NCBI GenBank assembly: GCA_041661425.1
Contig: JBAZUI010000001.1
Span: 8,507 to 72,506 of the forward strand
Source of the DNA: Patescibacteria group bacterium
GTDB lineage: Bacteria; Patescibacteriota; Patescibacteriia; UBA9934
Direction of reading: 5' to 3'
Length of the DNA: 64,000 nt
This document shows positions 1-64,000 of this stretch, piece after piece. Position numbers and translations under genes: made by a program. The notes under the pieces were generated by a model that saw nothing but the letters and a program-made list of their open reading frames with translations, made no database searches and was not told the origin of the DNA. How positions within the stretch are numbered: position 1 is the first letter of the stretch; each line of letters begins with the position of its first letter.

Positions 1-23
1 TAAAATAGAGGAAAAATAAGCCC

Positions 24-64
24 TTGACGAAGAAAAACTAGCAGTCTATACTTGTGACTGCTAG
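24..64 (+). promoter_or_regulatory. putative sigma70 promoter (TTGACG-17-TATACT) overlapped by a CIRCE-like inverted repeat CTAGCAGTC-N9-GACTGCTAG (38-64) upstream of hrcA
   Basis: Perfect 9-N9-9 inverted repeat read directly. It resembles the CIRCE consensus TTAGCACTC-N9-GAGTGCTAA bound by HrcA and lies just 5' of the hrcA start. Confidence 0.55.
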
Positions 65-68
65 TTTT

Positions 69-785
69 ATGAATGATCGCCAAGCCACTATTCTTTGCGC
101 CATCATCGATGCTTACGTGAAAACCGCAGAGCCTGTCTCTTCGAATTTTTTGATCGATCATTATGATCTTCCGGTTTCTTCCGCCACGGTGCGAAATGAA
201 ATGATGGCCCTCGAAGATGCCGGATACGTACGCCAACCGCATACCTCGGCCGGACGCGTGCCAACCGAAGAAGGGTATCGATTCTATCTTCAGCATCGTA
301 AGCAGGGAAAGGTTATTGGAAAAGAGGCGTCGTTTGAACAAACATTTGAACATCATGCGAAAAATGAAAAAGATTTGATGCGTGAAATTGCAAAAGTCCT
401 CGTGGAACTTTCCGGTGAAACCGCTGTCACCGCGCTCGAGAGTGATTGGCACCACACAGCCGGCTTGCAAAAGCTCTTCGACAAACCGGATTTCGCGGAC
501 GTGGAAAACATGCGTTCACTCTCGGAAGTCGTGGATCGCATGGATGAAGTGATGGCCGATGTGTTCTCCGATGTTTCGGAAGAGATGAACGTCTGGATCG
601 GCCGTGAGAATCCCTTTGGAAATCAGATGGCCACGATCATGGTTCGCTATCGTTTGCCCAATGGGATGCTTGGAATGATGGGATTAGTTGGGCCGCTTCG
701 TATGGATTATGAACGGAATATGAATTTGCTTGAAGAAGCAAGAAAAATAATTGAAGACGATTATGGAAAAACAAAAAAAGAATAA
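69..785 (+). CDS. hrcA: heat-inducible transcription repressor HrcA
   Basis: N-terminal winged-helix region (ILCAIIDAYVKTAEPVSS) typical of HrcA; lies at the head of the grpE-dnaK-dnaJ operon. ATG at 69 is preferred over the GTG at 54. Confidence 0.8.
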   Translation: MNDRQATILCAIIDAYVKTAEPVSSNFLIDHYDLPVSSATVRNEMMALEDAGYVRQPHTSAGRVPTEEGYRFYLQHRKQGKVIGKEASFEQTFEHHAKNEKDLMREIAKVLVELSGETAVTALESDWHHTAGLQKLFDKPDFADVENMRSLSEVVDRMDEVMADVFSDVSEEMNVWIGRENPFGNQMATIMVRYRLPNGMLGMMGLVGPLRMDYERNMNLLEEARKIIEDDYGKTKKE

Positions 786-1260
786 AAAGCCACCATTGCC
801 CGACCTTCAGGCACAATGCGATGAATATTTGGCCGGGTGGAAGCGCGCGCTCGCGGATTACGAGAATCTCAAAAAAGATCTCTCGGCACGTGAAGTCGAG
901 CGTCATCGCTATTTCGTCATTGACCTTATTCAAAGTTTTTTTCCTATTATCGATAATTTCGATGTCGCGGTTCGACACATTCCCAAGCTGGATGATCTCC
1001 CGGAAGAGAAAAAAAAGATGATTGAGAATTGGCTTCAAGGGGTCGTCTACATCCAAAAACAATTTGTCGATAGTCTTGCCTCGCTCGGGATTGAACGGAT
1101 GAAAACAATGGGTGAGATTTTTGACCCGACTCATCACGACGCCGCAGGAACAAAAACCGATCCATCAAAAAAACCACAAGAAATTTTGGAGGAAGTGTAC
1201 AGCGGATGGATGCTGGGAGATCAGGTCATCCGTCCGGCAAAAGTCATTATTAACGAATAA
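763..1260 (+). CDS. grpE: nucleotide exchange factor GrpE
   Basis: GrpE-like sequence ([17 protein letters not shown]...GEIFDP) located between hrcA and dnaK. The track ORF starts at a TTG at 751; ATG at 763 is preferred. Confidence 0.85.
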
Positions 1261-1262
1261 AT

Positions 1263-3158
1263 ATGTCAAAAATACTTGGAATCGATTTAGGAACAACCAA
1301 TTCCGCCATGGCCGTGATTGAAGGCGGTCAACCACGCATTATCGAAAATAAAGAGGGCATGCGCACCACCCCATCCATTATCGCGATCGCCAAAAACGGC
1401 GAGCGATTGGTGGGCATGCCGGCAAAACGCCAGTCCATCACCAATCCGGTTGATACGCTCTATTCCATCAAGCGTTTAATTGGTCGTCGTTTTAGTGATC
1501 CGGAAGTCACGCGCGATCGTGAACAAATGCCATTCAAGATCGTCCAGCGCGGTGAAGGAATCGGGATCTTGATGGGCGGAAAGGGATATACGCCACAAGA
1601 AATCGGCGCCATGGTTCTTGGAAAAATGAAAGCCGATGCCGAAGAGCGCTTGGGCGAACCCGTGACCGAAGCGGTGATTACGGTTCCTGCCTATTTTGAT
1701 GATGCGCAACGCCAGGCCACAAAGGATGCCGGAGAAATTGCCGGTCTTAAAGTGAGTCGCATCATCAATGAGCCAACCGCGGCGGCTTTGGCTTACGGGT
1801 TTGATAAGAAAACCGGTCAACAAATTCTTGTGTACGATTTGGGTGGCGGAACTTTTGACGTCTCCGTTCTTGATGTGTCGGATAATACCGTGGAGGTTCT
1901 CTCAACAAACGGGGATACGCATCTTGGTGGTGATGATTTTGATAAAGTGATCATTGATTGGATTCTTGGCGAATTCAAAAAATTGGAAGGCGTTGATTTG
2001 CACGGCGATGCGCTCGCCATGCAACGCATTAAAGATGCGGCTGAGCGCGCGAAAATCGAACTCTCCACCGCGCAGGAAACTGAAATTAATCAACCGTTCA
2101 TTACCTCGGGCGCAGAAGGGCCAAAGCACTTGGTGATGAAAATCACTCGATCAAAGCTTGAGGAATTGGTGATGCCCCTTATTGAGAAGACGATGGGTCC
2201 GGTTGCGAAAGCACTCGAGGATGCCAAAATGAGCAAGGGCGACATCGAAGAAATTGTGATGGTCGGCGGAATGACTCGCATGCCACTGGTCCAAAAGAAA
2301 GTTGAAGATTTTTTTGGCAAGAAACCGAATGTTTCGGTGAATCCCGATGAAGTGGTTGCGGTTGGCGCGGCCATCCAAGGTGGAGTCCTCAAGGGCGATG
2401 TCAAAGATGTTTTGCTTCTTGATGTCACGCCTCTTTCGCTTGGAATCGAAACACTCGGTGGAGTGATGACCAAGCTCATTGAACGAAATACCACAGTGCC
2501 AACATCCAAGAGTCAGGTCTTTTCGACAGCATCAGATAGCCAGCCATCGGTTGAAATCAAGGTCTATCAAGGTGAACGTCCTCTGGTGAATGACAATAAA
2601 TTGCTTGGCGCTTTCTCGCTTATGGGAATCCCACCAGCGCCACGTGGTATCCCTCAAATTGAGGTTTCCTTCGACATCGACGCGAATGGAATTCTTAATG
2701 TAAAAGCAAAGGATAAAGGAACAAATAAAGAGCAACAGATTACCATTACCGCAAGCTCTGGCTTATCAAAAGATGATATTGAGCGCATGAAACATGATGC
2801 AGAATCACATGCCGATGAGGACAAAAAGAAACAGGAAATGATTGAGGCGCGCAATATGGCGGATACGCTTATCTACACCACAGAGAAGATGCTTGTGGAT
2901 TATAAGAGTAAAATGAATGAAGCGGATGTTAAAGAAATTACGGAAAAAGTGGAGGCGCTCAAAAAGGTGAAAGATGGGGAAGATTTAGCCGTCATCAAAA
3001 CAGCTTCCGAGGAACTTTCCAAAGTCGCACAAAAGATCGGGACAGCCATGTATCAACAGCAAGCCCCAGCTGGAGCTCCAGCGGGTGAGAAGCCGGCTGA
3101 ACCGGGGACAAAAGATGCGGACTTTGAGGAAGTCAAAAAAGATGACGAGAAAAAATAA
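1263..3158 (+). CDS. dnaK: molecular chaperone DnaK (Hsp70)
   Basis: Canonical Hsp70 motifs: [37 protein letters not shown]. Confidence 0.97.
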
Positions 3159-3159
3159 T

Positions 3160-3330
3160 ATGAAACTCCGAAACGTTCTCAAGCTCTTTTTGCGAGGTGG
3201 ATTGGGTTTTGTCTCAACCATCCTCACCATTCTTTCAATTCCGCAGGTTCGCGATTTCCTCTGGAATAAAGTGCTCAATAAGAGCAAAGAAAAAATCGTC
3301 GATGCCAAGGCAAAGGTGGTGAAAGAATAA
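3160..3330 (+). CDS. hypothetical small membrane protein (56 aa)
   Basis: ATG immediately after the dnaK stop, followed by one predicted TM helix. Only an ORF call, no homology evidence. Confidence 0.35.
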   Translation: MKLRNVLKLFLRGGLGFVSTILTILSIPQVRDFLWNKVLNKSKEKIVDAKAKVVKE

Positions 3331-3349
3331 TGGATGGGGAGCTCTTCGC

Positions 3350-3381
3350 CCCCTCCTTAAATAAGGAGGGGTGAGGGGTGG
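3350..3381. repeat. palindromic repeat, copy 1: CCCCTCCTTAAATAAGGAGGGG + TGAGGGGTGG
   Basis: 22-nt perfect palindrome with a G-rich tail. A near-identical copy occurs at 10478-10508. Confidence 0.7.
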
Positions 3382-3391
3382 TCTTGAATTC

Positions 3392-3763
3392 ATGAATATG
3401 AATTATCGATTGTTCAATCTGAGAGATCAGAAGAAATTTCGTTCTAAGCTTAGAAATGATTCAACGGACGCCGAACAGAAGTTGTGGAGTTTTCTCCGTC
3501 ATTCTCAAATCGATAAGTTAAAATTCCGTCGACAACAAGGAATTGGACCGTACATTGTGGATTTCTATTGTCCAAAGATCAAACTCGTCGTCGAGATTGA
3601 TGGCGATTCGCATTTTGATGATCAGGGCATCGCCTACGATAAACAACGAACAGTATTTCTGCAACAGTTTGGTATTCGGGTAGTCAGATTTACGAATGTT
3701 GATATTCAAGAAACCATTGAAGGTGTGATCGAAGAAATAAGAAAAAAAATAACGTTTCGCTAG
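3392..3763 (+). CDS. DUF559 (Vsr-like endonuclease domain) protein
   Basis: Motifs KLWSFLR...FRRQQGIGPYIVDFYCP...VEIDGDSH are characteristic of the DUF559 / restriction-endonuclease-like fold. The gene is inserted between dnaK and dnaJ. Confidence 0.75.
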   Translation: MNMNYRLFNLRDQKKFRSKLRNDSTDAEQKLWSFLRHSQIDKLKFRRQQGIGPYIVDFYCPKIKLVVEIDGDSHFDDQGIAYDKQRTVFLQQFGIRVVRFTNVDIQETIEGVIEEIRKKITFR

Positions 3764-3806
3764 AACCCCCTCAAACTCCCCCTTTGAAAGGGGGAGGCTA
3801 AAAAAT

Positions 3807-4847
3807 ATGGGCAAAGATTATTATAAAATTCTCGGAATCGAAAAAGGCGCTTCCAAAGAAGAAGTGAAGCGCGCTTTTCGAGCTCTCGCCCATACGCATC
3901 ACCCCGATAAAGGAGGGGACGAAGCAAAATTCAAGGAAATCAACGAGGCCTATCAAGTGCTGGGTGATGAGGAGAAGCGCAAGCAATACGATCAATTTGG
4001 CACCACATACGATCAGCCGGGCGGTGGCGGTTTCGGGAATTTCAATGATTTCTATTCGAACATGAATTTTGAGGATCTTGGGGATATTTTCGGGAGCATG
4101 TTTGGCGGAGGGCGAAGTGCACGTGCGCGTGGCGATGATATTGCGGTTGACGTCCGACTCACTTTCAAGGAATCGATTTTTGGCGTTGAAAAAGAATTAA
4201 CGCTCACCAAAAATCAATCCTGTGATCGTTGTGGTGGCACCGGAGGAGAGCCGGGAACAAAAATGAATACCTGTGATACCTGCAAAGGGAGCGGAATGCA
4301 AATCACGGCGCAACGCACGATGTTTGGGACGATTCAATCGCGCACAACCTGTCGAACCTGTGGGGGGAGCGGTGAGATTCCAAAAGAAAAATGTTCCACC
4401 TGTAAGGGCACAGGTCTTGAGTATAAACGAACGACCTTGCGCGTTGAGATTCCACCGGGCGTTGAAGATGGCAATCGGATGCGTGTGCGCGGGCAAGGCG
4501 AAAGTCTTGGGGCCTCCGGAGCGCCTGGCGATCTTTATGTTTCATTGCATGTTGAAACTGATCCGCGATTTGAGCGCCAAGGAGAGCACCTGTTTTCTAT
4601 AAAACGTATTGGATTTTCGCAAGCCGCGCTTGGTGATGAAGTGGTGGTTGAAACCGTGGATGGGAGTGTGAAGGTGAAGATTCCGGCTGGTACGCAGCAT
4701 GGCGATAAACTCCGCTTGCGTCAAAAAGGAGTGCCAACGGGTCGGGGTCGCGGAGATCATTTGGTGATTGTGCATGTGATGACGCCAAAGAAATTAAGTC
4801 GAAGTGAACGAAAAATATTAGAAGAACTGAATTTGCGGGAAGAGTAG
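3807..4847 (+). CDS. dnaJ: molecular chaperone DnaJ
   Basis: J-domain with HPD (YYKILGIEKGAS...HPDK), a G/F-rich region and four CxxCxGxG zinc-finger repeats. Confidence 0.95.
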   Translation: MGKDYYKILGIEKGASKEEVKRAFRALAHTHHPDKGGDEAKFKEINEAYQVLGDEEKRKQYDQFGTTYDQPGGGGFGNFNDFYSNMNFEDLGDIFGSMFGGGRSARARGDDIAVDVRLTFKESIFGVEKELTLTKNQSCDRCGGTGGEPGTKMNTCDTCKGSGMQITAQRTMFGTIQSRTTCRTCGGSGEIPKEKCSTCKGTGLEYKRTTLRVEIPPGVEDGNRMRVRGQGESLGASGAPGDLYVSLHVETDPRFERQGEHLFSIKRIGFSQAALGDEVVVETVDGSVKVKIPAGTQHGDKLRLRQKGVPTGRGRGDHLVIVHVMTPKKLSRSERKILEELNLREE

Positions 4848-4853
4848 ATAGGC

Positions 4854-5387
4854 ATGGGAAATAGGCTTTGGTATAATAGACTCATGTCTTTTTCGTTTGA
4901 GAATCTTCTGAGTGCTTTCCCGTTCGATTCGTTCGACTTGTGGATGGCGGCTGGCGTTCTTGGGCTCGTTTTTATTTTTTTATTTACGATTGGACGGGAT
5001 TTTTCCGTGACCCTCATGCTTTCCGTTTATTTTTCACTGGTCAGCATGACCATGATTCCATTTTTGCGCGATCTTGATATTGATATCAGCTTTGAGGATT
5101 ATTGGGTGAAGTTGGTCATTTTTGGAGTTTTGATCGCGGTCTTTTTTTGGCTTCAAGTTCGCAATGAGTTTTTTGAGCCCTATACGGTTCCCACCGGCGG
5201 AGAGGTGATTGTTTTTGTTTTGGTCATTTCCGGCATGATTCTCTATGCCGCGGGAACCATGATCCCAGAACTTCTGCTTTTGGACATCTCTCCACTTATG
5301 CGAATGCTTTTTCTCGATGAACCGGCGGCGAATGTGTGGTTTACTTTGCCGATTCTTACCATGCTTTTTTTGCGCGGAAGGACTTAG
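4854..5387 (+). CDS. hypothetical polytopic membrane protein
   Basis: Several hydrophobic segments. An internal TGgTATAAT at 4869-4877 suggests the true start may be the ATG at 4884. Confidence 0.45.
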   Translation: MGNRLWYNRLMSFSFENLLSAFPFDSFDLWMAAGVLGLVFIFLFTIGRDFSVTLMLSVYFSLVSMTMIPFLRDLDIDISFEDYWVKLVIFGVLIAVFFWLQVRNEFFEPYTVPTGGEVIVFVLVISGMILYAAGTMIPELLLLDISPLMRMLFLDEPAANVWFTLPILTMLFLRGRT

Positions 5388-5415
5388 TTCGTAGGGCTTG
5401 GTCTGCGTATGGGCT

Positions 5416-5439
5416 TGGCATACCAAGCCCATGCGATGA
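5416..5439. terminator. perfect hairpin ATGGGCTTGGCATACCAAGCCCAT
   Basis: 10-bp stem read directly. Lies downstream of 4854..5387 with a partial direct repeat (gggcttgg) just upstream. Confidence 0.4.
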
Positions 5440-5459
5440 GAGCATGCGATGCCAAAAAG

Positions 5460-5473
5460 TGTCCGATCGGACC
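5460..5473. promoter_or_regulatory. operator-like palindrome TGTCCGATCGGACC upstream of the cassette-B promoter
   Basis: Near-perfect 14-nt palindrome sharing the core GTCCGATCGGAC with the palindromes at 13029-13042 and 13140-13153. Confidence 0.5.
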
Positions 5474-5488
5474 TTTCTTGTCATCAAA

Positions 5489-5517
5489 TTGACATTCTAG
5501 GCCTTCCAGCTTACAGT
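5489..5517 (+). promoter_or_regulatory. sigma70-like promoter TTGACA-17-TACAGT
   Basis: Canonical -35 with a 17-nt spacer and a TAnnnT -10, followed by AGGAGG 9 nt before the ATG at 5542. Confidence 0.5.
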
Positions 5518-5541
5518 TTTAGTGTCTCAAAGGAGGAAGCC

Positions 5542-5934
5542 ATGGCACTCAGTGACATTTCCACGGTTTTTGTCATGAGTCCCCGTCGGTTCTACCGATG
5601 GTCGCTGCTTAGCTCCGTCGTCGTCTACGCACTCGGCGCCATTGCAGGAGCGGGAGGATTCGCTTTCGCAATTGGAGTTCACGTCCTGGTCGGTTTGTGC
5701 GGGGCAGGCGCTGAACACGACCTTGACATGAAGTACGTTATGGAGTTTGACTGGAAGGTCATGACCGGAATCCAGCGATTCAAGTACTTTTTTCTTCTCC
5801 TTGCCAAGAACATTACTCAGGGGGTCTTCGCCCCGTTCGTTTTGTCGTGGTACATCTACGAACAGTGGCGAGTCCTTCGGGACAGCCTTCGGAAACGTTC
5901 GCATCTCGTCGTCACCCGGATCGACATCAAATAG
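5542..5934 (+). CDS. GC-rich hypothetical small membrane protein (130 aa)
   Basis: Third codon positions are overwhelmingly G/C, unlike the flanking genes. Strong SD, two or three predicted TM segments, no recognisable family. Start chosen at MALSD because of the RBS. Confidence 0.55.
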   Translation: MALSDISTVFVMSPRRFYRWSLLSSVVVYALGAIAGAGGFAFAIGVHVLVGLCGAGAEHDLDMKYVMEFDWKVMTGIQRFKYFFLLLAKNITQGVFAPFVLSWYIYEQWRVLRDSLRKRSHLVVTRIDIK

Positions 5935-5946
5935 TCCGGGTTTTTG
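5914..5946 (+). terminator. rho-independent terminator (ACCCGGA...TCCGGGT + TTTTT)
   Basis: 7-bp stem spanning the stop codon, followed by a T-run. Confidence 0.5.
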
Positions 5947-5996
5947 GTTTCTATCGCGTTTTTTATGCGTTGACGGTATACTATTTCACGAAATCT

Positions 5997-7376
5997 ATGG
6001 ATATCAAACTCTACAATACGCTTCATCGAACAAAAGAGATTTTTCACCCTATCCATGAGGGGAAGGTTGGAATTTATTGTTGCGGGCCAACTGTTTATCA
6101 GCGTGCTTCCATTGGAAATTTCCGCTCCTATGTTTTTGCGGATCTTCTTCGCAGAACATTAATTGCCAATGGATATGAGGTGAAACACATTGTGAATATC
6201 ACCGATGTGGGGCACCTGACGGATGATGCTTCTGCCGGGGAGGACAAGATGGAAAAAGCCGCCACGAATGCAGAAAAATCCGCATGGGATATTGCCGCGG
6301 AGTATACGGCTCTTTTTGAAGCGGATGCCGCGCATCTCAATATTCTTCCGCCAACCAAGATGCCAAAAGCAACGGATCACATTGGTGAACAAATAAAATT
6401 TATTGAGGATATCGAAAAAGCCGGATACGCGTATCAAATTTCAGATGGTCTGTATTTTGATACGGGCAAGCTTGAAAATTACGGCGAACTTTCACCACAG
6501 AAGTCAGAGGAGAAGGAAGAAGGCGCGCGGGTTGCAGTGAATGAGGAAAAAAGAAATCCAACGGATTTTGCTTTGTGGAAATTTTCACGCCAAGGAGAGC
6601 ATCGTCAAATGGAGTGGCCATCGCCGTGGGGAGTTGGGTTCCCTGGTTGGCATATTGAATGCTCGGCCATGAGTGAAAAATATCTTGATCTTCCGTTTGA
6701 TATTCACACGGGTGGAATCGATCATATTGCGGTTCATCACACGAATGAAATCGCACAAAGTCTGGCCGCACGCGGAGTGAACCCGGCAACATATTGGATG
6801 CACAATGCGTTTTTGCTCATCGATGGCGGGAAGATGTCCAAGTCGCTTGGGAATACCTATTCACTCGATGATTTGAAAGAGCGTGGAATTGAGCCGCTGG
6901 CGCTTCGTTATTTCTTTTTAGGGGCTCATTATCGCGTCCAAGAGAATTTCACTTGGGAAGCGATTGAAGCGGCACAGCACGCCCTTGATCATTTGCGTGA
7001 ACTAGCACAAAACCTCGATGTGCCAAGCAAGATTCACGAACCATCATTCGAAAAATTCACAACATTCATGAATGACGATCTCAATACTCCCGGAGCATTG
7101 GCCTTTGTTTGGGATTTTTTGCGTGAGGCTTCAATTCCCTCAGGTGAGAAAGCGGCGACCCTTTTAGAAATCGATAAATTTTTAGGACTCAATTTGGATC
7201 ACCCGGGTGCACAGCCACTTGCTATTCCAAGAGAGATTGAGGATTTGGTGCGAGCGCGTGAACGCGTGCGTGAGAAGCGGGATTTTGAAGCATCGGATCG
7301 TTTGCGAAATGAAATCGAAGAAAAAGGATACACCATCAAGGATTCAACAACAGGGCCAATCGTCGGACAAAAATAA
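5997..7376 (+). CDS. cysS: cysteine--tRNA ligase
   Basis: Motifs IYCCGPTVY, HIGN-like region, KMSKSLGN, and the CysRS anticodon-binding C-terminus. The ORF in the track is extended upstream across cassette B; MDIKLY is the plausible start. Confidence 0.93.
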   Translation: MDIKLYNTLHRTKEIFHPIHEGKVGIYCCGPTVYQRASIGNFRSYVFADLLRRTLIANGYEVKHIVNITDVGHLTDDASAGEDKMEKAATNAEKSAWDIAAEYTALFEADAAHLNILPPTKMPKATDHIGEQIKFIEDIEKAGYAYQISDGLYFDTGKLENYGELSPQKSEEKEEGARVAVNEEKRNPTDFALWKFSRQGEHRQMEWPSPWGVGFPGWHIECSAMSEKYLDLPFDIHTGGIDHIAVHHTNEIAQSLAARGVNPATYWMHNAFLLIDGGKMSKSLGNTYSLDDLKERGIEPLALRYFFLGAHYRVQENFTWEAIEAAQHALDHLRELAQNLDVPSKIHEPSFEKFTTFMNDDLNTPGALAFVWDFLREASIPSGEKAATLLEIDKFLGLNLDHPGAQPLAIPREIEDLVRARERVREKRDFEASDRLRNEIEEKGYTIKDSTTGPIVGQK

Positions 7377-7397
7377 GCATGATACAATGGGGGAGGT

Positions 7398-7913
7398 ATG
7401 ACAGAAACAAAAGATCTAAAAGATCAATCTCTTCTTCCGGAAGGGGGTGAAGAACTTTTTGAGGTTCGGGTGGAAACAGCGGAAACACTTACATCGAAAG
7501 AGGCAACAAGAGATGCGACAGCAGAAGTGCAGGAACCGATGGCCGAACAACCTGCCGAGGCTCCTCACGTTTCACCGGTCCCTGTGCCTCCCATGGCGGT
7601 TGAAAAAGATCGTCTCACCAAAGAAATCGAGGAAATTCTTTCCAATGATTTGACGGATATCTATCTCACGCTTTCCGAAGATCGCAAAGTGGCCTTTCGA
7701 GAAAAAGGAGAAGAAGTGGCTGTCGCGATTCACGACATGATGAAAACCGGAAAATTAAAAGTGCAAAAAGTCTTGGAGTTGATTTTAGAGTGGTTACGAC
7801 TCATTCCTGGGATCAATAAATTTTTCTTGGAGCAGGAAGCAAAAATAAAAACCGACACGATTGTTCACCGATGGGAAGAAGAATCAATGCGTGTTGACAA
7901 TGGTCTTGTTTAA
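7398..7913 (+). CDS. hypothetical protein (acidic N-terminus, 171 aa)
   Basis: ORF only, no recognisable motifs. Immediately precedes the TraD-like ATPase gene. Confidence 0.4.
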   Translation: MTETKDLKDQSLLPEGGEELFEVRVETAETLTSKEATRDATAEVQEPMAEQPAEAPHVSPVPVPPMAVEKDRLTKEIEEILSNDLTDIYLTLSEDRKVAFREKGEEVAVAIHDMMKTGKLKVQKVLELILEWLRLIPGINKFFLEQEAKIKTDTIVHRWEEESMRVDNGLV

Positions 7914-7922
7914 TTATTTGTT

Positions 7923-10433
7923 ATGACCGAAATCGATCGTCTTATCTATCTTGCTCTCGCCCTGCTAATTGGTTCGGGATTCCTTTTGGTTTTGATCTAT
8001 GGAATCCGGTCCTTTGTGCAGAATCGACCTCCTCTGCAAACCGGGAAGTGGAAGCACGTGACGCTCATGATCACGGTGCCAAAATTCGCAAACGAGGAAG
8101 AGACACGAAATGATGGCGGGATGCAGAAATTGCAAGAACGCATTGGGATTGCCGAAACATTCTATGCGGCCGTGGGAGGATTGTCCTCACAAAAGGGAAT
8201 CACAGCCTGGTTTTTTGGTCGACAGGATCATCTTGCGCTGGAGATGGTCGCCCATGAAAAATTAATCACGTTCTACCTCACGGTTCCGCAGTATCTTTTG
8301 GAATTCGTGGAGCAACAACTTCATGCACAGTATCCCGACGCCAGCGTTCAACCGGTTGAGGATTATAATATGTTTTGCCCAACCGGGACGATTCTTGGTG
8401 GGTATGTGGAGTTAAAACGTGAGATGATTCTTCCAATCAAGACGTATAAAGAATCAGAATCCGATCCATTGAATGCCATCACTAATGCGCTTTCCAAAGT
8501 CCCCGAGGGAGAGGGAATGGCTGTGCAATATATGATCCGACCGGCGAAGTCAAGCTGGCGTTCCATGGGTCAGAGGATTTCCACAAACATGCACAAAGGC
8601 ATGAGCTATCGTGAAGCCGTAAAAGGAAAAAAGGGTTCGGGAAGTGGATGGGCGGAGATGATTTGGAAGAAGAAAGAAACCGATCCGCAAAAAGTTCAGC
8701 AAGAGAACCAACCGCGACAAATGTCACAAGCGGAGCAGGAAATGCTCAAGCGTATTGAAAATAAAATCAGCAAAGCCGGCATGGAAGTGAACATCCGATT
8801 GATGGCTTCTTCGCAAAGTGCCGATGCCGCGCAGGCAAACCTGAATCAAATCCTTCAGGCTTTTGCGCAGTACAATATCTACGAATACGGAAATGCATTT
8901 GTTAAGGCCATTCCTTCGAATAAATCGAAACTCGTCCGTGATTTTATTTATCGTCGATTTTCCACAAAGCATCAATGTCTTTTTAATACCGAGGAGATGG
9001 CCAGTCTTTGGCATTTGCCGCTTCCCACCACGGAAACGCCGTCCATCCGTTGGATGCTTGCGCGCATTGCCCCGGCGCCGGCTGGCATGCCGACGGAGGG
9101 TTTGCACATGGGGTATAACGATTATCGCGGCAAGCGCACGGATATTTTTATTAAGGAAAAAGATCGTCAGCGCCACATGTATCTCATTGGAAAAACCGGA
9201 TCGGGAAAATCGTGGTTTTTGCGGTATATGGCCGTGCAGGATATTCGCGCAGGAAAAGGTGTTTGTGTGATCGATCCGCATGGCGATTTGGTAGATGATA
9301 TTTTGGGCACGATTCCAAAAGAACGAATTGATGATGTGGTCTATTTCTGCCCGGCCGACACCGAACGTCCCATGGGACTCAATATGCTCGAGGCGCCCAA
9401 TGAGAGCATGAAAGATTTTGCGGTTCAGGAAATGATTTCGATTTTTTACATGTTATTTCCGCCGGAAATGATTGGGCCAATGTTTGAGCACAACATGCGC
9501 AATTATATGTTGACGCTCATGGCCGACCAGCATGATCTGGGAACCATTGCGGAAATTCCACGCATGATTGCCGATGATGCGTTTCAAAAATCTTGGGTTG
9601 ATAAAGTCAAAGATCCGGTTGTCATGAGTTTCTGGAAAGATGAGATGGCGAAGACGTCCGATTATCATAAATCGGAAATGATGGGCTACCTTGTTTCGAA
9701 AGTCGGACGATTCGTGGAAAACGAAATGATGCGAAATATCATCGGGCAATCAAAATCCGCTTTTAATTTCCGCGAGATTATGGATTCCGGGAAGATTTTG
9801 CTCGTGAATCTTTCAAAAGGAAAAACAGGTGAGGTCAACGCGAATCTTTTGGGTCTCATCATTGTTGCAAAATTGCAGATGGCCGCATTCTCGCGCGCGG
9901 AGCTTCCCGAAGATCAGCGCCGCGATTTCTTTCTCTATATCGACGAGTTTCAAAATTTTATCACGCCTTCTATTGCAACGATTTTGTCTGAAGCTCGAAA
10001 ATATCGCCTTAATTTGATTCTTGCACACCAATACATGGGACAGCTCGTGAAAAACAACGATACGCAGATTCGTGATTCCATTCTTGGAAACGTTGGAAAT
10101 ATGTTTGTGGCGCGTATTGGTCCGGAAGATGCGGAGATTCTCTCGAAAATTTATGAGCCGACATTTTCCGGTTACGACTTGATGAATACAGACAATTTTA
10201 CATGGAATGCAAAAATTGTGGTTGACATGGCTCAGCTCAAGCCGTTTACCATGAAAGTGGCAACACCGGATAAGCCAAATCTCAAACTTGCCGAAGCGCT
10301 CAAGGAGATGTCACGTCTAAAATATGGTCGACCAAAGGCAATGGTCGAGCAAGAAATCGCCATGCGCGCGGGCATTGGCGCTGTGGCGGCTGGCACAGAA
10401 CGCACACCACCGCCCATTCCACCAACGATGTAA
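7923..10433 (+). CDS. membrane-anchored P-loop NTPase, TraD/TraG/VirD4 (T4SS coupling protein)-like / DUF87-like
   Basis: N-terminal TM helix. Walker A LIGKTGSGKS followed by VCVIDPHGDL, Walker B FFLYIDEFQNF, and LILAHQYMGQL. The size (836 aa) and motif spacing resemble coupling-protein/HerA-FtsK superfamily ATPases. Confidence 0.6.
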   Translation: MTEIDRLIYLALALLIGSGFLLVLIYGIRSFVQNRPPLQTGKWKHVTLMITVPKFANEEETRNDGGMQKLQERIGIAETFYAAVGGLSSQKGITAWFFGRQDHLALEMVAHEKLITFYLTVPQYLLEFVEQQLHAQYPDASVQPVEDYNMFCPTGTILGGYVELKREMILPIKTYKESESDPLNAITNALSKVPEGEGMAVQYMIRPAKSSWRSMGQRISTNMHKGMSYREAVKGKKGSGSGWAEMIWKKKETDPQKVQQENQPRQMSQAEQEMLKRIENKISKAGMEVNIRLMASSQSADAAQANLNQILQAFAQYNIYEYGNAFVKAIPSNKSKLVRDFIYRRFSTKHQCLFNTEEMASLWHLPLPTTETPSIRWMLARIAPAPAGMPTEGLHMGYNDYRGKRTDIFIKEKDRQRHMYLIGKTGSGKSWFLRYMAVQDIRAGKGVCVIDPHGDLVDDILGTIPKERIDDVVYFCPADTERPMGLNMLEAPNESMKDFAVQEMISIFYMLFPPEMIGPMFEHNMRNYMLTLMADQHDLGTIAEIPRMIADDAFQKSWVDKVKDPVVMSFWKDEMAKTSDYHKSEMMGYLVSKVGRFVENEMMRNIIGQSKSAFNFREIMDSGKILLVNLSKGKTGEVNANLLGLIIVAKLQMAAFSRAELPEDQRRDFFLYIDEFQNFITPSIATILSEARKYRLNLILAHQYMGQLVKNNDTQIRDSILGNVGNMFVARIGPEDAEILSKIYEPTFSGYDLMNTDNFTWNAKIVVDMAQLKPFTMKVATPDKPNLKLAEALKEMSRLKYGRPKAMVEQEIAMRAGIGAVAAGTERTPPPIPPTM

Positions 10434-10440
10434 GCGGTAG

Positions 10441-10472
10441 GGGCAGGTTACAGACTTGCCCTTTTGTTATTA
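10441..10472 (+). terminator. rho-independent terminator / REP-like hairpin GGGCAGGTTACAGACTTGCCC + TTTTGTTATTAT
   Basis: 8-bp stem (one G:U pair) with a T-run directly after the stop of 7923..10433. Closely related to the hairpin at 43023-43045. Confidence 0.6.
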
Positions 10473-10477
10473 TCGAA

Positions 10478-10508
10478 CCCCTCCTTTTTAAGGAGGGGTA
10501 AGGGGTGG
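10478..10508. repeat. palindromic repeat, copy 2: CCCCTCCTTTTTAAGGAGGGG + TAAGGGGTGG
   Basis: Matches the element at 3350-3381 except for the loop and one position. Confidence 0.7.
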
Positions 10509-10530
10509 TTGTGTGAAAAACTGGCGATCA

Positions 10531-10564
10531 AAAGCCCTCGGCCGAGACGACGGCTGAGGGCGAG
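10531..10564 (-). terminator. 34-bp hairpin repeat (copy 1) acting as terminator of minus-strand gene C1
   Basis: AAAGCCCTCGGCCGAGACGACGGCTGAGGGCGAG. On the minus strand it forms a hairpin followed by TTTTGATCGCC. An identical copy is at 11163-11196. Confidence 0.65.
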
Positions 10565-10586
10565 CAGTCTTGCGAAGCAAAGAAAA

Positions 10587-11045
10587 TCAGGGCGCAGCCG
10601 GCATCGAGTCGATGACAGCTGTGGGAGCTGGTGGCTCCGTCGAGAGGTCGATCTGCTCGAACCCTCCACGTGGATCGCTCGGAGGCATGGGGACTGATGG
10701 GATCCCGCCGTCCACGATGATCTGGTTGATCCTCTTGGCGTTTTCACACATCATGGGATCGCCCCCGGGCGCGCACGCCTCGACGACGTCCTGCCTCGAG
10801 CGCTCGTGCGTTCGAGCCTCGATCTTGTCGAGCTCCTCGGACTCGATCTTGTCGGGATGGGCGAGGAGCCATTCAATCCTCGCTTCGTCTTCCTCCTCCG
10901 TTGGAGTTCGCGATCCCTCGACGGCCGTGCTCATGGTTTGGAAGAGGAGGTATGACGAAACGCCTCCCACACAGATTCCTCCGGTTGCGAGACAGAGGAG
11001 GAGGATGATCACGATCAGCAGAACACTGTGTTTTCTCTTTTCCAT
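10587..11045 (-). CDS. GC-rich hypothetical membrane-anchored or secreted protein (153 aa)
   Basis: Start at MEKRK (ATG complement at 11043-11045), preceded by AGGAG. N-terminal basic stretch plus a TM helix (LLIVIILLLCLATGG), then a hydrophilic Pro/Glu-rich domain. G/C-rich codons. Confidence 0.5.
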   Translation of the reverse strand: MEKRKHSVLLIVIILLLCLATGGICVGGVSSYLLFQTMSTAVEGSRTPTEEEDEARIEWLLAHPDKIESEELDKIEARTHERSRQDVVEACAPGGDPMMCENAKRINQIIVDGGIPSVPMPPSDPRGGFEQIDLSTEPPAPTAVIDSMPAAP

Positions 11046-11091
11046 TGATGACGACTCCTGACCTGGGTTAGCTACCAGAGATGTACGTATG

Positions 11092-11120
11092 ATGTTAGAC
11101 AAGAAAAACAAATATGTCAA
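11092..11120 (-). promoter_or_regulatory. minus-strand promoter TTGACA-17-TAACAT for gene C1
   Basis: Read on the reverse complement: TTGACA at 11115-11120, TAACAT at 11092-11097, RBS AGGAG at 11055-11059. Confidence 0.5.
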
Positions 11121-11162
11121 TAGCTTTGTACAGACCTTGCCGATTAAGCCCTTAGAAACACG

Positions 11163-11196
11163 AAAGCCCTCGGCCGAGACGACGGCTGAGGGCGAG
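11163..11196 (-). terminator. 34-bp hairpin repeat (copy 2), terminator of minus-strand gene C2
   Basis: Identical to 10531-10564. On the minus strand it is followed by TTTCGTGTTTCT. Confidence 0.65.
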
Positions 11197-11209
11197 AAGA
11201 CGAAGTAGA

Positions 11210-11353
11210 CTACCTGGCCTGGAAGTACCAGGTATGCAGATTCCCCGGGCTCGGGGAGTTAATGAGGCCACGCGACTGCAACGTGGCCACGAGAATCAAG
11301 AGCGCCAAGGCCATGAAGATCATGACCCCAATCGTACGCGGATTATCCGCCAT
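11210..11353 (-). CDS. GC-rich hypothetical small membrane peptide (47 aa)
   Basis: Start at MADNP with GGAGG 5 nt upstream. One TM helix (IGVMIFMALALLILVA). The longer track ORF (71 aa) has no SD. Confidence 0.4.
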   Translation of the reverse strand: MADNPRTIGVMIFMALALLILVATLQSRGLINSPSPGNLHTWYFQAR

Positions 11354-11386
11354 CGGAGCCTCCATGGCTTTTAGTAGACGGCTATT

Positions 11387-11415
11387 AGTATGCTCCTTTT
11401 TGTCCTTTCTGTCAA
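11387..11415 (-). promoter_or_regulatory. minus-strand promoter TTGACA-17-CATACT for gene C2, divergent from the dnaX promoter region
   Basis: Reverse complement of 11410-11415 is TTGACA, and of 11387-11392 is CATACT. Confidence 0.4.
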
Positions 11416-11459
11416 CCATTTCCATTCACAGGTGGTCGTGCTAAAATGCGGCTACCTCT

Positions 11460-12998
11460 ATGGTACATGAAGCAATTTATCGGAAATATCGCCCGCAAGT
11501 TTTTGCGGATATTGTGGGGCAGTCTCACATTCGAACCACGCTTGAAAATCAACTCAAAACAAATCGCGTGGCTCATGCCTATCTCTTTTCTGGTCCGCGA
11601 GGAATCGGAAAAACAACCTGTGCGCGATTACTTGCGAAAGCCGTGAATTGCGAGCAACGCAAAGAAGGAAGCTCGGAACCGTGCAATGCATGTGAAGCGT
11701 GTCAAAACTTTTTGGCCGGGCGATCACTCGATATCGTGGAAATCGATGCGGCAACTCATACGGGCGTTGAGAATGTCCGCGATACGATTATCGATGCTGT
11801 CCGTTTTGCTCCGGCCGCAGGAAAATTCAAGGTCTTCATCATCGATGAAGTCCACATGCTTTCAACATCATCATTTAATGCGTTATTAAAAACGCTCGAG
11901 GAACCACCGGCCTATGCCATTTTTATTCTCGCGACCACGGAAATGCAGAAGATTCCTGAGACAATTCTTTCACGGTGCCAACGATTTGATTTTCGTCGCA
12001 TGAGTCCGCAGGAGATGCTTGATCGTTTACACACGATCCTTACAGCCGAAGATGTCGAAATTGAAGAAGAAGTGTTGCGAGCAATTATCCGTGCTTCCGA
12101 AGGAGCTTTGCGTGATGCAGAAAGTCTTTTAGGACAAGTGCTCGCTCTTGGGGAAAAGAAAATCACCAAGGAACTCGCTTCGCTTGTGATTCCGGTTGGA
12201 TCGATTGAAACAACTTCACACATCATTGCGGCTCTTGTGATGGGTGATGAAAAAGCGGCAATGGAAACACTGATCTCGTTTCAGAATCAGGGTGGAATGC
12301 CAACACTTTTGCTCGATGAGATGATTGAATACGTTCGCATGATTCTATTTGAGCGCATTGGTGCGCCGCATGACGATCGTTATCCCGATGTCATCATGCA
12401 AGAAATTCGCGCTTTAGCAAAAACATTTAATGAAGAACAATGTCTTTCTCTTTTGAATCTGCTTCTTGATGCAAAAGCTCGACCAGCAACTGATCCATTT
12501 CCTTCACTCCCGCTTGAGCTCGCCATGGTTCTTTTTTGTACGCAAAAACCTCGATCGATTCCGGTGCCGGTGGTCGTCACAGCGCCTCCATGTGTTGAGG
12601 GGGCGGATCTCCTTAAAACAATTCCCATTCAAAAGGGAATGCCAGAGAAGAAAGCAGAACCGGTTGTGACGCCGGAAAAGAAAGCGAGTTTTACACTTGA
12701 AGAGGTTCAGAACAAATGGGGACGTTGTTGCGAGGCGGTTGGCGCGCGAAATATCGCGCTTCCCATGGCGCTCAATGAAGCACGTCCGGAATCGTTTGAT
12801 GTAGATGGGCGATTGTGTATTCGATTCGATCGGGAGTTTCATTTTGAAACGCTTAATAAGCCTGGGAATCTGAAGATTCTTACTGAGGCCATTGCGGAGG
12901 TGATGCAATCGCCGGTGGTAGTGATGCCGATTTTTACAAAGAAACCCGAAGGAGAAGTGAACGATTTAGCTCAACAATTCGGCGGGGAAGTGATGTAA
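11460..12998 (+). CDS. dnaX: DNA polymerase III subunit gamma/tau
   Basis: N-terminal YRKYRPQVFADIVGQ, P-loop GPRGIGKTT, DEVHML, and the clamp-loader C-terminal domains. An extended -10 TGCTAAAAT lies 20 nt upstream. Confidence 0.93.
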   Translation: MVHEAIYRKYRPQVFADIVGQSHIRTTLENQLKTNRVAHAYLFSGPRGIGKTTCARLLAKAVNCEQRKEGSSEPCNACEACQNFLAGRSLDIVEIDAATHTGVENVRDTIIDAVRFAPAAGKFKVFIIDEVHMLSTSSFNALLKTLEEPPAYAIFILATTEMQKIPETILSRCQRFDFRRMSPQEMLDRLHTILTAEDVEIEEEVLRAIIRASEGALRDAESLLGQVLALGEKKITKELASLVIPVGSIETTSHIIAALVMGDEKAAMETLISFQNQGGMPTLLLDEMIEYVRMILFERIGAPHDDRYPDVIMQEIRALAKTFNEEQCLSLLNLLLDAKARPATDPFPSLPLELAMVLFCTQKPRSIPVPVVVTAPPCVEGADLLKTIPIQKGMPEKKAEPVVTPEKKASFTLEEVQNKWGRCCEAVGARNIALPMALNEARPESFDVDGRLCIRFDREFHFETLNKPGNLKILTEAIAEVMQSPVVVMPIFTKKPEGEVNDLAQQFGGEVM

Positions 12999-13015
12999 TT
13001 GTTTTAATAAAATAG

Positions 13016-13055
13016 TGATGACAGAAGTGGTCCGATCGGACCACTTCTGTCATCA
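13016..13055. promoter_or_regulatory. 40-bp perfect palindrome TGATGACAGAAGTGGTCCGA|TCGGACCACTTCTGTCATCA (terminator for dnaX and/or operator; centre GGTCCGATCGGACC)
   Basis: Perfect 20+20 inverted repeat read directly, 17 bp upstream of the TTGACA at 13072. Confidence 0.6.
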
Positions 13056-13071
13056 GGGCGGTAACCGCGCG

Positions 13072-13100
13072 TTGACAGGTGCGCCTTTTTGGCGTATTAT
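13072..13100 (+). promoter_or_regulatory. sigma70-like promoter TTGACA-17-TATTAT
   Basis: Canonical hexamers with a 17-nt spacer, followed by a ~100-nt 5'UTR carrying a second palindrome. Confidence 0.55.
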
Positions 13101-13139
13101 TTTCGGTCCTTTTCTAACGTTATCGATCGTTTCATAAAT

Positions 13140-13153
13140 GGTCCGGTCGGACC
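13140..13153. promoter_or_regulatory. operator-like perfect palindrome GGTCCGGTCGGACC in the 5'UTR
   Basis: 14-nt perfect palindrome; a sibling of the core at 13029-13042 and of 5460-5473. Confidence 0.5.
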
Positions 13154-13201
13154 TTTTGTGAAACGATCACGCTCTTTCGTATTCTCATCCTGGAGGTTCC
13201 C

Positions 13202-14197
13202 ATGCTGTTCATTCTCCTTGTGGCTTGCGCGTCGCAGGTTGAGCAGGACTTCATGACTCATGACGAGGTTCTGCCTGAGGAGGAGGTTGTTGCGGAAAAA
13301 GTTTCACCGGTCCTCGCGACGATTCGACCTGAGGATGCGGCGCTCGCGGAAGCGCGACTCCTTGCGCAGAACTGTGACAACGAAGCCTTTCGGAAGGTGA
13401 CGTATCCGGATGATCCGTCGTCAACGTTCTGTCACTACATCGCGTACGCTCACTTGAGCGATCTCGAGGGTGAGTTCGATGTCTCGCAAGACATCGTCAA
13501 CCTCATCGATGTGAACTTCGAGTACATCGGGTACGAGGTGTATTGGACGACAATCGCACGCGAGAATGCGGGTTTTGCTGAGAACACTAATGTGCGATAC
13601 GTCGGTGTTCTCGAGTGGCTCTACACGCAATGGCAGGAGAAACTTGTTCAAGCGGGCCTTAAGGGAGGGGTCCGTTATAACAATCCCGCGCTCCTTCGCT
13701 CCTACCCTGCGGTTGTCACGAAATGCGAGGGCGACACGAGCTGGGGATGGACGGTTACGACTCTCAGCTACGTCGTGAGCGTGCTTCGCGGTCACCCGGG
13801 CGAGCATCACCTCTTGGACGAGAAGCTCGCCGCTGATGAGAAGATGTGGATGCGACGTGCGGCTGACACCTACCACATTGGCTGTATCGGTGACCGGGAC
13901 GAACGGAATTACGCGGAAGCGTACTTCTATTATTCCGAGGTCGGCGAAATGCCAATGGCTCGCAGGATCGCTCGCATGCAAGCCGAAGCCGGGCTTGCTC
14001 AATTGACGGGTCGAACGCCGTCATGCAACCGAGAATCCTGGTGTTCCTGGCGCCAAGGAGATCTCACCACATACATCATGTGGATGGAGAATGCGGGCAT
14101 GACGAAAGAGGAGCAATGGCTCGAGCTCAAAAAACTCGAAGCCAAACACCCGCCGCCCGAAGTCCTCGATCTCATCCGCTCTCACGAGCCGTCGTGA
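13202..14197 (+). CDS. GC-rich hypothetical lipoprotein (331 aa)
   Basis: GGAGG RBS. N-terminal MLFILLVAC is a lipobox-like signal peptide. G/C-ending codons throughout, no recognisable family. The antisense ORFs here are artefacts of GC richness. Confidence 0.55.
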   Translation: MLFILLVACASQVEQDFMTHDEVLPEEEVVAEKVSPVLATIRPEDAALAEARLLAQNCDNEAFRKVTYPDDPSSTFCHYIAYAHLSDLEGEFDVSQDIVNLIDVNFEYIGYEVYWTTIARENAGFAENTNVRYVGVLEWLYTQWQEKLVQAGLKGGVRYNNPALLRSYPAVVTKCEGDTSWGWTVTTLSYVVSVLRGHPGEHHLLDEKLAADEKMWMRRAADTYHIGCIGDRDERNYAEAYFYYSEVGEMPMARRIARMQAEAGLAQLTGRTPSCNRESWCSWRQGDLTTYIMWMENAGMTKEEQWLELKKLEAKHPPPEVLDLIRSHEPS

Positions 14198-14210
14198 CTC
14201 TGCCCTTCGT

Positions 14211-14249
14211 GGCCGTTCCTGCACCTGCGGGGACGGCCGCTGTATTTTA
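14211..14249 (+). terminator. rho-independent terminator (GGCCGTTCC...GGGACGGCC + TGTATTTTAT)
   Basis: GC stem followed by a T-rich run after the stop of 13202..14197. Confidence 0.5.
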
Positions 14250-14260
14250 TACAAAAAACT

Positions 14261-14306
14261 ATGAATTGATATTCATGGTTTTTTTGTGGTTCCCGGACAG
14301 GGATTC
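14261..14306. repeat. direct repeat duplicating the 3' end of tRNA-Gln plus flank (gatattcatggtt...tggttcccggacagggattc)
   Basis: A 20-nt exact match to 14461-14480, with matching flank gatatt(t)catggtt. This is an att-like duplication of the tRNA 3' end. Confidence 0.6.
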
Positions 14307-14460
14307 CTCCTCATCCGTCGTTCGCGTGTTCCCTCGGAACAGGCTCACTCCTCCTTCAGAGCCGGGGTCGTCCAAAACGTAAAGTAGTTTACGTTTTGTC
14401 CGTACCCTTCGAATCCCTGTCGTAAATAAAATATCGCCAGCCGAAGCTGTCGATATTTCA

Positions 14461-14534
14461 TGGTTCCCGGACAGGGATTCGAACCCCGATTCCCAGGACC
14501 AAAACCTGGTGTCCTGCCCTTAGACGATCCGGGA
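14461..14534 (-). tRNA. tRNA-Gln (anticodon TTG)
   Basis: Reverse complement folds by hand into a cloverleaf: acceptor TCCCGGA/TCCGGGA, D-stem GTCT/GGAC, anticodon stem CCAGG/CCTGG with loop TTTTGGT, T-arm CGGGG-TTCGAAT-CCCTG, CCA encoded; 74 nt. Confidence 0.8.
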
Positions 14535-14626
14535 TCAATGTGGCAAAAGAATACGAGAAAATAATTCTTTTGTCAATCCAATCAATCTGCTTGATTTTCC
14601 TTCACAAATCCGCTATCTTGAGCCTC

Positions 14627-15718
14627 ATGGAAACGAAAAAACAGCGCGTTTTGCTTGGGATGAGCGGCGGAGTCGATTCATCGGTTGCGGCTGTTTTATT
14701 ATTGGAGGCTGGCTATGTGGTGGTTGGCACCTTCATGAAGAATTGGAGCAATGGCACACAGAATTCAGAATGTGACTGGCGCGAGGAACGTCGCGATGCC
14801 ATGCGTGTGGCCGCTCAATTGGGAATCGAGCTTCACACGTTCGATTTTGAGAAGGAGTATCGCGCCGAAGTTTTTGAATACATGATTGCTGAGTATCGAT
14901 CCGGTCGGACTCCGAATCCCGATGTCTTGTGCAATAAATACATGAAGTTTGGTTACCTTCTCAATGAATCGAAAAAACTTGGTTGTGATTTTATCGCAAC
15001 CGGTCATTATGCACGTCTTCATCGCGATGCTCGCGGTGTGGCGCATCTTTTGGCGGGTGTGGATCCAGAAAAGGATCAAAGCTATTTTTTGTGCCAGCTC
15101 ACACAGGATCAACTCAAGCATTGTCTTTTTCCGATCGGCGATCTTCTGAAATCACGTGTGCGAGAAATTGCGCGTGCGCATGAACTTCCAGTAGCTGAAA
15201 AAAAAGATAGTCAGGGAATTTGTTTTATCGGTCAAGTTTCACTTTCAGATTTTTTGAAAACACGTATTCCACCGGTTCCTGGAAAGATTGTGACACCTGA
15301 TGGAACAATCCTCGGTAATCATCAGGGCTACGCGTACTACACCATTGGTCAGCGTGAAGGGTTGGGGATTGGCGGTGGCGAGCCTTATTTTGTCACGGAG
15401 ATTCGTCCGACGACGAATGAAGTTGTCGTTGCAAAGGAAGGAGATCCCGCGCTTTTTTCAAGTGGAGTTGAGGCGATTGGTGTTTCCGAGTCGATTCCCG
15501 GAATTCTAAAATCAAAAATTTCGTATCTTGCTCGCTTGCGATATCGTCAGCCACTCCTTGCGTGCACCATCGAATCGTTTGAGAATCAAAAGATGACGGT
15601 TCGATTTACGGAAGCACAACGTGCCGTGGCTCCGGGTCAATTCATCGCATTTTATGATCAGTCGGGTGAGGAATTGCTCGGATCCGCCATCATCGACAAA
15701 GCCCTTCATTTTGAGTAG
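14627..15718 (+). CDS. mnmA: tRNA 2-thiouridine(34) synthase MnmA
   Basis: PP-loop VLLGMSGGVDSSVAA plus conserved Cys residues. The longer upstream ORF has no support. Confidence 0.9.
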   Translation: METKKQRVLLGMSGGVDSSVAAVLLLEAGYVVVGTFMKNWSNGTQNSECDWREERRDAMRVAAQLGIELHTFDFEKEYRAEVFEYMIAEYRSGRTPNPDVLCNKYMKFGYLLNESKKLGCDFIATGHYARLHRDARGVAHLLAGVDPEKDQSYFLCQLTQDQLKHCLFPIGDLLKSRVREIARAHELPVAEKKDSQGICFIGQVSLSDFLKTRIPPVPGKIVTPDGTILGNHQGYAYYTIGQREGLGIGGGEPYFVTEIRPTTNEVVVAKEGDPALFSSGVEAIGVSESIPGILKSKISYLARLRYRQPLLACTIESFENQKMTVRFTEAQRAVAPGQFIAFYDQSGEELLGSAIIDKALHFE

Positions 15719-15727
15719 GATATCGCT

Positions 15728-17527
15728 ATGGATCAAAATCGTATCCGAAATTTTTGCATCATTGCGCATATCGACCATGGGAAATCTACCTTGGCCGATC
15801 GTTTGATTGAAAAAACCGGCACGGTGCAAAAACGTGAGATGCAAAATCAAATACTTGATTCCATGGATCTGGAACGGGAACGTGGCATTACGATCAAGCT
15901 CACGCCTGTGCGCATGAAGTATACGAAGGATGGAAAAGAGTATGTGCTGAATCTCATTGATACGCCCGGGCATGTTGATTTTAATTACGAAGTGTCTCGT
16001 TCACTCGCGGCGGTTGAAGGAGCGGTGCTTCTTGTGGATGCCACACAGGGAGTACAGGCTCAAACCATTGGAAATCTTTATTTAGCGCTTGAGCAGGGTT
16101 TGGAAATCGTTCCGGTTCTCAATAAAATTGATTTGCCGGCCGCGGATATTTCCGCGCGCATGAAAGAATTGAAAAATTTGATCGGATGCCGCGAAGAGGA
16201 AATCCTCCAAGTGTCCGCAAAAACAGGAGAGCATGTGGAGGATGTGCTTGATGCCGTGATTGATCGCATTCCCTCGCCAAAGGGAAAAGAGGGCGCTCCG
16301 CTTCGCGCTTTGATTTTTGATTCGCACTACGATGATTATCGCGGGGTCGTGGCCTTTGTGAGAATTTTTGATGGGGCGCTTTCACGACTGGCGCATAGTC
16401 GCATGCTTGCGACAAAAGCCGAGACAGATATTCTTGAAGTAGGAGCTCTCAGGCCAAAATATGTGCCTGAGGATACGCTCACAACCGGTCAAATCGGTTA
16501 TGTGGTCACGGGGTTTAAAGATATTTCAGCTTGTCGCGTTGGCGATACGCTCACGCTTTCCGGCGCAACTATCGAACCGCTCGCCGGTTACCGGGAAGTT
16601 GTCCCAATGGTTTTTGCCGGAATTTTTCCCGAAGATGGTGGCACGTATTCGGCCCTTCGTGATGCCATGGAGAAATTGAAATTGAATGATGCTTCACTTT
16701 CGTATGAGCCGGAGCATTCACCTGCGCTTGGCTATGGATTCCGTTGTGGTCTCCTTGGACTTCTCCATCTTGAAATTCTCAAGGAACGACTGGAACGTGA
16801 ATTTGATTTGCAGTTAATTGTCACCACTCCTTCGGTGGCTTATCACATTCTCCGAAAAGGAAAAACAGAAATTGAAACCATCAAAAGTCCCATCGAACTT
16901 CCGGATCCTTCGCATCTTGAACGCATCGAGGAGCCGTGGGCACGTGTGGATATCATTTCGCCAACGGATTACATTGGCAATATCATGGCTTTTGTACAGG
17001 AACGTCGTGGGATTTATAAGACGACGGAATTTTTATCAGAAGGGCGAGCGATTTTGCGATACGAGATTCCGCTTTCCGCTCTCATTGTTGATTTTTACGA
17101 TCGTTTGAAGAGTTTGACAAGCGGATTTGGGTCCATGGATTACGAGGTTTTTGAATATCGATTGGCAGATATCGTGCGCCTAGAAATTCTCGTTGCCGAT
17201 GATCCGGTGGAGGCATTGGCGACATTTGCTTACCGTGATGAAGCGGAACGCGTTGGACGAAAAATCGTTGAAAGTCTCAAAACCTCCATTCCGAAACAGC
17301 AATTTGTAATTAAGCTTCAGGCGGCGATTGGGGGAAAAGTGGTGGCCGCTGATCGTCTTTCTGCCTTGCGAAAAGATGTGACGGCAAAACTTTACGGTGG
17401 AGATGTGACTCGAAAGAATAAGCTTCTCGAGAAGCAGAAGAAAGGGAAAAAGAAGATGCTCGAGATGGGGAAGGGAAAAGTCCGCATTCCAAGCGAGGCG
17501 TATCTCAAGGTTCTGAAACGTTCTTAA
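15728..17527 (+). CDS. lepA: elongation factor 4 (LepA)
   Basis: IRNFCIIAHIDHGKSTLADRL, DTPGHVDF, NKID; the LepA-specific C-terminal domain is present. Confidence 0.95.
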   Translation: MDQNRIRNFCIIAHIDHGKSTLADRLIEKTGTVQKREMQNQILDSMDLERERGITIKLTPVRMKYTKDGKEYVLNLIDTPGHVDFNYEVSRSLAAVEGAVLLVDATQGVQAQTIGNLYLALEQGLEIVPVLNKIDLPAADISARMKELKNLIGCREEEILQVSAKTGEHVEDVLDAVIDRIPSPKGKEGAPLRALIFDSHYDDYRGVVAFVRIFDGALSRLAHSRMLATKAETDILEVGALRPKYVPEDTLTTGQIGYVVTGFKDISACRVGDTLTLSGATIEPLAGYREVVPMVFAGIFPEDGGTYSALRDAMEKLKLNDASLSYEPEHSPALGYGFRCGLLGLLHLEILKERLEREFDLQLIVTTPSVAYHILRKGKTEIETIKSPIELPDPSHLERIEEPWARVDIISPTDYIGNIMAFVQERRGIYKTTEFLSEGRAILRYEIPLSALIVDFYDRLKSLTSGFGSMDYEVFEYRLADIVRLEILVADDPVEALATFAYRDEAERVGRKIVESLKTSIPKQQFVIKLQAAIGGKVVAADRLSALRKDVTAKLYGGDVTRKNKLLEKQKKGKKKMLEMGKGKVRIPSEAYLKVLKRS

Positions 17528-17538
17528 GGGAGTCTTAT

Positions 17539-17615
17539 GTGGCGTTAGCTTAGCTGGATAAAGCGTCGGCCTCCGAAGCCGGAGATCAGAGGTTCAAATC
17601 CCCTACGCCACACCA
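17539..17615 (+). tRNA. tRNA-Arg (anticodon CCG)
   Basis: Acceptor GTGGCGT/ACGCCAC, D-arm GCTT-AGCTGGATA-AAGC, anticodon loop CTCCGAA, T-loop TTCAAAT (one mismatch in the T-stem), CCA encoded. Confidence 0.75.
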
Positions 17616-17680
17616 TTTATCTTGCATCAGAATCAAAAAAAGAAGAAAATAGAGAAAGCAAGAAATTTTACCAGCCGATT

Positions 17681-18682
17681 ATGTTGCCAAAACCTTCAAA
17701 GAATAGACCGTCCCGAAAAGTTATTGGCCTTTCTCTGTTTTTGGCTGGCTGTGATGGAATTCCAAATTGGATTCATCCGCTCGATGCCGAACAGCAGGAT
17801 TTGGTGGATGATTTCGTGATTCGTGAAAAGTTTGAACGGCCGATTGTAAAAGATTTTTTTCGCGCCGCCGATTTTTTATTATTTGATGCAAAGGGATCTT
17901 CTTCGACTAATCAAGTCATCGATGATGTTGAGACAGCCGGAGAAGATTTGAAATTTTTCCATGAAGATCATCGGATCTTCGCCTATACCGAAGAAGATGC
18001 AAAGCGAGAAACCGGAGATTGGACCGCATTTGAACGCCATCAACCTTTTTCAAAAGATTTTATTGCACTTAATGAGCGTTATCAAAATTTATGGTCCTCG
18101 GCGGTTTTGATGCATGAATCCGCTCATGGATTAACGCGAAAAGCCTCTCATTCCAAAACGATGTTAACGTGGCTCGATAACCATCCCGAGCCGGAGATGG
18201 ATGATGCGTTAGCGGAAATTACCATGCAAGAAAAAGATTTTCCTTTTCTTGTGATGGGATTCTACGATGCCATTGATCGAAAAGTCAGTGAGTTCAAGTG
18301 GAGAATTGATCAAAAATTTATTTCCCTTCGTGATGAAGTGGAACAAGGGACTCTGACGCCAAAAGAAGCCATCCATTATATCGAGTCCACGATGCAAGAA
18401 CCCGATTATCAGTTGAATCCTGTTGATGTCCGAGGGCATGCGGAGGATTGGGCAAGCGATTTTTATCGTCCCGACGATTCATTCGTGAATTTTTTGGAAC
18501 CTTTTGGAGTGACTCGCGAGGAATATTTTTACGTGATTGTGAATCACCCCGATGTGTTTAACTATCTTGAAGATTACTATTCCTTGCGGACCCAGGAGTT
18601 TCGCGCTGAATTTACCGAAGAAACTCGACGTGAGATGGCTGAGGAACGACGTCGATCAATCAAGAGCCGGCTCGTGCGCTAG
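17681..18682 (+). CDS. hypothetical lipoprotein
   Basis: Signal peptide with lipobox LFLAGC; hydrophilic body, no recognisable family. Confidence 0.45.
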   Translation: MLPKPSKNRPSRKVIGLSLFLAGCDGIPNWIHPLDAEQQDLVDDFVIREKFERPIVKDFFRAADFLLFDAKGSSSTNQVIDDVETAGEDLKFFHEDHRIFAYTEEDAKRETGDWTAFERHQPFSKDFIALNERYQNLWSSAVLMHESAHGLTRKASHSKTMLTWLDNHPEPEMDDALAEITMQEKDFPFLVMGFYDAIDRKVSEFKWRIDQKFISLRDEVEQGTLTPKEAIHYIESTMQEPDYQLNPVDVRGHAEDWASDFYRPDDSFVNFLEPFGVTREEYFYVIVNHPDVFNYLEDYYSLRTQEFRAEFTEETRREMAEERRRSIKSRLVR

Positions 18683-18789
18683 ATGATTATTTAAACCTAT
18701 GAACAAACCGACGAATCAATCACGTAGCCTTTGGGCAGTTGTCGCACTCATTTGTATTTTTACCATGGTGGTGGCCATGTTCTCATAAC

Positions 18790-20484
18790 ATGAAATTCGC
18801 TTGGAAGATTCAATCCGAGGAGGAAAAACCGATTCGGGATCTCTTACTGGCGAATCGTGGAATTCTTCCGGAAGAAACGGAGCGATTTTTTCATTTGAAT
18901 TGGGATGAGCATTTGGAAAGCTGTTGGAATTTTCGCGAGATGGCGGGTGCGGTGGAACGACTTTTTTTCGCCCTGGAGCATGAGGAGAAAATAGTGATTC
19001 ACGGGGATTACGATGCGGACGGGGTTTCCGGTTCCGCGCTTCTTTTTGAGAGCATTCGGGATATCGCCATTGCCTTGCATCGTCCGCTCCATCTTGCGGT
19101 CTATCTTCCTGATCGCGAAGCAGATGGGTATGGAGTTGCCATGCACACGGTGGAGCGATTTGCCGCGGAGAAAATTAAATTACTCATCACCGTTGATTGT
19201 GGCATTGCCGTCCCAACCGAAATCGCTCGCGCGAAAGAGCTCGGCATCGACACCATTGTGTGCGATCATCATCAACTCGCTTTGGAATTACCGAAGGCGA
19301 TTCTTCTTCATCCACTGGTTCCCGGCGAGGGCGTTGCGAATCGATGGCTGTGCGGCACGGGTGTGGTTTTTAAATTCGCCTGCGCTTTATTCGATGAAGC
19401 CCGAAAGCGTGGACTTGCCATTATTCCCGGAAAAGAAAAATGGCTTTTGGATTTTGTGGCGATCGCAACGGTCACGGATATGGTTCCGCTTCTCGGTGAG
19501 AATCGTTTACTTGAGCATTTTGGACTTCGCGTATTAAAAAAAACAAGACGGCCAGGGCTGAGTAAGATTTTTGAACGGGCGCGTATCGAGAGAGAATCCA
19601 TTGATGCGCACACGATCGGTTTTCAAATTGGCCCACGTCTTAATGCGGCCGGTCGATTGGCTTCCGCTCAGATTGCATTTGAGACTCTCACGGCGAAAAC
19701 TCTAGAAGAAGCTGACCCATTGAGCGAACAACTCGAACAACTCAATCAAAAACGTCAACGTCTTACGGACGGAATGTTTGTGCAAGCCGAAACAATGATT
19801 CAGGAGGTGGAGGATGCACCAGTTCACGTGCTTTGGCATGCGGATTGGCACCCCGGCATTGTGGGACTTCTTGCCGGAAAACTTGTGGCAAAAACAGGAC
19901 GACCCGCATTTGCTTTTGCCCGCTCGGGTGGACATTTCGTTGGATCCGGTCGCAGTACGCTTGGCATCAATTTGGTTGAACTCATGCAATCCGCGCCTCA
20001 TTTTTTTGTAAAATTCGGTGGACATCCCGAGGCCTGTGGTCTCACGATTGCGCGTGAAGAAACGATTCGTGATTTTTCCGAGCACGCAAAATCATTTGTA
20101 AAAAAATTCATCCCGTCGGCGAAAGAAAAACCAGAACTGCGGATTGATGCGGTGATTCCTCTCTCGATGATCACAGAGGATCTCACGAAGATGATTGAAG
20201 CCATGGCGCCCTTTGGGCAGAAAAATCCAGAGCCAACTTTTCTCAGCCGTTCTGTGACGATTCTAGACGCTCGGACGGTCGGGAAGACGCAGGCTCACCT
20301 GCGAGTCACGGTTTCCCAAGGTTCCCGTTCGCGTTTTGAAGTGATTGGATTCGGATTCGGAAATGAGATTCGCCTCCTGTCGATTGGAAAAAAAGTTGAC
20401 CTCGTTTACGAAATTCATCATCATGAATGGCAAGGCCGAAGAACGATTCAGCTCAGACTTTTGGACTTTGAACCAAACGATTGA
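18790..20484 (+). CDS. recJ: single-stranded-DNA-specific exonuclease RecJ
   Basis: DHH family motifs (HGDYDADGVS, DCG, DHH) and a DHHA1-like C-terminal region. The start could instead be 18739. Confidence 0.85.
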   Translation: MKFAWKIQSEEEKPIRDLLLANRGILPEETERFFHLNWDEHLESCWNFREMAGAVERLFFALEHEEKIVIHGDYDADGVSGSALLFESIRDIAIALHRPLHLAVYLPDREADGYGVAMHTVERFAAEKIKLLITVDCGIAVPTEIARAKELGIDTIVCDHHQLALELPKAILLHPLVPGEGVANRWLCGTGVVFKFACALFDEARKRGLAIIPGKEKWLLDFVAIATVTDMVPLLGENRLLEHFGLRVLKKTRRPGLSKIFERARIERESIDAHTIGFQIGPRLNAAGRLASAQIAFETLTAKTLEEADPLSEQLEQLNQKRQRLTDGMFVQAETMIQEVEDAPVHVLWHADWHPGIVGLLAGKLVAKTGRPAFAFARSGGHFVGSGRSTLGINLVELMQSAPHFFVKFGGHPEACGLTIAREETIRDFSEHAKSFVKKFIPSAKEKPELRIDAVIPLSMITEDLTKMIEAMAPFGQKNPEPTFLSRSVTILDARTVGKTQAHLRVTVSQGSRSRFEVIGFGFGNEIRLLSIGKKVDLVYEIHHHEWQGRRTIQLRLLDFEPND

Positions 20485-20498
20485 TAAAATAGACCTAT

Positions 20499-20924
20499 AT
20501 GAAATACGGGAGACTATGCACGGATGGCGGGGCACGTGGAAATCCCGGGCCAGCGGCTTCGGCAGCGGTGCTTTTTGAAGTCGATGCAGAAGGTCAAATA
20601 AAAAATGAAACGGCAAAGACCACCCGCTATGTGGGGATTGCCACGAACAACCAAGCCGAATACGAAGCGGTGATTATTGGACTTCAAAAAGCGCGCGAGT
20701 GCGGGTTCGATATGATGGAGGTCCTTATGGATTCGGAATTGATCGTGGAACAGATGAATGGAAATTATCGTGTCCGCAATGAGGAATTGGCAAAGAAATT
20801 TCTCGAGGTTCATCGATTGATCCAATCCTTCCGTCGCGTGACTTTTCGACATGTCCGTCGTGAAGAGAATCGTCAGGCCGATGCCCTCGTGAATAAAACC
20901 ATCGATGAAGCGCTTGGCGGCTAA
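20499..20924 (+). CDS. rnhA: ribonuclease HI
   Basis: RNase H fold motifs: TDGGARGNPGPAA, EYEA, and the D...D catalytic residues. Confidence 0.8.
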   Translation: MKYGRLCTDGGARGNPGPAASAAVLFEVDAEGQIKNETAKTTRYVGIATNNQAEYEAVIIGLQKARECGFDMMEVLMDSELIVEQMNGNYRVRNEELAKKFLEVHRLIQSFRRVTFRHVRREENRQADALVNKTIDEALGG

Positions 20925-20947
20925 ATCGTGATATAATAGAGAGAACT

Positions 20948-22075
20948 ATGGGATTGTTCGGCAAAAAACAAGAAAACGCGCCGGGCCTTATTGGCGTCGA
21001 TATCGGCGCAGGAGGCATGAAAGCGATTGAATGCCAGATGTACGATGGACATCTCCGATTGGCGACATACGGCTATTCACAAATGAAACATCCCGAGAAT
21101 CAACAGGGTTCGCTTTTGGATGATCCAAAAAAGGGCGCTGAAGTTTTGACGCGGATTATCAAAGAATCCGGCATGAAGGCGCACCGCGCCAATGCCTCGC
21201 TTCCAAGCCAGCATGTCTTTCATGCCATGATCACGATTCCGCAACCAAAGGATGTGAAGCAAGACTTGAAGCCGCTCATTGAAACACAGGTGAAAAAGTT
21301 ATTGCCGATTCCGCTTGAAAAAATGATTCTTGATTCAACGGTCATCGATAAGCATCTTCTCCCAACCGCGGAGCAAGAACCCGCAGAGAAAAAACCTGAC
21401 ATGGGCATTGGGGGAAGAGAGCCTCAAAAACAGATTCGTGTTTTAGTTTCCGGGGCGCCAAAAGATTTGGTTCAAAAATATCTTGAAATTTTCAAGATCG
21501 CGAAAATTGAACTTGTGGCATTAGAAACAGAAGCGTTTGCACTCATACGTTCTCTTGTTGGAAAAGAAAAGGGGCGGGTGATGATCGTGGATATTGGATT
21601 CGAACGAACAAATATCACCATCATCAATGAAGGGATCCCGTATCTTCATCGCAGTGTGAAAGCCGGAGGAGGAATTATTACGCAAATGCTCGCCAAACAG
21701 GCGGGCGTGTCGATCCAGGATGCGGAACAGATGAAAACGGATTTAGCTTTTTCTCCGGGAGGAGAGATTCCAGGGGTGCTTCGCGATGCCATGATGCCGA
21801 TTTTGCACGAGATTCGTTATTCCATTGAATTATATAGCGCGCAGGATTTTCATGACCATCAAGGGGTTGAAAAAATCATTCTTACCGGCGGGTCGGCGCA
21901 TTTGCCGCATATTGATCCATTTTTAACGGAGGCGCTAAATTTGAATGTCTACATCGGTGATCCTTGGGCGCGCATGTCCGTGCCAGCCGGTATGCGCTCC
22001 ATTCTCGATGAGATCGGGCCGAGATTTTCGGTCGCGGTGGGGCTTGCCATGAAGCTTCAACCGGACAAGAAATAA
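20948..22075 (+). CDS. pilM: type IV pilus assembly protein PilM (actin-like ATPase)
   Basis: N-terminal GLIGVDIGAGGMKA, size and fold consistent with PilM; adjacent to the pilin and prepilin peptidase genes. Confidence 0.8.
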   Translation: MGLFGKKQENAPGLIGVDIGAGGMKAIECQMYDGHLRLATYGYSQMKHPENQQGSLLDDPKKGAEVLTRIIKESGMKAHRANASLPSQHVFHAMITIPQPKDVKQDLKPLIETQVKKLLPIPLEKMILDSTVIDKHLLPTAEQEPAEKKPDMGIGGREPQKQIRVLVSGAPKDLVQKYLEIFKIAKIELVALETEAFALIRSLVGKEKGRVMIVDIGFERTNITIINEGIPYLHRSVKAGGGIITQMLAKQAGVSIQDAEQMKTDLAFSPGGEIPGVLRDAMMPILHEIRYSIELYSAQDFHDHQGVEKIILTGGSAHLPHIDPFLTEALNLNVYIGDPWARMSVPAGMRSILDEIGPRFSVAVGLAMKLQPDKK

Positions 22076-22076
22076 T

Positions 22077-22451
22077 ATGGAAAACAAGGATGCGATTTTG
22101 ATTGTGAGTTGCGATCCGTATCTTGCGGGGATTTATGGACGAAAGTTTGAAGAAAATGGTTGGGCCGTGGCGGTTGAGGAAACCATTGAGGCCGGAGAGA
22201 AGCACGCCATGGTGATGCGTCCGGATATTATTCTTCTTCAAACAGATTGCGTCACAGATACAATTGAGGTGATTAAACGCTGGCGATCTTTTCCAACAAT
22301 CTATTCGACAAAAATTGTCATCCTTGCGGAGGCTGGCGATGAGGAGGAGATTCGTGCGGCCCGAGAAGCCGGGGCAGCGGAATATCTTTTGGTCGGACAT
22401 TTTGTGCCGCAGGAAGCAGTGGAAAAAATGAAACATCTTTTGGGTTCGTGA
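22077..22451 (+). CDS. receiver (REC)-like domain protein, possibly degenerate
   Basis: CheY-like length and alternating beta/alpha pattern (ILIVSCD...DIILLQTD...IVILAEAG). Several canonical acid-pocket, Thr and Lys positions are substituted. Confidence 0.5.
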   Translation: MENKDAILIVSCDPYLAGIYGRKFEENGWAVAVEETIEAGEKHAMVMRPDIILLQTDCVTDTIEVIKRWRSFPTIYSTKIVILAEAGDEEEIRAAREAGAAEYLLVGHFVPQEAVEKMKHLLGS

Positions 22452-22467
22452 TATTATTCAATGAGAT

Positions 22468-22947
22468 ATGAATAGACTTTATGTTTTGCTTGCCGTGCTC
22501 GCGATTGGACTTTTAGGATTTATCTCGGTGTATTCCGTCACTAGTGCGCGAGCTCGTATGCGCGATGCCGTCCGACTCTCCGATGTGCGACAGGTTCAGG
22601 TTGGCCTTGAATTGTATGCGAACGATCACAGTGCCTATCCGGAAGCGACGGAAACAACCGCTCTTGGCACATCCGCGACTTTTTGCCTAGGTGATTCTGG
22701 GTTTGGCGGAACGTGTATTGCGGGGTCAGAGACGGTGTATTTGGAAGCGATTGGGAATACGCCAAACGCCGGGCTTCGTGAAAAATCAACGTGCGGCACG
22801 GAATCAAATGCGTATTGTTATCGTTCCGATTCGGAAAACTATCAAATTCAATTCGAATTGGAGCGTTCGCAGACCCGCATGAATTTAGTGCGTGGATTGA
22901 ATTGCGCCACCCCAAGCGGTTTCGAGAGTGGTGGATGCGATTTCTAG
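22468..22947 (+). CDS. type IV pilin / pseudopilin-like protein with non-canonical N-terminus
   Basis: Hydrophobic N-terminal helix followed by an ARMRDAVRLSDVRQVQVGLELYANDHSAYPE block that resembles GspG/PilA. It lacks the canonical G-F-T-L-I-E cleavage motif. Confidence 0.55.
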   Translation: MNRLYVLLAVLAIGLLGFISVYSVTSARARMRDAVRLSDVRQVQVGLELYANDHSAYPEATETTALGTSATFCLGDSGFGGTCIAGSETVYLEAIGNTPNAGLREKSTCGTESNAYCYRSDSENYQIQFELERSQTRMNLVRGLNCATPSGFESGGCDF

Positions 22948-23743
22948 TATGATGGATGTTTTGTATCTGTTCCTTGCCGGTCTTGCCGGCCTTGGCGTTG
23001 GGAGTCTCGTGAATATTGTTATCTTTCGACGCAACGACGGTCGAGAGCTTTTTGGACGTTCGCGGTGTCGGGTGTGCCAGGAGCCACTCGCGCTCCTCGA
23101 TATGATTCCGCTCCTTGGTTTTTTTCGACTTCGAGGAAAATGTCGATCATGTTCGCTCCCGATTTCTTGGCAATACCCAATTCTTGAGCTCCTCACGGGA
23201 ATTCTATTCATGGTCCTTTTTAGCCGTGCGTATTTCGGATTTTGGATGCCGAGTTTCGTCGGCTCAGGTGAATGGTTTTTGCTTTTTTTGCGCGATGCCT
23301 CGCTCTTCCCGTTTCTCCTCATTATCGCGGTGTATGATTTTCGTTATTTCCGTATTCTCGACAGGTATTCTTTGATCGCCGTGGTCATCGCAATTCTATG
23401 GAATATCGCTCTTGGCATGCCGGCACTTTCGATGATGGCCGGCATGGCGGTGCTTGGCGGATTCTTCGGCATTCAATACGTCATTTCAAAAGGGGCTTGG
23501 ATGGGCGGTGGTGATATCCGTTTGGGACTTGTGCTTGGCGCCTATCTCGGACTCGAGGTCGGTCTTGTCGCGGTCTTTTTGTCCTATCTTGTTGGTGCAA
23601 TCGTTGGAGGGGTTCTTCTTTTTCTCAAAAAACGAACGCTTCATAGCGCCGTGCCTTTTGGGGCGTTTTTAACGACTTCCGCGATTTTTTGCGCCCTCTA
23701 CGGCGAAGTGATTTGGAATTGGTACCGCATGCTCACATTTTGA
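22928..23743 (+). CDS. pilD: prepilin peptidase (A24 family)
   Basis: CxxC...CxxC zinc-finger region, catalytic Asp motifs (AVYDFRY, GGGDIRLG), polytopic membrane protein. Confidence 0.85.
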   Translation: MVDAISSMMDVLYLFLAGLAGLGVGSLVNIVIFRRNDGRELFGRSRCRVCQEPLALLDMIPLLGFFRLRGKCRSCSLPISWQYPILELLTGILFMVLFSRAYFGFWMPSFVGSGEWFLLFLRDASLFPFLLIIAVYDFRYFRILDRYSLIAVVIAILWNIALGMPALSMMAGMAVLGGFFGIQYVISKGAWMGGGDIRLGLVLGAYLGLEVGLVAVFLSYLVGAIVGGVLLFLKKRTLHSAVPFGAFLTTSAIFCALYGEVIWNWYRMLTF

Positions 23744-23805
23744 AATTGTCTGTTTTGGGTGTTTTTTCTTTCCCGATTTTGCGTTATACTACTCCCGTGA
23801 AAAAG

Positions 23806-25845
23806 ATGAGTAAAATCGAGGCAAAAGAGCGCATTGAGGCGCTCAAAAAGGCGATTGATCACTATCGCTATCTTTATCATGTGAAGGATATTTCCGAAAT
23901 CTCCGATGAGGCGAATGATAGTTTAAAACACGAGCTTTACAAGCTTGAGCAGGAATATCCCGAATTTGTGACTTCTGATTCACCCACCCAGCGCATTGGA
24001 GGTGATCCATTACCGGAATTCTCAAAAGTGAAGCACCGCGCAAAGATGCTTTCCATTGAAGATGTTTTTTCTTGGGATGAATTTTTGTCATGGACCGAGC
24101 GTATAAAAAAAGTGGAAGGTCATTCCATCACTGATTTTTATTGCATGACCAAGGTGGATGGGCTTGCGGTTTCACTTATTTATCGAAATGGCGTTTTGGA
24201 AACCGCGGCCACGCGTGGCGATGGGGCGATTGGGGAAGAAGTGACGAAGAATATCAAGACGATCGAGACCATTCCTTTGCATCTTCGTGTGCCAGAGGTC
24301 GATGAGCTCAAGTCCCTCCATCTTTCTCGAGAGCTTGAAGAAAAATTGATCTCACAAAAAGGATTGATTGAAGTGCGTGGTGAAATCTATGTGACGAAAA
24401 AGGATTTTGAGACCATGAATGCAAAGCGCAAGGCGCAAGGCGATGAGATTTTCGCAAATCCTCGAAACATTGCGGCCGGCTCCATTCGTCAGCTCGATCC
24501 AAAAATCGCCGCGAGTCGTCCCTTACGTTTTCTTGGATGGTCGCTCGAAGACATTGGTCAAAAAACGCAGGAAAAGAGCATGGAGATTCTTCATGTTTTG
24601 GGATTTCAAACCGCTCCGGGGACGCTGGCGAAATCAGAGGAAGAGGTGAAGAAGTTTTTTACAAAATTACAAACAACACGCCGCGAGATTTTGTTTTGGA
24701 TTGATGGCACGGTTGTTCGTGTCAATGATTTTTCAGAGTTTATGAATCTTGGCGTGGTTGGGAAAACGCCACGCGGACTCATTGCCTGGAAATTTCCCCC
24801 AGAACAAGCAACCACAATTGTGAAAGAGGTTGAGTGGTTTGTTGGGCGCACGGGAAAACTCACGCCGGTTGCCAATGTTGAGCCTGTTTTTATTGCCGGC
24901 ACAACCGTCCAGCATGCAACCCTTCACAATCCCGATGAAATCGAACGGCTTGATGTGAAAATCGGCGATACCGTCATTCTTACCAAGGCCGGGGATGTCA
25001 TTCCAAAAATTATTGGCGTTGTGAAGGATTTGCGAACCGGCAAAGAAAAAGAAGTGGTGGTCCCAAAAAAGTGCCCGGTTTGTGAATCAGCGCTTGAGAA
25101 AAAAGAAGGAGTGGTGGATATCTATTGCACAAATCGAAATTGTTTTTCCATGGAACGTGAGCGGATTCTTCATGCCGCGCGTGCCTTTGAGATCGATGGT
25201 CTTGGTGAGCGAACGATCGAAACGTTTATTGAGAAAGGATTGCTCACCCATGCGCCGGATCTTTTTCGATTGCGCGAGGATGATATTCGGCAACTCGAAG
25301 GCTACGGCAATCTTTCCGCAAAGAATCTCGTTGAAGAAATCAATTCAAAAAAGAATATTTCGCTCGCCTTATTTATTCAAGGTTTGAGTATCCCAAATGT
25401 GGGTGAGGAAACCGCACGGGATTTGGCACTGGCCTTTGGAACACTCGAAGCGCTGAGGACGGCCACGAAAGATGAATTTCTCGCTGTCCGTGACGTTGGG
25501 GAAGTGGTGGCAGATTCTCTTATCTCCTATTTTTCGCAGGAGGAAACACACGCGCTACTCACGGCATATCGAGAGGTTGGCGTTGTTGTGCTTCCCATGA
25601 AAAAACAGAGTGGGCCACTTGTGGGCGTAACGTTCGTGATTACTGGAACGCTTTCAAATCTCAGTCGCGAAGAGGCGAAGGATCGTATTCGTGCGCTTGG
25701 TGGATCAATTTCGGAATCGGTCGGGAAATCAACAAGCTTCTTAGTCGCTGGAGAAAATCCAGGCTCAAAATATGAAAAGGCGAAGGCGCTCGAGGTCCCG
25801 ATCTTGCAGGAGAATGATTTTTTGCGTAAGATAAAATCTCTATGA
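23806..25845 (+). CDS. ligA: NAD-dependent DNA ligase LigA
   Basis: KxDG adenylation motif (CMTKVDGLAVSL), OB fold, Zn finger CPVCESALEK...C, HhH and BRCT domains. Confidence 0.95.
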   Translation: MSKIEAKERIEALKKAIDHYRYLYHVKDISEISDEANDSLKHELYKLEQEYPEFVTSDSPTQRIGGDPLPEFSKVKHRAKMLSIEDVFSWDEFLSWTERIKKVEGHSITDFYCMTKVDGLAVSLIYRNGVLETAATRGDGAIGEEVTKNIKTIETIPLHLRVPEVDELKSLHLSRELEEKLISQKGLIEVRGEIYVTKKDFETMNAKRKAQGDEIFANPRNIAAGSIRQLDPKIAASRPLRFLGWSLEDIGQKTQEKSMEILHVLGFQTAPGTLAKSEEEVKKFFTKLQTTRREILFWIDGTVVRVNDFSEFMNLGVVGKTPRGLIAWKFPPEQATTIVKEVEWFVGRTGKLTPVANVEPVFIAGTTVQHATLHNPDEIERLDVKIGDTVILTKAGDVIPKIIGVVKDLRTGKEKEVVVPKKCPVCESALEKKEGVVDIYCTNRNCFSMERERILHAARAFEIDGLGERTIETFIEKGLLTHAPDLFRLREDDIRQLEGYGNLSAKNLVEEINSKKNISLALFIQGLSIPNVGEETARDLALAFGTLEALRTATKDEFLAVRDVGEVVADSLISYFSQEETHALLTAYREVGVVVLPMKKQSGPLVGVTFVITGTLSNLSREEAKDRIRALGGSISESVGKSTSFLVAGENPGSKYEKAKALEVPILQENDFLRKIKSL

Positions 25846-26135
25846 CAGAAATTGATTTTGACGTGTCAAAAGTTGCGAAACTCGCTCTTCTCGATTTGAC
25901 CGATGATGAAGCTGCGGCACTCCAGCGTGATCTACCTTCGATCGTCTCGTATGTGAGCAAATTGCATGAAGTGGATACAAGCGAGATTGATGCGAAGGCG
26001 TATCTCACGGATCTTTCCGATGTGTTTCGTGCGGATGTGCGACGTCATGATGAGACAGATGATGGCCGTGATTGTGTGGCGGCTTTTCCAAAACAAAAAG
26101 GAAACGCGCTTGAAGTTCCAGGAATTTTTGAATAA
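25842..26135 (+). CDS. gatC: Asp-tRNA(Asn)/Glu-tRNA(Gln) amidotransferase subunit C
   Basis: Small protein with GatC-like sequence, immediately upstream of gatA. Confidence 0.85.
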   Translation: MTEIDFDVSKVAKLALLDLTDDEAAALQRDLPSIVSYVSKLHEVDTSEIDAKAYLTDLSDVFRADVRRHDETDDGRDCVAAFPKQKGNALEVPGIFE

Positions 26136-26137
26136 CT

Positions 26138-27556
26138 ATGAAAACGGCAATTGAAATGCGAAAGGCAATCGCAAACGGCGAAATCACGGCGGAAGAATTG
26201 GTGAAGGCGAGTTTGGAAAAAATTCACGCGGAAGATGCAAAGATCGGCGCGTTTCTTGAAACATACGATGAAGAGGCACTCGAGCGCGCTCGAGCGATCG
26301 ATGCGCGACTTCGCGCCGGTGAAGAATGCGGGCGTTTAGCCGGCATCCCGGTGGCCATTAAAGATAATATGTGTCAAAAAGGACACAAGACAAGCGCCGG
26401 ATCGCATATCCTTATTGATTATGTGGCAACGTATGATTCCACATTGGTGCATCGGCTGGAAGCGGCGGGTGCGATTATTGTTGGGCGAACAAATATGGAT
26501 GAGTTTGCCATGGGCTCGAGCACCGAGACTTCCTATTTTCAAAAAACACGAAATCCCGTTGACACCACAAAAGTTCCCGGCGGTTCCTCGGGTGGGTCTG
26601 CCGCGGCCGTGTCAGCTGGCTTTGTTCCACTCGCGTTTGGATCCGATACAGGCGGGTCCATTCGCCAGCCGGCTTCACTGTGCGGCGTGGTTGGTTTGAA
26701 ACCGACGTATGGTCGGGTTTCTCGCTATGGATTGATCGCGCTTGGATCGAGTCTCGATCAAATCGGCCCGTTCGCTCTCACGGTTGAGGACGTTGCCTTG
26801 GCGCTTGAGGTGATTGAAGGAAAAGATGAATTTGACGCCACCTCACGTGAGGTTGCGGAAAAACATCCGCCCGAGCTTCTCAATCGAAATTTCTTGGGTG
26901 TGAAAATTGGTGTGCCAAAGCAAGCGTTTGTGATTGGGATGGATGAGGGGGTCAAGGCACGGGTCGAGGAAGCGATTGAGAAAATGAAAAACGCCGGAGC
27001 CACGATGGTCCATCTTGATTTGCCGCTCCTCGAGTATGCATTGCCGGTTTATTATATTTTACAGCCGGCCGAGGCAAGCTCGAACCTTGGGCGATTTGAC
27101 GGGATGCGTTATGGTACCCGAGCCGATGTCCCGGCTCTTTGGGACAGCTATCGCAAAACGCGTGGCAATGGTTTCGGTCGTGAAGTGAAGCGTCGCATCA
27201 TGCTTGGGAGTTATATTCTTTCGGCAGGATATTACGATGCGTATTATAAAAAAGCGCTTGCCGTACGAACCGCAATTGACGCATCGCTCACCGAGGCATT
27301 CAAGAGTGTTGATGTGATCGTTTTGCCGACTTCTCCAAATGTTGCGTGGACGCTTGGCGAGAAATTCGATGACCCGATTGCCATGTACTTGGCAGATATT
27401 TATACGGTGGCCGCAAATATCTGTGGAATCCCCGGTATTTCCGTTCCGTGCGGGGAATCAGAAGGACTTCCGGTTGGTTTGCAATTTTGGGCGCCGTCCA
27501 TGGAAGATGGGCGTTTGCTCGATGTGGCCGCAAGTTACGAAGCATTACAAATATGA
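26138..27556 (+). CDS. gatA: Asp-tRNA(Asn)/Glu-tRNA(Gln) amidotransferase subunit A
   Basis: Amidase signature GGSSGGSAAAV and the Ser-cisSer-Lys triad region. Confidence 0.95.
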   Translation: MKTAIEMRKAIANGEITAEELVKASLEKIHAEDAKIGAFLETYDEEALERARAIDARLRAGEECGRLAGIPVAIKDNMCQKGHKTSAGSHILIDYVATYDSTLVHRLEAAGAIIVGRTNMDEFAMGSSTETSYFQKTRNPVDTTKVPGGSSGGSAAAVSAGFVPLAFGSDTGGSIRQPASLCGVVGLKPTYGRVSRYGLIALGSSLDQIGPFALTVEDVALALEVIEGKDEFDATSREVAEKHPPELLNRNFLGVKIGVPKQAFVIGMDEGVKARVEEAIEKMKNAGATMVHLDLPLLEYALPVYYILQPAEASSNLGRFDGMRYGTRADVPALWDSYRKTRGNGFGREVKRRIMLGSYILSAGYYDAYYKKALAVRTAIDASLTEAFKSVDVIVLPTSPNVAWTLGEKFDDPIAMYLADIYTVAANICGIPGISVPCGESEGLPVGLQFWAPSMEDGRLLDVAASYEALQI

Positions 27557-28299
27557 TCCCATATTTTTCTTGGTCAGAATTTTCCATTTTTGGACTCACC
27601 ATTTACGTGTGGGGAATTTTGGTCTCTTTGGGATTTCTCGCCGGCATTTTTGCGAGTTACTTCTATGCAAAGAAAAAGGGCATTAATGCCACACTCATTC
27701 TTGAAAGTGGTTTTTGGATTATTCTCGCAGGAATTATTGGGGGAAGGCTTGGCCAGATATTGTATGAGCCTTCACTACTCATGCATCCTTTTGAGCTTGT
27801 GCAAATTTGGACGGGCGGGATGTCCTTTTTTGGCGGTTTGATTGGTGCCTCTGGCGCACTTCTTCTTTTTCTTTGGAAAAGACATACCCTCACCTGGGAG
27901 ACGATTGATGTTTTTGCGTTTGGACTTCCAGTCGGCGAGATGATTGGTCGGATCGGTTGTTTTTTGATTCATGATCATCCCGGGGGGGAAACGTCATTCT
28001 TTCTTGGGGTGCTTTATCCCGATGGAGTCGTCCGATTCGATCACGGACTTTTATTGGTGCTTTCCAGTGCAGTACTCGCTGTTATTTTTTTCATTTTTCG
28101 TAAAAAAATGTTTCGACCTGGCTCCATGTTCGCCTTTTGGGCCCTGTGGGAAGGCTGTGTACGATTCCTCCTCGACTTTGATAGAGTCCTTGATGTAAGA
28201 TACTGGGGCCTGACGCCGGGGCAGTATTTGGCAATGGCTCTCGCGATCCTGGGGATTCTCATTATTTTCAAAGATAAATTTATTAAAAAATATGAGTGA
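27554..28299 (+). CDS. lgt: prolipoprotein diacylglyceryl transferase
   Basis: Polytopic membrane protein with the Lgt signature (GGIIGGRLG...HPGGE). Confidence 0.85.
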
Positions 28300-29011
28300 A
28301 GAAATGCAGACGCAAAAAGCACCCGGATTTTTCGATGCCAATCCAAAAATGCTTTTTGTTTTCGGTCTTGTAAGCGGTGTGGCAGTGACTCTCCTCATGA
28401 ATTCAGTCGCGCTTCCGGCAAAGGGAGCGGACACGACGCCCGATGATCAAGTCGTTACCGATGATACGGGGACACAAGATACGCAAGCGATTCTTTCCGC
28501 GGTCACGGCCGAGGATCATATTTACGGGGATATCACCAAGGCAAAAGTTGTGCTCGTGGAATATTCGGATTTTGAGTGTCCGTATTGCCAACGTCATCAG
28601 GAGACGATTCAGACGATCCTCGATACGTATGGCGACGATATCGCGCTTGTCTATCGCCACTTCCCATTGACCTCGATTCATGATCAGGCGGTTCCCGCGG
28701 CTCTTGCTTCGGAATGTGCCGGAGCGCAGGGCAAATTCTTTGAATACATGAACCAACTCTATACAAATCAGGCAACTCTTGGTGATGAACTCTACACATC
28801 GCTTGCATCAGATATTGGATTGGATGTTTCGTCGTTTACCGCGTGTTATGAAGCGCAGACTTATGGCGCGGCCGTGGATGCGGATCTGCAAAGCGGACTC
28901 GATGCCGGAGTGGATGGGACACCCGCCACATTCGTGAACGGGACTCGCATGAGTGGCGCGCTTCCGTTCGACAGCTTCAAACAAGTGATTGATGCCGCTC
29001 TTGCCGAATAG
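28292..29011 (+). CDS. DsbA-family thiol:disulfide oxidoreductase (membrane-anchored)
   Basis: N-terminal TM helix and a thioredoxin fold with active site CPYC. Confidence 0.8.
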   Translation: MSEEMQTQKAPGFFDANPKMLFVFGLVSGVAVTLLMNSVALPAKGADTTPDDQVVTDDTGTQDTQAILSAVTAEDHIYGDITKAKVVLVEYSDFECPYCQRHQETIQTILDTYGDDIALVYRHFPLTSIHDQAVPAALASECAGAQGKFFEYMNQLYTNQATLGDELYTSLASDIGLDVSSFTACYEAQTYGAAVDADLQSGLDAGVDGTPATFVNGTRMSGALPFDSFKQVIDAALAE

Positions 29012-29018
29012 AAAGATA

Positions 29019-29055
29019 AAAAAGAGACCCGGAATATCTGGGTCTCTTTTAATTT
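29019..29055. terminator. bidirectional rho-independent terminator AAGAGACCCGG-AATAT-CTGGGTCTCTT + TTTTAATTTT
   Basis: 11-bp stem plus a T-run between convergent genes. Confidence 0.8.
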
Positions 29056-29058
29056 TCG

Positions 29059-30000
29059 TTATTCTTTCATGTCTTTTTGATGGAGCACGGCTTTTGCACT
29101 GACTTTCTGTCGAACACAACGTTCCAGGAAATCAACAATTTTTTTTGAAACATCAATTCCGGTTGCGAGACTAATGCCTTCGAGTCCGGGGTTGGAATTC
29201 ACTTCAATCACTTTTGGACCGTGCTTCGTGCGTAAAATATCAACACCTGCCAAATCGAGTCCAAGAATGCGAGTGGCTTTGATGGCCATCAAGCGTTCCT
29301 CTTTGGTAAGATCGGCAACGCTCACGGTTCCGCCTTTGTGAAAATTTGCACGAAACTCGCCTGATTTTGCCGTGCGTTCCATGGCGGCGATCACGCGCTT
29401 TCGTAAAACGAAAATTCGCAAATCTTTTCCTTTGGCTTCGTGGATGTATTCTTGCACCGTGACCGGTCCATGTTCTTTTGTGGTGAGATATTCAACAATC
29501 GGCTGAAGGGAACGCGCCGACTCCGCTAAAAAGACCCCGCGGCCATGGGTCCCGTGAACCGCTTTGATAATCACCGGAAATTTAAATTCCTCTGCCGCTG
29601 TTTGCAATAGGGCCAAATCCTCAACAACAACGGTTTTTGGAACCGGGACCTTGAAATGATCAAGCATCTGAAGCGTACGAATTTTATTTTTTGCTCGAAA
29701 GACGCCAATGTAGCCATTGAGAACAAAAAAACCCGCAAGTTGAAATTGTTTAATAATGGAAGAGTTAACACTCGGATCCTCGGTAAATCCCGGTCGCACC
29801 AAAATAACGTCAAGATCCTTTGGTTCAAGCACTTTCCCTTTGTAAGTCAGGGTTTTTCCATTTCCGAAAACAAGACCAATGTAGGGTCGATAAAGAACCG
29901 TGACTTCATGGCCACGGGCACGTGCTTCTGCGATGATTCGGCTCGTTCCAATGGCAATTTGCTTCTTGGCGCTGACGAATGTGAGAATTCCAATATGCAT
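29059..30000 (-). CDS. RimK-family ATP-grasp ligase
   Basis: ATP-grasp fold with RimK-like motifs (VIIKAVHGTHGRGVFL, IEVNSNPGLEG). Confidence 0.75.
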   Translation of the reverse strand: MHIGILTFVSAKKQIAIGTSRIIAEARARGHEVTVLYRPYIGLVFGNGKTLTYKGKVLEPKDLDVILVRPGFTEDPSVNSSIIKQFQLAGFFVLNGYIGVFRAKNKIRTLQMLDHFKVPVPKTVVVEDLALLQTAAEEFKFPVIIKAVHGTHGRGVFLAESARSLQPIVEYLTTKEHGPVTVQEYIHEAKGKDLRIFVLRKRVIAAMERTAKSGEFRANFHKGGTVSVADLTKEERLMAIKATRILGLDLAGVDILRTKHGPKVIEVNSNPGLEGISLATGIDVSKKIVDFLERCVRQKVSAKAVLHQKDMKE

Positions 30001-30020
30001 ACAATTAAAACGTTGGTATT

Positions 30021-31001
30021 CTATTGGGCTTTTGCTTCGAGGTCAAGGGAGGCTTGATACGCTCCTAGCATGCCATGAATTTCTTCTTTTGTCTTTGCCT
30101 CAACCAATTTCATGCGCCAGGATTTTGCCTCGGGAAGCCCTTTGAGATATTGGAGGAGATGTTTTCGAAAACTCGGGATGGCTCGTTCGCCGTATTGGGT
30201 GAGATGAAGATCGAGATGCGCTCGGATAACACGAAATCGTTCCTGCGTGTCCGCTGCGGTGATTGATTCTCCTCTCAACCGTGATTCGATTTCTTGAAAG
30301 ATCCACGGATTACCAAGCGCTCCACGACCAATCAACGCGCCGTCGCATCCGGTTTCTTCAATCGCCTTAAAAAAATCTTCAGCGCTTTGGATGTCGCCGT
30401 TATAGAGGATGGGAATTTTTGCGTTTGCCTTCACTTGTGCAATCACGTCACGTCGCGCAAGGCCAGCGTATCCTTGCGCCTGAGTACGGCCGTGAATCGA
30501 AATGAGATGAGCACCCGCCTCCTCGATAATTTTTGCAAAGGTGAGACACTCGTTTGGATCGCTCCAGCCAGTACGCATTTTAACAGATACGGGAACGGAT
30601 ACCGCCTTAACCACTGCTTGCACAATCGCCGCCGCGGTCTCGGGGTCTTTCATGAGTGCGGATCCATTAAAATTCGAAATGATTTTTCTGGCCGGGCATC
30701 CCATATTGATATCAATGCCATCGGGTTGTTTTTCTTCAACAATCCAATGAGCGGCTTCGGCCATAATCTTCGGATCAGATCCGAAAATTTGTTGAATGAT
30801 CGGGTGCTCGCTTTCGTGAATATCCGTCATCTCAACAGTCTTTTTATTCCCACGCATGATCGCTTCCGATGAGATCATTTCACGGAAAATAATCGGATGT
30901 GCCATGGTTTTCACGATGCGACAAAAGGGCGAATCCGTCATATCCGCCATGGGCGAAAGCGCCACAATCGGGTGCCTCATTTGATCCCAAGAAAAATTCA
31001 T
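30021..31001 (-). CDS. dus: tRNA-dihydrouridine synthase
   Basis: Dus TIM-barrel motifs (ALSPMADMTDSPFR, NMGCPARK, HGRTQ). Confidence 0.9.
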   Translation of the reverse strand: MNFSWDQMRHPIVALSPMADMTDSPFCRIVKTMAHPIIFREMISSEAIMRGNKKTVEMTDIHESEHPIIQQIFGSDPKIMAEAAHWIVEEKQPDGIDINMGCPARKIISNFNGSALMKDPETAAAIVQAVVKAVSVPVSVKMRTGWSDPNECLTFAKIIEEAGAHLISIHGRTQAQGYAGLARRDVIAQVKANAKIPILYNGDIQSAEDFFKAIEETGCDGALIGRGALGNPWIFQEIESRLRGESITAADTQERFRVIRAHLDLHLTQYGERAIPSFRKHLLQYLKGLPEAKSWRMKLVEAKTKEEIHGMLGAYQASLDLEAKAQ

Positions 31002-31039
31002 ATTGCGAAAACCGTGAAAAAACGATACGATAGGCTTCT

Positions 31040-31429
31040 ATGCGATTAACGTCAAATGTCTTCATGATCGGGTTTGCCGCATTGGTTCTTGGCGGCGTTG
31101 TTTTTGCCGCAACAATGGCAAGCGGTCCAAAAATCAAACTCGATGATTTTGCTCAATGTATTTCGGATTCCGGGGGAGTAATGTATGGCACCTGGTGGTG
31201 TTCCAATTGTCAAAATCAGAAAGATGATTTCGGATCTGCGTTTAAGTATATCAATTTTGTGGAATGTTCGTCGCCTGGCGGCAAGGATTTTGATCTGTGC
31301 ACGGATAAAAATATTACGGCCGTGCCGGTTTGGGAAACCGCGGAAGGCTATCGCGCGATTGGTCGACAGTCATTGACCACATTGTCGGAAATGTTTAGCT
31401 GTTCCTTGCCAGAAGGTTATGTTGAATAG
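31040..31429 (+). CDS. membrane-anchored thioredoxin-like protein (WCSNC active site)
   Basis: Signal/anchor helix, a CxxC motif in a Trx-like context, immediately upstream of the VKOR gene. Confidence 0.6.
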   Translation: MRLTSNVFMIGFAALVLGGVVFAATMASGPKIKLDDFAQCISDSGGVMYGTWWCSNCQNQKDDFGSAFKYINFVECSSPGGKDFDLCTDKNITAVPVWETAEGYRAIGRQSLTTLSEMFSCSLPEGYVE

Positions 31430-31859
31430 AAAGTGGTTGCTCATTATTTTGCTTGCGGCGAGTAGCGTTGGCATTGTCGCGGCTGGTTTTTCTACGGCTG
31501 CGCATTGGAATACAGGGCTTTATGGATTCTGCGAGCTTGGGGAATATTTTAATTGCAATGTCGTGAATACGAGCAAATATGCGGAAATCATGGGAGTGCC
31601 GGTTGCTTTATTTGGATTGCTTTCGTATACGGCTTTTTTTATTTACGGATTAATCTCGTTGAAAAAGCCATCATTGATTCTTTCGACATTCGCGGGCTCG
31701 CTCGCGATTGTGGGTCTTGGATTTAGTTTGTACTTATCGAGTGTTGAAGCATTTATTTTGCATACGTGGTGCGTTGTGTGTATTACGTCGCAAGTTGCCA
31801 TCATTCTTGTTGCGGCTTGCGTCTTTTGGATTCGATCAATTGATTCGAAAAACATGTAA
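31419..31859 (+). CDS. vitamin K epoxide reductase (VKOR) family protein
   Basis: Four or five TM helices, loop Cys pair (CELGEYFNC) and active-site CVVC. Confidence 0.75.
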   Translation: MLNRKWLLIILLAASSVGIVAAGFSTAAHWNTGLYGFCELGEYFNCNVVNTSKYAEIMGVPVALFGLLSYTAFFIYGLISLKKPSLILSTFAGSLAIVGLGFSLYLSSVEAFILHTWCVVCITSQVAIILVAACVFWIRSIDSKNM

Positions 31860-31879
31860 GAATTTTCGCAACTCGACCA

Positions 31880-31908
31880 TTGACAAATCGAGATTTTTGT
31901 TTTAGCGT
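31880..31908 (+). promoter_or_regulatory. sigma70-like promoter TTGACA-17-TAGCGT
   Basis: Canonical -35 and a TAnnnT -10, with RBS AAGGAG at 31927-31932. Confidence 0.4.
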
Positions 31909-31941
31909 GATTGATGCCTCAAGAGCAAGGAGCACCCCAAT

Positions 31942-32262
31942 ATGTCCGCTCTCTCCGTGCCGGACTTCATGGCGATCACGTGCCAGCTGGTCTCGGGTCT
32001 TTTCTCCTGTGCGGCCATTATCGCGCTCGCGGTGATGGCCTTCGCCTGGCACCGCACCCGTACGCGGTGTGCGAAGCTCGAACACGAGAACATGATTCTC
32101 GGCCATCTTCTCTACATGAATGAGAAGAAGCCTGGAATCTATAGAAAGATGATCATTCAGGTCTCTTTGCCTGAAGGTCAAAAAACCGTTCATCTGCACA
32201 GCGAGTACATGTCGTCGTCTTCTGTGGTCAGGTACTACGTGGACGACGTCGTCCCGAAGTGA
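31942..32262 (+). CDS. GC-rich hypothetical small membrane protein (106 aa)
   Basis: One TM helix (ITCQLVSGLFSCAAIIALAVMAFAW). G/C-ending codons contrast sharply with its neighbours. Confidence 0.5.
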   Translation: MSALSVPDFMAITCQLVSGLFSCAAIIALAVMAFAWHRTRTRCAKLEHENMILGHLLYMNEKKPGIYRKMIIQVSLPEGQKTVHLHSEYMSSSSVVRYYVDDVVPK

Positions 32263-32296
32263 AGACGATCTGCTCGCCATCGACTCCCGGAGGCCT

Positions 32297-32330
32297 CCCC
32301 AGCGCACACGGTGCTCTGGGGCTTTTGTTA
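32297..32330 (+). terminator. rho-independent terminator (CCCCAGCGCAC...GTGCTCTGGGG + CTTTTGTTATTTT)
   Basis: GC stem with one mismatch, followed by a T-run. Confidence 0.5.
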
Positions 32331-32897
32331 TTTTAAGACGGTTTTATAAAAAGAGGATCGCGAGGAATCCTCCGGATTGAAAATTATTTCCTTTTGTACG
32401 TAAGAGAGCGTATTGATTTTGATGGCCTGATTTGACAAAGCGATTTGCTGATCATCAAAAGTGACCATGGTCTCTCCATCAATCGCCGCAATCTCGAGTT
32501 CATTGAGCCAGCTATAATGCACCATGGACGTTGTACCCGATACGGTCGTGAGAATTTCGCGAGTCGCGATCATTAATTCGCCGTCCACGACCATTCGTCC
32601 TTGAAGAAGGTTGACGGTTTCTTGTCCTTCGCGGCCGTCGATGATTTCGAGTTCCGTATTTTCATCGAGCCAGATGTCCGCGGTTCCAAGAACAAGATGG
32701 AGAGGTGATGATTCGGTAAAAGTTGAAATATCATCCCCACGACAATACATTTTTTCATCGGCTTGCGCGCAGGCATGGGTCAGTAATCCTTCGCCTCCGG
32801 CAAATGTGGCGTTCAAACGATTCCCAACCAGCAAAATGCTCCCGATTGATGCAAGTAGAAGAATCAGCGCGCGATACTCGTATTCGTGGTTCGCCAT
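32328..32897 (-). CDS. hypothetical secreted protein
   Basis: Start at MANHEYEY; signal-peptide-like hydrophobic stretch, no recognisable family. Confidence 0.4.
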   Translation of the reverse strand: MANHEYEYRALILLLASIGSILLVGNRLNATFAGGEGLLTHACAQADEKMYCRGDDISTFTESSPLHLVLGTADIWLDENTELEIIDGREGQETVNLLQGRMVVDGELMIATREILTTVSGTTSMVHYSWLNELEIAAIDGETMVTFDDQQIALSNQAIKINTLSYVQKEIIFNPEDSSRSSFYKTVLK

Positions 32898-32898
32898 A

Positions 32899-33750
32899 TT
32901 ATTCCATGCGCTCAATCCAATGTGAATCCGTCTCAACGCGAAGATCCAAATAAACTTTTCGATCACTCACGGCTTCAAGTTCGTGTCGGGTTGATTGTCC
33001 AATTTCCTTAATTCCACGCCCGCCTTGGCCGACGATCATTCGTTCATACCGTTTTTCGCTGGTGAAAATAACGGCTTTGATGTAGACCGTGCCGTCCGGA
33101 CGTTCATCGATTTCTTCAACCTGGACCGAAACCGAGTAGGGGACTTCATCACGTAAACGCAAATAGAGTTTTTCGCGAATGAGCTCCGCAATTCGTTCTT
33201 CCATGGTGAGATTGGTGCATTCGCCTCCTGGATAGAGAAGTTCTCCTTCCGGGAGGTGGGCAAGGATCCAAGTGACAATCAAATTTGTATTAAAACCGGT
33301 CATGGCCGATACTTCAATCGTCTGATCAAAATTTTTTGAGAGATCGCGGTAGAAATCAAGAAAACGCTCTGCCTCCTTATCGTCGATTTTATTGATGACG
33401 AGCAGTGTTGGTTTTTTTGCTCCGCGGACAATCTGGAGCATCTTTTTTTCCTCATCGCCAATGTCGCGCGTTGGGTCCACCACGTAGACAACCACGTCAA
33501 GCTCCGCAAGAGCATTTTCGATATATTGCGTGAGCTTTTTCGTGAGCGGATCCTTCGCTTTTTGCATGAAGCCGGGAGTATCCACAAAAACAATCTGACC
33601 CTCGGGTTTGGTGACAATCCCTTGGATGGGTCGGCGCGTGGTTTGTGGCTTTGGTGTGGTAATGGCCACTTTTGTGCCCACGATTGTGTTGAGAAGCGTT
33701 GATTTTCCGACATTTGACCGCCCAACAATGGCGGCAAAACCTGATTTCAT
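32899..33750 (-). CDS. era: GTPase Era
   Basis: G1 GRSNVGKSTL, G3 DTPG, G4 NKID, plus a KH domain. Confidence 0.93.
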   Translation of the reverse strand: MKSGFAAIVGRSNVGKSTLLNTIVGTKVAITTPKPQTTRRPIQGIVTKPEGQIVFVDTPGFMQKAKDPLTKKLTQYIENALAELDVVVYVVDPTRDIGDEEKKMLQIVRGAKKPTLLVINKIDDKEAERFLDFYRDLSKNFDQTIEVSAMTGFNTNLIVTWILAHLPEGELLYPGGECTNLTMEERIAELIREKLYLRLRDEVPYSVSVQVEEIDERPDGTVYIKAVIFTSEKRYERMIVGQGGRGIKEIGQSTRHELEAVSDRKVYLDLRVETDSHWIERME

Positions 33751-33805
33751 ATGGTGATTATTACACTAAGATGGTAGCATAGGCTAAAATCAACCTTTCT
33801 GCAAT

Positions 33806-34279
33806 ATGCAAGAACGTGAAGTGAAAATTCTTGAGGTGAATGTTGCCGCAGTCAAAAAAGAGCTTGAACGCCTTGGGGCACAGTGCGTTTTTGATGGAGT
33901 CATGGATGTCGCAACCTATGATTTTCCCGATCGTCGGCTTGAAAAGGATGGATGCTCATTTCGGTTGCGGAGTCGTGGCGCGGGTGGGGAATTGACGCTT
34001 AAAAAAATCATTGAAAATAAACGCATCAAGATCGCGGAAGAAACCGAGGTCGCGATTTCTGATATCGATCAAATGAAAACGATTCTCCAAGCGCTCAAGC
34101 TACGTGAGATAAAACACTATCAAAAACATCGGGCATCCTATCAGCTCATGAATATCCATTTTGAATTTGATACGCTTCCGGGAATTCCGACGTTTTTGGA
34201 AATTGAAGGGTCAAGTGAAGAGGAGATATTTGTGTGGGTTCGAAAACTCGGTTTTAGCGAAGACGAGGCAAAACCCTAG
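33806..34279 (+). CDS. CYTH-domain protein (class IV adenylate cyclase / triphosphatase-like)
   Basis: N-terminal EVKILEV motif and length typical of CyaB/CYTH. Confidence 0.65.
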   Translation: MQEREVKILEVNVAAVKKELERLGAQCVFDGVMDVATYDFPDRRLEKDGCSFRLRSRGAGGELTLKKIIENKRIKIAEETEVAISDIDQMKTILQALKLREIKHYQKHRASYQLMNIHFEFDTLPGIPTFLEIEGSSEEEIFVWVRKLGFSEDEAKP

Positions 34280-34304
34280 GGCCGGAAAGAATTATTAGCG
34301 CATT

Positions 34305-34727
34305 ATGAACAATTCTGAACGTCGATTTCCAAAAGTTGGTGTGGCGTGCATCCTAATCAAAGACGGAAAAGTTCTTTTAGGGAAACGTCTTGGTGCGCAT
34401 GGTGCGGGAACCTGGTGTTTTCCCGGTGGGCACCTTGAATGGCATGAGGAGCTTGAGGATGCGGTACGCCGCGAAGTTCTCGAAGAGACGGGATTGATTC
34501 TTGATGATTTTTCGTTTGAAACGATAACAAATGACATCATGCAAGGCGAAGATCTTCATTATGTGACGATTTTTTATCGGGCGACGTGGAAGAATGGCGA
34601 CCCCTGCATTTGCGAACCGGAAAAGTGTTCTGCTTGGCAATGGTGTGATTGGGATCATCTCCCACAGCCCCTTTTTAGCCCGGTGCTTCGTTTATTGGAA
34701 ACAAAGTATCGTCCACCGAATTTATGA
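34305..34727 (+). CDS. NUDIX hydrolase
   Basis: Nudix box GGHLEWHEELEDAVRREVLEETG. Confidence 0.85.
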   Translation: MNNSERRFPKVGVACILIKDGKVLLGKRLGAHGAGTWCFPGGHLEWHEELEDAVRREVLEETGLILDDFSFETITNDIMQGEDLHYVTIFYRATWKNGDPCICEPEKCSAWQWCDWDHLPQPLFSPVLRLLETKYRPPNL

Positions 34728-35161
34728 TTATTATTGCGCATGACATTCGCAGTCTCTATAATGTTGGATCGATTTTTCGAAATGCGGCCGCGTTTGGAGT
34801 TGAGAAAGTGTATCTCACGGGTTATACAGCAGTGCCTCCACGAAAAGAAATTGCAAAGGTGGCGCTCGGGGGAGAACAATTGGTTGATTGGGAGGCTGGG
34901 GTCATTGAGGTGGTGATTGATGAACTACGCGGACGTGGCTATCAAATTTTCGGGCTCGAAACCGGTGAAAAAACCATCCCAATAGAACAGGCGCCGCGAG
35001 TGCCAATCGCTCTTGTCCTTGGAAATGAGGTGACCGGAATCCCAAAAGAAATTCAAGAAAAACTCGATGGACTTTTGGAAATTCCCATGGAGAAAAAGCG
35101 CTCCCTCAACGTCTCGGTGGCGAGTGGGGTCGCCATGTTCATTTTGCAGGAACGATCGTGA
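34724..35161 (+). CDS. SpoU/TrmH-family RNA 2'-O-methyltransferase
   Basis: SPOUT motifs (LVLGNEVTGIP, LEIPM) and size typical of TrmL/SpoU. Confidence 0.8.
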   Translation: MIIIAHDIRSLYNVGSIFRNAAAFGVEKVYLTGYTAVPPRKEIAKVALGGEQLVDWEAGVIEVVIDELRGRGYQIFGLETGEKTIPIEQAPRVPIALVLGNEVTGIPKEIQEKLDGLLEIPMEKKRSLNVSVASGVAMFILQERS

Positions 35162-35177
35162 TATACTTTGTTTATCT

Positions 35178-35891
35178 ATGTCAACCCTCTCTGTGGTGAT
35201 CCCGACGAAAAATGAAGAAGACTATCTTCCCCTTCTTCTTGCATCGATTAAAAAGCAGACATTTCAACCAAAAGAGGTGATTGTGGCTGACGCTCATTCT
35301 ACGGATCATACATCTGAGATTGCAAAAAAAGCAGGAGCACGAGTCGTGGAAGGTGGCATGCCAGGGCCTGGGCGCAATCGCGGAGCAAAAATCGCTACCG
35401 GCGACCTTCTTCTTTTTCTGGACGCTGACGTTGTCCTTCGGGACAATGAGATGCTCGAAAAAACCCTCAAAGAATTTGAGCGTCAGGGTCTTGATATCGG
35501 AACGCCGTTGATCCTTCCATTAAGTCAAAAAACGATCGATATTTTTTTTCACAAAATTTACAATCGGTATGTGCTTTTTTTGGGGAAGCATTGGCCACAT
35601 GCGCCTGGTTTTTTCATCTTGGTAAAGCGTTCAGTCCATGAACACATCCACGGATTTGATGAGCAAATTACATTAGCTGAAGATCACGATTATGCCATGC
35701 GTGCGGCGAAAATTGGGAAATTCGGCATCATGAAAAATATCTTCGTTCCCGTATCAGTCCGTCGATTCGATAAGGACGGTCGATTGACTATTGCGATGAA
35801 ATATTTTTTCGGTGAACTGCATCTTATTTTTCTTGGGCCCATCAAACATAATAAATTTAAATACGAGTTTGGCTACAAAAAGAAACCTTGA
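35178..35891 (+). CDS. family 2 glycosyltransferase
   Basis: VVIPTKNEE, DAHSTD and DAD motifs of GT-A/GT2. Confidence 0.8.
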   Translation: MSTLSVVIPTKNEEDYLPLLLASIKKQTFQPKEVIVADAHSTDHTSEIAKKAGARVVEGGMPGPGRNRGAKIATGDLLLFLDADVVLRDNEMLEKTLKEFERQGLDIGTPLILPLSQKTIDIFFHKIYNRYVLFLGKHWPHAPGFFILVKRSVHEHIHGFDEQITLAEDHDYAMRAAKIGKFGIMKNIFVPVSVRRFDKDGRLTIAMKYFFGELHLIFLGPIKHNKFKYEFGYKKKP

Positions 35892-35892
35892 T

Positions 35893-36474
35893 ATGTCACG
35901 CCCGATTCCACTCGACATTATTCCTTCTCATCTGTATCTCAGTGCAGAAGATCAATCAACCTTATTTGGTATTGGATCACCGCTCACGGTACGAACGTCG
36001 CATACGCAACCCGGTCAAGTTGTTTATGAAGAATGTGTGGAAGTGATGGGAAATAATAAGCGATCACTCAAATTTCGTATCATGGGACCAAATTGGGAAC
36101 AAAGTCATGTTGAGCTCACTCCCATCGAAGCCGGTTACCTTGGGTTGAAACCCCCGATGGCAAAAAGCGGGGATCTTCGCATGGCTTCACCCTGTCTTCT
36201 CCGTGGACCGGCCGGCGAAGTGCGTCTTGATTGTGGAGTCATTATCCCTCTCCCGCACCTTTTCTGCTCCCCAGATGACGCGAATGACCTTCGAGTGAAA
36301 AATGGAGACCATGTGGACCTTGATGTTATCGATGATTCGGGCGAAACGATTAAGGATGTGCTGGTGCGTGTCCATCCATCCTTCACGCTTCGCGCGGAAA
36401 TTCGCGCGGATCTTGCTTCGAATTTGTGGTTGGCGCGTTCTGCACATGCTCGTGTTCGTTTTTTTCCTGCATAG
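35893..36474 (+). CDS. PduL-like phosphate acyltransferase (phosphotransacylase)
   Basis: Two PduL repeats, each with the H-x-H-style RHxH motifs and GP-x-G blocks (HLYLSAED...MGPNWEQSHVELTPIEAGYLGL...RGPAGEVRL...PHLFCSPDDANDLRVKNGDHV). Recalled from the PduL family, not searched. Confidence 0.7.
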   Translation: MSRPIPLDIIPSHLYLSAEDQSTLFGIGSPLTVRTSHTQPGQVVYEECVEVMGNNKRSLKFRIMGPNWEQSHVELTPIEAGYLGLKPPMAKSGDLRMASPCLLRGPAGEVRLDCGVIIPLPHLFCSPDDANDLRVKNGDHVDLDVIDDSGETIKDVLVRVHPSFTLRAEIRADLASNLWLARSAHARVRFFPA

Positions 36475-36490
36475 GTTAAAATAGAGATAT

Positions 36491-37717
36491 ATGTTTCGAA
36501 CCATTGTCGTGAGTTGTGTCCTGATATTCCTTCCGGGAATTGCCTGTGCGATGAGTCCTGATTTGGGGCTTACAGCAAGCGACATTCACTTTTCCACCGA
36601 AACGCTTCGGGCCGGGGACGATATCCGCGTCTATGCCTCGGTTCGAAATTATGGCGAGGTCGATACCACAGGATACGTTTTTTTCTATTCCGGAACGAAG
36701 CCGATTGGGGAGAGTCAAGCGATCACCATTCCGATTGGCGGGGCAAAGGATGACGTGTGGGTTGATTTCACCGTGCCTTATGAAGCCTTCAATATTAGCG
36801 CGACTATTCGCGGACAGAATCCAGAGGATGTAAATCCTTCAAATGATTCTGCGCTCACCATGCTTTTTGATCCACTCGTGGATGATGATGAGGATGGAAT
36901 TGACGATGCCGAGGATAATTGTACTGATCACGCAAATGCAAACCAACTTGATACCGATGGCGACGGATTGGGCGATGCCTGCGATAGCGATGATGATAAC
37001 GACAGCGTGAATGATGAGAGCGAAGAAGATCAGGGGAGCGATCCGCTGGTTGTGGATACCGATGGCGACGGGGTCCAAGATGCGAGCGATGCGTATCCAA
37101 CGGATTCCTCAAAAACGGTTTTGGAAAAGCCGGTTGAATTGCCTCCGATTCCAGTCGTGACTCCTCAAGTTCTTGCCGCGGTCGATGAAGACAGTGAACC
37201 GGTTTATCGCGTTCCCGATTCCGCAACAACGTCCAGTGAAAAACCACTAACCACCAATACACTTCTCGCGATTGACGATTCTTCAGCTTCCGAACCCGTC
37301 CTTTTGGCAGATCGTCCATCAGAAAGTCTTCTCGATGTGGCAACCGATGCCTCTTTTACATTGGAACAGATTGACTGGAATACGTATGATTTTTTGGCTG
37401 ATATTCCCGAGAATGCCGTTGGGATGAGCTGGAGCTGGGATTTTGGGGATGGGAATAGCTCCTTGGACAATCCTGTGGAGCATACATTTGAAAAACCCGG
37501 TTCGTATCTTGTGACCCTGACGCTCACCACAGGCGCCAATGAGGTTCGAAGCGAGAGTGAAACGATTGATATTTCTATTTTTCATCTTTCAAACCCATTG
37601 GTGTACGGAACCATCGGGGTGATTTTTTTCATTATTTTATTGGTGATCCTCATGATCATTCGGGGGTGGGTGAGAGATTTTCGAAAAAAGAAAGAAATGT
37701 CGATTGATCGATCGTAA
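36491..37717 (+). CDS. secreted cell-surface protein with thrombospondin type-3-like Ca-binding Asp repeats, a PKD-like domain and a C-terminal TM anchor
   Basis: Signal peptide; DxDxDGxxDxxD repeats (DTDGDGLGDACDSDDD, DTDGDGVQDASD); WDFGDGN PKD motif; hydrophobic C-terminal helix followed by basic residues. Confidence 0.6.
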   Translation: MFRTIVVSCVLIFLPGIACAMSPDLGLTASDIHFSTETLRAGDDIRVYASVRNYGEVDTTGYVFFYSGTKPIGESQAITIPIGGAKDDVWVDFTVPYEAFNISATIRGQNPEDVNPSNDSALTMLFDPLVDDDEDGIDDAEDNCTDHANANQLDTDGDGLGDACDSDDDNDSVNDESEEDQGSDPLVVDTDGDGVQDASDAYPTDSSKTVLEKPVELPPIPVVTPQVLAAVDEDSEPVYRVPDSATTSSEKPLTTNTLLAIDDSSASEPVLLADRPSESLLDVATDASFTLEQIDWNTYDFLADIPENAVGMSWSWDFGDGNSSLDNPVEHTFEKPGSYLVTLTLTTGANEVRSESETIDISIFHLSNPLVYGTIGVIFFIILLVILMIIRGWVRDFRKKKEMSIDRS

Positions 37718-37726
37718 GAGAAGCGC

Positions 37727-39340
37727 ATGTTTTCATTTTTGAAATTTAAAACAAACTCGATTGCCAGTGCCGCCATTGTGGTTGGGAGTTTTTCGGTTCT
37801 TTCGCGATTTTTTGGTTTCATCCGTGATCGTATTCTTGCCGGAACATTTGGAGCAGGTGATACGCTTGATGCGTACTTTGCGGCATTTCGAATTCCAGAT
37901 CTTATTTTCCAGCTGGTCATTGTTGGGGCGCTTTCCGCAAGCTTCATTCCGGTGTTTACAAAATACTATAAAAAGGAGCATCCGGAGGAAGCGTGGCGAT
38001 TTACAAATGCGGTTCTCAATATCATGGCCATTCTATTTGGGTGTGCGGTCGTGGCCGCGATTGTATTTGCCGGCCCGCTGGCCGCTGTCATTGCTCCAGG
38101 ATTTGGACCAGAGAAACAAGCATTGGTCGCACAATTTTCTCAATATCTTTTCTTCGCGCAATTCTTGCTTGCGCTTTCGATGGTTTTTGGGTCTGTGCTT
38201 CAAGGCGCAAAACGTTTTTTTCTCTACTCACTCGCTCCGGTACTCTACAATGTTGGAATCATCATTGGCATTTTGTATTTAGTACCCATGTGCGGACCCA
38301 TGGGTCTTGTCTGGGGGGTTATCATTGGTGCTGGTTTTCATTTTCTTTTGCAAGTCGTCGGTGCTTTTGCCATTGGCTACCGGTATCAACCAACCATGCG
38401 CATGAAACGTGAGGATCGTCGCTATCTTGCGGTTCACCTTCTTCCGCGCGTGCTTGGACTTGCTGTTGGCCAAATCAATGTGACAGCAATGACGATTCTT
38501 GCCTCGGGTCTTGCCGTGGGATCGGTGGCGATTTTTCAATTTGCGTTTAATCTTGATTATTTTACGGTTGGCGTCATTGGGATCTCCTATGCCATTGCCG
38601 CTTTTCCCACACTTTGTGAGCTCTCTTCGGCCGGGCAAAAAGAAGGATTTATCGAAACCCTCTCTTCAACGATTCGTCAGATGCTTCTTTTTCTTGTTCC
38701 TGCCACGATCCTTTTTCTTCTTCTTCGTGCGCAGATTGTTCGTGTGGTGCTTGGGGCCGGCGTTTTTGATTGGGACGCGACCATTGCCACAGCCAATGCG
38801 CTTGGGTGGTTTGTTTTGAGTCTTTTTGCGCAATCGATTGTTTTTGTTCTTGTGCGCGCTTATTTTGCAAAACATGATACGTGGACGCCGTTTGTGATCG
38901 GTCTTTTTTGTGCGATCTTGAACGTGGTGATTGCCTTGCTTCTCGCTCCGAGCATGGGGGTCGCGGGACTCGCGATCGCTTTTTCCGCATCTTCGATGGT
39001 TCAATTGGCGCTTCTTTGGGTTTTGCTTCGTCTTCGCCTTGGGACGCTTCACGAATCACGTATTCTCTACTCGCTCCTTAAGTTTTCTATTGCTGGATTT
39101 TTCACCGCCTTTGCCGTGCAAGGAATGAAGTATGCAATCGTGACGGTCATTTCACTCGACACATTCTGGGGTGTTTTGGGACAGGGATTTATTGCCGGAA
39201 TGGTGGGACTCGTGGTCTATACTGGAATCACGTTGCTCCTTCGGAGTGAGGAGATGATTGAATTTTTCATGAGCATTCGAAGGAAGTTCTTACGAAAAGT
39301 GAAGACAACCGAAGTGATTGTCACGGAAATCGACACTTGA
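37727..39340 (+). CDS. murJ: lipid II flippase MurJ
   Basis: MviN/MurJ N-terminal signature (SRFFGFIRDRILAGTFGAGDTLDAYFAAFRIPD) and 14 TM helices. Confidence 0.9.
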   Translation: MFSFLKFKTNSIASAAIVVGSFSVLSRFFGFIRDRILAGTFGAGDTLDAYFAAFRIPDLIFQLVIVGALSASFIPVFTKYYKKEHPEEAWRFTNAVLNIMAILFGCAVVAAIVFAGPLAAVIAPGFGPEKQALVAQFSQYLFFAQFLLALSMVFGSVLQGAKRFFLYSLAPVLYNVGIIIGILYLVPMCGPMGLVWGVIIGAGFHFLLQVVGAFAIGYRYQPTMRMKREDRRYLAVHLLPRVLGLAVGQINVTAMTILASGLAVGSVAIFQFAFNLDYFTVGVIGISYAIAAFPTLCELSSAGQKEGFIETLSSTIRQMLLFLVPATILFLLLRAQIVRVVLGAGVFDWDATIATANALGWFVLSLFAQSIVFVLVRAYFAKHDTWTPFVIGLFCAILNVVIALLLAPSMGVAGLAIAFSASSMVQLALLWVLLRLRLGTLHESRILYSLLKFSIAGFFTAFAVQGMKYAIVTVISLDTFWGVLGQGFIAGMVGLVVYTGITLLLRSEEMIEFFMSIRRKFLRKVKTTEVIVTEIDT

Positions 39341-39373
39341 TGAAAAAACGTGAATTCTTTAAGATGATATCCT

Positions 39374-41164
39374 ATGATCAGCGCTGATGAATTGAGAAAA
39401 AAGTACCTTGATTTTTTTGTTTCAAAGGGACATATCCAAATTCCTTCCGCTTCCTTGATTCCCGAGAATGATCCTTCGGTGTTGTTCACGACCGCTGGGA
39501 TGCATCCGTTGGTTCCGTATCTTTTAGGTGAGCCTCATCCCGCTGGCAAGCGTTTGGTAAATGTGCAGAAGTGTGTGCGCACCGGTGATATTGATGAAGT
39601 GGGTGATGCGACGCACTTGACCTTTTTTGAAATGCTCGGGAATTGGTCGCTTGGGGATTATTTCAAGGATGATTCGATTGCCTGGAGTTTTGAGTTTTTA
39701 ACATCCGCAGATTGGCTTGCGATCCCTGTCAATAAACTCGCGGTCAGTGTTTTTGCTGGCGATGACGATGCGCCATTCGATGAAGAGTCCATGAAAAAAT
39801 GGATGGAGCTCGGTATCCTCGAATCTCGCATTGCAAAGCTTGGGAAAGATGATAATTGGTGGCCGGCAGGCGGCAAACATCCAGGGCCTCAAGGGCCGGA
39901 TACGGAGATTTTTTATTGGACCGGAACAGAGGTGGCGCCGGAATCGTTTGACCCGAAAAATAAATTTTGGGTCGAAATTTGGAACAACGTCTTCATGCAG
40001 TTTTTAAAAGGAAAAGATGGTTCCCCTAAATCGCTCGATCAAAAGAATGTGGATACCGGGATGGGCCTTGAGCGCACACTCGCGGTTTTGAATGACGTCG
40101 CAACGGTATTTGAAACTGATCTTTTTATTTCGATTATTTCCGCCATTGAATCGGCAACCGGAGCGAAATACGGGAGCGATGCGGCTGTGACTCGATCAAT
40201 GAGGATCATTGCCGATCATGTTCGTTCAGCGGTCATGATGATCGCGGACGGCGTTGCGCCTTCGAATAAGGATCAGGGGTACATCCTTCGACGTCTGATT
40301 CGTCGGGCGATTTGTGAATCAACAAAGCTCGTAAAAGAGGGGATTGATCTTACAAAAATCGCTCATCCCGTGATTGCGATGTTTGAAGGTGTCTATCCAA
40401 TTCCCACGGCCGGGAATGTCATCAAGGCCATAAAAGATGAACAAGAAAAGTTTTCAAAGACCCTTCACAAGGGGCTGGGACAATTTGAAAAATTTTTCAA
40501 ACAAGGCGCCATTGGTGGAAAAGAAGCATTTGATTTGTATGCAACCTATGGATTTCCACTGGAGCTTACTGAGGACCTCGTGAAAGAACGCGGAGCAACC
40601 ATCGATCGCGAGGCGTTCGAACACGAGTTTGCGCATCACCAGGAGCTCTCCTCGCAAGGGTCGGAAAAGAAATTTAAAGGCGGTCTGGCAGATGCGAGCG
40701 AGGAAACAACACGATTGCATACAGCCACGCATTTGCTTCATCAGGCTCTCCGGATGGTGCTCGGGGATGGGGTGGCGCAAAAAGGATCGAATATTACGAC
40801 TGAACGTTTGCGTTTTGATTTTTCTCATGGCGAAAAGATGACACCGGAACAGATTACCGAGGTCGAACGTATCGTGAACGAACAAATCGAAAAAGCCATG
40901 CCGGTTATTTGCGAGACGATGTCGGTCGAGGAGGCGGAAAAATCCGGGGCCATTGGACTCTTCAAAGAAAAATATAAAACCGTTGGCGACCAGGTAAAGG
41001 TCTACAACGTCGGAAATTCTTCGACAAGCTCAGAGCCTCCTTTCAGTCGGGAAATCTGCGGCGGTCCTCATGCCTCGAATACGAAGGAGCTTGGACACTT
41101 TAAGATTTTGAAGGAAGAGGCGTCGTCCGCCGGGATTCGACGGATTAAGGCTATTTTAGAATAA
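39374..41164 (+). CDS. alaS: alanine--tRNA ligase (short form, 596 aa)
   Basis: AlaRS catalytic core motifs (FTTAGM, KCVRTGDID, FFEMLGNWS) and the HxxxH editing/second domain. C-terminal portions typical of full-length AlaRS are absent. Confidence 0.85.
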   Translation: MISADELRKKYLDFFVSKGHIQIPSASLIPENDPSVLFTTAGMHPLVPYLLGEPHPAGKRLVNVQKCVRTGDIDEVGDATHLTFFEMLGNWSLGDYFKDDSIAWSFEFLTSADWLAIPVNKLAVSVFAGDDDAPFDEESMKKWMELGILESRIAKLGKDDNWWPAGGKHPGPQGPDTEIFYWTGTEVAPESFDPKNKFWVEIWNNVFMQFLKGKDGSPKSLDQKNVDTGMGLERTLAVLNDVATVFETDLFISIISAIESATGAKYGSDAAVTRSMRIIADHVRSAVMMIADGVAPSNKDQGYILRRLIRRAICESTKLVKEGIDLTKIAHPVIAMFEGVYPIPTAGNVIKAIKDEQEKFSKTLHKGLGQFEKFFKQGAIGGKEAFDLYATYGFPLELTEDLVKERGATIDREAFEHEFAHHQELSSQGSEKKFKGGLADASEETTRLHTATHLLHQALRMVLGDGVAQKGSNITTERLRFDFSHGEKMTPEQITEVERIVNEQIEKAMPVICETMSVEEAEKSGAIGLFKEKYKTVGDQVKVYNVGNSSTSSEPPFSREICGGPHASNTKELGHFKILKEEASSAGIRRIKAILE

Positions 41165-41165
41165 T

Positions 41166-41188
41166 GGGGTCAGGTCGGGAATCGGGAA
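41166..41188. repeat. 23-bp direct repeat GGGGTCAGGTCGGGAATCGGGAA (left copy) flanking the HigBA cassette
   Basis: Exact 23-nt match to 41833-41855; lies directly after the alaS stop codon. Confidence 0.75.
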
Positions 41189-41213
41189 TTTTTTTCGGCT
41201 GAACTAGCTTTTT

Positions 41214-41531
41214 ATGAAAATTAAATTCTTTAGTCGAGAGATCGAGGAGTTTATTATAAGACTGGAAAAGCCAACGATCGCAAAGGTCTTACGGAGCTTT
41301 GATCTACTCGAAAAATTTGGTAATCAAATCGGCATGCCTCATAGTAAGGCATTGAGTGATGGGCTGTTCGAATTGAGAATTCGCGGAGTTCAGGAAGTGA
41401 GATTCTTATACTTTTTTAAAAAGACAGAAATGATTGTGATTTTGAGCGGTTTTTTAAAAAAGACAAATTCGATGCCGGTTCGGGAAATGCGGTTGGCAAA
41501 GCAACGGAAAAAAGAGCTTGACGCGATATAA
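41214..41531 (+). CDS. higB: HigB/RelE-superfamily toxin (Gp49-like)
   Basis: LFELRIRGVQEVRFLYFF...IVILSGFLKKT matches the Gp49/HigB-like toxin family. Followed by an XRE antitoxin. Confidence 0.75.
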   Translation: MKIKFFSREIEEFIIRLEKPTIAKVLRSFDLLEKFGNQIGMPHSKALSDGLFELRIRGVQEVRFLYFFKKTEMIVILSGFLKKTNSMPVREMRLAKQRKKELDAI

Positions 41532-41545
41532 CATATACGTTATAT

Positions 41546-41827
41546 TTGATGTGTATGAAAGATTATCAAATTTTGAAAAAAGAATTATTGTCCGATACCG
41601 AAATTCGAAAGGCTTACGAGGCATTGGGACCGGAATATTCGATTATTGAGAAGTTAATCGAGAAACGATTAAAACAGGGGATGTCACAAAAGCAATTAGC
41701 AAAAATTCTCGGCACAAAACAGTCTGCCATTTCTCGCTTTGAATCCGGTTCTTACAATCCCACCATTTCATTTCTTTATAAAATCGCCGATGCGCTCGAT
41801 GTAAAATTGACGATGACGGTTAAATAA
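41546..41827 (+). CDS. higA: HTH XRE-family antitoxin (HigA-like)
   Basis: HTH motif GMSQKQLAKILGTKQSAISRFESG. Confidence 0.8.
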   Translation: MMCMKDYQILKKELLSDTEIRKAYEALGPEYSIIEKLIEKRLKQGMSQKQLAKILGTKQSAISRFESGSYNPTISFLYKIADALDVKLTMTVK

Positions 41828-41832
41828 AAAAC

Positions 41833-41855
41833 GGGGTCAGGTCGGGAATCGGGAA
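41833..41855. repeat. 23-bp direct repeat GGGGTCAGGTCGGGAATCGGGAA (right copy)
   Basis: Identical to 41166-41188. Confidence 0.75.
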
Positions 41856-41868
41856 CTAACCATGAACT

Positions 41869-42501
41869 ATGAACGTAAATATTGAAAAATTTCAGGAGGA
41901 CAGAGAGAAACAAAAAAGCCCGTTTTTTGAATTAGCGCGTAAGGCGTTTCTTGATGCTGGAGCTGAAGAGTATCTATCGCTTCAGGAGATGTATCGTCGA
42001 TGCCCGAGCGATCTTATTGTGCGTCGGGAAAAACCAGAACAAATACTGTCGGTTATTCAGAATGAAAAATCTTTTGAGTTGAGGCCAGATAATAAACTTG
42101 CAAAGTACGCAAATGCTGTTCTGTGGAGTCCTTCCGATGGTCCTCGAGGATTAGAGGATGCTTTTTTGGAGGGAATTTCGCATAAAGATGGAGTTGTTAC
42201 TGTTTTTGGATTTGAACCTCAAGAAGATGCGACGATTGATTATGTTCCGGATGCGACGGGTGGGGTTCTGAATGTTGATCGTTCGCTCGTGAGAAGCGTC
42301 TCAGCGACAGTGACACCCGAATCTGTGCGATTTATTGTTCTTCGAATCCCGATTCAACAGTATTCAGAAAAGGAAATGACCGATCTGGAGCTTGAACGTC
42401 TGGATCGTTACGAACGTTCAATATCGGCAAAACCAAATCCACAGTATATTTGTCGAGGGTATTTTTTCCCAGGAAAAGAAGAGAAGGAAATGGCTGCATA
42501 A
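41869..42501 (+). CDS. hypothetical protein (210 aa)
   Basis: ORF with a plausible RBS context; no recognisable family. Confidence 0.4.
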   Translation: MNVNIEKFQEDREKQKSPFFELARKAFLDAGAEEYLSLQEMYRRCPSDLIVRREKPEQILSVIQNEKSFELRPDNKLAKYANAVLWSPSDGPRGLEDAFLEGISHKDGVVTVFGFEPQEDATIDYVPDATGGVLNVDRSLVRSVSATVTPESVRFIVLRIPIQQYSEKEMTDLELERLDRYERSISAKPNPQYICRGYFFPGKEEKEMAA

Positions 42502-42512
42502 CAAAAGATCCC

Positions 42513-42797
42513 TCAGCACGTACGCCTTGGGACCTGTGATTCGCACTCGACGCATCTAATGGCGCCGGGCACGATCACGAGACGCTTGATGGGAATCTCT
42601 TCGCCACAATCGGCGCAGATTCCATATGAGCCTTCCTTGATTCTCGCGAGAGCCGCGAGAATATAGGGCACTGCGACCCTCTGTTTGAGGGCGAGGTGAA
42701 CCGGAGGACGGGCGCTGTGGGGCCATTCCTCCAGATACCTCCGAAGTTTTTCTCGGAGGATTTCTTTCTGCGATGCAAGAAAATCGCTCGAAAGCAT
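42513..42797 (-). CDS. DksA/TraR-family C4-type zinc-finger protein (94 aa)
   Basis: Start at MLSSDF with GGAGG immediately upstream. C-terminal CADCGEEIP...CVEC four-Cys zinc finger typical of DksA/TraR. The upstream 80 aa of the track ORF is antisense to the transposase fragment and lacks support. Confidence 0.7.
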   Translation of the reverse strand: MLSSDFLASQKEILREKLRRYLEEWPHSARPPVHLALKQRVAVPYILAALARIKEGSYGICADCGEEIPIKRLVIVPGAIRCVECESQVPRRTC

Positions 42798-42968
42798 GGT
42801 TCCTCCAGGGAATATGGACCAAAAATAATAGCACTTTTTTGAGGAAAAGTCAATCATAGTATTGACAAAACCAATAAGATATTTGAGTTGGATGAATCTA
42901 TTATGATGCCAAATCATATCCATGGCATCCTTCAAATTATTGAATCCAAGATCAAAATCGATTCTGTA

Positions 42969-42991
42969 CGGGCGGGTCTGCGACCCGCCCG
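42969..42991. repeat. REP-like hairpin CGGGCGGGTC-TGC-GACCCGCCCG
   Basis: 10-bp perfect stem within the transposase fragment. Confidence 0.7.
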
Positions 42992-43022
42992 CTCGGGGCT
43001 CATCGAATGCGCCGATAATGAT

Positions 43023-43045
43023 CGGGCAGGTCACAGACCTGCCCG
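43023..43045. repeat. REP-like hairpin CGGGCAGGTC-ACA-GACCTGCCCG
   Basis: 10-bp perfect stem, a near copy of the hairpin at 10441-10461. Confidence 0.7.
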
Positions 43046-43250
43046 TACGGGAAAATATGCATTATCCGAGATTATTCGGGGATTCAAATCATATGCATCC
43101 AGAAAAATCAATATTCTATTTGATTCTCCCGGCGCTCCATTATGGCACCGTAATTATTATGATCACATCATCCGTTCTCCACAGGATCTCGACCGAATTC
43201 GCGCCTATATCCGTGATAATCCGAATCAGCAGTAAGGGCGGACAAGATTC

Positions 43251-43279
43251 CTTGACAGAAATAGCCCGATTTAGTAACA
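43251..43279 (+). promoter_or_regulatory. sigma70-like promoter TTGACA-17-TAACAT upstream of infA and the ribosomal block
   Basis: Canonical hexamers read directly. Confidence 0.5.
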
Positions 43280-43346
43280 TTCCGTCGCAACATTTTTCCT
43301 CTTGTTCTTGCCAATTTTACAAGCGTTTGCTATGATGCCAGCGCTT

Positions 43347-43562
43347 ATGGCAGAAAAACAGTTCATCGAAATGCGTGGCACGGTCGAGGAAGCTCTTCCG
43401 GGCGGACAATTTCGTGTGAAGCTCGAAAACGAGCAGGAAATCATTGCTCACCTTTCCGGTCGCTTGCGAAAATTTCATATTCGCATCCTCCCGGGAGATG
43501 AGGTCAAAGTGGAGATCAGCCCGTATGATCTCACAAAGGGTCGAATCACGTTCCGAAATTAG
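43347..43562 (+). CDS. infA: translation initiation factor IF-1
   Basis: S1-like OB fold; [42 protein letters not shown] matches the IF-1 pattern. Alternative starts exist at 43332/43335. Confidence 0.85.
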
Positions 43563-43629
43563 GACGGTATCTCGATTCTCAAAATCAATGTCATCCAATT
43601 AAGGGATGATATTGTCGTATGAGCACTCT

Positions 43630-43743
43630 ATGAAAGTTCGCGCATCAGTCAAAAAAATCTGTCGAGATTGCCACGTGGTTCGCCGCGAGGGCCGTCTTCA
43701 CTGTATTTGCAAAAATCCAAAACATAAACAGCGACAAGGCTAA
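43630..43743 (+). CDS. rpmJ: 50S ribosomal protein L36 (37 aa)
   Basis: [37 protein letters not shown] has the C-x2-C-x12-C-x4-H zinc ribbon in the canonical position between infA and rpsM. It falls below the ORF-track length cutoff. Confidence 0.85.
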
Positions 43744-43745
43744 CT

Positions 43746-44132
43746 ATGGCACGTATTGCAGGCGTCACACTCCCTTCAAATAAACGTACCGTGATTGCGC
43801 TCACGTACATTTATGGTATTGGGAATACCACGGCACAGAATATTATCAAGGAGGCCAAGGTCAGCGCAGAAGTCCGGGTGAAAGATTTAACTTCGGAGCA
43901 AGAAAATGCCATTCGTACGATTGTTGAAAAGCAACATCGTGTCGAGGGTGAACTTCGACGCACGGTTCTTTCAAACATCAAACGCATGAAAGAAATTGGA
44001 TGCTATCGCGGAACACGACATGCCAAGGGATTGCCTGTGCGTGGACAGCGAACAAAAACGAATTCTCGTTCCGTCCGTGGCAATGTCCGCAAGACGGCCG
44101 GTTCCGGACGTCGTATGGTCACGAAAACATAA
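43746..44132 (+). CDS. rpsM: 30S ribosomal protein S13
   Basis: [10 protein letters not shown]...IYGIG signature. Confidence 0.93.
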
Positions 44133-44135
44133 GCT

Positions 44136-44633
44136 ATGACTCAAGAAGAAAAACAGGACGTCGTCGTTGAAACGCCAGTGGAGGCAACCGTTTCAGGCGA
44201 AGCGACCGCTCCAAAAACTGAAAAGAAAGAGGCGAAGAAAACGCAATATGTGCGTACAGCCAAGGGAAAGCGTCGCGCGGTGAAATCCGTGCCACGTGGT
44301 CGTGCGTATATTCATGCCTCTTTGAACAATACGATTATTACGATTACCGATCAGAATGGAAACGGTCTTGCTTGGGCGAGCGCTGGAAATTGCGGGTTTA
44401 CCGGTCCAAAAAAGGCGACTCCGTATGCCGCGAGTATCGTTGCAACCAAAGTTTGCGATAAAATTGAACCATTAGGGATGAAAGAAGTGCACGTCTATTC
44501 AACCGGGATCGGCTCGGGACGTGATTCTGCGATTCGAACTTTTAATACAAAAGGATTGAGCGTGCTTTCAATTAAGGAAATGACGCCAACTCCACATAAT
44601 GGATGCCGACCCCGTCGCGCACGCCGTGTCTAA
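44136..44633 (+). CDS. rpsK: 30S ribosomal protein S11
   Basis: GRAYIHASLNNTIITITDQNGNGLAWASAG conserved core after an N-terminal extension. Confidence 0.93.
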   Translation: MTQEEKQDVVVETPVEATVSGEATAPKTEKKEAKKTQYVRTAKGKRRAVKSVPRGRAYIHASLNNTIITITDQNGNGLAWASAGNCGFTGPKKATPYAASIVATKVCDKIEPLGMKEVHVYSTGIGSGRDSAIRTFNTKGLSVLSIKEMTPTPHNGCRPRRARRV

Positions 44634-44644
44634 CGGATATTGAT

Positions 44645-45283
44645 ATGGGAAAGACATTACAAAAAATGGGTCGCATGAGCCGACGCGAAGGCGCCGCGCT
44701 TTCGACAAGCGAAAAAACCCTCAAGGTGATGCAACGCCGTCCTTATGGTCCGGGCGTTCATGGTCCGGCGGCCGCGCGTGGTGGCATGGGTGGTGGTAGT
44801 CGCATGACCGCTTACGGAAAGCAATTGCGCGAAAAGCAAAAGGCAAAGCGCATTTACGGCATCATGGAAAAACAATTTCGTAATTATTACGAAAAAGCAA
44901 TTAGCATCAAAGGAAATACCGCGGAAATTCTTCCACGTTTTCTTGAAATGCGTTTGGACAATACGGTTTTCCGACTTGGGTTTGCGAAAACGCGTCCTCA
45001 AGCTCGTCAAATGGTTTCGCACTGTTTATTTATGGTCAATGGCAAAACCGTGAACATCCCGTCGTATCAGGTTCGTGTGAACGATGTGGTGGAAATTCGT
45101 GAAAATAAAAAAGCAAAAGCGGTTTTCAATGATCTTGAGGAACGCTTAAAACATCATACGGTTCCGGGATGGCTCTCACTCGATCTTGCAACCCGAAAGG
45201 GAAAGATTGTCAGCCATCCGGAAGGGGAGGACTTGAAGGAAGTGTATGATCCAAAGCTCGTTGTTGAATTCTATTCACGCTAA
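44645..45283 (+). CDS. rpsD: 30S ribosomal protein S4
   Basis: SRREG N-terminal motif, S4 RNA-binding domain, and the expected operon position. Confidence 0.85.
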   Translation: MGKTLQKMGRMSRREGAALSTSEKTLKVMQRRPYGPGVHGPAAARGGMGGGSRMTAYGKQLREKQKAKRIYGIMEKQFRNYYEKAISIKGNTAEILPRFLEMRLDNTVFRLGFAKTRPQARQMVSHCLFMVNGKTVNIPSYQVRVNDVVEIRENKKAKAVFNDLEERLKHHTVPGWLSLDLATRKGKIVSHPEGEDLKEVYDPKLVVEFYSR

Positions 45284-45291
45284 TATTTTAT

Positions 45292-46086
45292 ATGGAGAAC
45301 ATTCTTCTTCCTTCGAAGATGACCTTTGCCCAGGGCTCGACGCCAAACGAGTCGGTGTTGACGATAGAGCCATTGCACCATGGCTATGGAATGACCGTTG
45401 GCAATATGCTTCGACGCGTTCTCCTTTCCTCATTGGAAGGAGCCGCGGTTTTGCAAGTAAAAATCAAAGGGGTTCAGCATGAATTCTCAACCCTCGAAGG
45501 CGTGAAAGAGGATATCCTCGAGATTATTTTGAACCTCAAGCAACTTCGCATGAAGGTCCATAGCGCCGATCCGATTGTTTTGCATCTTGATGTGAGCAAT
45601 CGTGAAGGAGCGGTTACGGCCGCGGATATTGAAGGAAATGCGGATGTAGAAATCATCAACAGCGATTTAGCTCTTGCGACCATGACCGCAAAAACCGGTC
45701 GTTTGATCATGGATATTACGGTCGGCCGTGGCCGAGGCTATCTTCCAACCGAGGAACGTGATACCACGGGAAATGACATTGGAGTGATTGCCGTGGATTC
45801 GCTGTTCAGCCCAGTCCTCAATGTGGGAATCCGCATTGAAAATACGCGCGTTGGCGAAATCACCAACTACGATAAGCTCATCATGACGATTTTGACCGAT
45901 GGCACCACCACGCCTCAAGCGGCTGTCATGGATTCAGTAAAAATCATCTTGAATCACTTTAACTGGATTGATGGCCAACTTTCTCATGCTTCATTGACGG
46001 AGAAAATTTCAGCGGCCAAGGATGAAGAAGAAGCAATCGCAGAAGCTCACGTTCCGGAGGAATCTCAATCGGAGGATGAATCATAA
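45292..46086 (+). CDS. rpoA: DNA-directed RNA polymerase subunit alpha (short, acidic C-terminal tail)
   Basis: N-terminal dimerisation domain motifs (GYGMTVGNMLRRVLLSS) in the operon context. The C-terminal domain appears reduced to an acidic tail. Confidence 0.85.
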   Translation: MENILLPSKMTFAQGSTPNESVLTIEPLHHGYGMTVGNMLRRVLLSSLEGAAVLQVKIKGVQHEFSTLEGVKEDILEIILNLKQLRMKVHSADPIVLHLDVSNREGAVTAADIEGNADVEIINSDLALATMTAKTGRLIMDITVGRGRGYLPTEERDTTGNDIGVIAVDSLFSPVLNVGIRIENTRVGEITNYDKLIMTILTDGTTTPQAAVMDSVKIILNHFNWIDGQLSHASLTEKISAAKDEEEAIAEAHVPEESQSEDES

Positions 46087-46088
46087 GT

Positions 46089-46439
46089 ATGCGCCATCGA
46101 AATGTTGTTAAAACCTTAAACCGTGTTTCCTCGAGTCGAAAAGCGCTTATGCGCGATCTCGCAACGAGCGTCATTGTGTATGAAAAAGTCACCATGACGG
46201 AAGCCAAAGGAAAAGCAGTTCGTCCAGAGGTCGAACACTTAATTACCATTGCAAAAAAAGGTGGTTTAACGGCTCGACGAACCTTGCTTTCGTATTTTTC
46301 GACTGAGCAGCCCGTCAATAAATTAATTGATGTGATTGCGCCACGATTGAAAGATCGTCAGGGCGGTTATACCCGTCTTACAAAACTTGGGCGACGTGCG
46401 GGGGATTGCGCGCCAACCGTTCAAATTGAAATCCTCTAG
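46089..46439 (+). CDS. rplQ: 50S ribosomal protein L17
   Basis: MRHRNVVKTLNRVSSSRKALMRDLATS signature. Confidence 0.9.
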   Translation: MRHRNVVKTLNRVSSSRKALMRDLATSVIVYEKVTMTEAKGKAVRPEVEHLITIAKKGGLTARRTLLSYFSTEQPVNKLIDVIAPRLKDRQGGYTRLTKLGRRAGDCAPTVQIEIL

Positions 46440-46440
46440 T

Positions 46441-46788
46441 ATGTCACGAGAAATTTATCATGTTGATGCCTCAGGAAAAATCCTCGGCCGTTTGGCCACG
46501 GATATTGCTTTGCATTTGATGGGCAAGCATAAAACAACGTACGTGCCAAACATCGATGACGGCGATGAAATCGTTGTCGTAAATGTTTCTGGAATTAAAG
46601 TGACTGGAAAGAAGATCGAACAAAAAGAATATATTCGTCACACGCAATATCCAGGTGGAATTCGCCGCCGCACGCTCAAGGTCTTGATCAAGGAAGATCC
46701 TGCTGAAGTGTTGCGCTTGGCCGTTTCCCGCATGCTTCCAAAGAATAAACATCGCGCACCACGTTTGGCGCGACTCAAGATTTCATAG
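46441..46788 (+). CDS. rplM: 50S ribosomal protein L13
   Basis: L13 core (ASGKILGRLAT...H) immediately before rpsI. Confidence 0.88.
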   Translation: MSREIYHVDASGKILGRLATDIALHLMGKHKTTYVPNIDDGDEIVVVNVSGIKVTGKKIEQKEYIRHTQYPGGIRRRTLKVLIKEDPAEVLRLAVSRMLPKNKHRAPRLARLKIS

Positions 46789-46789
46789 T

Positions 46790-47191
46790 ATGGCAGAAAA
46801 GAAATATTATCAGGGGATTGGACGTCGAAAGACGGCGATTGCACATGTTCGCTTGTTTTTGGGCGGATCCGGCGTCGTGACCGTGAATGGAAAAAAGATG
46901 AACGAGTATTTTGGGGCCCATACGACCCTTCACAATACCATTTCACGACCACTTACCGAGGTTGGAAAAGCCTCAATTGCGGATGTGGAAGCGAAAGTGA
47001 TTGGTGGTGGGTTGCGTGGTCAGGCTGATGCTATTTCGCTTGGCATTGCTCGCGCCATCATTGCGTACGATGAAACCATCAAGAAATCCCTCAAAGATAA
47101 AGGATTACTCACGCGTGATGCTCGCAAGAAGGAGCGCAAGAAGTTCGGAAAGCGTGGCGCTCGTCGTTCAACTCAGTGGCGTAAGCGTTAA
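46790..47191 (+). CDS. rpsI: 30S ribosomal protein S9
   Basis: GRRKTAIAHVRL...KFGKRGARRSTQWRKR C-terminus. Confidence 0.93.
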   Translation: MAEKKYYQGIGRRKTAIAHVRLFLGGSGVVTVNGKKMNEYFGAHTTLHNTISRPLTEVGKASIADVEAKVIGGGLRGQADAISLGIARAIIAYDETIKKSLKDKGLLTRDARKKERKKFGKRGARRSTQWRKR

Positions 47192-47218
47192 ACGGGCTTT
47201 GGCACAAGAGGAGAAAAG

Positions 47219-47241
47219 AAACCGCCAATTTGGCGGTTTTT
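47219..47241 (+). terminator. rho-independent terminator AAACCGCCAA-TT-TGGCGGTTT + TT
   Basis: Perfect 8-bp stem with a T-run after rpsI. Confidence 0.75.
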
Positions 47242-47282
47242 CGTTTGCGAAGAAGCCCATTCTCCACTATGATAGACCTCGT

Positions 47283-48746
47283 ATGGGAGAACGTCCGCTC
47301 GCAAAAAATACCCTGTATTTTACCCTTGCATCGATTGCGCAAAAGGTGATTGCTTTGGGGTATTTTACCGTGATTTCCAACGTGATTGGGACCAGTCAGA
47401 ATGGCATGTATTTTTTGGCTTTGGGCATTGCTACGATTTTGGCGGTTTTTGAGGATATTGGGCTCACCTCGGTCGCTGTTCGCGAGGTTGCCAAACACCC
47501 GGAAGATGCCGGGCTTTGGACGCGGACCGTCCTTGGATGGAAATGCTTTTCAATTCCTCTTTCGATTGGTCTTGCCTTTTTGATTCCCGTGCTTTTTGGG
47601 TATACGCCCGAGCTCACGACCCTCGTCCACCTGGCGATTTTTGTGATGATTGCGGATACGTTTTCTCTTTCGCTTTATGGGATTCTTCGAGGATTACATA
47701 CGCTCCGATACGAGTCTTTGGGAATTTTTCTCGGACAGAGCATGACTGCGCTCACGGGTCTCGCCTTTGTCTATTTTCATGTTGTCTCGCTTCCATTGCT
47801 TTTTGTTGCGGTGATTGCGGGAAGCGTGTGGAATGTACTGTTCTCGCTCTATCATTTGGTCCATCGTCTTGGATGGGGCATTCTTCGACCGAGTTTTGAA
47901 CTTGGATGGACCCCGATTCGTCTGTCCTTTGCTTTTTTCCTTTCCGCGGTTTTTGTGAAGGTCTATTCGTATGCGGATAGTTTTATTCTCAATGAGATTC
48001 TTGGAGAGGCAAGCGTTGGTATTTATGCGGTTGCCTATAAGTTCACCTATGCGTTTCAATTTTTGCCTCTGGCCTTTATTGCCGCACTCTATCCGGCCAT
48101 GAGTGCGGAAGCACATGATAGGGTAGCCCTGAAAAAAACGTTTCTTGATTCGATGTGGTATATCGCTTTGATGGTGTTCCCGATCGTTGGGGGAATTTTC
48201 GCTCTTGCACCCGAGATCATTCGCCTATTTTTTAAGGAAGAATTTTGGAGCGCAGGGCTTCCGTTGCAGGTTCTTATTTTTGCACTGCTCTTCATTTTCC
48301 TTGATTATCCCATTGGTTCGCTTTTGAATGCGAGCGGACGTCAAAATACAAAAACCGCCATCATGGGCGTCACCATGGTTCTCAACATCGTTACCAATCT
48401 TATTTTTATTCCTCTTTACGGGATTTTTGGCGCTTGTTTTTCCGCATTGATTTCATTTGCATTCATGTTCTTCTCTGGTTGGATCGTTTCGCAAAATGTC
48501 CTTCGATTTAGCGTCTTCGAATTTCTTCGACGCACGTGGGGAATTATTCTCAGCGCCACCGTGATGGTAATGGTTGTTTTGGTGGTGAAATCATCGTGCT
48601 CGCTCTTTTTTATAATGCCATTAGGAGCCCTGGTCTATGGTTTTGGTCTTCTGTTGACGCGTACCATTACCGCAGACCACTATCAACGAATCCGTTCGAT
48701 ACTTACTCGCAAATCCTATGTCGAAGATCACCCTCTTCACGAATGA
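47283..48746 (+). CDS. oligosaccharide/polysaccharide flippase (Wzx/MOP superfamily)
   Basis: ~12-14 TM helices with a MOP-flippase-like N-terminus (LAKNTLYFTLASIAQKVIALGYF). Start at MGERP; the upstream part of the track ORF overlaps rpsI. Confidence 0.65.
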   Translation: MGERPLAKNTLYFTLASIAQKVIALGYFTVISNVIGTSQNGMYFLALGIATILAVFEDIGLTSVAVREVAKHPEDAGLWTRTVLGWKCFSIPLSIGLAFLIPVLFGYTPELTTLVHLAIFVMIADTFSLSLYGILRGLHTLRYESLGIFLGQSMTALTGLAFVYFHVVSLPLLFVAVIAGSVWNVLFSLYHLVHRLGWGILRPSFELGWTPIRLSFAFFLSAVFVKVYSYADSFILNEILGEASVGIYAVAYKFTYAFQFLPLAFIAALYPAMSAEAHDRVALKKTFLDSMWYIALMVFPIVGGIFALAPEIIRLFFKEEFWSAGLPLQVLIFALLFIFLDYPIGSLLNASGRQNTKTAIMGVTMVLNIVTNLIFIPLYGIFGACFSALISFAFMFFSGWIVSQNVLRFSVFEFLRRTWGIILSATVMVMVVLVVKSSCSLFFIMPLGALVYGFGLLLTRTITADHYQRIRSILTRKSYVEDHPLHE

Positions 48747-49728
48747 TTATCCACCACACGTCGGGGGAGTTGCGTGCTATCTTGGTTCACTCAAGTCGGT
48801 CATGAGTGACAAGATGGATGTTATTTTTTATGAGGAGGAGACGCCTGGACGTTTACAAATCATCAAAGCGATGCGCCGGGTCGCAAAAAAAGGAGGTGAG
48901 GTTCTCGTGAGCCATATTTATCCTTTTGGAACGCTCGCTTTTTTCGCTCACGTTCCGTACTCGTTAATTTTTCACGGCATGGATTTTGATTTGGCTCGCA
49001 GAAATTGGTGGCGCGGTCTGCTCTCGCGATTCATCATTCGTGGCGCAAAAAATGTTGTCGCAAATTCCTTGGCTCTTGCTCGTGAGATTGCCGATTTTGC
49101 ATCGATTCCGCTCCCGATTGTTGCATCCCCTTGTGTCTCTGATGAGATGATCCGTGCCTGTGCATCATTTCACCGGGTCAAAAAAACGTCTGGTCCGATC
49201 ATCCTTTTAACCGTTGGGCGACTTGTTGAGCGAAAAGGCCATGCGCGGGTGCTTGCCGCGATGCGAAATATTCCATCGCTTGAGTATCATATTGTCGGTG
49301 ATGGGCCGTTTCGAGAATCACTCGAGGCAATGGTGGAAGACTCTGGATTGAAGTCACGGGTTCAGTTTTTTTCTTCTATTTCTCATGAAGAACTTCCGCG
49401 CTATTATCAAAACGCCGACATTTTTGTGATGCCAACAATTTCTTCGCCTGTTGATCGTGAGGGATTCGGAATTGTTTATCTTGAAGCCGGGCTTTTTGAA
49501 CTTCCCGTGATCGCCAGCGATCTCCCCGGAGTTGATGAGGCAGTGCTTGACCAGGTGACTGGCTGTCTTGTAAAGTCAGATGATGAGCTTTCACGTGTTT
49601 TGTCGGAGTTGGCAGGCGATTCAAGCCTTCGAGAGAAGCTTGGTCAAGCGGGAAAAGAACGTGCCAGATGCGAATTTTCAAAAGAGAAAACTTTTGCTCC
49701 CCTGATAAATCTATGGTTCACGGATTAG
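48718..49728 (+). CDS. family 1 (GT4-type) glycosyltransferase
   Basis: GT-B C-terminal motif region (EGFGIVYLEAGLFELPVIAS) and N-terminal YPPHVGG. Confidence 0.75.
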   Translation: MSKITLFTNDYPPHVGGVACYLGSLKSVMSDKMDVIFYEEETPGRLQIIKAMRRVAKKGGEVLVSHIYPFGTLAFFAHVPYSLIFHGMDFDLARRNWWRGLLSRFIIRGAKNVVANSLALAREIADFASIPLPIVASPCVSDEMIRACASFHRVKKTSGPIILLTVGRLVERKGHARVLAAMRNIPSLEYHIVGDGPFRESLEAMVEDSGLKSRVQFFSSISHEELPRYYQNADIFVMPTISSPVDREGFGIVYLEAGLFELPVIASDLPGVDEAVLDQVTGCLVKSDDELSRVLSELAGDSSLREKLGQAGKERARCEFSKEKTFAPLINLWFTD

Positions 49729-50423
49729 TTTCCATTATTATCCCAACCTATCAGCATGCCGACGCAATCCCGGCCTGTTTGAATTCGATTTTCAATCAAA
49801 CATATTCTTGCATTGAGATCATTATTGTTGACGATGGATCAACGGATCGAACACAAGAAGTGCTCGTTGATTATCGCAATCATGCGACCGTGATTCGTCA
49901 GGAAAATCAAGGGTCAAATCCAGCAAGAAATCGCGGATGGCGCGAAGCCGAAGGGGAGTATCTCATTTTTGTCGATGCCGATATCGTCATGAAGCCAAAT
50001 CTCATTGAACAATTGCTTCAAGCTCTCGAGACCCATGCGGATTGTTCATTTGCCTATTGTGCCTTTCGGTTTGGTTGGAAGAAGTTTCGAGGAGTCGCCT
50101 TTGATGCCTTGCGGTTGCGAAAAAGAAATTATATTCATACGACATCGCTCGTTCGTGCGGCGGATTTTCCCGGGTTTGATCCGGCCATCCGTCGTCTCCA
50201 AGATTGGGATGTCTGGCTCACCATGGTCGAGAAAGGGAAAAAGGGGGTCCTCGTTCCCGCTACGTTATTCACCGCGCGAATATTTGGTGCCTCTCGTATT
50301 GGATCTTCTTGGGTTCCTTCCTTCTTTTTCTCTATTCCTTGGAAGCGAATTGGGTGGACGCCACGCCTTGTTACTCGATACGAGGAAGCGCGCAAGGTCA
50401 TTGCCGCAAAGCATCATCTATGA
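49713..50423 (+). CDS. family 2 glycosyltransferase
   Basis: VSIIIPTYQ, DDGSTD and DAD motifs. Confidence 0.8.
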   Translation: MVHGLVSIIIPTYQHADAIPACLNSIFNQTYSCIEIIIVDDGSTDRTQEVLVDYRNHATVIRQENQGSNPARNRGWREAEGEYLIFVDADIVMKPNLIEQLLQALETHADCSFAYCAFRFGWKKFRGVAFDALRLRKRNYIHTTSLVRAADFPGFDPAIRRLQDWDVWLTMVEKGKKGVLVPATLFTARIFGASRIGSSWVPSFFFSIPWKRIGWTPRLVTRYEEARKVIAAKHHL

Positions 50424-51268
50424 AAGATCTCTCGATTATTGTCGTCACATTTAATGAAGACATCGAGATTCTGCGGGATTGTTTTACTTCGGTTACGGCG
50501 TCCGCGGGACTCAGCTGGGAGCTCTTAGTTGTTGATAATGCTTCACGGCCTGCAACAAAAAACCTCGCCGAATCCATTCCACAGACGCGTTACATTCCCA
50601 ATCCCACGAACCGTGGATTTGCCGCGGCCGTCAATCAAGGCTTAAAACTGTCCAATGGACGCTATCTACTTCTTTTAAATCCGGATACCCGATTTTCAAA
50701 TGAGACGCTCGCGACCATGGTGAAGCGGCTCGATGAGAACAATGAGGTCGGGATTGCCAGTGGTTTGATTCGTTATCCCGACGGTTCTCTTCAGGAGAGT
50801 ATTCGTCGATTTCCAACCGTCCTCGATCAATTGCTAATTCTCCTGAAGGTTCCGCATCTGTGCACAACAGCGACGGTTGATCGCTATATGATGCGTGAAG
50901 CGAATCCAATGCAGACGCAGGATGTTGATTCGATTATGGGCGCCTTCATGTTTTTGCGTCGCGCCTGTTTGGAAGACGTCGGTTTGTTTGATGAACAATA
51001 TTTTATTTGGTTCGAGGAGGTTGATTATTGTAAGATGGCCGTGCATCACGGTTGGAAAATTCGTCATTTCGGAGATATTGAGGTGACTCATCATAAAGGG
51101 CATGCCTTTGGGAAAATTGAAACTTTGAAAAAGCAACGATGGATTCGTGAGAGCTTGCGCAAGTATCTTTTGAAGCATCATGGTCGTGGTGTTTGGCTTG
51201 TGTTCTGGATTCTCACGCCAATTTTTCTTGTTCTTGCCTTGATCACCGCGCTCATCAAACGTCAATAA
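50420..51268 (+). CDS. family 2 glycosyltransferase
   Basis: LSIIVVTFNE, VVDNAS and DxD motifs; ATGA overlap with the upstream gene; C-terminal TM helix. Confidence 0.8.
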   Translation: MKDLSIIVVTFNEDIEILRDCFTSVTASAGLSWELLVVDNASRPATKNLAESIPQTRYIPNPTNRGFAAAVNQGLKLSNGRYLLLLNPDTRFSNETLATMVKRLDENNEVGIASGLIRYPDGSLQESIRRFPTVLDQLLILLKVPHLCTTATVDRYMMREANPMQTQDVDSIMGAFMFLRRACLEDVGLFDEQYFIWFEEVDYCKMAVHHGWKIRHFGDIEVTHHKGHAFGKIETLKKQRWIRESLRKYLLKHHGRGVWLVFWILTPIFLVLALITALIKRQ

Positions 51269-51269
51269 T

Positions 51270-52874
51270 ATGATGTTGAAACAATGGTTTTCACAACGAA
51301 CGCTTGTTCTCCTCCTTCTCGCGGTGGCCGTGCATCTTGGCGCATGGTTTTTTCGAGACACGATTTTTAGCCTTCCGTGTCTTCTCGCAGTTGGCGTGAC
51401 CATGGGGGTTTTTTCCTATCAAAATCTTCGTGGCGGATTACTTCTCGCGTTCTTCGAGATTTTCATCGGCGGGCACGGCCATCTTCTCGATGCGGATTTT
51501 TTCGGTTTCGCGCTCTCACTCCGTATGGTGATCTTCGTCGGCGTTTTGACGGCTTGGGCGATTCTTTTTTTTCAAAAGAAGGTGTCGTTGCATTGGGTGC
51601 CACTTCGGGATCTTCCGTGGATTATTTTCATGCTTGCGATTGCGATTGGGGCTTTGATCGGATTTTCGCAAAATGATTTTTCAAATGCATTTGATGATCT
51701 TAATAGTTATGCGAGCATCGCCTTTCTCTTGCCGCTTCTTTCGCTTTCGTGGAATCAAGAAGATCGTCGAGCCATTCTTCAAACGCTCATGGCCGCCGGC
51801 ATGTGGATCGTGGGTTCAACGCTTCTTCTTTCCTTCCTCTTCACTCATCTTCCGGGAAAGGCGAGTCATGAAATTTATACGTTTGTGCGCGATAGTCGCC
51901 TGGCGGAAATCACCTTGCAAACCGTGTCAAATAGTCGTGGGGAAGTGGTCGAACCGTGGATGGCCGCGCTTTTTGGGGCCGATGGATATTGGTATCGGAT
52001 TTTTATGCCCTCGCAATTTTTTGTGATTGTTCTTCTTCTCCTTTTCGTTGCCGCCGCTCTTGCCCTTTATAAAAAAGAACGACTTTCCGAATGGATCACC
52101 ATCGGATTGATTGGCGGAAGCGCTGCTCTCTTTTTGAGCTATTCTCGAAGTTTTTTTCTGGGACTTTTTTGCGCTGGAATTTTCTTAATTGGCCTTATTT
52201 GGTATTTTGAGCGTCCCAATCTTGTGCATCTTCTCAAGCGGTTGAGTTGGATTGGTATTTGCGGCGCGTTTGGTTTTGGCTTGGCCTGGATGAGTATTGC
52301 TGTTCCCATTCCCGCGCAACCGGATCTGACAGAGGCGACCTTTTACGAAACGAGTGCGGATACAAGTCGAAGCATGGCTGTTTCGAGTCGTTGGCAACTT
52401 CTTGGTCCGCTCATGGAAAGTATTTTTGCATCCCCGATTCTTGGATCAGGATTCGGAAAAGAAGTCACGTATATTTCCGATGATCCTCGCATTCGAGAAA
52501 TTGATCCCACAGGGGCGTATACCACGTATCGGTTTGAGTGGGGCTACCAGGACTTGTGGCTCAAAATGGGCTTGCTGGGGCTTGTGGCACTTGTGATTTA
52601 TACGGCCTCAATTGCGCTGGGGGTACTATTTACCTTGCACACCCATGGGTATAAATGGATTCTTCTTGGATGGCTTTCGGGTATTGCGGCGCTATTTGTC
52701 ATTCATATTTTTTCTCCGTATCTCAATCATCCAATTGGCATCACGACCCTCATGGTGATTCTTCCGTTTCTTGATTATCAAGGTCTTCTTGCGTCACGAG
52801 AAGATTACCGTGAACGTAAAAATATCAAAACCGTCGCCATGGCACAGCCAATAGCGAGCCGTCACGAAAGCTAA
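51270..52874 (+). CDS. O-antigen ligase / polymerase-family membrane protein
   Basis: Polytopic membrane protein with a Wzy_C-like loop region, at the end of the GT cluster. Confidence 0.55.
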   Translation: MMLKQWFSQRTLVLLLLAVAVHLGAWFFRDTIFSLPCLLAVGVTMGVFSYQNLRGGLLLAFFEIFIGGHGHLLDADFFGFALSLRMVIFVGVLTAWAILFFQKKVSLHWVPLRDLPWIIFMLAIAIGALIGFSQNDFSNAFDDLNSYASIAFLLPLLSLSWNQEDRRAILQTLMAAGMWIVGSTLLLSFLFTHLPGKASHEIYTFVRDSRLAEITLQTVSNSRGEVVEPWMAALFGADGYWYRIFMPSQFFVIVLLLLFVAAALALYKKERLSEWITIGLIGGSAALFLSYSRSFFLGLFCAGIFLIGLIWYFERPNLVHLLKRLSWIGICGAFGFGLAWMSIAVPIPAQPDLTEATFYETSADTSRSMAVSSRWQLLGPLMESIFASPILGSGFGKEVTYISDDPRIREIDPTGAYTTYRFEWGYQDLWLKMGLLGLVALVIYTASIALGVLFTLHTHGYKWILLGWLSGIAALFVIHIFSPYLNHPIGITTLMVILPFLDYQGLLASREDYRERKNIKTVAMAQPIASRHES

Positions 52875-53803
52875 AGTGTTGTTTCTAGAAAATCCGGATA
52901 CCCATTGAGAAAATCCTTGGCTGACATTTTTGATTTACTCTCGGGTTGAACGGAGAGAATCTCGAGTGCGGTTGTTGATGAGCCAATATAAAGTTTTCCT
53001 TCGATTGATCTCACGGATCCGGCCGGAATGCTGAGCTCACTTGGTCGAAGCTCGTGAATTTTAAGAGAAAGAGGTTTTCCAAATCGATTCCACAGACATG
53101 AGACTCCCGGCCAAGGGTAGAATGCGCGATACATCCGATCGATTTCTTCGCTACTTTTTTTCCAATCAATGATTCCATCTTCTCGGGTGAGCATGGAACA
53201 AATAATCGCCTCGGCGTGATTCTGTTCGCGCGGGGTGAGTGTTCCATTCTCGAGTGCATGAATGGTGGCTACGAGGAGTTTTGGACCGGCATGAAATATT
53301 TTTCCTTCCAGGGTTTGCATGGTCTCTCGTGAATCGAGTGGAAAAGCGAACTGCGCAAGAATCGGACCATGATCCATTTCGCGATCGAGTTTGATGATGG
53401 TTACTCCGCTTTCCATATCGCCGTGAAGAATGGCACTCTGCCGAGGGGAAGGACCACGATATTTTGGTAAAAGTGATGGATGGACGTTCACGGCGCCGAA
53501 TTTTGGAAGATCAAGAAGGGAAATCGGAATGATTTTTCCATAGGCAACCACCACGAAAAGATCTGCATGAAGATTTGTGATTGTTTCGAGCGCCTCTTTC
53601 GATTTGATGCGCTCAAACTCAAAAACCGGAAGACCGTGTTCTTTTGCAATGACTTTTACGGCTGAGGGGACAAGCTCCTTTTTTCGGCCCACGGGCTTGG
53701 ACGGTTGAGTGACAACTCCCACGATTTCAATAGCCTTATCGTCAATAAGCGCCTCAAGAAAAGGGACGGAGAAGGAAGGAGTACCAAAAAATACAATGCG
53801 CAT
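52871..53803 (-). CDS. fmt: methionyl-tRNA formyltransferase
   Basis: MRIVFFGTP N-terminus, formyltransferase SLLP-HG motif (VNVHPSLLPKYRG), and pairing with def. Confidence 0.92.
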   Translation of the reverse strand: MRIVFFGTPSFSVPFLEALIDDKAIEIVGVVTQPSKPVGRKKELVPSAVKVIAKEHGLPVFEFERIKSKEALETITNLHADLFVVVAYGKIIPISLLDLPKFGAVNVHPSLLPKYRGPSPRQSAILHGDMESGVTIIKLDREMDHGPILAQFAFPLDSRETMQTLEGKIFHAGPKLLVATIHALENGTLTPREQNHAEAIICSMLTREDGIIDWKKSSEEIDRMYRAFYPWPGVSCLWNRFGKPLSLKIHELRPSELSIPAGSVRSIEGKLYIGSSTTALEILSVQPESKSKMSAKDFLNGYPDFLETTL

Positions 53804-53806
53804 GCC

Positions 53807-54271
53807 TTATGTTTTATCGTGAATAGAAAGAGCTTTATCGATAAACAGAATCCCATCCAGATGATCAATCTCATGTTGAAAAACAATCGCCGACAGTCCG
53901 GTGGCTTTCACGGTTATGGGCTGGCCCTGATCGTTGAGGGCGCTCACGGTGACGCGCGTGTAGCGTTTGACGATTCCGACTTTTCCCGGGACGGAAAGAC
54001 AACCTTCTTCGCCTGCGACCTTACGCAAACCATGATGAATGATTTTTGGATTGAGAAAAGCATTGAATCCCTCTTTTGACGCAATGACGATCACGCGAAT
54101 AGATTCCCCGATTTGCGGAGCGGCCAAACCAACCCCATCTTCCTTGAGCATGGTTTCTCCCATATCGCGCACCAGTTCAGAAAAATTCGTGCGTGAAAAA
54201 TCTTCGGGTATCACGTCACGCGCGACTTCACGAAGCAGGGGATTGGGATGATGGAGAACCGGGCGAATCAT
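53807..54271 (-). CDS. def: peptide deformylase
   Basis: GLAAPQIG, EGCLSVPG and HEIDHLDG metal-binding motifs. Confidence 0.95.
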   Translation of the reverse strand: MIRPVLHHPNPLLREVARDVIPEDFSRTNFSELVRDMGETMLKEDGVGLAAPQIGESIRVIVIASKEGFNAFLNPKIIHHGLRKVAGEEGCLSVPGKVGIVKRYTRVTVSALNDQGQPITVKATGLSAIVFQHEIDHLDGILFIDKALSIHDKT

Positions 54272-55997
54272 AGGTTGGATATAATATCTCTATTGTACCT
54301 CGTTCTGGAAGTTGGTCGAGGGTTTCTGAAAGATGAGTGAATTGCTCTTGAGTGAAAAAACCCTTTGCGAGATGTTGTTCTTCTCGGAAGTAGCGTGAGT
54401 TTTGACCAAGTGCCGGCAGAAGCGTTGGCGCCAGGCGAACCTCGATGGTGCTTGGTGGAAGCCCGTACTGAGCACGGGTGTTTTTGATTTCTTCGATAAC
54501 CGTTTGAGTCTTCACGAGCGATTTAACCGCGTCACTCATCCAGGTTTGAATGAAGAGTGGCGTTTTTTGATAACCCGCAAAGTGCATGAGCCGATGGAGT
54601 CTTGCGGCCGCGAGCTCACGACTTCGATAATCAGGCTGATTGAGGTGATAATCAAATGTGAGATCAGCGATGAGTCCCCAAGAACGATCAAATGGAAGGG
54701 CGAAGGAATCAAAGTGATAATCAGTCACGAGAAGAATGCTTGCCCCGGGCTCTTGAATATCTTTATCGATGATCCCGATTTTTATTTCGGGAAACGCTTT
54801 TTCAAGACGTCGCTTCATGACTTTGTTCCCAATTCCTTTCTCGAAAAAGAGAGATTTGCCACAAAACGGACAGCTCGTTGGGAGCGAAAAGCTCTTGAGA
54901 CATTGCGGACATCGCATTCCAGAATCCGTGCATTCCGGAGTGGCTTCGCAGATCGGGCAACTGGGAATCGCCTTACAATGCTCACATTGCAGATATTTGG
55001 CATTTCCTTTGCGATTGAACGAAAGTAACACGGTTTTTTGCCCTTGTAAAGCCTCTTTAATGGCGTTGTAGAGCGTTTCAGAGAGCCCGGGGGTATTTCC
55101 ATGCTCATCCTGATGTTTGAGGTCAATAATCGTTGGTTTTTGAGGGGGATCTTCAAGAAACGAATGAAACTCTCTTCCGATTCGTGGAAAAGCGCCGGAA
55201 GCGTGACATTCCGCTTTCCAAGCCTTTGCGAGCATCTCTCCTGCCAAACGCACATCGAATCGTGGATTGCGATCAATGAGATCATATTCTCGGCTTGAGA
55301 GATCGTGGATGTGAACGATGGAAAGATCGTGGGCCGGCAAAAGCGAGGCTTGTCGATTTCCAATAAGGGTTCGAATATCTCCATGACGCCATCCGGCAAT
55401 GATGGATTCGCGGTGTGTTCCTTTTGTGTGTCCGGTGAGCACCGCAACTCCAGGACCGAGTGGAATTCGTTCCGCCAGCATTTCAGCGGTTCGCTCTCGG
55501 GGAACAAGAACGAGAAGTTGTCCTTTTGTTTTTTTTCGGAGAAGCCCGGAAAAAATCATTTCACCCTCCTGCGATGTCTCAAAAAAAGAGCCTGTGGTGG
55601 CGGCGGCCGATTGAGCAAGGCGAACGCTTTCACGCGAAAAAAGTGAAGAGATTCTTTTTTTCTGGATAAACGGGCTTGCCTTCTTTGCGCGAGCCGCATA
55701 TCCCATACAGGCGGTATAGAGAATGGTTGAAGGAGATTGGAAAATGAGTTGTGCTAACTTTTCGTAACGTATCAAATCAGCGTTCGAGAGAAAATTTGAT
55801 TCAATAAGCTCCTCGAGTGGAATCAAACGGTGTGTTGATGTCGAGACCAAACTTCGGACAATTCCCAAAGAACGATGCCCGCGAAAGCTCACCCGCACCA
55901 AATCACCGATGCCGATCTGCAGGCCTTCGGGAATTGCATAATCAAAAAAATCGAACCTCCTTGGAAGCCGGCGAATGAGGTAAACCTCGGCGACCAT
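54228..55997 (-). CDS. priA: primosomal protein N' (PriA)-like, with apparently degenerate helicase motifs
   Basis: PriA N-terminal 3'BD-like region and the characteristic double zinc-binding Cys cluster (CEHCKAIPSCPIC...CPQC...CPFCG). No canonical GxGKT Walker A or DEEH box was recognised by eye. Confidence 0.6.
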   Translation of the reverse strand: MVAEVYLIRRLPRRFDFFDYAIPEGLQIGIGDLVRVSFRGHRSLGIVRSLVSTSTHRLIPLEELIESNFLSNADLIRYEKLAQLIFQSPSTILYTACMGYAARAKKASPFIQKKRISSLFSRESVRLAQSAAATTGSFFETSQEGEMIFSGLLRKKTKGQLLVLVPRERTAEMLAERIPLGPGVAVLTGHTKGTHRESIIAGWRHGDIRTLIGNRQASLLPAHDLSIVHIHDLSSREYDLIDRNPRFDVRLAGEMLAKAWKAECHASGAFPRIGREFHSFLEDPPQKPTIIDLKHQDEHGNTPGLSETLYNAIKEALQGQKTVLLSFNRKGNAKYLQCEHCKAIPSCPICEATPECTDSGMRCPQCLKSFSLPTSCPFCGKSLFFEKGIGNKVMKRRLEKAFPEIKIGIIDKDIQEPGASILLVTDYHFDSFALPFDRSWGLIADLTFDYHLNQPDYRSRELAAARLHRLMHFAGYQKTPLFIQTWMSDAVKSLVKTQTVIEEIKNTRAQYGLPPSTIEVRLAPTLLPALGQNSRYFREEQHLAKGFFTQEQFTHLSETLDQLPERGTIEILYPTYDSPGSPSSQSPAS

Positions 55998-55998
55998 A

Positions 55999-56793
55999 TC
56001 AATTGATTTGGAAATTCACGACAAGATACCCGACTCCGAATGGAGCTTCGTAGGAAAGAATTCTTGGATGCCCACTCATGCGTTCGATGATGCCAAGAAG
56101 TAAGGCGAGCGGTTTTGAAATTTCTTCCTCGGCTTTTTCAAAAAGCGATGATTCCATTTGCAAAAGGCCGGCGGAATTTTTGGTGACAATGAGCTCCTGA
56201 ATTTTTTTATCAAACATGTCACCCTCAGGCGCGAATCCGGAAGGTGAGGTCGACGTGAGGGCATGCGAAAGATCTCCCGAGGCAATAACCGCGATTCGAT
56301 GATCGGAGTCGAGAATCAAATCCTTAAGCGTTGCGCCGAGTGCATAGTGATCCTTGAGGCTCAAATCTTTTGCATAGGACATGGGAAAGAGGTGAACATC
56401 GGAAAGATGTTCGGTGAGGAGAAGAAGCGGGACCGCGGCCGCATAATGAAGCGCTTCATCGCTCGTGAGCGTGAGAGGGATTTTTTGATAGCGAAGCGCT
56501 CGTTGAACGCGATCGATTAAAAGAAAATCAGGATGAAACGTTTGATGATGAGAGAGATCTCCAAATTCGCGAAGATCAAGCTTGAATGGGTCGCAGAGAT
56601 TGATGGAGAATGCATCTGCGTACATGGTTGGGTGTTTGGAAAAAAGAAGAATCGTCTCGGGTTTTGCGGCATAGAGTTCTTCCGCGAGTTCGGCCATGGC
56701 AATGCGCGTTTGCGAAACCGCGCCGATTTTTTCGGTGTTCACGGAAGGGAGAAGCAATGGGGAATGGGGGGTGAGCCCCGCAAAAACCAACAT
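55999..56793 (-). CDS. Memo/LigB-like (class III extradiol dioxygenase-fold; AmmeMemoRadiSam system protein B-like) protein
   Basis: Size and the N-terminal H-rich pattern (LTPHSP...) resemble the Memo1/LigB fold. Weak, from memory only. Confidence 0.35.
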   Translation of the reverse strand: MLVFAGLTPHSPLLLPSVNTEKIGAVSQTRIAMAELAEELYAAKPETILLFSKHPTMYADAFSINLCDPFKLDLREFGDLSHHQTFHPDFLLIDRVQRALRYQKIPLTLTSDEALHYAAAVPLLLLTEHLSDVHLFPMSYAKDLSLKDHYALGATLKDLILDSDHRIAVIASGDLSHALTSTSPSGFAPEGDMFDKKIQELIVTKNSAGLLQMESSLFEKAEEEISKPLALLLGIIERMSGHPRILSYEAPFGVGYLVVNFQIN

Positions 56794-56794
56794 A

Positions 56795-58171
56795 TTATTC
56801 CATCACGTCCTTGAGGTCGAGTCCAATTGGAAGAAGCGCAAGAGTTTCTGGGGCAACATCGATGACATCGCCAAACGACCATCCATATGAATTGAAGACT
56901 TGCTCCGTGGTAATGGGTCGCAATTTTTCTTCCGAGACAATATAGACAACCGGGCTATCCGTTGCTTTCACAAGATACCCATCAGCGAAGAGAAGCGGTT
57001 CACCCTCTTTGTACTGCTCAACTACCGCTGGTTCAACACGCACGATCGTGGGGGACTGCCAGCGAGAATGAATGATCGCTTCATCGACAATCGCATGGCG
57101 GATTCCGTTCTCAACATAGAAGTAGGCTCCGTTTGTCGTGAGTTGCATGAGTGCTCCTTGTGGATAGGCGGTTGTGGCGGTGATATCCTCACCGATTTCG
57201 AAATTGCCAAGTTCATCGTTTGTGATTTGGATAATTTCGTCTTCGGAATAGCCGATTGATTGGAACGTCTCTTGGGAATCAATCTGGCGGAGCGTGTCAT
57301 CCACTAAAAGATAAATGTTGTCACCTTCATCTTTTAACAAAGAATAATTCGGGAAATCAATTGGTTTTCCATCGGGGTAACTCGCAAGAACCGTTCGTGA
57401 TACTTCAATCAAACGATCTTCGTCGAAACGTGACGTAAATGCGCTCCAACTGTGGATCGGGCGTTTGTAGCCATATTCAATAAGATAAATTCCGGATTCT
57501 CCAGCCACTTGTAAGAGCGAACCCGTCGGGTACTGCAAACTAAACCAACGATTCCAAATTTCGGCAAAGTTTTCATTGCCATGAAGATGCGGGGTATAAG
57601 CATAAAGGGAAGCGGTTGCGGCATTGGCCGGAGTCACGACCGTATCGTCAATGACAATCGAAATTCCCGGTCCGTATTTTCCATACGTCACCCCCATGCT
57701 CTCGATATCCTCAAGATAGCCATCGCGCACTTGCGCGGCTGCGGAATTGACTTGTTTTCCAAATCCCTGCCAGCGCATCACATACGGATCATTTTTTGAA
57801 CAATCATCGCACACGGCATAACCCGTTGCCCAATCAAGCTGATTTTGCGTTGGGTCATCATCCTCAACAAGACTTTGTTCTTTTTGCAAAAGCACAAGAA
57901 GAAATTTTTGACTGATTCCATACGCCTGGGCCGCGCGATCAATAATATCGGTTGCCGTCCGCATCACTCCGTCCGCATCTGTTGTCACATAACTCCCAAG
58001 ATATCCGCGATCGAGAAATGCTTGAATCTGATTACGATCAAGAGCAAAAGGATTCTCGAGCTCATCATCGGAAAGAATATAGTTTGGATCAAACTCGAAG
58101 GCAAATGCCGAGCAGGGGATTGCCGCAACAATTCCCAGCGCCAAAATAAGTGAAATCTTGTGGATATTCAT
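56795..58171 (-). CDS. hypothetical secreted protein (458 aa)
   Basis: Clear signal peptide (MNIHKISLILALGIVAAIPCSAFA); no recognisable family. Confidence 0.5.
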   Translation of the reverse strand: MNIHKISLILALGIVAAIPCSAFAFEFDPNYILSDDELENPFALDRNQIQAFLDRGYLGSYVTTDADGVMRTATDIIDRAAQAYGISQKFLLVLLQKEQSLVEDDDPTQNQLDWATGYAVCDDCSKNDPYVMRWQGFGKQVNSAAAQVRDGYLEDIESMGVTYGKYGPGISIVIDDTVVTPANAATASLYAYTPHLHGNENFAEIWNRWFSLQYPTGSLLQVAGESGIYLIEYGYKRPIHSWSAFTSRFDEDRLIEVSRTVLASYPDGKPIDFPNYSLLKDEGDNIYLLVDDTLRQIDSQETFQSIGYSEDEIIQITNDELGNFEIGEDITATTAYPQGALMQLTTNGAYFYVENGIRHAIVDEAIIHSRWQSPTIVRVEPAVVEQYKEGEPLLFADGYLVKATDSPVVYIVSEEKLRPITTEQVFNSYGWSFGDVIDVAPETLALLPIGLDLKDVME

Positions 58172-58249
58172 ACGAGCAGATTATAGCATTTCCTATTCCT
58201 ATATATAAGAGGAGCTAGATTGAAAATCGCTTAAATAAGCAAAATAACC

Positions 58250-58278
58250 TTGACAAAAGGCCGATTTTATGGTATACT
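58250..58278 (+). promoter_or_regulatory. strong sigma70 promoter TTGACA-17-TGgTATACT (extended -10)
   Basis: Perfect -35, 17-nt spacer, extended TG and a near-consensus -10; drives the 41-aa peptide gene. Confidence 0.6.
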
Positions 58279-58327
58279 AATACTTGTATCAGGCAATCCC
58301 GCCTGAATCCCCGCCGGAGGACTTCCC

Positions 58328-58453
58328 ATGTCCACCCGCCCCAACAATGCCCCTTTTGGCCTTGCGAATGATATCGCGGGGCACCTCCTTTTTTCCGCCG
58401 CCGGCCTCACGCTGGCGGTCCTCATCCTTCTCTGCATGGGCACCCCTTACTAG
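58328..58453 (+). CDS. GC-rich hydrophobic micro-peptide (41 aa, one TM helix)
   Basis: GGAGGA 6 nt upstream of the ATG. Peptide MSTRPNNAPFGLANDIAGHLLFSAAGLTLAVLILLCMGTPY. Sits between a strong promoter and a hairpin terminator. Confidence 0.5.
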   Translation: MSTRPNNAPFGLANDIAGHLLFSAAGLTLAVLILLCMGTPY

Positions 58454-58472
58454 TCCATGCAGATCTCCTCGA

Positions 58473-58500
58473 CCCGCAGGCCACTTGGTTCTGCGGGTTT
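58473..58500. terminator. hairpin terminator CCCGCAG...CTGCGGG + TTT (shared by convergent genes)
   Basis: 7-bp GC stem followed by a T-run. Confidence 0.5.
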
Positions 58501-58753
58501 AGCGTTTATAAGCTGAAAGAAAATTATAGAGCCAAGCAAACACCGCACAACCTGCTGCGGCATCCACAAATCCCCAGACCGCGCCGACAATGGCGCCAAC
58601 CGGCCCGGGCACATAGCCGATATAGACCGAGGACATGAGCTCGACCAAGGCCTCGCCATAATGGAGGTACATAGCCAAGAGGGCAAGAACAAAAGAAGCG
58701 AACGACCATAAAATGTCGCCGCTTAATGCGAACGCTTTTACATTGATTGTCAT
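58499..58753 (-). CDS. hypothetical small membrane protein (84 aa, 2-3 TM)
   Basis: Hydrophobic, with Gly-rich helices (GPVGAIVGAVWGF). ORF only. Confidence 0.4.
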   Translation of the reverse strand: MTINVKAFALSGDILWSFASFVLALLAMYLHYGEALVELMSSVYIGYVPGPVGAIVGAVWGFVDAAAGCAVFAWLYNFLSAYKR

Positions 58754-58767
58754 ATAGCTGAATTATA

Positions 58768-60069
58768 TCAAATCGATTTCAATTCCTCTCGCACCACAAT
58801 GCGATCATCCCAATTTGATTTTTTTCCACCAATTACAATGGATTGCTCCGCGCCTTTTCCAGTGATAAGAATAATATCGTCCTTTTTTGCGAGCGAGAGC
58901 GCCTTGCGGATTCCCATGCGCCGATCCTCGATCACGAACAAATTTTCATTTCGAATTTTCCCGAATTTTTCTGCGACGACCGCAATGTCCTCGGCGATTT
59001 CCGTGGGATCATCTTCGTACGGATCAACATTGCTTACCACCACAAAATCCGCCATCGTGGCTGAGAGCTCACCCATGATTGGGCGTTTTGCTTTATCGCG
59101 TCCGCCACCTTCGGCCCCGAGGAGAATGATCGTCCTTGCGCCTGGTTTCTTCATGGCATTCGCGGTTTGCAAAACATGAGTGATACTTTGTTTTTCGTGT
59201 GCATAATCAACAATCACGGTAAAATCTTGCCCTTCATGGATGGTTTCCATGCGCCCGGGAATGAGGCGCAATCCCAAAAGACCGTGAGCGATTTTTTCAT
59301 CATCGATTCCGGCGAGGCGGCCAATAACCACGGCCGGCAGGGCATTTGAAACATTGAATTTTCCAAGAATGCCAAGCGTGATTTTTTTTTCGCCAAGATT
59401 GAATGAAACGCCCGAAGGTGTTTCCTCGATTTCATCCGCCCGATAATCCGCTTTTGCCTCGAGCGCATAGGTGATTTTTTTGTCCGCTGAAAAATTCAAA
59501 AAGTATTCAGCATGCTCACTATCGGCGTTTGCAATAATCACTTTTTCAATACGCTTCCCGTTGATGTTCTTTTCGTGAGTGGTGAGAGTGGCGAACATTT
59601 TTCCTTTCATGGCTTTGTATTTCTCAAAACTTCCACCGTGCGAAGGCAGATGTTCCGGAGTCAAATTTGTAAAAACGCCAATGTCATAATAAACGCCTGT
59701 CTGACGATATTGCTTTAATCCTTCCGAAGTTGTTTCGACAACGCAATAGGTACAACCCGCTTTTACCATCTGCGCCAGAAACTTTTGAATAACCCATCGC
59801 CCCGGCATAGTCATGTGATACTCGTTCATCATCTCTGTTTTTCCAATCCGAATATTTGCCGTGCTCACAATTCCGGTTTCCAGCCCACCAGCCATAAGGA
59901 CGGACCAGATAAAATTCGCGGTAGATGTTTTTCCTTTTGTTCCGGTGACGCCAATCACGATCATTTTCTTGGACGGAAATCCATAAAAAATCGCGGCCGT
60001 CATGGAGACGCAATAATGATAACCAAGAATTAATCGCTCAGGGATGATTTTCTTTAATAGCTTTTTCAT
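58768..60069 (-). CDS. Mur ligase-family protein (MurE-like)
   Basis: P-loop GVTGTKGKTST, Mur ligase middle-domain motifs (TTSEG, TNLTPEHL) and a C-terminal domain. Confidence 0.75.
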   Translation of the reverse strand: MKKLLKKIIPERLILGYHYCVSMTAAIFYGFPSKKMIVIGVTGTKGKTSTANFIWSVLMAGGLETGIVSTANIRIGKTEMMNEYHMTMPGRWVIQKFLAQMVKAGCTYCVVETTSEGLKQYRQTGVYYDIGVFTNLTPEHLPSHGGSFEKYKAMKGKMFATLTTHEKNINGKRIEKVIIANADSEHAEYFLNFSADKKITYALEAKADYRADEIEETPSGVSFNLGEKKITLGILGKFNVSNALPAVVIGRLAGIDDEKIAHGLLGLRLIPGRMETIHEGQDFTVIVDYAHEKQSITHVLQTANAMKKPGARTIILLGAEGGGRDKAKRPIMGELSATMADFVVVSNVDPYEDDPTEIAEDIAVVAEKFGKIRNENLFVIEDRRMGIRKALSLAKKDDIILITGKGAEQSIVIGGKKSNWDDRIVVREELKSI

Positions 60070-60145
60070 ACCTGGGAATTTTAGCAGTTTGGAGCGATTT
60101 GTTCAAAAATCGTTTGCGAAAAAAAATACCCGAGGAATGCTCTGG

Positions 60146-60164
60146 TATTTTTGGTGGACCTTAA
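60146..60164. repeat. direct repeat duplicating the 3' end of tRNA-Ala (tggtggaccttaagggatt)
   Basis: 19-20 nt exact match to 60339-60357; a structured GC-rich ~175-bp segment lies between the copies. Confidence 0.6.
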
Positions 60165-60338
60165 GGGATTTGGCTTCGGCTCTCGTGTCGCCGTCGCTCC
60201 ACTCGGCCTAGCCACCGCCTCGCCATTCCGCCTGCTGGCGGAATAGGGCTCCGGCGTTCGAATCCCCCCGCAAGCCAAATTATTGGCTTGCTCGAAATAC
60301 CAACCCACAAGACTCCAAATTTTTGAAACGCTGTGGGT

Positions 60339-60414
60339 TGGTGGACCTTAAGGGATTCGAACCCTTGACCTCTTCCATGCCATGGAAGCGCTCTAGCCAA
60401 CTGAGCTAAAGGCC
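60339..60414 (-). tRNA. tRNA-Ala (anticodon GGC)
   Basis: Reverse complement GGGCCTT-TA-GCTC-AGTTGGCTA-GAGC-G-CTTCC-ATGGCAT-GGAAG-AGGTC-AAGGG-TTCGAAT-CCCTT-AAGGTCC-A-CCA folds into a canonical cloverleaf. Confidence 0.8.
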
Positions 60415-60487
60415 CTTACCGCGAAAGAATAATAGTAAAAAACGTTCTTTTTGTAAAGAAGGGCATCTTGAGATAAAATAGAGACCT

Positions 60488-60817
60488 ATGAATTTCTCCG
60501 AATATCAAGAAAAGTCACGAAAAACCGCTCTTTACCCCGATCTTGGAAAGAATTTTATTTATCCAACGCTTGGACTTTGCGGAGAAAGCGGTGAGATTGC
60601 GGAGAAGGTCAAGAAAATTATCCGCGATGAAGGTGGAGTGATTACGGAAGAGAAGCGCGTAGAACTTAAAAAAGAATTTGGTGATGTACTCTGGTACTTG
60701 GCGCAACTTGCCACGGAATTCGGGATGGATTTTGATGATGTTGCCTTAACGAATATTGAAAAGCTGAAATCACGCATGGACCGCAATCAAATCTACGGAA
60801 GTGGGGATAATCGATAA
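60488..60817 (+). CDS. MazG-like nucleoside triphosphate pyrophosphohydrolase (small all-alpha NTP-PPase)
   Basis: GLCGESGEIAEKVKK...EELGDVLWYLAQLA is the MazG/HisE-like EExxE metal-binding signature. Confidence 0.7.
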   Translation: MNFSEYQEKSRKTALYPDLGKNFIYPTLGLCGESGEIAEKVKKIIRDEGGVITEEKRVELKKEFGDVLWYLAQLATEFGMDFDDVALTNIEKLKSRMDRNQIYGSGDNR

Positions 60818-60826
60818 GTCAAAGTT

Positions 60827-60850
60827 AAAATCGGCCCGTGGGCCGATTTT
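60827..60850. terminator. bidirectional terminator AAAATCGGCCC-GTG-GGCCGATTTT
   Basis: Perfect 11-bp stem flanked by A/T runs between convergent genes. Confidence 0.7.
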
Positions 60851-61340
60851 ATCGTTGAAGAATAGAGTCAATAATTTCGTGGGCTCTCGTTTTTATTCGA
60901 TTGAATGTTGAAACAATTACTGGCGTACGATCGTTCGTCCGAATATCGAAGGCATTTGGTTCTGTTGCATTTGGGTAGATCTTTTCCACGGCAGCCCCCG
61001 GTGGGGTATAAAATTTTTGAACGGTTATTGGCGTGCGCTCCGTTGTCGCCCCTGGTGGGGTATAGAAAGGATCGTCTGCTACTTGAACCTCATCAAGAAT
61101 TTTTTTTCGCTCTGCATCGCCCGATGCAGCATTCTGATTCATAACGCGATGCATTTCTTCTTCTTGCGCCCGCGTTCTTGCTGTTTCTTGTGCGGTAAAT
61201 TCACGCGCCTCTTTTTTGTCTTTTTGTTTATCTCTTTCAAGAATTGGCGGGGAATATTCCATACCTCGATGCCCGGGATCCGGCTGACTCATGCGTTCTT
61301 CACCATTGGGTAACTTATAGATGAATCTCATATTGATCAA
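60849..61340 (-). CDS. hypothetical protein with a tandem FYTPPGA repeat
   Basis: ORF; internal tandem repeat PFYTPPGATTERTPITVQKFYTPPGAAVEKIYP. Confidence 0.4.
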   Translation of the reverse strand: MINMRFIYKLPNGEERMSQPDPGHRGMEYSPPILERDKQKDKKEAREFTAQETARTRAQEEEMHRVMNQNAASGDAERKKILDEVQVADDPFYTPPGATTERTPITVQKFYTPPGAAVEKIYPNATEPNAFDIRTNDRTPVIVSTFNRIKTRAHEIIDSILQR

Positions 61341-61955
61341 CTATTCTAGGCCTAAAAAATTTCGAATTCCGCTTCGTGCTCGTTGAACAAACGAAGGAAT
61401 TTTGATTTCTTCTGTCGTAGGTTCTTCTTTTTCATCTTCGATTACCGGCTCCGCATCATAGTCGAGGGCGCGATCTGCTCGAAGCGCATCTGGATCCTGA
61501 TAGCGTTCATCCGATGGATCATTGGCAAGTTTATTTATTTTTAATCGTTTTTGTTCTTTTTTATCAGATTTGAGTAACCGTCGAAGCATTTCTGCTGTTA
61601 TTTCGTAGGTGGCATCAACAGGCTGATTCCGTGCAATGGCTTCCAAAAACGCATCGACGTCTTCCGGGATAGGGTCGTGTTCCCGCATTGTTAGTAAATA
61701 ATTTTCTAACTTTTTTTTAAGCGATTCTTTATCGGCCTGAACTTCAGCCTCACTCCTCGCTGACCCTTCCATTCTCATGGCTTGCGCATGCTCCTCGTCC
61801 ATTGATTTCTTAAACCCGTAACGCGCTTCTAGTTGTTCTTGAATGCGTTTTGAACGATCTTCCGCGTTTTCCGCTGAGTGCGTTTCTTGAATCCTTGACG
61901 TTTGACGCTCACTCTCGGCAGGCGATATCCGCTCATTTTCTAAACGTAAATTCAT
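61341..61955 (-). CDS. hypothetical charged/coiled-coil-like protein
   Basis: ORF rich in E/K/R; no recognisable family. Confidence 0.4.
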   Translation of the reverse strand: MNLRLENERISPAESERQTSRIQETHSAENAEDRSKRIQEQLEARYGFKKSMDEEHAQAMRMEGSARSEAEVQADKESLKKKLENYLLTMREHDPIPEDVDAFLEAIARNQPVDATYEITAEMLRRLLKSDKKEQKRLKINKLANDPSDERYQDPDALRADRALDYDAEPVIEDEKEEPTTEEIKIPSFVQRARSGIRNFLGLE

Positions 61956-62004
61956 ATGAATCTATTGTGCCGTAGGACCGAAAATGAGGCAAGAAGGCCT
62001 GTTC

Positions 62005-64000
62005 TTATTTTAGACGAATCTGAATGTTGCCATCCGCGGCATCGATCGTGACTTGTGCATCTTCCGGAACATCACCAGCAACGATTTTCATGGCAAGCGG
62101 ATCAAGAATTTCCGTTTGAATCACACGCTTGAGCGGGCGAGCGCCGTATTGCGGATGATAACCTTTCTTTGCTAATAGTTTCTTTGCCCGATCGGTCACC
62201 TTGAGCGTAATGGATCGTTGATCGCGCAAACGCTTTGAGACCTCAAGAATCTGGAGCTCCACAATATCGGCAATATTCTCTTCGCTCAAGGCATGGAAAA
62301 AAATCACGTCGTCAATACGATTCAAGAATTCCGGCTTGAATTGTTCCTTCAAGAGATCAAGGACTTTTGTTTTTGTCTGTTCTTCGTTTGAAGCCGCATC
62401 GCTTGTAAATCCAATGCTTCCGGCCGTATCGGAATGCAAAATCAAATCCGATCCGGTATTTGAGGTCAGAATAATCACCGTATTTTTGAAGTTGACTTTA
62501 CGGCCTTTGGAATCCGTCAGATGTCCATCATCAAGAATCTGAAGAAGGATATTAAAGATATCCGGATGAGCTTTTTCAATTTCATCAAACAACACAACCG
62601 AGTAGGGATTGCGACGGACTTTTTCCGTGAGCTGGCCCGCTTCATCGTAGCCAATATATCCCGGTGGGGAACCGATCATCTTGGACACGGTGTGTTTTTC
62701 CATGTATTCGGACATGTCCACACGAATAAGAGCTTCTTCATCGTTGAACATAAATTCCGCAAGCGCGCGCGCAAGTTCGGTTTTTCCAACCCCGGTCGGA
62801 CCCAAAAAGATGAAAGAACCGATTGGATGCTTTTCCTCGGAAATACCCGCGCGCGAACGGCGAAGCGCATTGCTCACCGCTTTAATGGCTTCCTCCTGAC
62901 CAATCACACGCTGACGCAATTTTGCCTCCATATCCACGAGTTTCTGCATCTCGCTTTCGAGCATTTTCGTAACCGGAATATGCGTCCAACGGGCAACAAC
63001 CATGGCAATTTCCTCGGCCGTAATCACTTCTTTGAGCAGTCCGCGTTTTTCCTGGAATTTCTTCAGTTCGACCTCGGCGGCCTCCATATCCGCTCGCTGT
63101 TTCGGGATGGCATCGTAACGGATTTCCGCCACTCGTTGAAGATTTCCCAAGCGTTCATTCTGTTCGGCTTCGGTGGTGAGGCGTTCGATTTCATTTTTAT
63201 AATCACGAATCTTTTTAATAAGATCCTTTTCATTTTTCCAACGGAGTTCCAATTCAGAAGATTTTTCTTTGATATCAGCAATGGCTTTTTCAATTTCTTT
63301 CATGCGCGCGAGTGATTCTTTTCCTTCTTCTTTGAGAAGGGATTGTCGCTCGATTTCAAATCGCATTTGTTCACGCTTCATGCGATCCAAATCTTCGGGC
63401 ATGGAATCGATTTGCATGCGAAGCGCGGCCGCTGCTTCATCGATCAAATCAATCGCCTTATCAGGGAGATGGCGATCAGTGATATAGCGAGCCGAGAGCT
63501 CTGCTGCGGCGATAATTGCTTGATCGCTAATGCGCACGCCATGGTGAATTTCGTATTTCTCTTTAATGCCACGCAAAATCGCGATCGTATCAGGAACGGT
63601 TGGCTCCACAATCATGACGGGTTGAAAACGACGCTCAAACGCGGCATCTTTTTCGATGTGTTTTTGATATTCCTTAATCGTGGTCGCACCAATCACACGC
63701 ATTTCACCGCGAGCGAGCGCAGGCTTGAGAAGATTTGACGCATCCATAGGGGACTCATCGCCTTTTCCTGCGCCAACGAGTGTATGAAGCTCATCGATAA
63801 AAAGAATGATTTGACCATTTGCCGCCTCAACCTCGTGGATGACAGCCTTTAATCGCTCTTCAAATTCACCGCGGAATTTTGTTCCCGCAATAAGGGAGCC
63901 TAAATCAAGCGAAACGATCTCACGATTCTTAAGAATCTCGGGAACATCGCCCGAAGTAATGCGCTGGGCCAATCCCTCGATGACCGCTGTCTTTCCAACC
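62005..64000 (-). CDS. clpB: ATP-dependent chaperone ClpB (5' end outside the window)
   Basis: Middle coiled-coil domain, NBD2 Walker [10 protein letters not shown], sensor regions and the ClpB C-terminus. The ORF runs off the window end. Confidence 0.92.

Follow-up and report, generated by a model that had tools for sequence, protein, structure and literature searches.

Phage morons are defined by the possession of their own promoter and terminator and by a GC content that differs from that of the surrounding genes (PMC3594210). In morons of the HK97/HK022 type, following the Hendrix/Juhala concept (PMC3594210), a single ORF stands between a sigma-70-type promoter and a factor-independent terminator, the unit separates genes that relatives carry side by side, and the product is often a small membrane protein (the exclusion protein gp15 of HK97 is an example). 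Six loci in a metagenome-assembled genome of a Patescibacteria group bacterium resemble these elements in anatomy, in being unlike their flanks in GC and in the type of product, and loci 2 and 3 also separate genes that neighbor each other in relatives. The loci are found in a stretch of 64,000 nt, referred to here as the window (GCA_041661425.1, contig JBAZUI010000001.1, positions 8,507 to 72,506). Whereas morons reside in phage or prophage genomes, however, these cassettes are flanked by chromosomal genes (dnaJ, cysS, T4CP, dnaX, tRNA-Gln, mnmA, VKOR, era and a Mur ligase gene). Of the nearby genes that were scanned, none was a phage structural, integrase or repressor gene, and there was no PHROG match.

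Three further types of element invite comparison. Horizontally acquired ORFans and genomic islets are, like the cassettes, lineage-restricted, short and homologue-free, with atypical codons and positions in spacers and beside tRNA genes. In gut species, orphan-gene GC varies with the GC of conserved genes, and orphans of phage-like type are richer in AT (PMC11293555); the six cassettes, by contrast, have a GC3 about 24 points higher, and their translation-initiation grammar is unlike that of native genes. Cassettes of integrons and superintegrons are also small, mostly ORFan single-gene units with palindromic repeats at some boundaries; here, cassette 2 lies between two copies of a terminator repeat, and the locus 4 promoter between hairpin copies. 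Unlike integron cassettes, the six have their own promoters and are dispersed over 53 kb, with no array, no attC-like element per cassette and no intI among the genes scanned. Finally, P3 (47 aa) and P6 (41 aa) are, like type I toxins, single-TM hydrophobic peptides of less than about 60 aa with their own promoters. Type I toxins typically have a long structured 5' UTR, which the P3 and P6 loci lack, and these peptides show no homology to known toxin families. No antisense promoter was found in locus 3, and just a 9/12 match near locus 6.

Most likely, these six small genes entered the chromosome of an ultra-small bacterium (Patescibacteria) from an organism of higher GC, bringing their own signals with them. 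The loci are probably independent, recent single-gene ORFan imports in the intergenic spacers of a CPR genome, and their products envelope proteins. We infer the import from composition and expression signals. There would have been one or more donors, GC-richer (about 55-60% GC) and users of Shine-Dalgarno sites, and the anatomy of the units would be that of morons (sigma-70-type promoter, Shine-Dalgarno site, ORF and intrinsic terminator) in a chromosomal location.

Anatomy and boundaries of the six loci

An earlier sequence-only reading of the window had listed six ORFs, and all six are present, with both coordinates and reading frames right. As proposed there, each appears to be a self-contained transcription unit with its own promoter, Shine-Dalgarno site and, usually, terminator. 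At locus 1, on the plus strand, the promoter (TTGACA-17-TACAGT, 5489..5517) and an AAGGAGG Shine-Dalgarno site (5530-5536) precede the ORF for P1 (5542..5934, 130 aa, WC730_00075), with a weak terminator-like hairpin at 5914-5946. P1 has a broad hydrophobic stretch at residues 26-52 with space for two spans. Loci 2 and 3 are both on the minus strand. Locus 2 combines TTGACA-17-TAACAT (11092..11120) with the ORF for P2 (10587..11045, 152 aa, WC730_00095), in which an N-terminal TM anchor is followed by an acidic, Pro-rich tail. Locus 3 combines TTGACA-17-CATACT (11387..11415) and a GGAGG Shine-Dalgarno site with the ORF for the single-TM peptide P3 (11210..11353).

The remaining three loci are on the plus strand. 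Locus 4 has a promoter with 11/12 matches (TTGACA-17-TATTAT, 13072..13100), the ORF for the strict ORFan P4 (13202..14197, 331 aa, WC730_00110) and an intrinsic terminator with a 14-bp stem and T-run (14209..14250). At locus 5, TTGACA-17-TAGCGT (31880..31908) precedes the ORF for P5 (31942..32262, 106 aa, WC730_00215), and a terminator hairpin with T-run lies at 32297-32321; a low-confidence model of P5 has one TM helix and then a small beta domain. At locus 6, TTGACA-17-TATACT with a TG extension (58250..58278) and a GGAGG Shine-Dalgarno site precede the ORF for the single-TM P6 (58328..58453), and the hairpin at 58468-58502 is common to this locus and a convergent holin_4-family gene. The four longer ORFs (P1, P2, P4 and P5) are annotated by PGAP and were confirmed by exact look-up, whereas the 41-aa and 47-aa products were absent from the protein collection on exact look-up. 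The coding status of these two ORFs is less secure, owing to their short length.

A stable hairpin followed by a T-run forms a convincing terminator at loci 2-6, but the hairpin of locus 1 is no better than shuffled sequences (z = 0.07), and the claim of a terminator at each locus therefore holds for five of the six. A repeat search found two pairwise hairpin families at four of the six loci. The first consists of the terminators of locus 2 (10531..10567, minus strand) and locus 3 (11163..11199, minus strand), direct repeats with 97% identity whose copies bracket the locus 2 cassette. The second is a palindromic hairpin with three plus-strand copies in the window: an imperfect 39-nt copy (core TGTCCGATCGGACC) at 5448..5486, 3 nt upstream of the locus 1 -35; a perfect 40-nt palindrome (core GGTCCGATCGGACC) at 13016..13055, between the dnaX stop and the locus 4 promoter (-33.6 kcal/mol, z = -8.9); and a third copy (core GGTCCGGTCGGACC) at 13125..13168, in the locus 4 5' leader of about 100 nt (z = -7.9). 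The stems vary yet remain paired, a pattern more suggestive of an RNA or DNA hairpin than of an operator.

Some of the boundaries carry short direct repeats, a hint of insertion that was site-specific or associated with hairpins. Beside locus 4, the 20 nt at the 3' end of tRNA-Gln (14461-14480) recur without mismatch at 14287..14306 on the plus strand, resembling an att-like scar; the repeat brackets just 154 bp, with locus 4 immediately outside and no integrase gene nearby. The window also contains a repeat-flanked HigB-type toxin-antitoxin module and a DUF559 gene. It is conceivable, though doubtful, that the cassettes, this module and the DUF559 gene belong to a possibly undescribed class of minimal mobile CPR units, in which a promoter-ORF-terminator module, carrying no recombinase of its own, would insert at or duplicate hairpins between genes or short att-like repeats. 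No integrase, transposase or consistent flanking repeat was found to mark the cassettes. More remote is the variant in which the non-native signals and codon usage would serve expression in the host of the CPR bacterium after DNA transfer, in the manner of T-DNA. Six single-gene imports of similar composition in 53 kb represent a high density for a small genome, a point that counts against import.

Codon usage and translation starts

GC3 is 0.66, 0.73, 0.81, 0.67, 0.74 and 0.76 at loci 1 to 6, respectively, as against a mean of 0.464 (sd 0.027, range 0.40-0.51) in 30 long native genes. The difference exceeds 7 sd, and binomial p values for the cassettes against 0.465 run from 9e-5 to 6e-14. 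The cassettes can thus be told apart from native genes by GC3, as had been claimed, but the contrast was overdrawn on both sides: about 70% of cassette third positions are G/C rather than almost all of them, and the surrounding genes, described as A/T-rich at this position, are balanced at about 46%. In windowed GC, the largest GC-rich patches of the window coincide with the six loci, which occupy five of its ten intergenic gaps of more than 120 bp; no further cassette candidates were found in the 64 kb. Pooled cassette GC1/GC2/GC3 is 58.7/41.5/70.1%, the codon-position pattern of real genes equilibrated at about 52-60% genome GC, with no drift of GC3 towards the host.

Codon preference is reversed. 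Native genes favor GAT (84%), TAT (71%), AAT (80%) and TTT (72%), whereas the cassettes favor GAC (66%), TAC (81%), AAC (57%) and TTC (70%) and shift also from GAA, AAA and CAA to GAG, AAG and CAG. When each cassette was left out in turn, all six were closer to the cassette pool than to native usage, by +0.04 to +0.20 per codon, as compared with a score of -0.18 +/- 0.035 for native genes.

The most telling contrast, overlooked in the sequence-only reading, concerns translation starts. A Shine-Dalgarno site is present in 6/6 cassettes, with duplexes of -6.9 to -11.5 kcal/mol and a spacing of 3-8 nt, so the strong sites described earlier are borne out, but in just 4/47 native genes (Fisher p = 9e-6). 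Conversely, 41/47 native genes have T at position -1 of the start (T-ATG), as compared with 1/6 cassettes (p = 9e-4), and native starts often lie directly 3' of an extended -10 box. Shine-Dalgarno sites are also scarce at related Patescibacteria loci, including those of 59-63% GC. From these features, the native genes of this lineage look largely leaderless-type, and since they are also poor in Shine-Dalgarno sites, the "textbook" signals of the cassettes themselves look foreign.

An unlikely alternative to import is that the six form a particular class of native genes, such as envelope genes under strong expression, with codon usage and Shine-Dalgarno starts shaped by selection. It would accommodate the findings that all six products are predicted envelope proteins, that the cassette -35/-10 consensus is the same as in the native tRNA-Gln and ribosomal-protein promoters, and that a few native genes (dnaJ, hyp171, L17 and DUF559) have Shine-Dalgarno-like sites. 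Expression-linked codon bias is nevertheless excluded because the ribosomal-protein genes and dnaK use native codons; the NNC (0.29) and NNG (0.37) fractions of the ribosomal-protein genes, rpoA and dnaK are like those of other native genes. Native NNC usage, with a GC3 of 0.45-0.55, is found too in native membrane and hypothetical genes (VKOR, the holin_4-family gene, a 129-aa ORF and a 458-aa ORF). The change to GAG, AAG and CAG is, moreover, a general GC3 shift, and none of the six products has a homologue in any relative.

There is a rather small chance that some loci, chiefly the 41-aa and 47-aa ORFs, are non-coding and represent small RNAs or GC-rich spacers that are open by chance. GC-rich DNA has few stops, and antisense ORFs are open at 10570-11061 (plus strand) and 31801-32307 (minus strand) as well; the two shortest products were missed by exact look-up, and purifying selection has no homologues to be checked against. 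Against this, the ORFs begin 3-8 nt past a strong Shine-Dalgarno site and end shortly before a terminator, five of them (all but P4) have a hydrophobic segment at a membrane-anchor position, GC3 > GC1 > GC2 holds in the sense frame of 6/6, and PGAP called the four longer ones.

Promoters, products and the proposed toxin or immunity system

An exact TTGACA-N17-nAnnnT match occurs at 6/6 loci. Chance alone would give 3.0 such matches in the 64 kb; there are eight, six at the loci and the remaining two upstream of tRNA-Gln and of the S13-S11-S4-rpoA-L17 operon. The promoters reported earlier are therefore exact in -35 and spacing, but the -10 hexamers match TATAAT at only 3-5/6 positions and TAGCGT at locus 5 is weak. 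The common promoter corresponds to the housekeeping-sigma consensus, indicating what would be strong constitutive transcription and not a regulon, and does not support the notion of a co-regulated set. As the native tRNA-Gln and ribosomal-protein promoters have the same consensus, host sigma-70 would be expected to drive strong constitutive transcription of the cassettes, and translation would follow by Shine-Dalgarno-led initiation.

The products would then enter or cross the cytoplasmic membrane as accessory envelope proteins. Hydrophobic segments in P1, P2, P3, P5 and P6 are consistent with the membrane targeting proposed earlier, and P2, P3, P5 and P6 each have one segment of at least 19 residues. 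P4, previously described as a secreted lipoprotein, does have a lipobox (L-V-A-C at residues 6-9 of its N-terminus, MLFILLVAC), but just five residues precede it, without K/R and thus without positive charge, making P4 a weak candidate for a lipoprotein with a short signal. None of the six products matched Pfam, PHROGs, NCBIfam or PADLOC, in keeping with the original impression of no recognizable family. No homologues of P1, P2 or P4 were found among 5.8 billion proteins, and a HMMER scan of P4 against 1.84 billion representatives gave only two matches (E ~1e-4), both of them repeat proteins. IMG/VR yielded nothing for P1, P2, P4 and P5, nor did a plasmid search with P5; the six products found no homologue in 2 Mb of related loci, and the loci gave no Rfam match. 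Neither the six proteins nor their DNA are related to one another beyond the two short common hairpins, and the term "family" does not apply.

These results bear on the suggestion that the six loci form a co-regulated membrane-perturbing, immunity-peptide or toxin-like system, which we regard as improbable. The small hydrophobic peptides, with P3 and P6 of type I toxin size, the uniform promoter architecture and the presence of the GGTCCGATCGGACC-core hairpin upstream of both locus 1 and locus 4 speak for it. The products, however, are unrelated in sequence and unmatched in the defence and family collections (PADLOC, PHROG, Pfam and NCBIfam), no neighboring partner gene or convincing antisense promoter accompanies them, the promoter is of housekeeping type, and the hairpin, at 2/6 loci only, is un-operator-like in its paired variable stems.

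Relatives, assembly and biological meaning

Presence and absence were compared at the T4CP-dnaX junction and, loosely, over the dnaX to tRNA-Gln interval, the best relative having a DnaX identity of 47%. The order hyp171-T4CP-dnaX is conserved in 56 related loci. The T4CP-dnaX gap is shorter than 150 bp in 14/56, and in most other relatives it holds a gene on the same strand that encodes about 200 aa and is native in GC3; the ORFs of loci 2 and 3 occur in 0/56. The insertion of these two cassettes between conserved genes, and their absence from relatives, are thus upheld. In relatives, the GC of this gap is within 0.07 of locus GC (gaps >200 bp), and here it is about 0.56 versus 0.47. The 3' end of T4CP has native composition and keeps its homology up to residue 804-832 of 836, which places the start of the foreign DNA after the T4CP stop codon. 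Locus 4 sits in the dnaX to tRNA-Gln interval, which is variable among relatives. Together with GC3, codon usage and start signals, synteny supports the foreign composition and horizontal acquisition suggested at the outset.

That the genes were born where they now lie, whether de novo or through runaway divergence of native sequence, coding or not, is strongly disfavored and very improbable. The products are strict ORFans, short and TM-rich like many young genes, and part of bacterial ORFans has been argued to arise natively (PMC11293555, PMC13012023). De novo candidates, however, are lower in GC than other orphans (PMC11293555), and native or lower GC would be expected here, in conflict with the elevated GC3, the mature codon-position pattern and the non-native start signals.

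Two independent Logan contigs terminate inside hairpins, at 5485 and 13026; a de Bruijn graph would be expected to break at a perfect 40-nt palindrome such as the one around 13026. That GC-rich fragments of another organism were spliced into the contig by assembly or binning is barely credible even for a metagenome-assembled genome with such contig ends, given that Logan contigs assembled independently from SRR18595301 show 100% identity over locus 6 with both junctions and over locus 4 with its right (tRNA-side) junction, and that six precise spacer inserts with intact promoter and terminator are unlike chimeras.

What is new in these cassettes is that they depart from native genes in three respects at once, namely codon usage, translation signals and promoter layout. 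The event itself would be of an ordinary kind, horizontal import, that is unusually clear here, and not a new toxin or immunity system. By analogy with morons such as HK97 gp15, and speculatively, the likeliest role of the products would be to change the cell surface or membrane, for example in the exclusion of phage or foreign DNA, or in contact with the host cell.

Composition and products of the six loci

The window has an overall GC content of 0.47 and carries hrcA, grpE, dnaK, dnaJ, cysS, a gene for a VirD4-like coupling protein (T4CP), dnaX, a tRNA-Gln, mnmA, VKOR, era, the ribosomal-protein/rpoA operon, and a Mur ligase gene. Set among these native genes are six ORFs, termed loci or cassettes 1 to 6, at 5542-5934, 10587-11045(-), 11210-11353(-), 13202-14197, 31942-32262, and 58328-58453, all six of which are correctly placed and framed in the sequence-only reading. 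They encode products P1 to P6, of 130, 152, 47, 331, 106, and 41 aa. The six loci fill five of the ten intergenic gaps longer than 120 bp and coincide with the largest GC-rich patches in the window; no seventh candidate emerged.

The GC3 values of loci 1 to 6 are 0.66, 0.73, 0.81, 0.67, 0.74, and 0.76, and are readily distinguished from those of native genes (native mean 0.464, sd 0.027, range 0.40-0.51, n = 30 long native genes; binomial p = 9e-5 to 6e-14 for the excess). The foreign composition proposed for the cassettes therefore holds, although their codons do not end almost uniformly in G or C. Native genes favor NNT and NNA codons (GAT 84%, TAT 71%, AAT 80%, TTT 72%, GAA 60%, AAA 67%), whereas the cassettes favor GAC (66%), TAC (81%), AAC (57%), TTC (70%), GAG (67%), and AAG (61%). 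In a leave-one-out likelihood comparison all six cassettes lie closer to the pooled cassette usage than to the native usage, by +0.04 to +0.20 per codon, against -0.18 +/- 0.035 for native genes. This usage is not an expression-linked bias, since the ribosomal-protein genes, rpoA, and dnaK remain native-like, with an NNC fraction of 0.29. Pooled GC1, GC2, and GC3 are 58.7, 41.5, and 70.1%, which, on the Muto-Osawa and Lawrence-Ochman regressions, would correspond to a donor of roughly 52-60% GC. Cassette GC3 displays no lag towards the host value, and this would make the arrival of the cassettes recent.

Four of the products (130, 152, 331, and 106 aa) are annotated by NCBI as hypothetical proteins, with P4 identical to MFA6130658.1 (locus tag WC730_00110), which is encoded on a 118-kb contig of a Patescibacteria MAG. 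P2, P3, P5, and P6 each contain one strongly hydrophobic segment, and in P1 this segment is broad. P4 had been called a secreted lipoprotein; a lipobox is indeed found in MLFILLVAC, but the leader is very short and uncharged, so that the assignment was too firm.

A word-indexed search of 5.8 billion clustered proteins with P1, P2, and P4 returned only the queries themselves. An exhaustive HMMER scan of 1.84 billion representatives with P4 gave only two hits (E about 1e-4), to repeat proteins of 920-950 aa, which were judged to be noise because the score is spread among the repeats and no domain is held in common. Pfam, PHROGs, NCBIfam, and PADLOC yielded nothing above noise for P1 to P6, the best sub-threshold matches being P3 to DUF7503 (E = 0.003, 17.6 bits against a cutoff of 27) and P2 to FliL (E = 0.04). 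Scans of IMG/VR with P1, P2, P4, P5, the terminator hairpin, and the hairpin core produced nothing or single chance-like matches; a plasmid tblastn search with P5 gave no match, nor did 2 Mb of related Patescibacteria DNA match the cassette products. Rfam detected only three tRNAs over the window. AlphaFold2 models made without an alignment (P4, pLDDT 38.6; P5, pLDDT 65.5, pTM 0.28) are uninformative and too poor for fold searches. The six products are unrelated to one another at both the protein and DNA level, short hairpins excepted, and hence the cassettes do not constitute a family in the sequence sense, as had been suggested.

Expression signals of cassettes and native genes

An exact TTGACA-17 nt-nAnnnT promoter is present at all six loci. 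There are eight such sites in the window, compared with 3.0 expected by chance, and the remaining two lie 5' of tRNA-Gln and 5' of the S13 operon. Every cassette also has a Shine-Dalgarno site at a spacing of 3-8 nt, whereas only 4 of 47 native genes reach the cutoff of -6.5 kcal/mol (mean -2.8; Fisher p = 9e-6). Conversely, a T at position -1 (TATG) precedes 41 of the 47 native genes (87%) but just one of the six cassettes (p = 9e-4). About a dozen native genes have a TAnAAT box, in most cases TG-extended, that ends 8-9 nt before the ATG, as seen at the starts at 20499, 20948, 22468, 36491, 56795(-), 58499(-), 58768(-), and 60488. Transcripts that are leaderless or nearly so have this arrangement. 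In the cassettes, the -35/-10 promoter lies well upstream, giving a leader of tens of nucleotides, and of about 100 nt at locus 4.

The contrast with the Shine-Dalgarno-poor, leaderless-type native starts had been missed in the sequence-only reading, and it appears to extend beyond this genome. In a crude survey of 13 related loci, Shine-Dalgarno sites precede 0-33% of genes, mostly no more than 13%, and about half of the loci often have a T at -1; relatives at 59-63% GC are Shine-Dalgarno-poor too. The start signals of the cassettes are thus atypical for the whole clade.

Stable hairpins with T-runs follow loci 2 to 6, in keeping with the terminators ascribed to them, but the hairpin at locus 1 is no better than shuffled sequence. 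The observation as a whole is thereby confirmed, with three details (G/C uniformity, the locus 1 terminator, and the lipoprotein) having been overstated. Locus 6 shares a bidirectional terminator with an 84-aa ORF at 58499-58753 (-), which has two TM segments, native-like codon usage, and a match to NCBIfam holin_4 (83.4 bits, cutoff 70), and which lies 14 nt downstream of the same-strand Mur ligase gene.

Insertion sites and traces of arrival

The weakest alternative, an assembly artefact, is excluded by independent Logan contigs from run SRR18595301, which are 100% identical over 1257-5485, 13026-14490, and 48499-60231 and cover locus 6 and its two junctions, as well as locus 4 and the junction on its tRNA side. 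Two contigs, L184 and L001, end inside GGTCCGATCGGACC hairpins, at 5485 and 13026, respectively. The break at 13026 is the expected graph behavior for a perfect 40-nt palindrome, and that at 5485, in an imperfect hairpin just 5' of the locus 1 promoter, could reflect population polymorphism.

DnaX-anchored scans of genomes and metagenomes found no close relative, the best DnaX identity being 47%, and presence or absence was therefore compared at the T4CP-dnaX junction (loci 2 and 3) and, loosely, in the interval from dnaX to tRNA-Gln (locus 4). The order hyp171-T4CP-dnaX (here 7398-12998) is shared by 56 Patescibacteria loci drawn from genomes as well as metagenomes, and loci 2 and 3 are absent from all of these junctions. 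T4CP and dnaX lie less than 150 bp apart in 14 of the 56, and in most of the others the gap holds a same-strand gene of about 200 aa, belonging to one of two families and with a GC3 like that of its neighbors; this gene is absent from the window. Where the relatives' gap exceeds 200 bp, its GC is within 0.07 of that of the locus. The gap in the window is instead 1027 bp long, has a GC of about 0.56, and contains two opposite-strand ORFans, loci 2 and 3, that are found nowhere else. It was also considered whether the foreign segment reaches into the 3' end of T4CP, but this gene is native in composition and its homology extends to residue 804-832 of 836, which places the start of the foreign DNA beyond the T4CP stop codon. 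The dnaX-mnmA interval of the closest relative, L082, likewise contains tRNA-Gln but otherwise different genes, namely a phosphatase-like ORF and genes for a membrane protein of 257 aa and an acidic one of 144 aa, which indicates that the interval is variable and that locus 4 is private to this genome. Composition, start signals, and the T4CP-dnaX comparison all strengthen the proposal that the cassettes were horizontally acquired.

Several repeats accompany the cassettes. Locus 2 is followed by a second copy (97-100% identical) of the locus 3 terminator hairpin of 34-37 nt, so that cassette 2 lies between direct repeats spaced at 632 bp. A hairpin with the core GGTCCGRTCGGACC is found in three copies: one just 5' of the locus 1 promoter, one just 5' of the locus 4 promoter, and one in the locus 4 leader. 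Its outer stems differ in sequence but pairing is kept in each, as would be expected of a hairpin more than of an operator. An exact duplicate of the last 20 nt of tRNA-Gln (14461-14534) lies 174 bp away, at 14287-14306, beside the locus 4 terminator, with a 14-nt fragment of the T-arm, inverted, between the copies, at 14408-14421. They resemble scars left by earlier integration or excision at the tRNA. Apart from the terminator repeat at cassette 2, no target-site duplications were found flanking the cassettes, four of which lack flanking repeats; nor was an integrase or transposase seen. Together these traces do not define a mobile element.

Other repeats in the window have different settings. 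An element of about 36 nt, CCCCTCCTT(3-5 nt)AAGGAGGGGT[GA]AGGGGTGGT, forms a hairpin in which a Shine-Dalgarno-like run and its complement make up the two arms. It occurs at 3349-3385, 5' of a DUF559 (Vsr-like endonuclease) gene between dnaK and dnaJ, and on its own at 10477-10512, between the terminators of T4CP and locus 2. A unit made up of a Gp49/HigB-like toxin gene (41214-41531) and a small downstream ORF, a putative antitoxin, is bracketed exactly by the 29-nt direct repeat AATAATGGGGTCAGGTCGGGAATCGGGAA (41160-41188 and 41827-41855, 93% identical) in an AT-rich stretch of 1 kb (GC 0.405), and the whole looks like a site-specifically inserted toxin-antitoxin module. Adjoining it is a 210-aa ORF (41869-42501) without a Pfam match, an AT-rich outlier that is the opposite of the six cassettes (GC3 unusually low at 0.33, NNC fraction 0.12). 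Finally, a 408-aa protein (36491-37717) contains three 36-nt repeats at 36881-37090, rich in GAT/GAC (GATACCGATGGCGACGG...), which suggest Asp-rich, calcium-binding-type repeats.

Relation to known elements and significance

The simplest account is that the cassettes represent six independent, recent ORFan imports from GC-richer, Shine-Dalgarno-using donors, each of which may have arrived as, or become, an autonomous transcription unit. Phage morons carry their own promoter and terminator and have a GC content unlike that of their neighbors (PMC3594210). The cassettes share these properties, and for loci 2 and 3 the comparison with relatives shows insertion between genes that otherwise adjoin one another. 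The six are chromosomal, however, and not in a prophage, and so work like morons without belonging to that class. The GC content of bacterial orphans normally tracks the genome, with phage-like and de novo candidates being lower in GC (PMC11293555), whereas these six far exceed their host in GC content. In E. coli, import is the inferred origin of most ORFans (PMC13012023). The phenomenon itself belongs to a known kind: ORFan islets, laterally acquired and built like morons, in a lineage that has been little studied. No new molecular mechanism is suggested by these results.

A co-regulated toxin or immunity system, as had been envisaged, finds no specific support, there being no family relation and no PHROG or PADLOC match. 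As the products are predicted to be membrane-anchored or exported, a role as accessory envelope proteins in exclusion or cell-cell contact, modelled on that of morons, is favored, with low confidence.

CPR/Patescibacteria genomes are small and syntenic and are thought to change mainly by loss, yet about one gene in ten over these 64 kb appears to be a recent import carrying its own expression signals. Because the native genes are Shine-Dalgarno-poor and largely of the leaderless type, such imports can be recognized on three independent criteria, namely codon usage, the context of the translation start, and the layout of the promoter, and this provides a simple, assembly-independent flag for imported genes in MAGs of this kind. 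The finding that imported genes start from Shine-Dalgarno sites, whereas native ones generally lack them or look leaderless, is in itself a useful by-product. The envelope is the compartment through which an episymbiont contacts host cells and phages, and since all six products are predicted envelope proteins, it is reasonable to regard them as candidates for surface traits specific to the strain.

What the first reader, a model, noticed from the sequence alone, without database searches (positions are those of the whole stretch)
10440..11450. Two minus-strand peptide cassettes using an identical 34-bp hairpin terminator
The sequence AAAGCCCTCGGCCGAGACGACGGCTGAGGGCGAG occurs twice, at 10531-10564 and 11163-11196. 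Each copy lies immediately 3' (minus strand) of a GC-rich gene, C1 (153 aa, TM-anchored) and C2 (47 aa, TM). Each of those genes has its own TTGACA promoter. The whole ~1 kb block is in opposite orientation to all its neighbours, and C2's promoter is back-to-back with the dnaX promoter. Repeated identical parts of this kind point to recent duplication or a modular mobile unit.
Basis: seen in the sequence. Interest (0 to 1): 0.7.

Follow-up and report, generated by a model that had tools for sequence, protein, structure and literature searches.

The report
Two orphan membrane-protein genes sharing one terminator
Two small, self-contained genes for membrane proteins found nowhere else sit backwards between two core genes of a Patescibacteria genome, and the identical 34-base hairpin after each is most likely a copied transcription terminator; this is a tidy but fairly ordinary case of add-on genes.

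Summary
The 34-mer occurs exactly twice in the 64 kb window (10531-10564, 11163-11196) and extends to 36/37. Each copy lies 16-25 nt after the stop codon of a minus-strand ORF. Each ORF has its own TTGACA-17-nt promoter match and a Shine-Dalgarno site.

The source is a Patescibacteria MAG (C1 = WC730_00095, C2 = WC730_00100). The two units share only the hairpin. Promoters, leaders and ORFs are unrelated, so whole-cassette duplication is refuted.

C1 (152 aa: TM helix, three-helix domain, disordered tail) has no homologue among 1.84 billion representative proteins. C2 (47 aa, one TM) also has none. Both ORFs have GC3 of 0.73-0.81, against 0.33-0.61 for the other ORFs measured, bar one other orphan (0.67).

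In four related lineages the flanking genes, a DUF8128/TrwB-type ATPase gene and dnaX, are adjacent and co-oriented. In two other lineages the same slot holds unrelated minus-strand units with the same promoter-ORF-terminator design.

The hairpin was not found in GTDB species genomes, JGI metagenome contigs or IMG/VR, apart from chance hits in high-GC organisms.

My reading: these are moron-like autonomous add-on genes. The repeat is their intrinsic terminator and brackets the C1 unit as a direct repeat, from a recent local insertion, duplication or gene conversion. Protein function is unknown. Interest is modest.

The parts
10439..10473 (+). Intrinsic terminator of the upstream DUF8128/TrwB-type ATPase gene (7923-10433): hairpin 10439-10463 followed by TTGTTATTAT.
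   Evidence: Terminator scan. The position and the GGTAGGGGCAG...TGCCC(G)TTTTGTT sequence are conserved in relative L010.
10477..10509 (.). Solitary hairpin ACCCCTCCTT-TTT-AAGGAGGGGT followed by AAGGGGTGGT. It resembles the hairpin that precedes a DUF559 gene at 3350-3382 and is probably a relic of an earlier insertion in the same slot.
   Evidence: Inverted repeat I10. 88% identity over 33 nt to 3350-3382. Sequence at 3350-3382. DUF559 assignment. Fold.
10531..10567 (-). Repeat copy 1, the presumed Rho-independent terminator of C1. The stem-loop is 10534-10561 and the U-tract lies at 10533-10526 on the minus strand.
10587..11045 (-). C1 ORF, 152 aa (NCBI MFA6130655.1, WC730_00095). It has an N-terminal TM helix, a three-helix domain with two Cys, and a Pro-rich disordered tail. 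An AGGAG Shine-Dalgarno site lies at 11059-11055, 9 nt before the ATG. It is an orphan.
   Evidence: ORF and translation. GC1/2/3 of 0.62/0.46/0.73. No homologue found. No family match. AF2 mean pLDDT 71.5. Accession.
11092..11120 (-). C1 promoter match: TTGACA, 17-nt spacer, TAACAT.
   Evidence: Promoter scan, 10 of 12 positions.
11163..11199 (-). Repeat copy 2, the presumed Rho-independent terminator of C2. The stem-loop is 11166-11193.
   Evidence: The independent Logan contig L008 starts exactly at this repeat.
11210..11353 (-). C2 ORF, 47 aa with a single TM helix. A GGAGG site at 11363-11359 lies 5 nt before the ATG. NCBI annotates a 51-aa form starting at 11365 (MFA6130656.1, WC730_00100).
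   Evidence: GC3 of 0.81. The only family match is a sub-threshold one to DUF7503.
11387..11415 (-). C2 promoter match: TTGACA, 17-nt spacer, CATACT.
   Evidence: Promoter scan, 10 of 12 positions.
11419..11447 (+). dnaX promoter match: TTTCCA, 17-nt spacer with TG, TAAAAT. It is divergent from and abuts the C2 promoter. dnaX is 11460-12998.

Best explanation
C1 and C2 are two independent monocistronic transcription units. Each has a sigma-70-type promoter, a Shine-Dalgarno site, an ORF for a lineage-restricted membrane-anchored protein, and a Rho-independent terminator.

The units lie head-on in a slot between two core genes, a DUF8128/TrwB-type ATPase gene and dnaX. Those two genes are adjacent and co-oriented in four related lineages. 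In design and context the units behave like phage 'morons': autonomous add-on genes of foreign base composition. Here, however, they sit in a housekeeping region of a Patescibacteria chromosome.

The repeated 34-mer (37 nt with one mismatch) is the terminator hairpin of each unit. It stops C2 transcripts before the C1 promoter, and it stops C1 transcripts before they run antisense into the convergent ATPase gene.

The hairpin is the only sequence the units share, and it brackets the 598-bp promoter-plus-C1 segment as a perfect direct repeat. The likeliest history is therefore one recent local event that placed a second copy of a resident terminator beside the C1 unit. That event could have been insertion with duplication of the target, or Campbell-type recombination at the hairpin.

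Shown: the anatomy, the restriction of identity to the hairpin, the orphan status, the atypical GC3 and the variable occupancy of the slot.
Inferred: that transcription starts and stops where predicted, that the proteins are made, and how the repeat arose.

What the proteins do is unknown. My best guess is envelope-associated accessory proteins.
For: Anatomy:
- Promoter matches.
- ORFs and Shine-Dalgarno sites.
- Hairpins with U-rich tails 16-25 nt after the stop codons.

What is shared: only 34/37 nt. C1 and C2 are not similar to each other.

Signs that both ORFs are coding:
- GC3 > GC1 > GC2 in C1; in C2 GC3 is likewise the highest of the three.
- The AF2 model has a TM helix plus three helices, with block-mean pLDDT of 76-92 over residues 51-110.

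Foreign or atypical composition: GC3 is 0.73 and 0.81, against 0.33-0.61 for the 50 other window ORFs measured, excluding the orphan at 13202-14197 (0.67).

Orphan status.

State of the slot in relatives:
- The ATPase gene and dnaX are 28 bp apart in L020/L021.
- They are 68 bp apart in L012.
- They are 229 bp apart with no credible ORF in L013.
- L010/L011 (dnaX 67% identical) hold two 41-aa minus-strand TM peptides. Each has a TTGAC(A/T) box, a Shine-Dalgarno site and a mismatch-containing G+C-rich hairpin with a U tail. The terminators of the two units resemble each other (16 of 19 nt) and GC3 is 0.67-0.79.
- L016 holds a single unrelated 168-aa minus-strand ORF, which reads as G+C-rich by eye, with its own promoter and terminator.

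Not a dispersed repeat.

Insertions bracketed by duplicated target sequence occur in this genome and clade:
- A Gp49/HTH toxin-antitoxin cassette lies between 29-nt repeats.
- L021 equals L020 plus 2.1 kb bracketed by a 294-bp duplication.

The moron definition is taken from PMC3594210.
Against: - There are no expression data, so promoter and terminator activity rest on consensus matches only. The U-tracts are short and interrupted, and the stem has an A.C mismatch on the transcribed strand. On the opposite strand it would be a perfect stem with a G.U pair.
- No genome with an empty or single-unit site close enough to show the insertion event was found. The nearest relative has dnaX only 67% identical.
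- The relative L010 also has two units, so a two-unit layout may be old. In that case the perfect identity of the terminators would need gene conversion rather than a recent insertion.
- C2 and the L010 peptides share the high GC3. That weakens 'recent foreign origin' as the sole cause of the composition.
- Only 64 kb of the genome could be searched for further copies.
Confidence: 0.55

Rival explanations
1. Gene conversion between two old terminators. The two-unit layout is ancestral, as in L010, and arose by an old tandem duplication of a small-peptide unit. The ORFs then diverged or were replaced, and the two terminators were recently homogenised by a short conversion tract.
For: - L010/L011 have the same two-unit layout in the same slot, and their two terminators share 16 of 19 nt (3' arm plus tail).
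- The high GC3 is shared by the peptides of both lineages.
Against: - No significant similarity links any unit of the window to any unit of L010, at DNA level or protein level. The shuffle test is confounded by TM composition.
- The identity stops sharply at the hairpin plus or minus 3-6 nt and includes the loop.
- Lineages closer than L016 have an empty slot, which argues for repeated independent insertions.
Confidence: 0.22
2. Recent tandem duplication of a whole peptide cassette. C1 and C2 would be paralogues.
For: Both are minus-strand, both begin with a short polar stretch followed by a TM helix, and both are followed by the identical hairpin.
Against: - No DNA similarity exists outside the 37 nt.
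- BLASTP finds nothing between C1 and C2.
- The lengths are 152 and 47 aa, and the promoters and leaders are unrelated.
- A duplication recent enough to leave 34 of 34 identity would leave the ORFs near-identical too.
Confidence: 0.04
3. The 34-mer is one member of a dispersed family, such as a REP/BIME-like palindrome, a MITE end or a generic genome-wide terminator. It would then have no specific link to these genes.
For: It is a G+C-rich imperfect palindrome in an extragenic position. Only about 64 kb of the genome could be examined.
Against: - There are two copies only in the window, even with 3 mismatches allowed.
- The survey of 90 nt downstream of 57 ORFs showed this hairpin only behind C1 and C2.
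- Exact-stem searches with a free loop found only unrelated single hits in high-GC organisms in GTDB species genomes and JGI metagenome contigs, and nothing in IMG/VR.
Confidence: 0.07
4. Integron-like gene cassettes. Each ORF would be followed by an attC-type recombination hairpin and inserted by a site-specific recombinase acting on folded single-stranded DNA.
For: The layout is a same-orientation tandem ORF-plus-imperfect-palindrome array, with identical palindromes like those of chromosomal cassette arrays. The ORFs are orphans of atypical composition.
Against: - The hairpin is 28-34 nt, whereas attC sites are about 57-141 nt by established knowledge.
- No RYYYAAC or GTTRRRY boxes are present (sequence).
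- Each unit carries its own promoter.
- No integrase or other recombinase domain was found in the ORFs scanned between 54 and 27556.
- There are only two units.
Confidence: 0.02
5. This rival concerns function. C2, and the 41-aa peptides of L010, would be type I toxin-antitoxin toxins: small hydrophobic peptides kept in check by an antisense RNA. The structured 3' end would then be part of the mRNA's regulation.
For: - The peptides are 41-47 aa with a single TM helix.
- Each has its own promoter and terminator, in an intergenic position.
- They occur as tandem, lineage-specific and fast-evolving copies.
Against: - The scan found no + strand promoter match overlapping C2; the only + strand match nearby is the dnaX promoter.
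- No Rfam hit.
- No match to any toxin family in Pfam, NCBIfam or PADLOC.
- C1 (152 aa with a folded ectodomain) does not fit.
Confidence: 0.1

Closest known systems
Rho-independent (intrinsic) transcription terminators
   Same: A G+C-rich stem-loop (dG about -19 kcal/mol) lies 16-25 nt after a stop codon and is followed by a U-rich stretch, on the coding strand of both ORFs.
   Different: - The U-tracts are short and interrupted (UUUUGAUC, UUUCGUGU).
- The stem has an internal A.C mismatch on the transcribed strand.
- Two neighbouring, otherwise unrelated genes use the same sequence base for base, which is unusual.
- Activity was not tested.
Phage 'morons' (autonomous add-on transcription units, e.g. 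HK97 gene 15; PMC3594210)
   Same: - Each unit has its own promoter and terminator.
- Base composition differs from that of the surrounding genes.
- The units sit between genes that are adjacent in relatives.
- The products are small membrane proteins and orphans.
   Different: The units are not in a prophage. The flanks are chaperone genes, cysS, dnaX, mnmA and lepA, in conserved synteny across Patescibacteria. No phage relatives were found.
Integron gene cassettes with attC sites
   Same: Tandem, co-oriented orphan ORFs, each followed by the same imperfect palindrome.
   Different: The hairpin is too short, it lacks the R and L box consensus, the units have their own promoters, and no integrase lies nearby.
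Type I toxin-antitoxin loci (small hydrophobic toxins such as Hok, Ldr, Ibs, TisB)
   Same: Peptides of about 40-50 aa with a single TM helix, in tandem, lineage-specific, monocistronic units in intergenic DNA.
   Different: No antisense RNA gene or promoter was detected and there is no family match. The partner unit C1 encodes a 152-aa protein.
Insertion with flanking duplication of the target (Campbell-type or insertion-duplication events)
   Same: A segment of atypical composition is bracketed by a perfect short direct repeat. There are parallels in the same window (toxin-antitoxin cassette, 29-nt repeat) and in the clade (L021, 294-bp repeat).
   Different: The repeat here is a terminator hairpin of only 34-37 nt. 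No empty-site allele or circular form was seen.

Membership tests
Rho-independent terminator | A stable G+C-rich stem-loop on the transcribed strand, shortly downstream of a stop codon. | tested here: met
   dG is -19.3 kcal/mol, with a 6+4 bp stem and a 6-nt loop, 25 nt after the C1 stop and 16 nt after the C2 stop.
Rho-independent terminator | A U-tract immediately 3' of the stem. | tested here: inconclusive
   The tails are UUUUGAUC and UUUCGUGU (5 of 8 U each). The consensus scanner did not call them, because the inner stem has only 4 pairs before the mismatch.
Rho-independent terminator | Transcripts actually end there. | not testable with these tools
   This needs 3'-end mapping or Term-seq.
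Moron-like autonomous unit | Own promoter and own terminator around a single ORF. | tested here: met
   TTGACA-17-TAACAT and TTGACA-17-CATACT promoter matches plus a hairpin for each ORF.
Moron-like autonomous unit | Base composition differs from that of the neighbours. | tested here: met
   GC3 is 0.73 and 0.81, against 0.33-0.61 for the other ORFs measured, excluding the orphan at 13202-14197.
Moron-like autonomous unit | Absent from related genomes at the same position ('more DNA'). | tested here: met
   The ATPase gene and dnaX abut in L020/L021, L012 and L013.
Moron-like autonomous unit | Resides in a phage or prophage genome. | tested here: not met
   The context is housekeeping genes in conserved synteny. 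There are no PHROG hits and no phage matches.
Integron cassette / attC | An attC site of about 57-141 nt with R''/L''/L'/R' boxes (RYYYAAC ... GTTRRRY). | tested here: not met
   The palindrome is 28-34 nt and neither box is present (sequence).
Integron cassette / attC | An IntI integrase and attI adjacent to the array. | tested here: not met
   No recombinase domain was found in the ORFs scanned between 54 and 27556.
Dispersed extragenic palindrome (REP/MITE-like) | Many copies scattered over the genome. | tested here: inconclusive
   There are only 2 copies in 64 kb at up to 3 mismatches and none in public collections. The rest of the genome is not available.
Type I toxin-antitoxin | A small hydrophobic toxin ORF. 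| tested here: met
   C2 is 47 aa with one TM helix. C1 does not fit (152 aa).
Type I toxin-antitoxin | A cis- or trans-encoded antisense RNA antitoxin. | tested here: not met
   The only + strand promoter match near C2 is that of dnaX, and there is no Rfam hit. Absence of a consensus match is weak evidence.

The most novel reading that the evidence does not exclude
The hairpin may be more than a terminator. It may be the joint of a recombinase-less, small-cassette insertion process in Patescibacteria.

In this reading, promoter-ORF segments of foreign composition are inserted into short chromosomal sequences that end up duplicated on both sides. The sequence is a terminator palindrome here. 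Elsewhere in the same window the equivalents would be a 29-nt sequence around a toxin-antitoxin cassette and 20-25 nt of tRNA 3' ends. In a related strain pair it would be 294 bp of mnmA.

Such a process could follow DNA uptake in these naturally competent, recombination-poor episymbionts. It would explain how orphan membrane-protein genes keep appearing between core genes.
Probability: 0.12. Interest if true: 0.6.

Novelty: new member of a known kind. Interest (0 to 1): 0.27.

Why it matters
Patescibacteria have small, streamlined genomes. How they gain new envelope proteins is relevant to their episymbiotic lifestyle. This locus shows that a junction between two core genes is repeatedly occupied, in different lineages, by unrelated ready-to-express orphan genes. 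It also shows that a terminator can be reused verbatim when a new unit is added. This is a modest, descriptive point. It would gain weight only if the repeat-bracketed insertions turn out to share one mechanism, or if the orphan proteins prove to act at the host-symbiont interface.

Tried and rejected
- **Homologues of C1.** The word-indexed search of 5.8 billion proteins returned only C1 itself. Full phmmer over 1.84 billion representatives returned C1 itself plus a TM-only hit, P0122. tblastn against phages and plasmids, IMG/VR and PDB sequences found nothing. Foldseek against the PDB with the AF2 model gave only noise, E above 4. The afdb50 library was not available.
- **Family scans.** C1 has no match in Pfam, PHROGs or PADLOC, and only a weak sub-threshold FliL match in NCBIfam (E 0.039, 13.6 bits against a cut-off of 187). 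C2 has no match in PHROGs, NCBIfam or PADLOC and only a sub-threshold match to DUF7503 in Pfam (17.6 bits against a cut-off of 27).
- **C2-family profile search.** It returned only the query sequences themselves. The 396-aa 'cluster mate' P0127 is an unrelated dehydrogenase-like protein and a clustering artefact.
- **Rfam.** Both the gathering and the permissive runs found nothing in the block.
- **Hairpin pattern with a free loop.** The seven hits in genome contigs and the one hit in metagenome contigs are single hairpins in high-GC organisms with different loops and unrelated flanks. One Planctomycetota hit is 27 of 28 identical, but it is in the opposite orientation relative to its T-run and has no flank similarity. 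I judged it to be chance.
- **Looking for the source contig or strain variants by exact protein.** Only a 1.9-kb Logan contig carrying dnaX was returned. It starts at the repeat, as expected if a k=31 assembly graph breaks at a 34-nt repeat. C1, C2 and the ATPase are not on record.
- **An apparent presence/absence difference between L016 and L017.** It turned out to be contig truncation.
- **Shuffle test of peptide similarity.** The low p values for C2-A' and A'-C1N are explained by aligning TM blocks, so I did not accept them as evidence of homology.
- **RAPP-type arrest peptide idea for C1.** I rejected it: the C-terminus is PAAP, no downstream gene is co-transcribed, and a terminator follows directly.
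Full report
**1. The observation**

The 34-mer AAAGCCCTCGGCCGAGACGACGGCTGAGGGCGAG is present at 10531-10564 and 11163-11196. With up to three mismatches allowed, no other copy exists on either strand of the window, and none was expected by chance. The repeat extends to 37 nt with one mismatch, at a spacing of 632 bp. It is the longest exact direct repeat in the 64 kb.

On the minus strand it folds into a 6+4 bp G+C-rich stem with one A.C mismatch and a 6-nt loop (-19.3 kcal/mol). The tails are UUUUGAUC and UUUCGUGU. The hairpins start 25 nt after the C1 stop and 16 nt after the C2 stop. On the + strand the mismatch becomes a G.U pair, but no U-tract follows.

C1 is 10587-11045(-) and encodes 152 aa. 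C2 is 11210-11353(-) and encodes 47 aa. Both have good Shine-Dalgarno sites: AGGAG 9 nt before the C1 start and GGAGG 5 nt before the C2 start.

The two best promoter matches in 9500-12500 are minus-strand TTGACA-17-TAACAT (11120-11092) and TTGACA-17-CATACT (11415-11387). The second abuts the divergent dnaX promoter match at 11419-11447. C1 and C2 are the only minus-strand genes in a + strand run from 54 to 29011.

**2. Source and context**

C1 is NCBI MFA6130655.1 (WC730_00095) and C2 is MFA6130656.1 (WC730_00100). Both come from a Patescibacteria-group MAG, on a contig of 118,031 bp.

The gene upstream (7923-10433) is a TrwB/TraG-type P-loop ATPase. In relatives its orthologue also carries DUF8128. 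The gene downstream is dnaX. The wider neighbourhood is hrcA, grpE, dnaK, dnaJ, cysS, the ATPase gene, dnaX, mnmA, lepA, recJ and pilM. This order is syntenic with relatives. None of the ORFs scanned between 54 and 27556 carries a recombinase domain.

**3. What the two units share**

They share only the hairpin. A word-size-7 BLASTN of the 1-kb block against itself finds nothing but the 34-mer. The promoters, leaders and ORFs are unrelated. BLASTP of C1 against C2 finds nothing. A whole-cassette duplication recent enough to leave 34 of 34 identity is therefore excluded. The repeat is a direct repeat bracketing the 598-bp segment that holds the C1 promoter and ORF.

**4. Are the ORFs real, and what are they?**

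C1 shows the coding pattern GC3 > GC1 > GC2 (0.73, 0.62, 0.46).

A single-sequence AF2 model has a mean pLDDT of 71.5. It contains:
- a TM helix at residues 4-42;
- three helices between residues 50 and 112, with block-mean pLDDT of 76-92 over residues 51-110;
- a disordered Pro-rich tail.

C1 has no homologue in 5.8 billion clustered proteins. Full phmmer against 1.84 billion representatives also finds none; the only other hit covers just the TM segment. Nothing turned up in phage or plasmid records, IMG/VR or PDB sequences. Foldseek against the PDB gives only noise.

C2 has one TM helix. Its only family match is a sub-threshold one to DUF7503, and a profile search recovered only its own query sequences.

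Both ORFs are strong GC3 outliers. Their values are 0.73 and 0.81, against 0.33-0.61 for the 50 other ORFs measured in the window, excluding the orphan at 13202-14197 (0.67).

**5. The slot in relatives**

I fetched dnaX loci of six related lineages. One of them (L014) lacks the ATPase gene upstream of dnaX and was left out. The other five are:

| Lineage | State of the slot |
|---|---|
| L020/L021 | ATPase gene and dnaX 28 bp apart, co-oriented |
| L012 | 68 bp apart |
| L013 | 229 bp apart, no credible ORF |
| L010/L011 (nearest relative, dnaX 67% identical) | Two 41-aa minus-strand single-TM peptides |
| L016 | One unrelated 168-aa minus-strand ORF with a TTGACTTGACA promoter and a strong terminator |

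In L010/L011 each peptide gene has a TTGAC(A/T) box, a Shine-Dalgarno site and a G+C-rich hairpin with one mismatch and a U-rich tail. The two terminators share 16 of 19 nt, and GC3 is 0.67-0.79.

No unit in one lineage is detectably similar to a unit in another. The suggestive shuffle p values reflect aligned TM blocks.

The compact ATPase-dnaX junction is therefore probably ancestral. It has been occupied repeatedly, or its content replaced, by ready-to-express minus-strand units.

**6. Is the hairpin a dispersed element?**

I searched the stem exactly, with a free loop.
- GTDB species genomes gave seven single hits. All are in high-GC organisms with other loops and unrelated flanks. One Planctomycetota hairpin is 27 of 28 identical, but it is oppositely oriented to its T-run and unrelated outside the hairpin.
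- JGI metagenome contigs gave one unrelated hit.
- IMG/VR gave none.

An independent Logan contig from SRR18595301 carries the identical dnaX and C2. It begins exactly at the repeat, as expected when a k=31 assembly graph breaks at a 34-nt repeat. This also argues against a misassembly. The rest of the source genome could not be read, so 'genome-wide terminator' is not supported but is not fully excluded.

**7. Interpretation**

The units match the operational definition of morons: own promoter, own terminator, deviant base composition, and absence from related genomes at that position (PMC3594210). They are not in a prophage, so I describe them as moron-like rather than file them as morons.

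The repeat is best read as the intrinsic terminator of both units. Its perfect identity, confined to the palindrome plus 3-6 nt, points to a recent local event. The first candidate is insertion of the C1 promoter-ORF segment with duplication of the resident terminator. The second is Campbell-type recombination at the hairpin. The third is a short gene-conversion tract between two older terminators.

Insertions bracketed by duplicated target sequence do occur in this genome and clade:
- A Gp49-like toxin plus HTH antitoxin cassette lies between 29-nt repeats at 41160-41188 and 41827-41855. Those repeats are not hairpins.
- L021 differs from L020 by 2.1 kb, carrying three minus-strand orphan ORFs, bracketed by a 294-bp duplication of the mnmA 5' end.

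I cannot distinguish insertion from conversion without closer relatives.

**8. Rejected or weak alternatives**

- Integron cassettes. The hairpin is too short, it lacks the attC boxes, the units have their own promoters, and no integrase is present.
- A REP/MITE family. There are only two copies.
- A type I toxin role for C2. The peptide features fit, but no antisense promoter or RNA was found and C1 does not fit.
- A RAPP-type arrest peptide role for C1. There is no such motif and no downstream gene.

**9. Verdict**

The finding is real. What is there is a pair of orphan membrane-protein add-on genes sharing one copied terminator, in a recurrently occupied slot between core genes. It is a new example of a known kind of arrangement. 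Interest is modest (0.27). The more novel reading, a common recombinase-less cassette-insertion process in Patescibacteria, is not excluded but is weakly supported (about 0.12).

Noticed in passing
window 41160-41855: A Gp49/HigB-like toxin gene (41214-41531) and an HTH_3 antitoxin gene (41555-41827) form a 638-bp A+T-rich cassette (GC 0.37). It lies directly after the stop of a 596-aa ORF that reads like an alanyl-tRNA synthetase (by eye, not scanned). It is bracketed by a 29-nt direct repeat (AAWAAYGGGGTCAGGTCGGGAATCGGGAA, 93% identical, spacing 667). The repeat is not a hairpin.
   Followed up: partly
window 12999-14534: A G+C-rich orphan ORF at 13202-14197 (331 aa, GC3 0.67, no family or PDB match, WC730_00110) has its own TTGACA-17-TATTAT promoter at about 13073 and a strong terminator at about 14209-14240. 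It lies between dnaX and mnmA, and no counterpart gene was called there in relative L010 (by gene size and domain list). It is bounded on the left by a perfect 40-nt palindrome (13016-13055). On the right it is bounded by a 25-nt copy (14282-14306, 92%) of the 3' end of tRNA-Gln (14461-14534, -).
   Followed up: partly
window 60151-60415: The 3' 20 nt of tRNA-Ala (60339-60415, -) is repeated exactly 187 bp away, at 60151-60170. The 167-bp segment between the copies is G+C-rich (0.59) and contains a T-loop-like GTTCGAATCC. It looks like an integration scar or a tRNA-fragment relic.
   Followed up: no
window 3350-3800: A DUF559 (Vsr-like endonuclease fold) gene at 3392-3763 is flanked by CCCCTCC...GGAGGGG-type hairpins (3350-3382, 3767-3797). 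It sits between the small ORF after dnaK and dnaJ, where relative L010 has only an 89-bp spacer. A solitary copy of the left hairpin plus its AAGGGGTGGT tail lies at 10477-10509, next to the C1 terminator.
   Followed up: partly
L021 5699-8400 versus L020: Two contigs encode identical dnaX proteins and are 99.95-100% identical over the aligned DNA, yet differ by a 2,114-bp insert. The insert carries three minus-strand ORFs without Pfam hits and is bracketed by a 294-bp duplication of the mnmA 5' end. This is a strain-level insertion with target duplication in a related Patescibacteria lineage.
   Followed up: partly
L016 1075-1581 (also L015, and the JGI 481-kb contig): In a lineage with dnaX 48% identical, the same ATPase-dnaX slot holds one minus-strand 168-aa ORF that reads as G+C-rich by eye (not measured). 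It has no Pfam or PADLOC hit, a TTGACTTGACA promoter, a strong terminator and an adjacent CTCCCCCTTGGGAAGGGGGAG hairpin.
   Followed up: partly
L007 7201-7228 (Planctomycetota MAG): A hairpin is 27 of 28 nt identical to the window's terminator stem-loop, including 5 of 6 loop bases, but its T-run is on the opposite side and its flanks are unrelated. It is probably coincidence among G+C-rich terminators.
   Followed up: partly
window 7923-10433 and orthologues in L010, L013, L020: An ATPase of about 840 aa, of TrwB/TraG type IV coupling-protein kind and carrying DUF8128 in relatives, is conserved in synteny (cysS, a ~170-aa ORF, the ATPase gene, dnaX) across diverged Patescibacteria. This suggests a core cellular role rather than a role in conjugation. 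Its best PADLOC hit is mad8 (E 8e-17).
   Followed up: no

Follow-up and report, generated by a model that had tools for sequence, protein, structure and literature searches.

An orphan gene for a probably exported protein beside tRNA-Gln on a Patescibacteria chromosome

Within the 64,000-nucleotide window (the whole stretch of DNA that was analyzed), a gene encoding a probably exported protein lies beside tRNA-Gln and between two conserved housekeeping genes, in the dnaX / tRNA-Gln / mnmA interval. The gene is lineage-specific, is without known relatives and has its own promoter. Its coding sequence (13202-14197, plus strand) specifies 331 aa with the N-terminus MLFILLVAC, as an earlier, preliminary description of this DNA had stated, and belongs to a complete transcription unit composed of a near-consensus sigma-70 promoter, a leader of about 96 nt with a 19-bp stem-loop, a strong Shine-Dalgarno sequence, the 331-codon ORF and an intrinsic terminator. 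The terminator (14209-14250, plus strand) starts 11 nt after the stop codon and has a G+C-rich stem of 14 bp with a T-run behind it. A second, AT-rich hairpin (14253-14285, unstranded), flanked by A6 and T7 and read directly from the sequence, resembles a bidirectional terminator and lies between the cassette and the tRNA module; Rfam matches were no more than weak and sub-threshold. The cassette is also flanked by AT-rich 19-nt inverted repeats (12996-13014 and 14243-14261) which exceed mononucleotide shuffles. These were considered as transposon ends and dropped, being made of terminator-type A and T runs.

The ORF is a real gene, as judged by an ORF-length test, GC content by codon position, and the accompanying Shine-Dalgarno sequence, promoter and terminator. 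The longest stop-free run in 13001-14300 extends over 359 codons, a length reached in 0/1000 shuffles (mean 121, maximum 257), and GC1/GC2/GC3 of the ORF were 0.62/0.41/0.67. The ORF has a GC of 0.564 and a GC3 of 0.669, compared with 0.39-0.52 for housekeeping genes. The G/C-rich codons noticed initially were thus borne out, and they are atypical even when set against ribosomal-protein genes, with an NNC/(NNC+NNT) of 0.66 in the ORF versus 0.23. An origin of these codons in adaptation to high expression was rejected, because the ribosomal-protein genes are not GC3-rich. While RSCU values of housekeeping genes correlated among themselves at 0.70-0.93, those of the ORF correlated with housekeeping genes at 0.43, and were nearer to the GC3-rich small membrane-protein genes (r = 0.57). 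One of these, the mem130 gene (5542-5934; GC3 0.66), has a syntenic ortholog with a GC3 of 0.82 in the closest relative, L082, and several others combine a GC3 of 0.66-0.80 with perfect TTGACA promoters. G/C-rich third positions are here the mark of a small gene class, membrane-protein genes with promoters of their own, and, because a syntenically conserved member of that class is equally GC3-rich, composition alone is no proof of recent import.

By searches at several levels, the protein is a true orphan. A word-indexed search of 5.8e9 clustered proteins returned the target protein as sole match, and an exhaustive HMMER search of 1.84e9 representatives returned it together with two matches at E~1e-4, which were rejected as noise since they are unrelated repeat proteins. 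The protein search proposed in the preliminary description therefore returned, in both exhaustive searches, the target protein alone. The description had also reported no recognisable domains, in agreement with zero matches for the protein in Pfam, NCBIfam, PHROGs, PADLOC and PDB sequences and with an equally empty Rfam search. Neither tblastn against phages and plasmids nor a peptide-pattern scan of viral contigs produced a relative. A 333-aa lipoprotein encoded at 17681 was rejected as a paralog, its Smith-Waterman score being reached by 50/300 shuffles. This lipoprotein is itself an orphan, and no tRNA-Arg repeat was found flanking the neighbouring orphan lipoprotein.

Beyond its N-terminus, the target protein (pI 4.8) continues through an acidic linker into a body that is mostly helical and rich in Cys, Trp and Tyr. 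Its contents of Cys (2.1%), Trp (3.0%) and Tyr (5.1%) are each about 2 SD over the window mean. A single-sequence AlphaFold model reached a pLDDT of only 38.7 and was unusable. With respect to export, the protein carries the lipobox L-V-A-C, ending at residue 9, after residues of mean hydropathy 3.3, and so agrees with the pattern [LVI][ASTVI][GAS]C following a hydrophobic region. The classical PROSITE lipoprotein rule places the Cys at position 15-35 with a Lys/Arg within the first 7 residues, and G+LPP is a second pattern. The target fails both (PROKAR_LIPOPROTEIN and G+LPP), while the canonical lipoprotein at 17681 matches both. The target resembles bacterial lipoproteins that are substrates of Lgt and LspA in that a hydrophobic stretch leads into L-V-A-C, with a flexible acidic linker and a body rich in Cys beyond it. 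Unlike them, its signal is non-canonical, with Cys at residue 9 rather than 15-35, no Lys/Arg n-region, and an h-region of only about 7 residues. Lgt and signal peptidase II (LspA) were both absent from the scanned window ORFs. The lipobox noted initially is therefore real, but the lipoprotein identity of the product appears doubtful, the signal being too short for a canonical Lgt/Lsp lipoprotein. The very hydrophobic N-terminus with its lipobox Cys, the acidic linker, six further Cys beyond that of the lipobox, and DsbA-like and VKOR genes in the window indicate that the product is probably membrane-associated or exported. It would then be an envelope or surface protein specific to the strain.

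The promoter of the cassette is of the sigma-70 type (TTGACA-17-TATTAT; 13072-13100, plus strand), matches at 11/12 positions, and is one of only two 11/12 sites within 64 kb. The distance from the -10 box to the ATG is 101 nt, so that the 5'UTR would measure about 96 nt and the transcription start would lie at about 13105-13107. The Shine-Dalgarno sequence GGAGG (13192-13196, plus strand) lies 5 nt before the ATG; a pairing of it with CCUUU (13108-13112) appears solely in the MFE fold. Two palindromes accompany the promoter. P1 (13016-13055, unstranded; core GGTCCGATCGGACC) is a 40-bp palindrome which is perfect at 40/40 positions; it begins 17 nt past the stop codon of dnaX, and 16 nt separate its end from the -35 box. 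P2 (13125-13168, plus strand; core GGTCCGGTCGGACC) forms a 19-bp stem-loop in the leader, with a single mismatch, whose arms (13125-13145 and 13148-13168) are 21 nt each and 90% complementary. It was present in both MFE and centroid folds, and the leader fold had a z of -3.8. Rfam assigned the leader to no family, with hairpin matches at chance level and well below gathering scores. The perfect 40-bp palindrome, the consensus promoter and a leader of about 100 nt holding a second palindrome had all been described beforehand, and these observations hold.

A third, P1-like palindrome, P3 (5448-5485, unstranded), has a self-complementarity of 82% and agrees with P1 at about 30/40 positions. It begins 60 nt past the stop codon of the gene at 4854-5387 and ends 3 nt before the TTGACA promoter of the gene at 5542-5934. 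The core GGTCCG-NN-CGGACC is common to P1 and P2 and occurs with one mismatch in P3 at 5460-5473, giving 3 matches in the window versus 0.11 expected; P1 and P3 are also the top two among seven short-loop inverted repeats in the window. From this shared core, P1 and P2 would be members of a three-copy palindromic repeat family. P1 and P3, located just past stop codons, resemble terminator or REP-type hairpins. The T-rich tail of P1 is found on the minus strand only, and on the plus strand the stem is followed by GGGCGG, so that P1 does not show the stem and U-tract of a canonical intrinsic terminator on the sense strand; terminator activity of P1 is assumed rather than predicted because of this missing plus-strand U-tract. 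The most likely role of P1 would be to separate dnaX from the cassette, as a terminator hairpin or an insulator, and that of P2 to serve as a leader stem-loop affecting mRNA stability or processing, its stem being long enough for an RNase III-type substrate. A dedicated repressor operator is an unlikely role for either. A constant core between variable arms would fit a protein-binding site equally well, and P2 lies in a 5'UTR and not at a gene 3' end.

Beyond this genome, neither the P1/P3 family pattern in metagenome contigs nor the P1 20-mer in viral contigs gave any match (0 for each). The 18-mer palindrome apex had 55 metagenome matches from about 5 families, many within long palindromes. 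On unrelated metagenome contigs, long palindromes with the same apex were mostly located immediately 3' of a gene or between two converging genes, and no neighbouring gene family common to the apex-bearing palindromes was found. Cross-phylum conservation of the apex was not accepted, as it can be a search-selection effect: in an 18-bp palindrome no more than 9 positions are free to vary, and about 5 families are concerned.

On the other side of the cassette, tRNA-Gln(UUG) (14461-14534, minus strand) is read from a TTGACA-17-TATTCT promoter (14548-14576, minus strand) orthologous to the tRNA promoter of L082. The last 20 nt of the tRNA (14461-14480; GAATCCCTGTCCGGGAACCA on the minus strand) are repeated directly and exactly, 20/20, at 14287-14306 (minus strand), the repeat beginning in the T-loop. 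Between the two copies, the trailer (14307-14460, minus strand) contains variable hairpins, a terminator hairpin at 14426-14461 and, at 14408-14421, a 14-nt fragment of the T-arm in inverted orientation which pairs with the direct copy; the trailer fold had a z of -7.3, and Rfam found no family in it. L082 has an identical tRNA-Gln sequence, with the strand of the tRNA gene inverted with respect to dnaX and mnmA.

In L082, dnaX is 67% identical and gene order is kept over more than 20 kb, from hrcA to pilM, yet dnaX, tRNA-Gln and mnmA span only 254 bp and no such gene is present. The order dnaX then tRNA-Gln was found in 28/48 further relatives' loci scanned, and none of the relatives' loci encoded a relative of the ORF; a check of presence in relatives, suggested at the outset, thus found the gene in neither L082 nor any other relative, and no ortholog with the same flanks. 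Two relatives, L084 and L021, bear other lineage-specific genes at the same junction. The 231-aa gene of L084 was rejected as a counterpart because it is unrelated. Since the gene is absent from syntenic L082 while the flanks are kept, we infer a lineage-specific insertion, although, with the closest relative only 67% identical in dnaX, gain here and loss elsewhere are not strictly separable.

Taken together, the locus is best read as a lineage-specific orphan gene cassette in an otherwise compact, widely conserved interval of a Patescibacteria chromosome, a reading which we consider on balance probable. The model proposed initially, in which the gene is cargo of an element integrated site-specifically at the tRNA-Gln 3' end and silenced by a repressor on two promoter-flanking palindromes, is distinctly improbable. 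Direct repeats of a tRNA 3' end which start in the T-loop are typical of integrase att sites, and the exact 20-nt repeat, the absence from relatives and the atypical codons all agree with this model. However, the repeats bound only 154 bp and the ORF lies outside, L082 and L021 have the same tRNA, inverted-fragment and direct-copy architecture without the gene, no third copy of the repeat occurs in 12900-14650, and a Pfam scan of 47 window ORFs detected no integrase, recombinase or transposase domain. The att-like duplication is therefore present as described, but not as the boundary of an island containing the gene, and integration by this route is not supported; of the "integrated foreign gene", absence from relatives and atypical codons stand, whereas the tRNA-att route and composition as proof do not. 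The partial duplication would instead be an older trait of the adjacent tRNA module, conserved separately from the gene, and one which marks the region as recombination-prone but was apparently not the integration site of the gene. As regards repression, P1 and P2 do bracket the promoter and share a 14-bp dyad core, but their centre-to-centre spacing of 111 bp (about 10.6 helical turns) would place them out of phase for looping, and 40-bp stems far exceed typical operators. Given the near-consensus promoter, the strong Shine-Dalgarno sequence, the lack of any candidate regulator near the gene and the position of P1 and P3 just downstream of stop codons, tight repression finds no support in these features, and expression of the cassette would more likely be strong than silenced.

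A native, fast-evolving gene of vertical descent, lost in the L082 lineage and owing its G/C-rich codons to the resident GC3-rich, strongly promoted membrane-protein class, is possible, if unlikely. The mem130 ortholog pair (0.66 / 0.82), the perfect promoters of the other GC3-rich genes and the closer codon correlation with that class (0.57 vs 0.43) are in its favour; against it, no homolog at any distance was found among about 15 billion proteins, L084 and more distant relatives are also without the gene, and many lineages show a short ancestral spacing between dnaX and tRNA-Gln. That the G/C-rich 1.3 kb was mis-joined in the metagenome assembly at the palindrome and the conserved tRNA, or that the ORF is not expressed as protein, seems very unlikely. 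The segment is compositionally distinct, a long antisense ORF is present, and the ends of independent Logan contigs fall within P1 and within the tRNA; the dnaX-P1-ORF junction is backed by the original assembly only, as both Logan contigs break within P1. Both joins would, however, need to be chimeric, and Logan contig L001 runs unbroken from the ORF through the direct repeat and trailer to the tRNA 3' end, in a module matching the architecture in relatives. The P1-like P3 elsewhere on the same contig also speaks against an artefact, and the ORF length, Shine-Dalgarno sequence, promoter and terminator favour a real gene. Very unlikely, too, in our estimate, is a more elaborate scheme in which a tRNA-derived trailer module at the dnaX / tRNA-Gln junction of Patescibacteria acts as a miniature recombination site, independent of an integrase or served in trans, which captures self-promoted GC3-rich orphan surface-protein cassettes, with the GGTCCG-NN-CGGACC palindromes as a co-travelling mobile insulator or processing element. 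Under that scheme, the inverted and direct T-arm/3'-end copies would close a multibranch hairpin, each copy matching that lineage's own tRNA.

The orphan cassette reading makes this locus a cleanly delimited case in which an orphan gene with a strong promoter of its own lies in a conserved housekeeping junction and encodes a protein that is probably exported, and gene cassettes of such a kind are ordinary for Patescibacteria genomes. Bacteria of the candidate phyla live on the surface of host cells, to which they are attached, and host range is likely determined by their envelope proteins that are specific to single strains; to our knowledge, almost none of these proteins has a known function. 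The locus also cautions that a partial tRNA repeat beside an odd gene need not be the integration scar of that gene, and that G/C-rich codons need not signal recent import. Two small leads could be followed across Patescibacteria, namely the conserved architecture of the tRNA-Gln trailer and the class of GC3-rich genes.

When compared with known systems, the palindromes are like REP/BIME-like palindromes and hairpin terminators in being related, intergenic, long-stemmed and mostly just past stop codons. They differ in that only three copies occur in 64 kb, one lies inside a 5'UTR and P1 has no sense-strand U-tract; no RAYT-type (Y1) transposase gene was present among the scanned window ORFs. 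The LuxR-type operator rpaO is ACCTGTCCGATCGGACAGTA (bioRxiv 10.64898/2026.05.13.724834), and its inner dyad, TGTCCGATCGGACA or GTCCGATCGGAC, is common to the palindromes here. In contrast to the CTG-N10-CAG of lux-type boxes, P1 and P2 read TGG-N10-CCA, and no LuxR-family protein is encoded in the window. A lux-type box reading was rejected since the dyad ends differ and such a regulator is lacking; the resemblance is probably coincidental.

Compared with tRNA-linked islets and CIME-type, integrase-less att-flanked remnants, the orphan gene lies outside the repeats, no integrase was found, and the repeats are common to genomes without the gene. Among the features of tRNA islands, cargo between tRNA and repeat and an adjacent integrase (47 window ORFs) are missing here, while the 3'-end direct repeat, absence from flank-conserving relatives and atypical composition are all present. 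As in CIME-type elements, a partial tRNA 3'-end repeat lies beside lineage-specific genes, at a junction which varies between relatives.

The 331-aa orphan ORF (13202-14197, plus strand; N-terminus MLFILLVAC) originates from a Patescibacteria (CPR) metagenome-assembled genome, and its product is on record once, as the NCBI entry [quoted passage not shown] on a 118,031-bp contig. The ORF, palindromes, promoter, leader and tRNA-Gln 3' duplication listed in the preliminary description were all found in place. The predicted promoter (TTGACA-17-TATTAT, 13072-13100) matches the consensus at 11/12 positions, one of only two such matches in 64 kb, and its position implies a 5'UTR of ~96 nt in which the palindrome P2 is the main element of the predicted leader fold (z = -3.8). 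A GGAGG Shine-Dalgarno sequence lies 5 nt upstream of the ATG, and a canonical terminator begins 11 nt 3' of the stop codon. The 359-codon stop-free run was reached in 0 of 1000 shuffles (maximum 257), and GC content at codon positions 1, 2 and 3 was 0.62, 0.41 and 0.67. On the basis of this run length and codon profile, together with its own promoter, Shine-Dalgarno sequence and terminator, the ORF was treated as a real gene; a 193-aa ORF on the opposite strand is a mirror-frame by-product of the kind usual in GC3-rich genes.

A word-indexed search of 5.8e9 protein clusters returned only the target itself, and an exhaustive HMMER search of 1.84e9 representatives returned the target and two matches at E~1e-4, both to repetitive proteins without a common domain. 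No relative was found in phage, plasmid or viral-contig searches, and the statement that the protein has no recognisable domains was borne out by empty results from Pfam, NCBIfam, PHROGs, PADLOC and PDB sequences. By these searches the protein is an orphan. AlphaFold run without an alignment gave a mostly helical model that was unusable (pLDDT 38.7). The N-terminus consists of eight extremely hydrophobic residues, with the lipobox L-V-A-C ending the stretch and an acidic linker downstream. This lipobox agrees with the earlier designation as a lipoprotein, but the signal is non-canonical, with the Cys at residue 9 and Lys/Arg absent, and matches neither of the classical lipoprotein patterns (PROSITE-type and G+LPP). 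Both patterns were matched by the lipoprotein encoded at 17681 (MLPKPSKNRPSRKVIGLSLFLAGC). As no in-frame ATG, GTG or TTG occurs upstream of the start, we favour a product that is membrane-associated or exported, and consider a bona fide lipoprotein doubtful. The body (pI 4.8) contains six further Cys, 3.0% Trp and 5.1% Tyr, each of these residues being ~2 SD over the window mean; since genes for a DsbA-like thioredoxin and VKOR are also present in the window, oxidative folding outside the cytoplasm is plausible.

Contig L082 carries the closest publicly available dnaX (67% identity) and is collinear with the window (hrcA-grpE-dnaK-dnaJ, cysS, TraG/VirD4-like ATPase, dnaX, mnmA, lepA, tRNA-Arg, recJ, pilM). 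In L082 dnaX, tRNA-Gln and mnmA fall within only 254 bp and the target ORF is absent. Among 48 further relatives' loci scanned, 28 had dnaX followed by tRNA-Gln; none of the fetched loci encoded a relative of the target, and two of them (L084 and L021) carried other lineage-specific genes at the same junction. These comparisons indicate that ~1.29 kb (12999-14286) was inserted in the lineage of the window. Logan contigs, an independent assembly of reads SRR18595301, reproduce the window exactly over 11163-13045 and 13026-14490 and break off inside palindrome P1 and inside tRNA-Gln. The linkage of the ORF to the tRNA module is thus independently supported, and that of dnaX to the ORF across P1 comes from the submitter's assembly alone. 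The cassette is bracketed by 19-nt AT-rich imperfect inverted repeats (15/19; 12996-13014 and 14243-14261), a match equalled in 0 of 500 mononucleotide shuffles but made up of terminator-type A and T runs.

Foreign origin had been proposed, and codon usage is clearly atypical. GC3 was 0.669 vs 0.39-0.52 in housekeeping genes, NNC/(NNC+NNT) was 0.66 vs 0.17-0.36, and the RSCU correlation with housekeeping genes was 0.43 vs 0.70-0.93 among them. Adaptation to high expression was ruled out as the cause, because ribosomal-protein genes are not GC3-enriched (GC3 0.445, NNC 0.23). The bias is, however, also seen in a class of genes for small membrane proteins (5542-5934(+), 10587-11045(-), 11210-11362(-), 58328-58453(+) and 58499-58753(-)), whose GC3 is 0.66-0.80 against a genomic GC of 47% and which each have a perfect TTGACA-17 promoter; one member has a syntenic L082 ortholog with GC3 of 0.82. 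Composition alone therefore cannot date the acquisition, and the absence of the gene from relatives is the stronger evidence for foreignness.

Integration through tRNA-Gln(UUG) (14461-14534, minus strand) was suggested by an exact copy of its last 20 nt at 14287-14306. While this duplication is real, it is no scar of the target's integration: the repeats enclose 14307-14460 only, leaving the ORF outside, no third copy was found, no recombinase domain was detected by Pfam in 47 window ORFs, and the same layout recurs in L082 and L021. In these three divergent Patescibacteria (window 14287-14460, minus strand; L082 11721-11837; L021 7047-7244) the tRNA is followed by a terminator hairpin, an inverted T-loop/T-stem copy (13-14 nt, +40 to +53), variable hairpins and a direct 3'-end copy (16-20 nt, +98 to +182). 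The L082 tRNA-Gln is identical to that of the window, but relative to dnaX and mnmA the module is inverted between the two; distant L021 has the layout with its own, different tRNA sequence, and the copies match their own tRNA in every lineage. In 3/3 genomes the two copies pair with each other and so close a multibranch fold that is very stable (z = -7.3, -5.4 and -6.3). This module is possibly an old att remnant devoid of an integrase, or else a structured trailer; it is older than the orphan gene and marks a recombination-prone spot. Further evidence of such a locus is that in L021 ~21 nt of the tRNA-Gln 5' end are duplicated ~170 nt past the gene (7297-7317 and 7468-7490). Overall, the locus is a lineage-specific orphan gene cassette, probably for an exported or membrane-tethered protein, inserted beside, and not via, a conserved tRNA-Gln partial duplication, so that the reading given in the preliminary description is borne out in part.

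Other orphan or inserted genes were observed in the window. Directly past tRNA-Arg, 17681-18682 encodes a canonical 333-aa lipoprotein (Cys at position 24, HExxH motif HESAH) that is likewise a complete orphan; its GC3 is typical of the host (0.40), and its flanks contain no tRNA-Arg repeat. L082 has other genes between tRNA-Arg and recJ. Between dnaK and dnaJ, where L082 has nothing but a 62-aa ORF, a DUF559 (endonuclease-like) ORF (3371-3763) probably represents a selfish insertion in the heat-shock operon. Between the TraG/VirD4-like ATPase gene and dnaX, which adjoin or lie no more than ~60 nt apart in many relatives, two minus-strand genes are inserted, each with a copy of a 34-bp direct repeat, itself a hairpin, at its 3' side (10532-10566 and 11162-11196); L082 encodes two 41-aa membrane peptides in this interval.

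P1 (13016-13055) is a 40/40 perfect palindrome beginning 17 nt past the dnaX stop codon, P2 (13125-13168) forms a predicted 19-bp leader stem, and the P1-like P3 (5448-5485) begins 60 nt past the preceding gene's stop. P1 and P2 have in common the 14-bp core GGTCCG-NN-CGGACC, present in P3 with one mismatch (3 copies in the window vs 0.11 expected). P1 and P3 are the best two of seven short-loop inverted repeats in the window, with a TTGACA promoter 16 nt and 3 nt downstream, respectively; at the P3 position L082 has a simple terminator hairpin. P1 is the second longest of only 8 perfect palindromes of at least 22 bp in ~960 kb of related DNA. The 18-bp apex was found in 55 metagenome contigs, in 31 of them inside perfect palindromes of at least 24 bp, mostly between convergent genes or immediately past the 3' end of a gene, with lineage-specific arms, compensatory changes and no shared neighbouring gene family. 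Cross-phylum conservation is not claimed, because only nine positions are free to vary in an 18-bp palindrome and the matches form ~5 families. Two unrelated metagenome contigs (L100, ~445-545; L116, ~800-880) carry paired adjacent palindromes that have one and the same (G)GTCCGATCGGAC(C) apex but different arms, resembling the P1 and P2 arrangement. Two others, Ga0123353_10022143 and Ga0123355_10011650, are whole-contig perfect fold-backs of eukaryote-like sequence (9.6 and 13.6 kb) that are both centred on the apex GTGGTCCGATCGGACCAC and have ~60 nt of flank in common; they may represent a fold-back element or, alternatively, fold-back artefacts of the assembly or the library.

P1, P2 and P3 are read here as a small group of related hairpin elements. 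P1, whose U-rich tail is on the antisense strand only, could act as a terminator or insulator. A 19-bp stem can influence the stability of an mRNA or serve as an RNase III substrate, and P2 might do either in the leader. Tight repression, as proposed in the preliminary description, is unsupported, since the promoter and Shine-Dalgarno sequence rank among the strongest in the window, and repressor looping between P1 and P2 is disfavoured by their centre-to-centre spacing of 111 bp (~10.6 helical turns). An operator function seems unlikely. The inner 12 nt of the palindrome agree with the lux-type operator of RpaR, but the CTG/CAG arms that define such operators, and a LuxR protein, are absent here.
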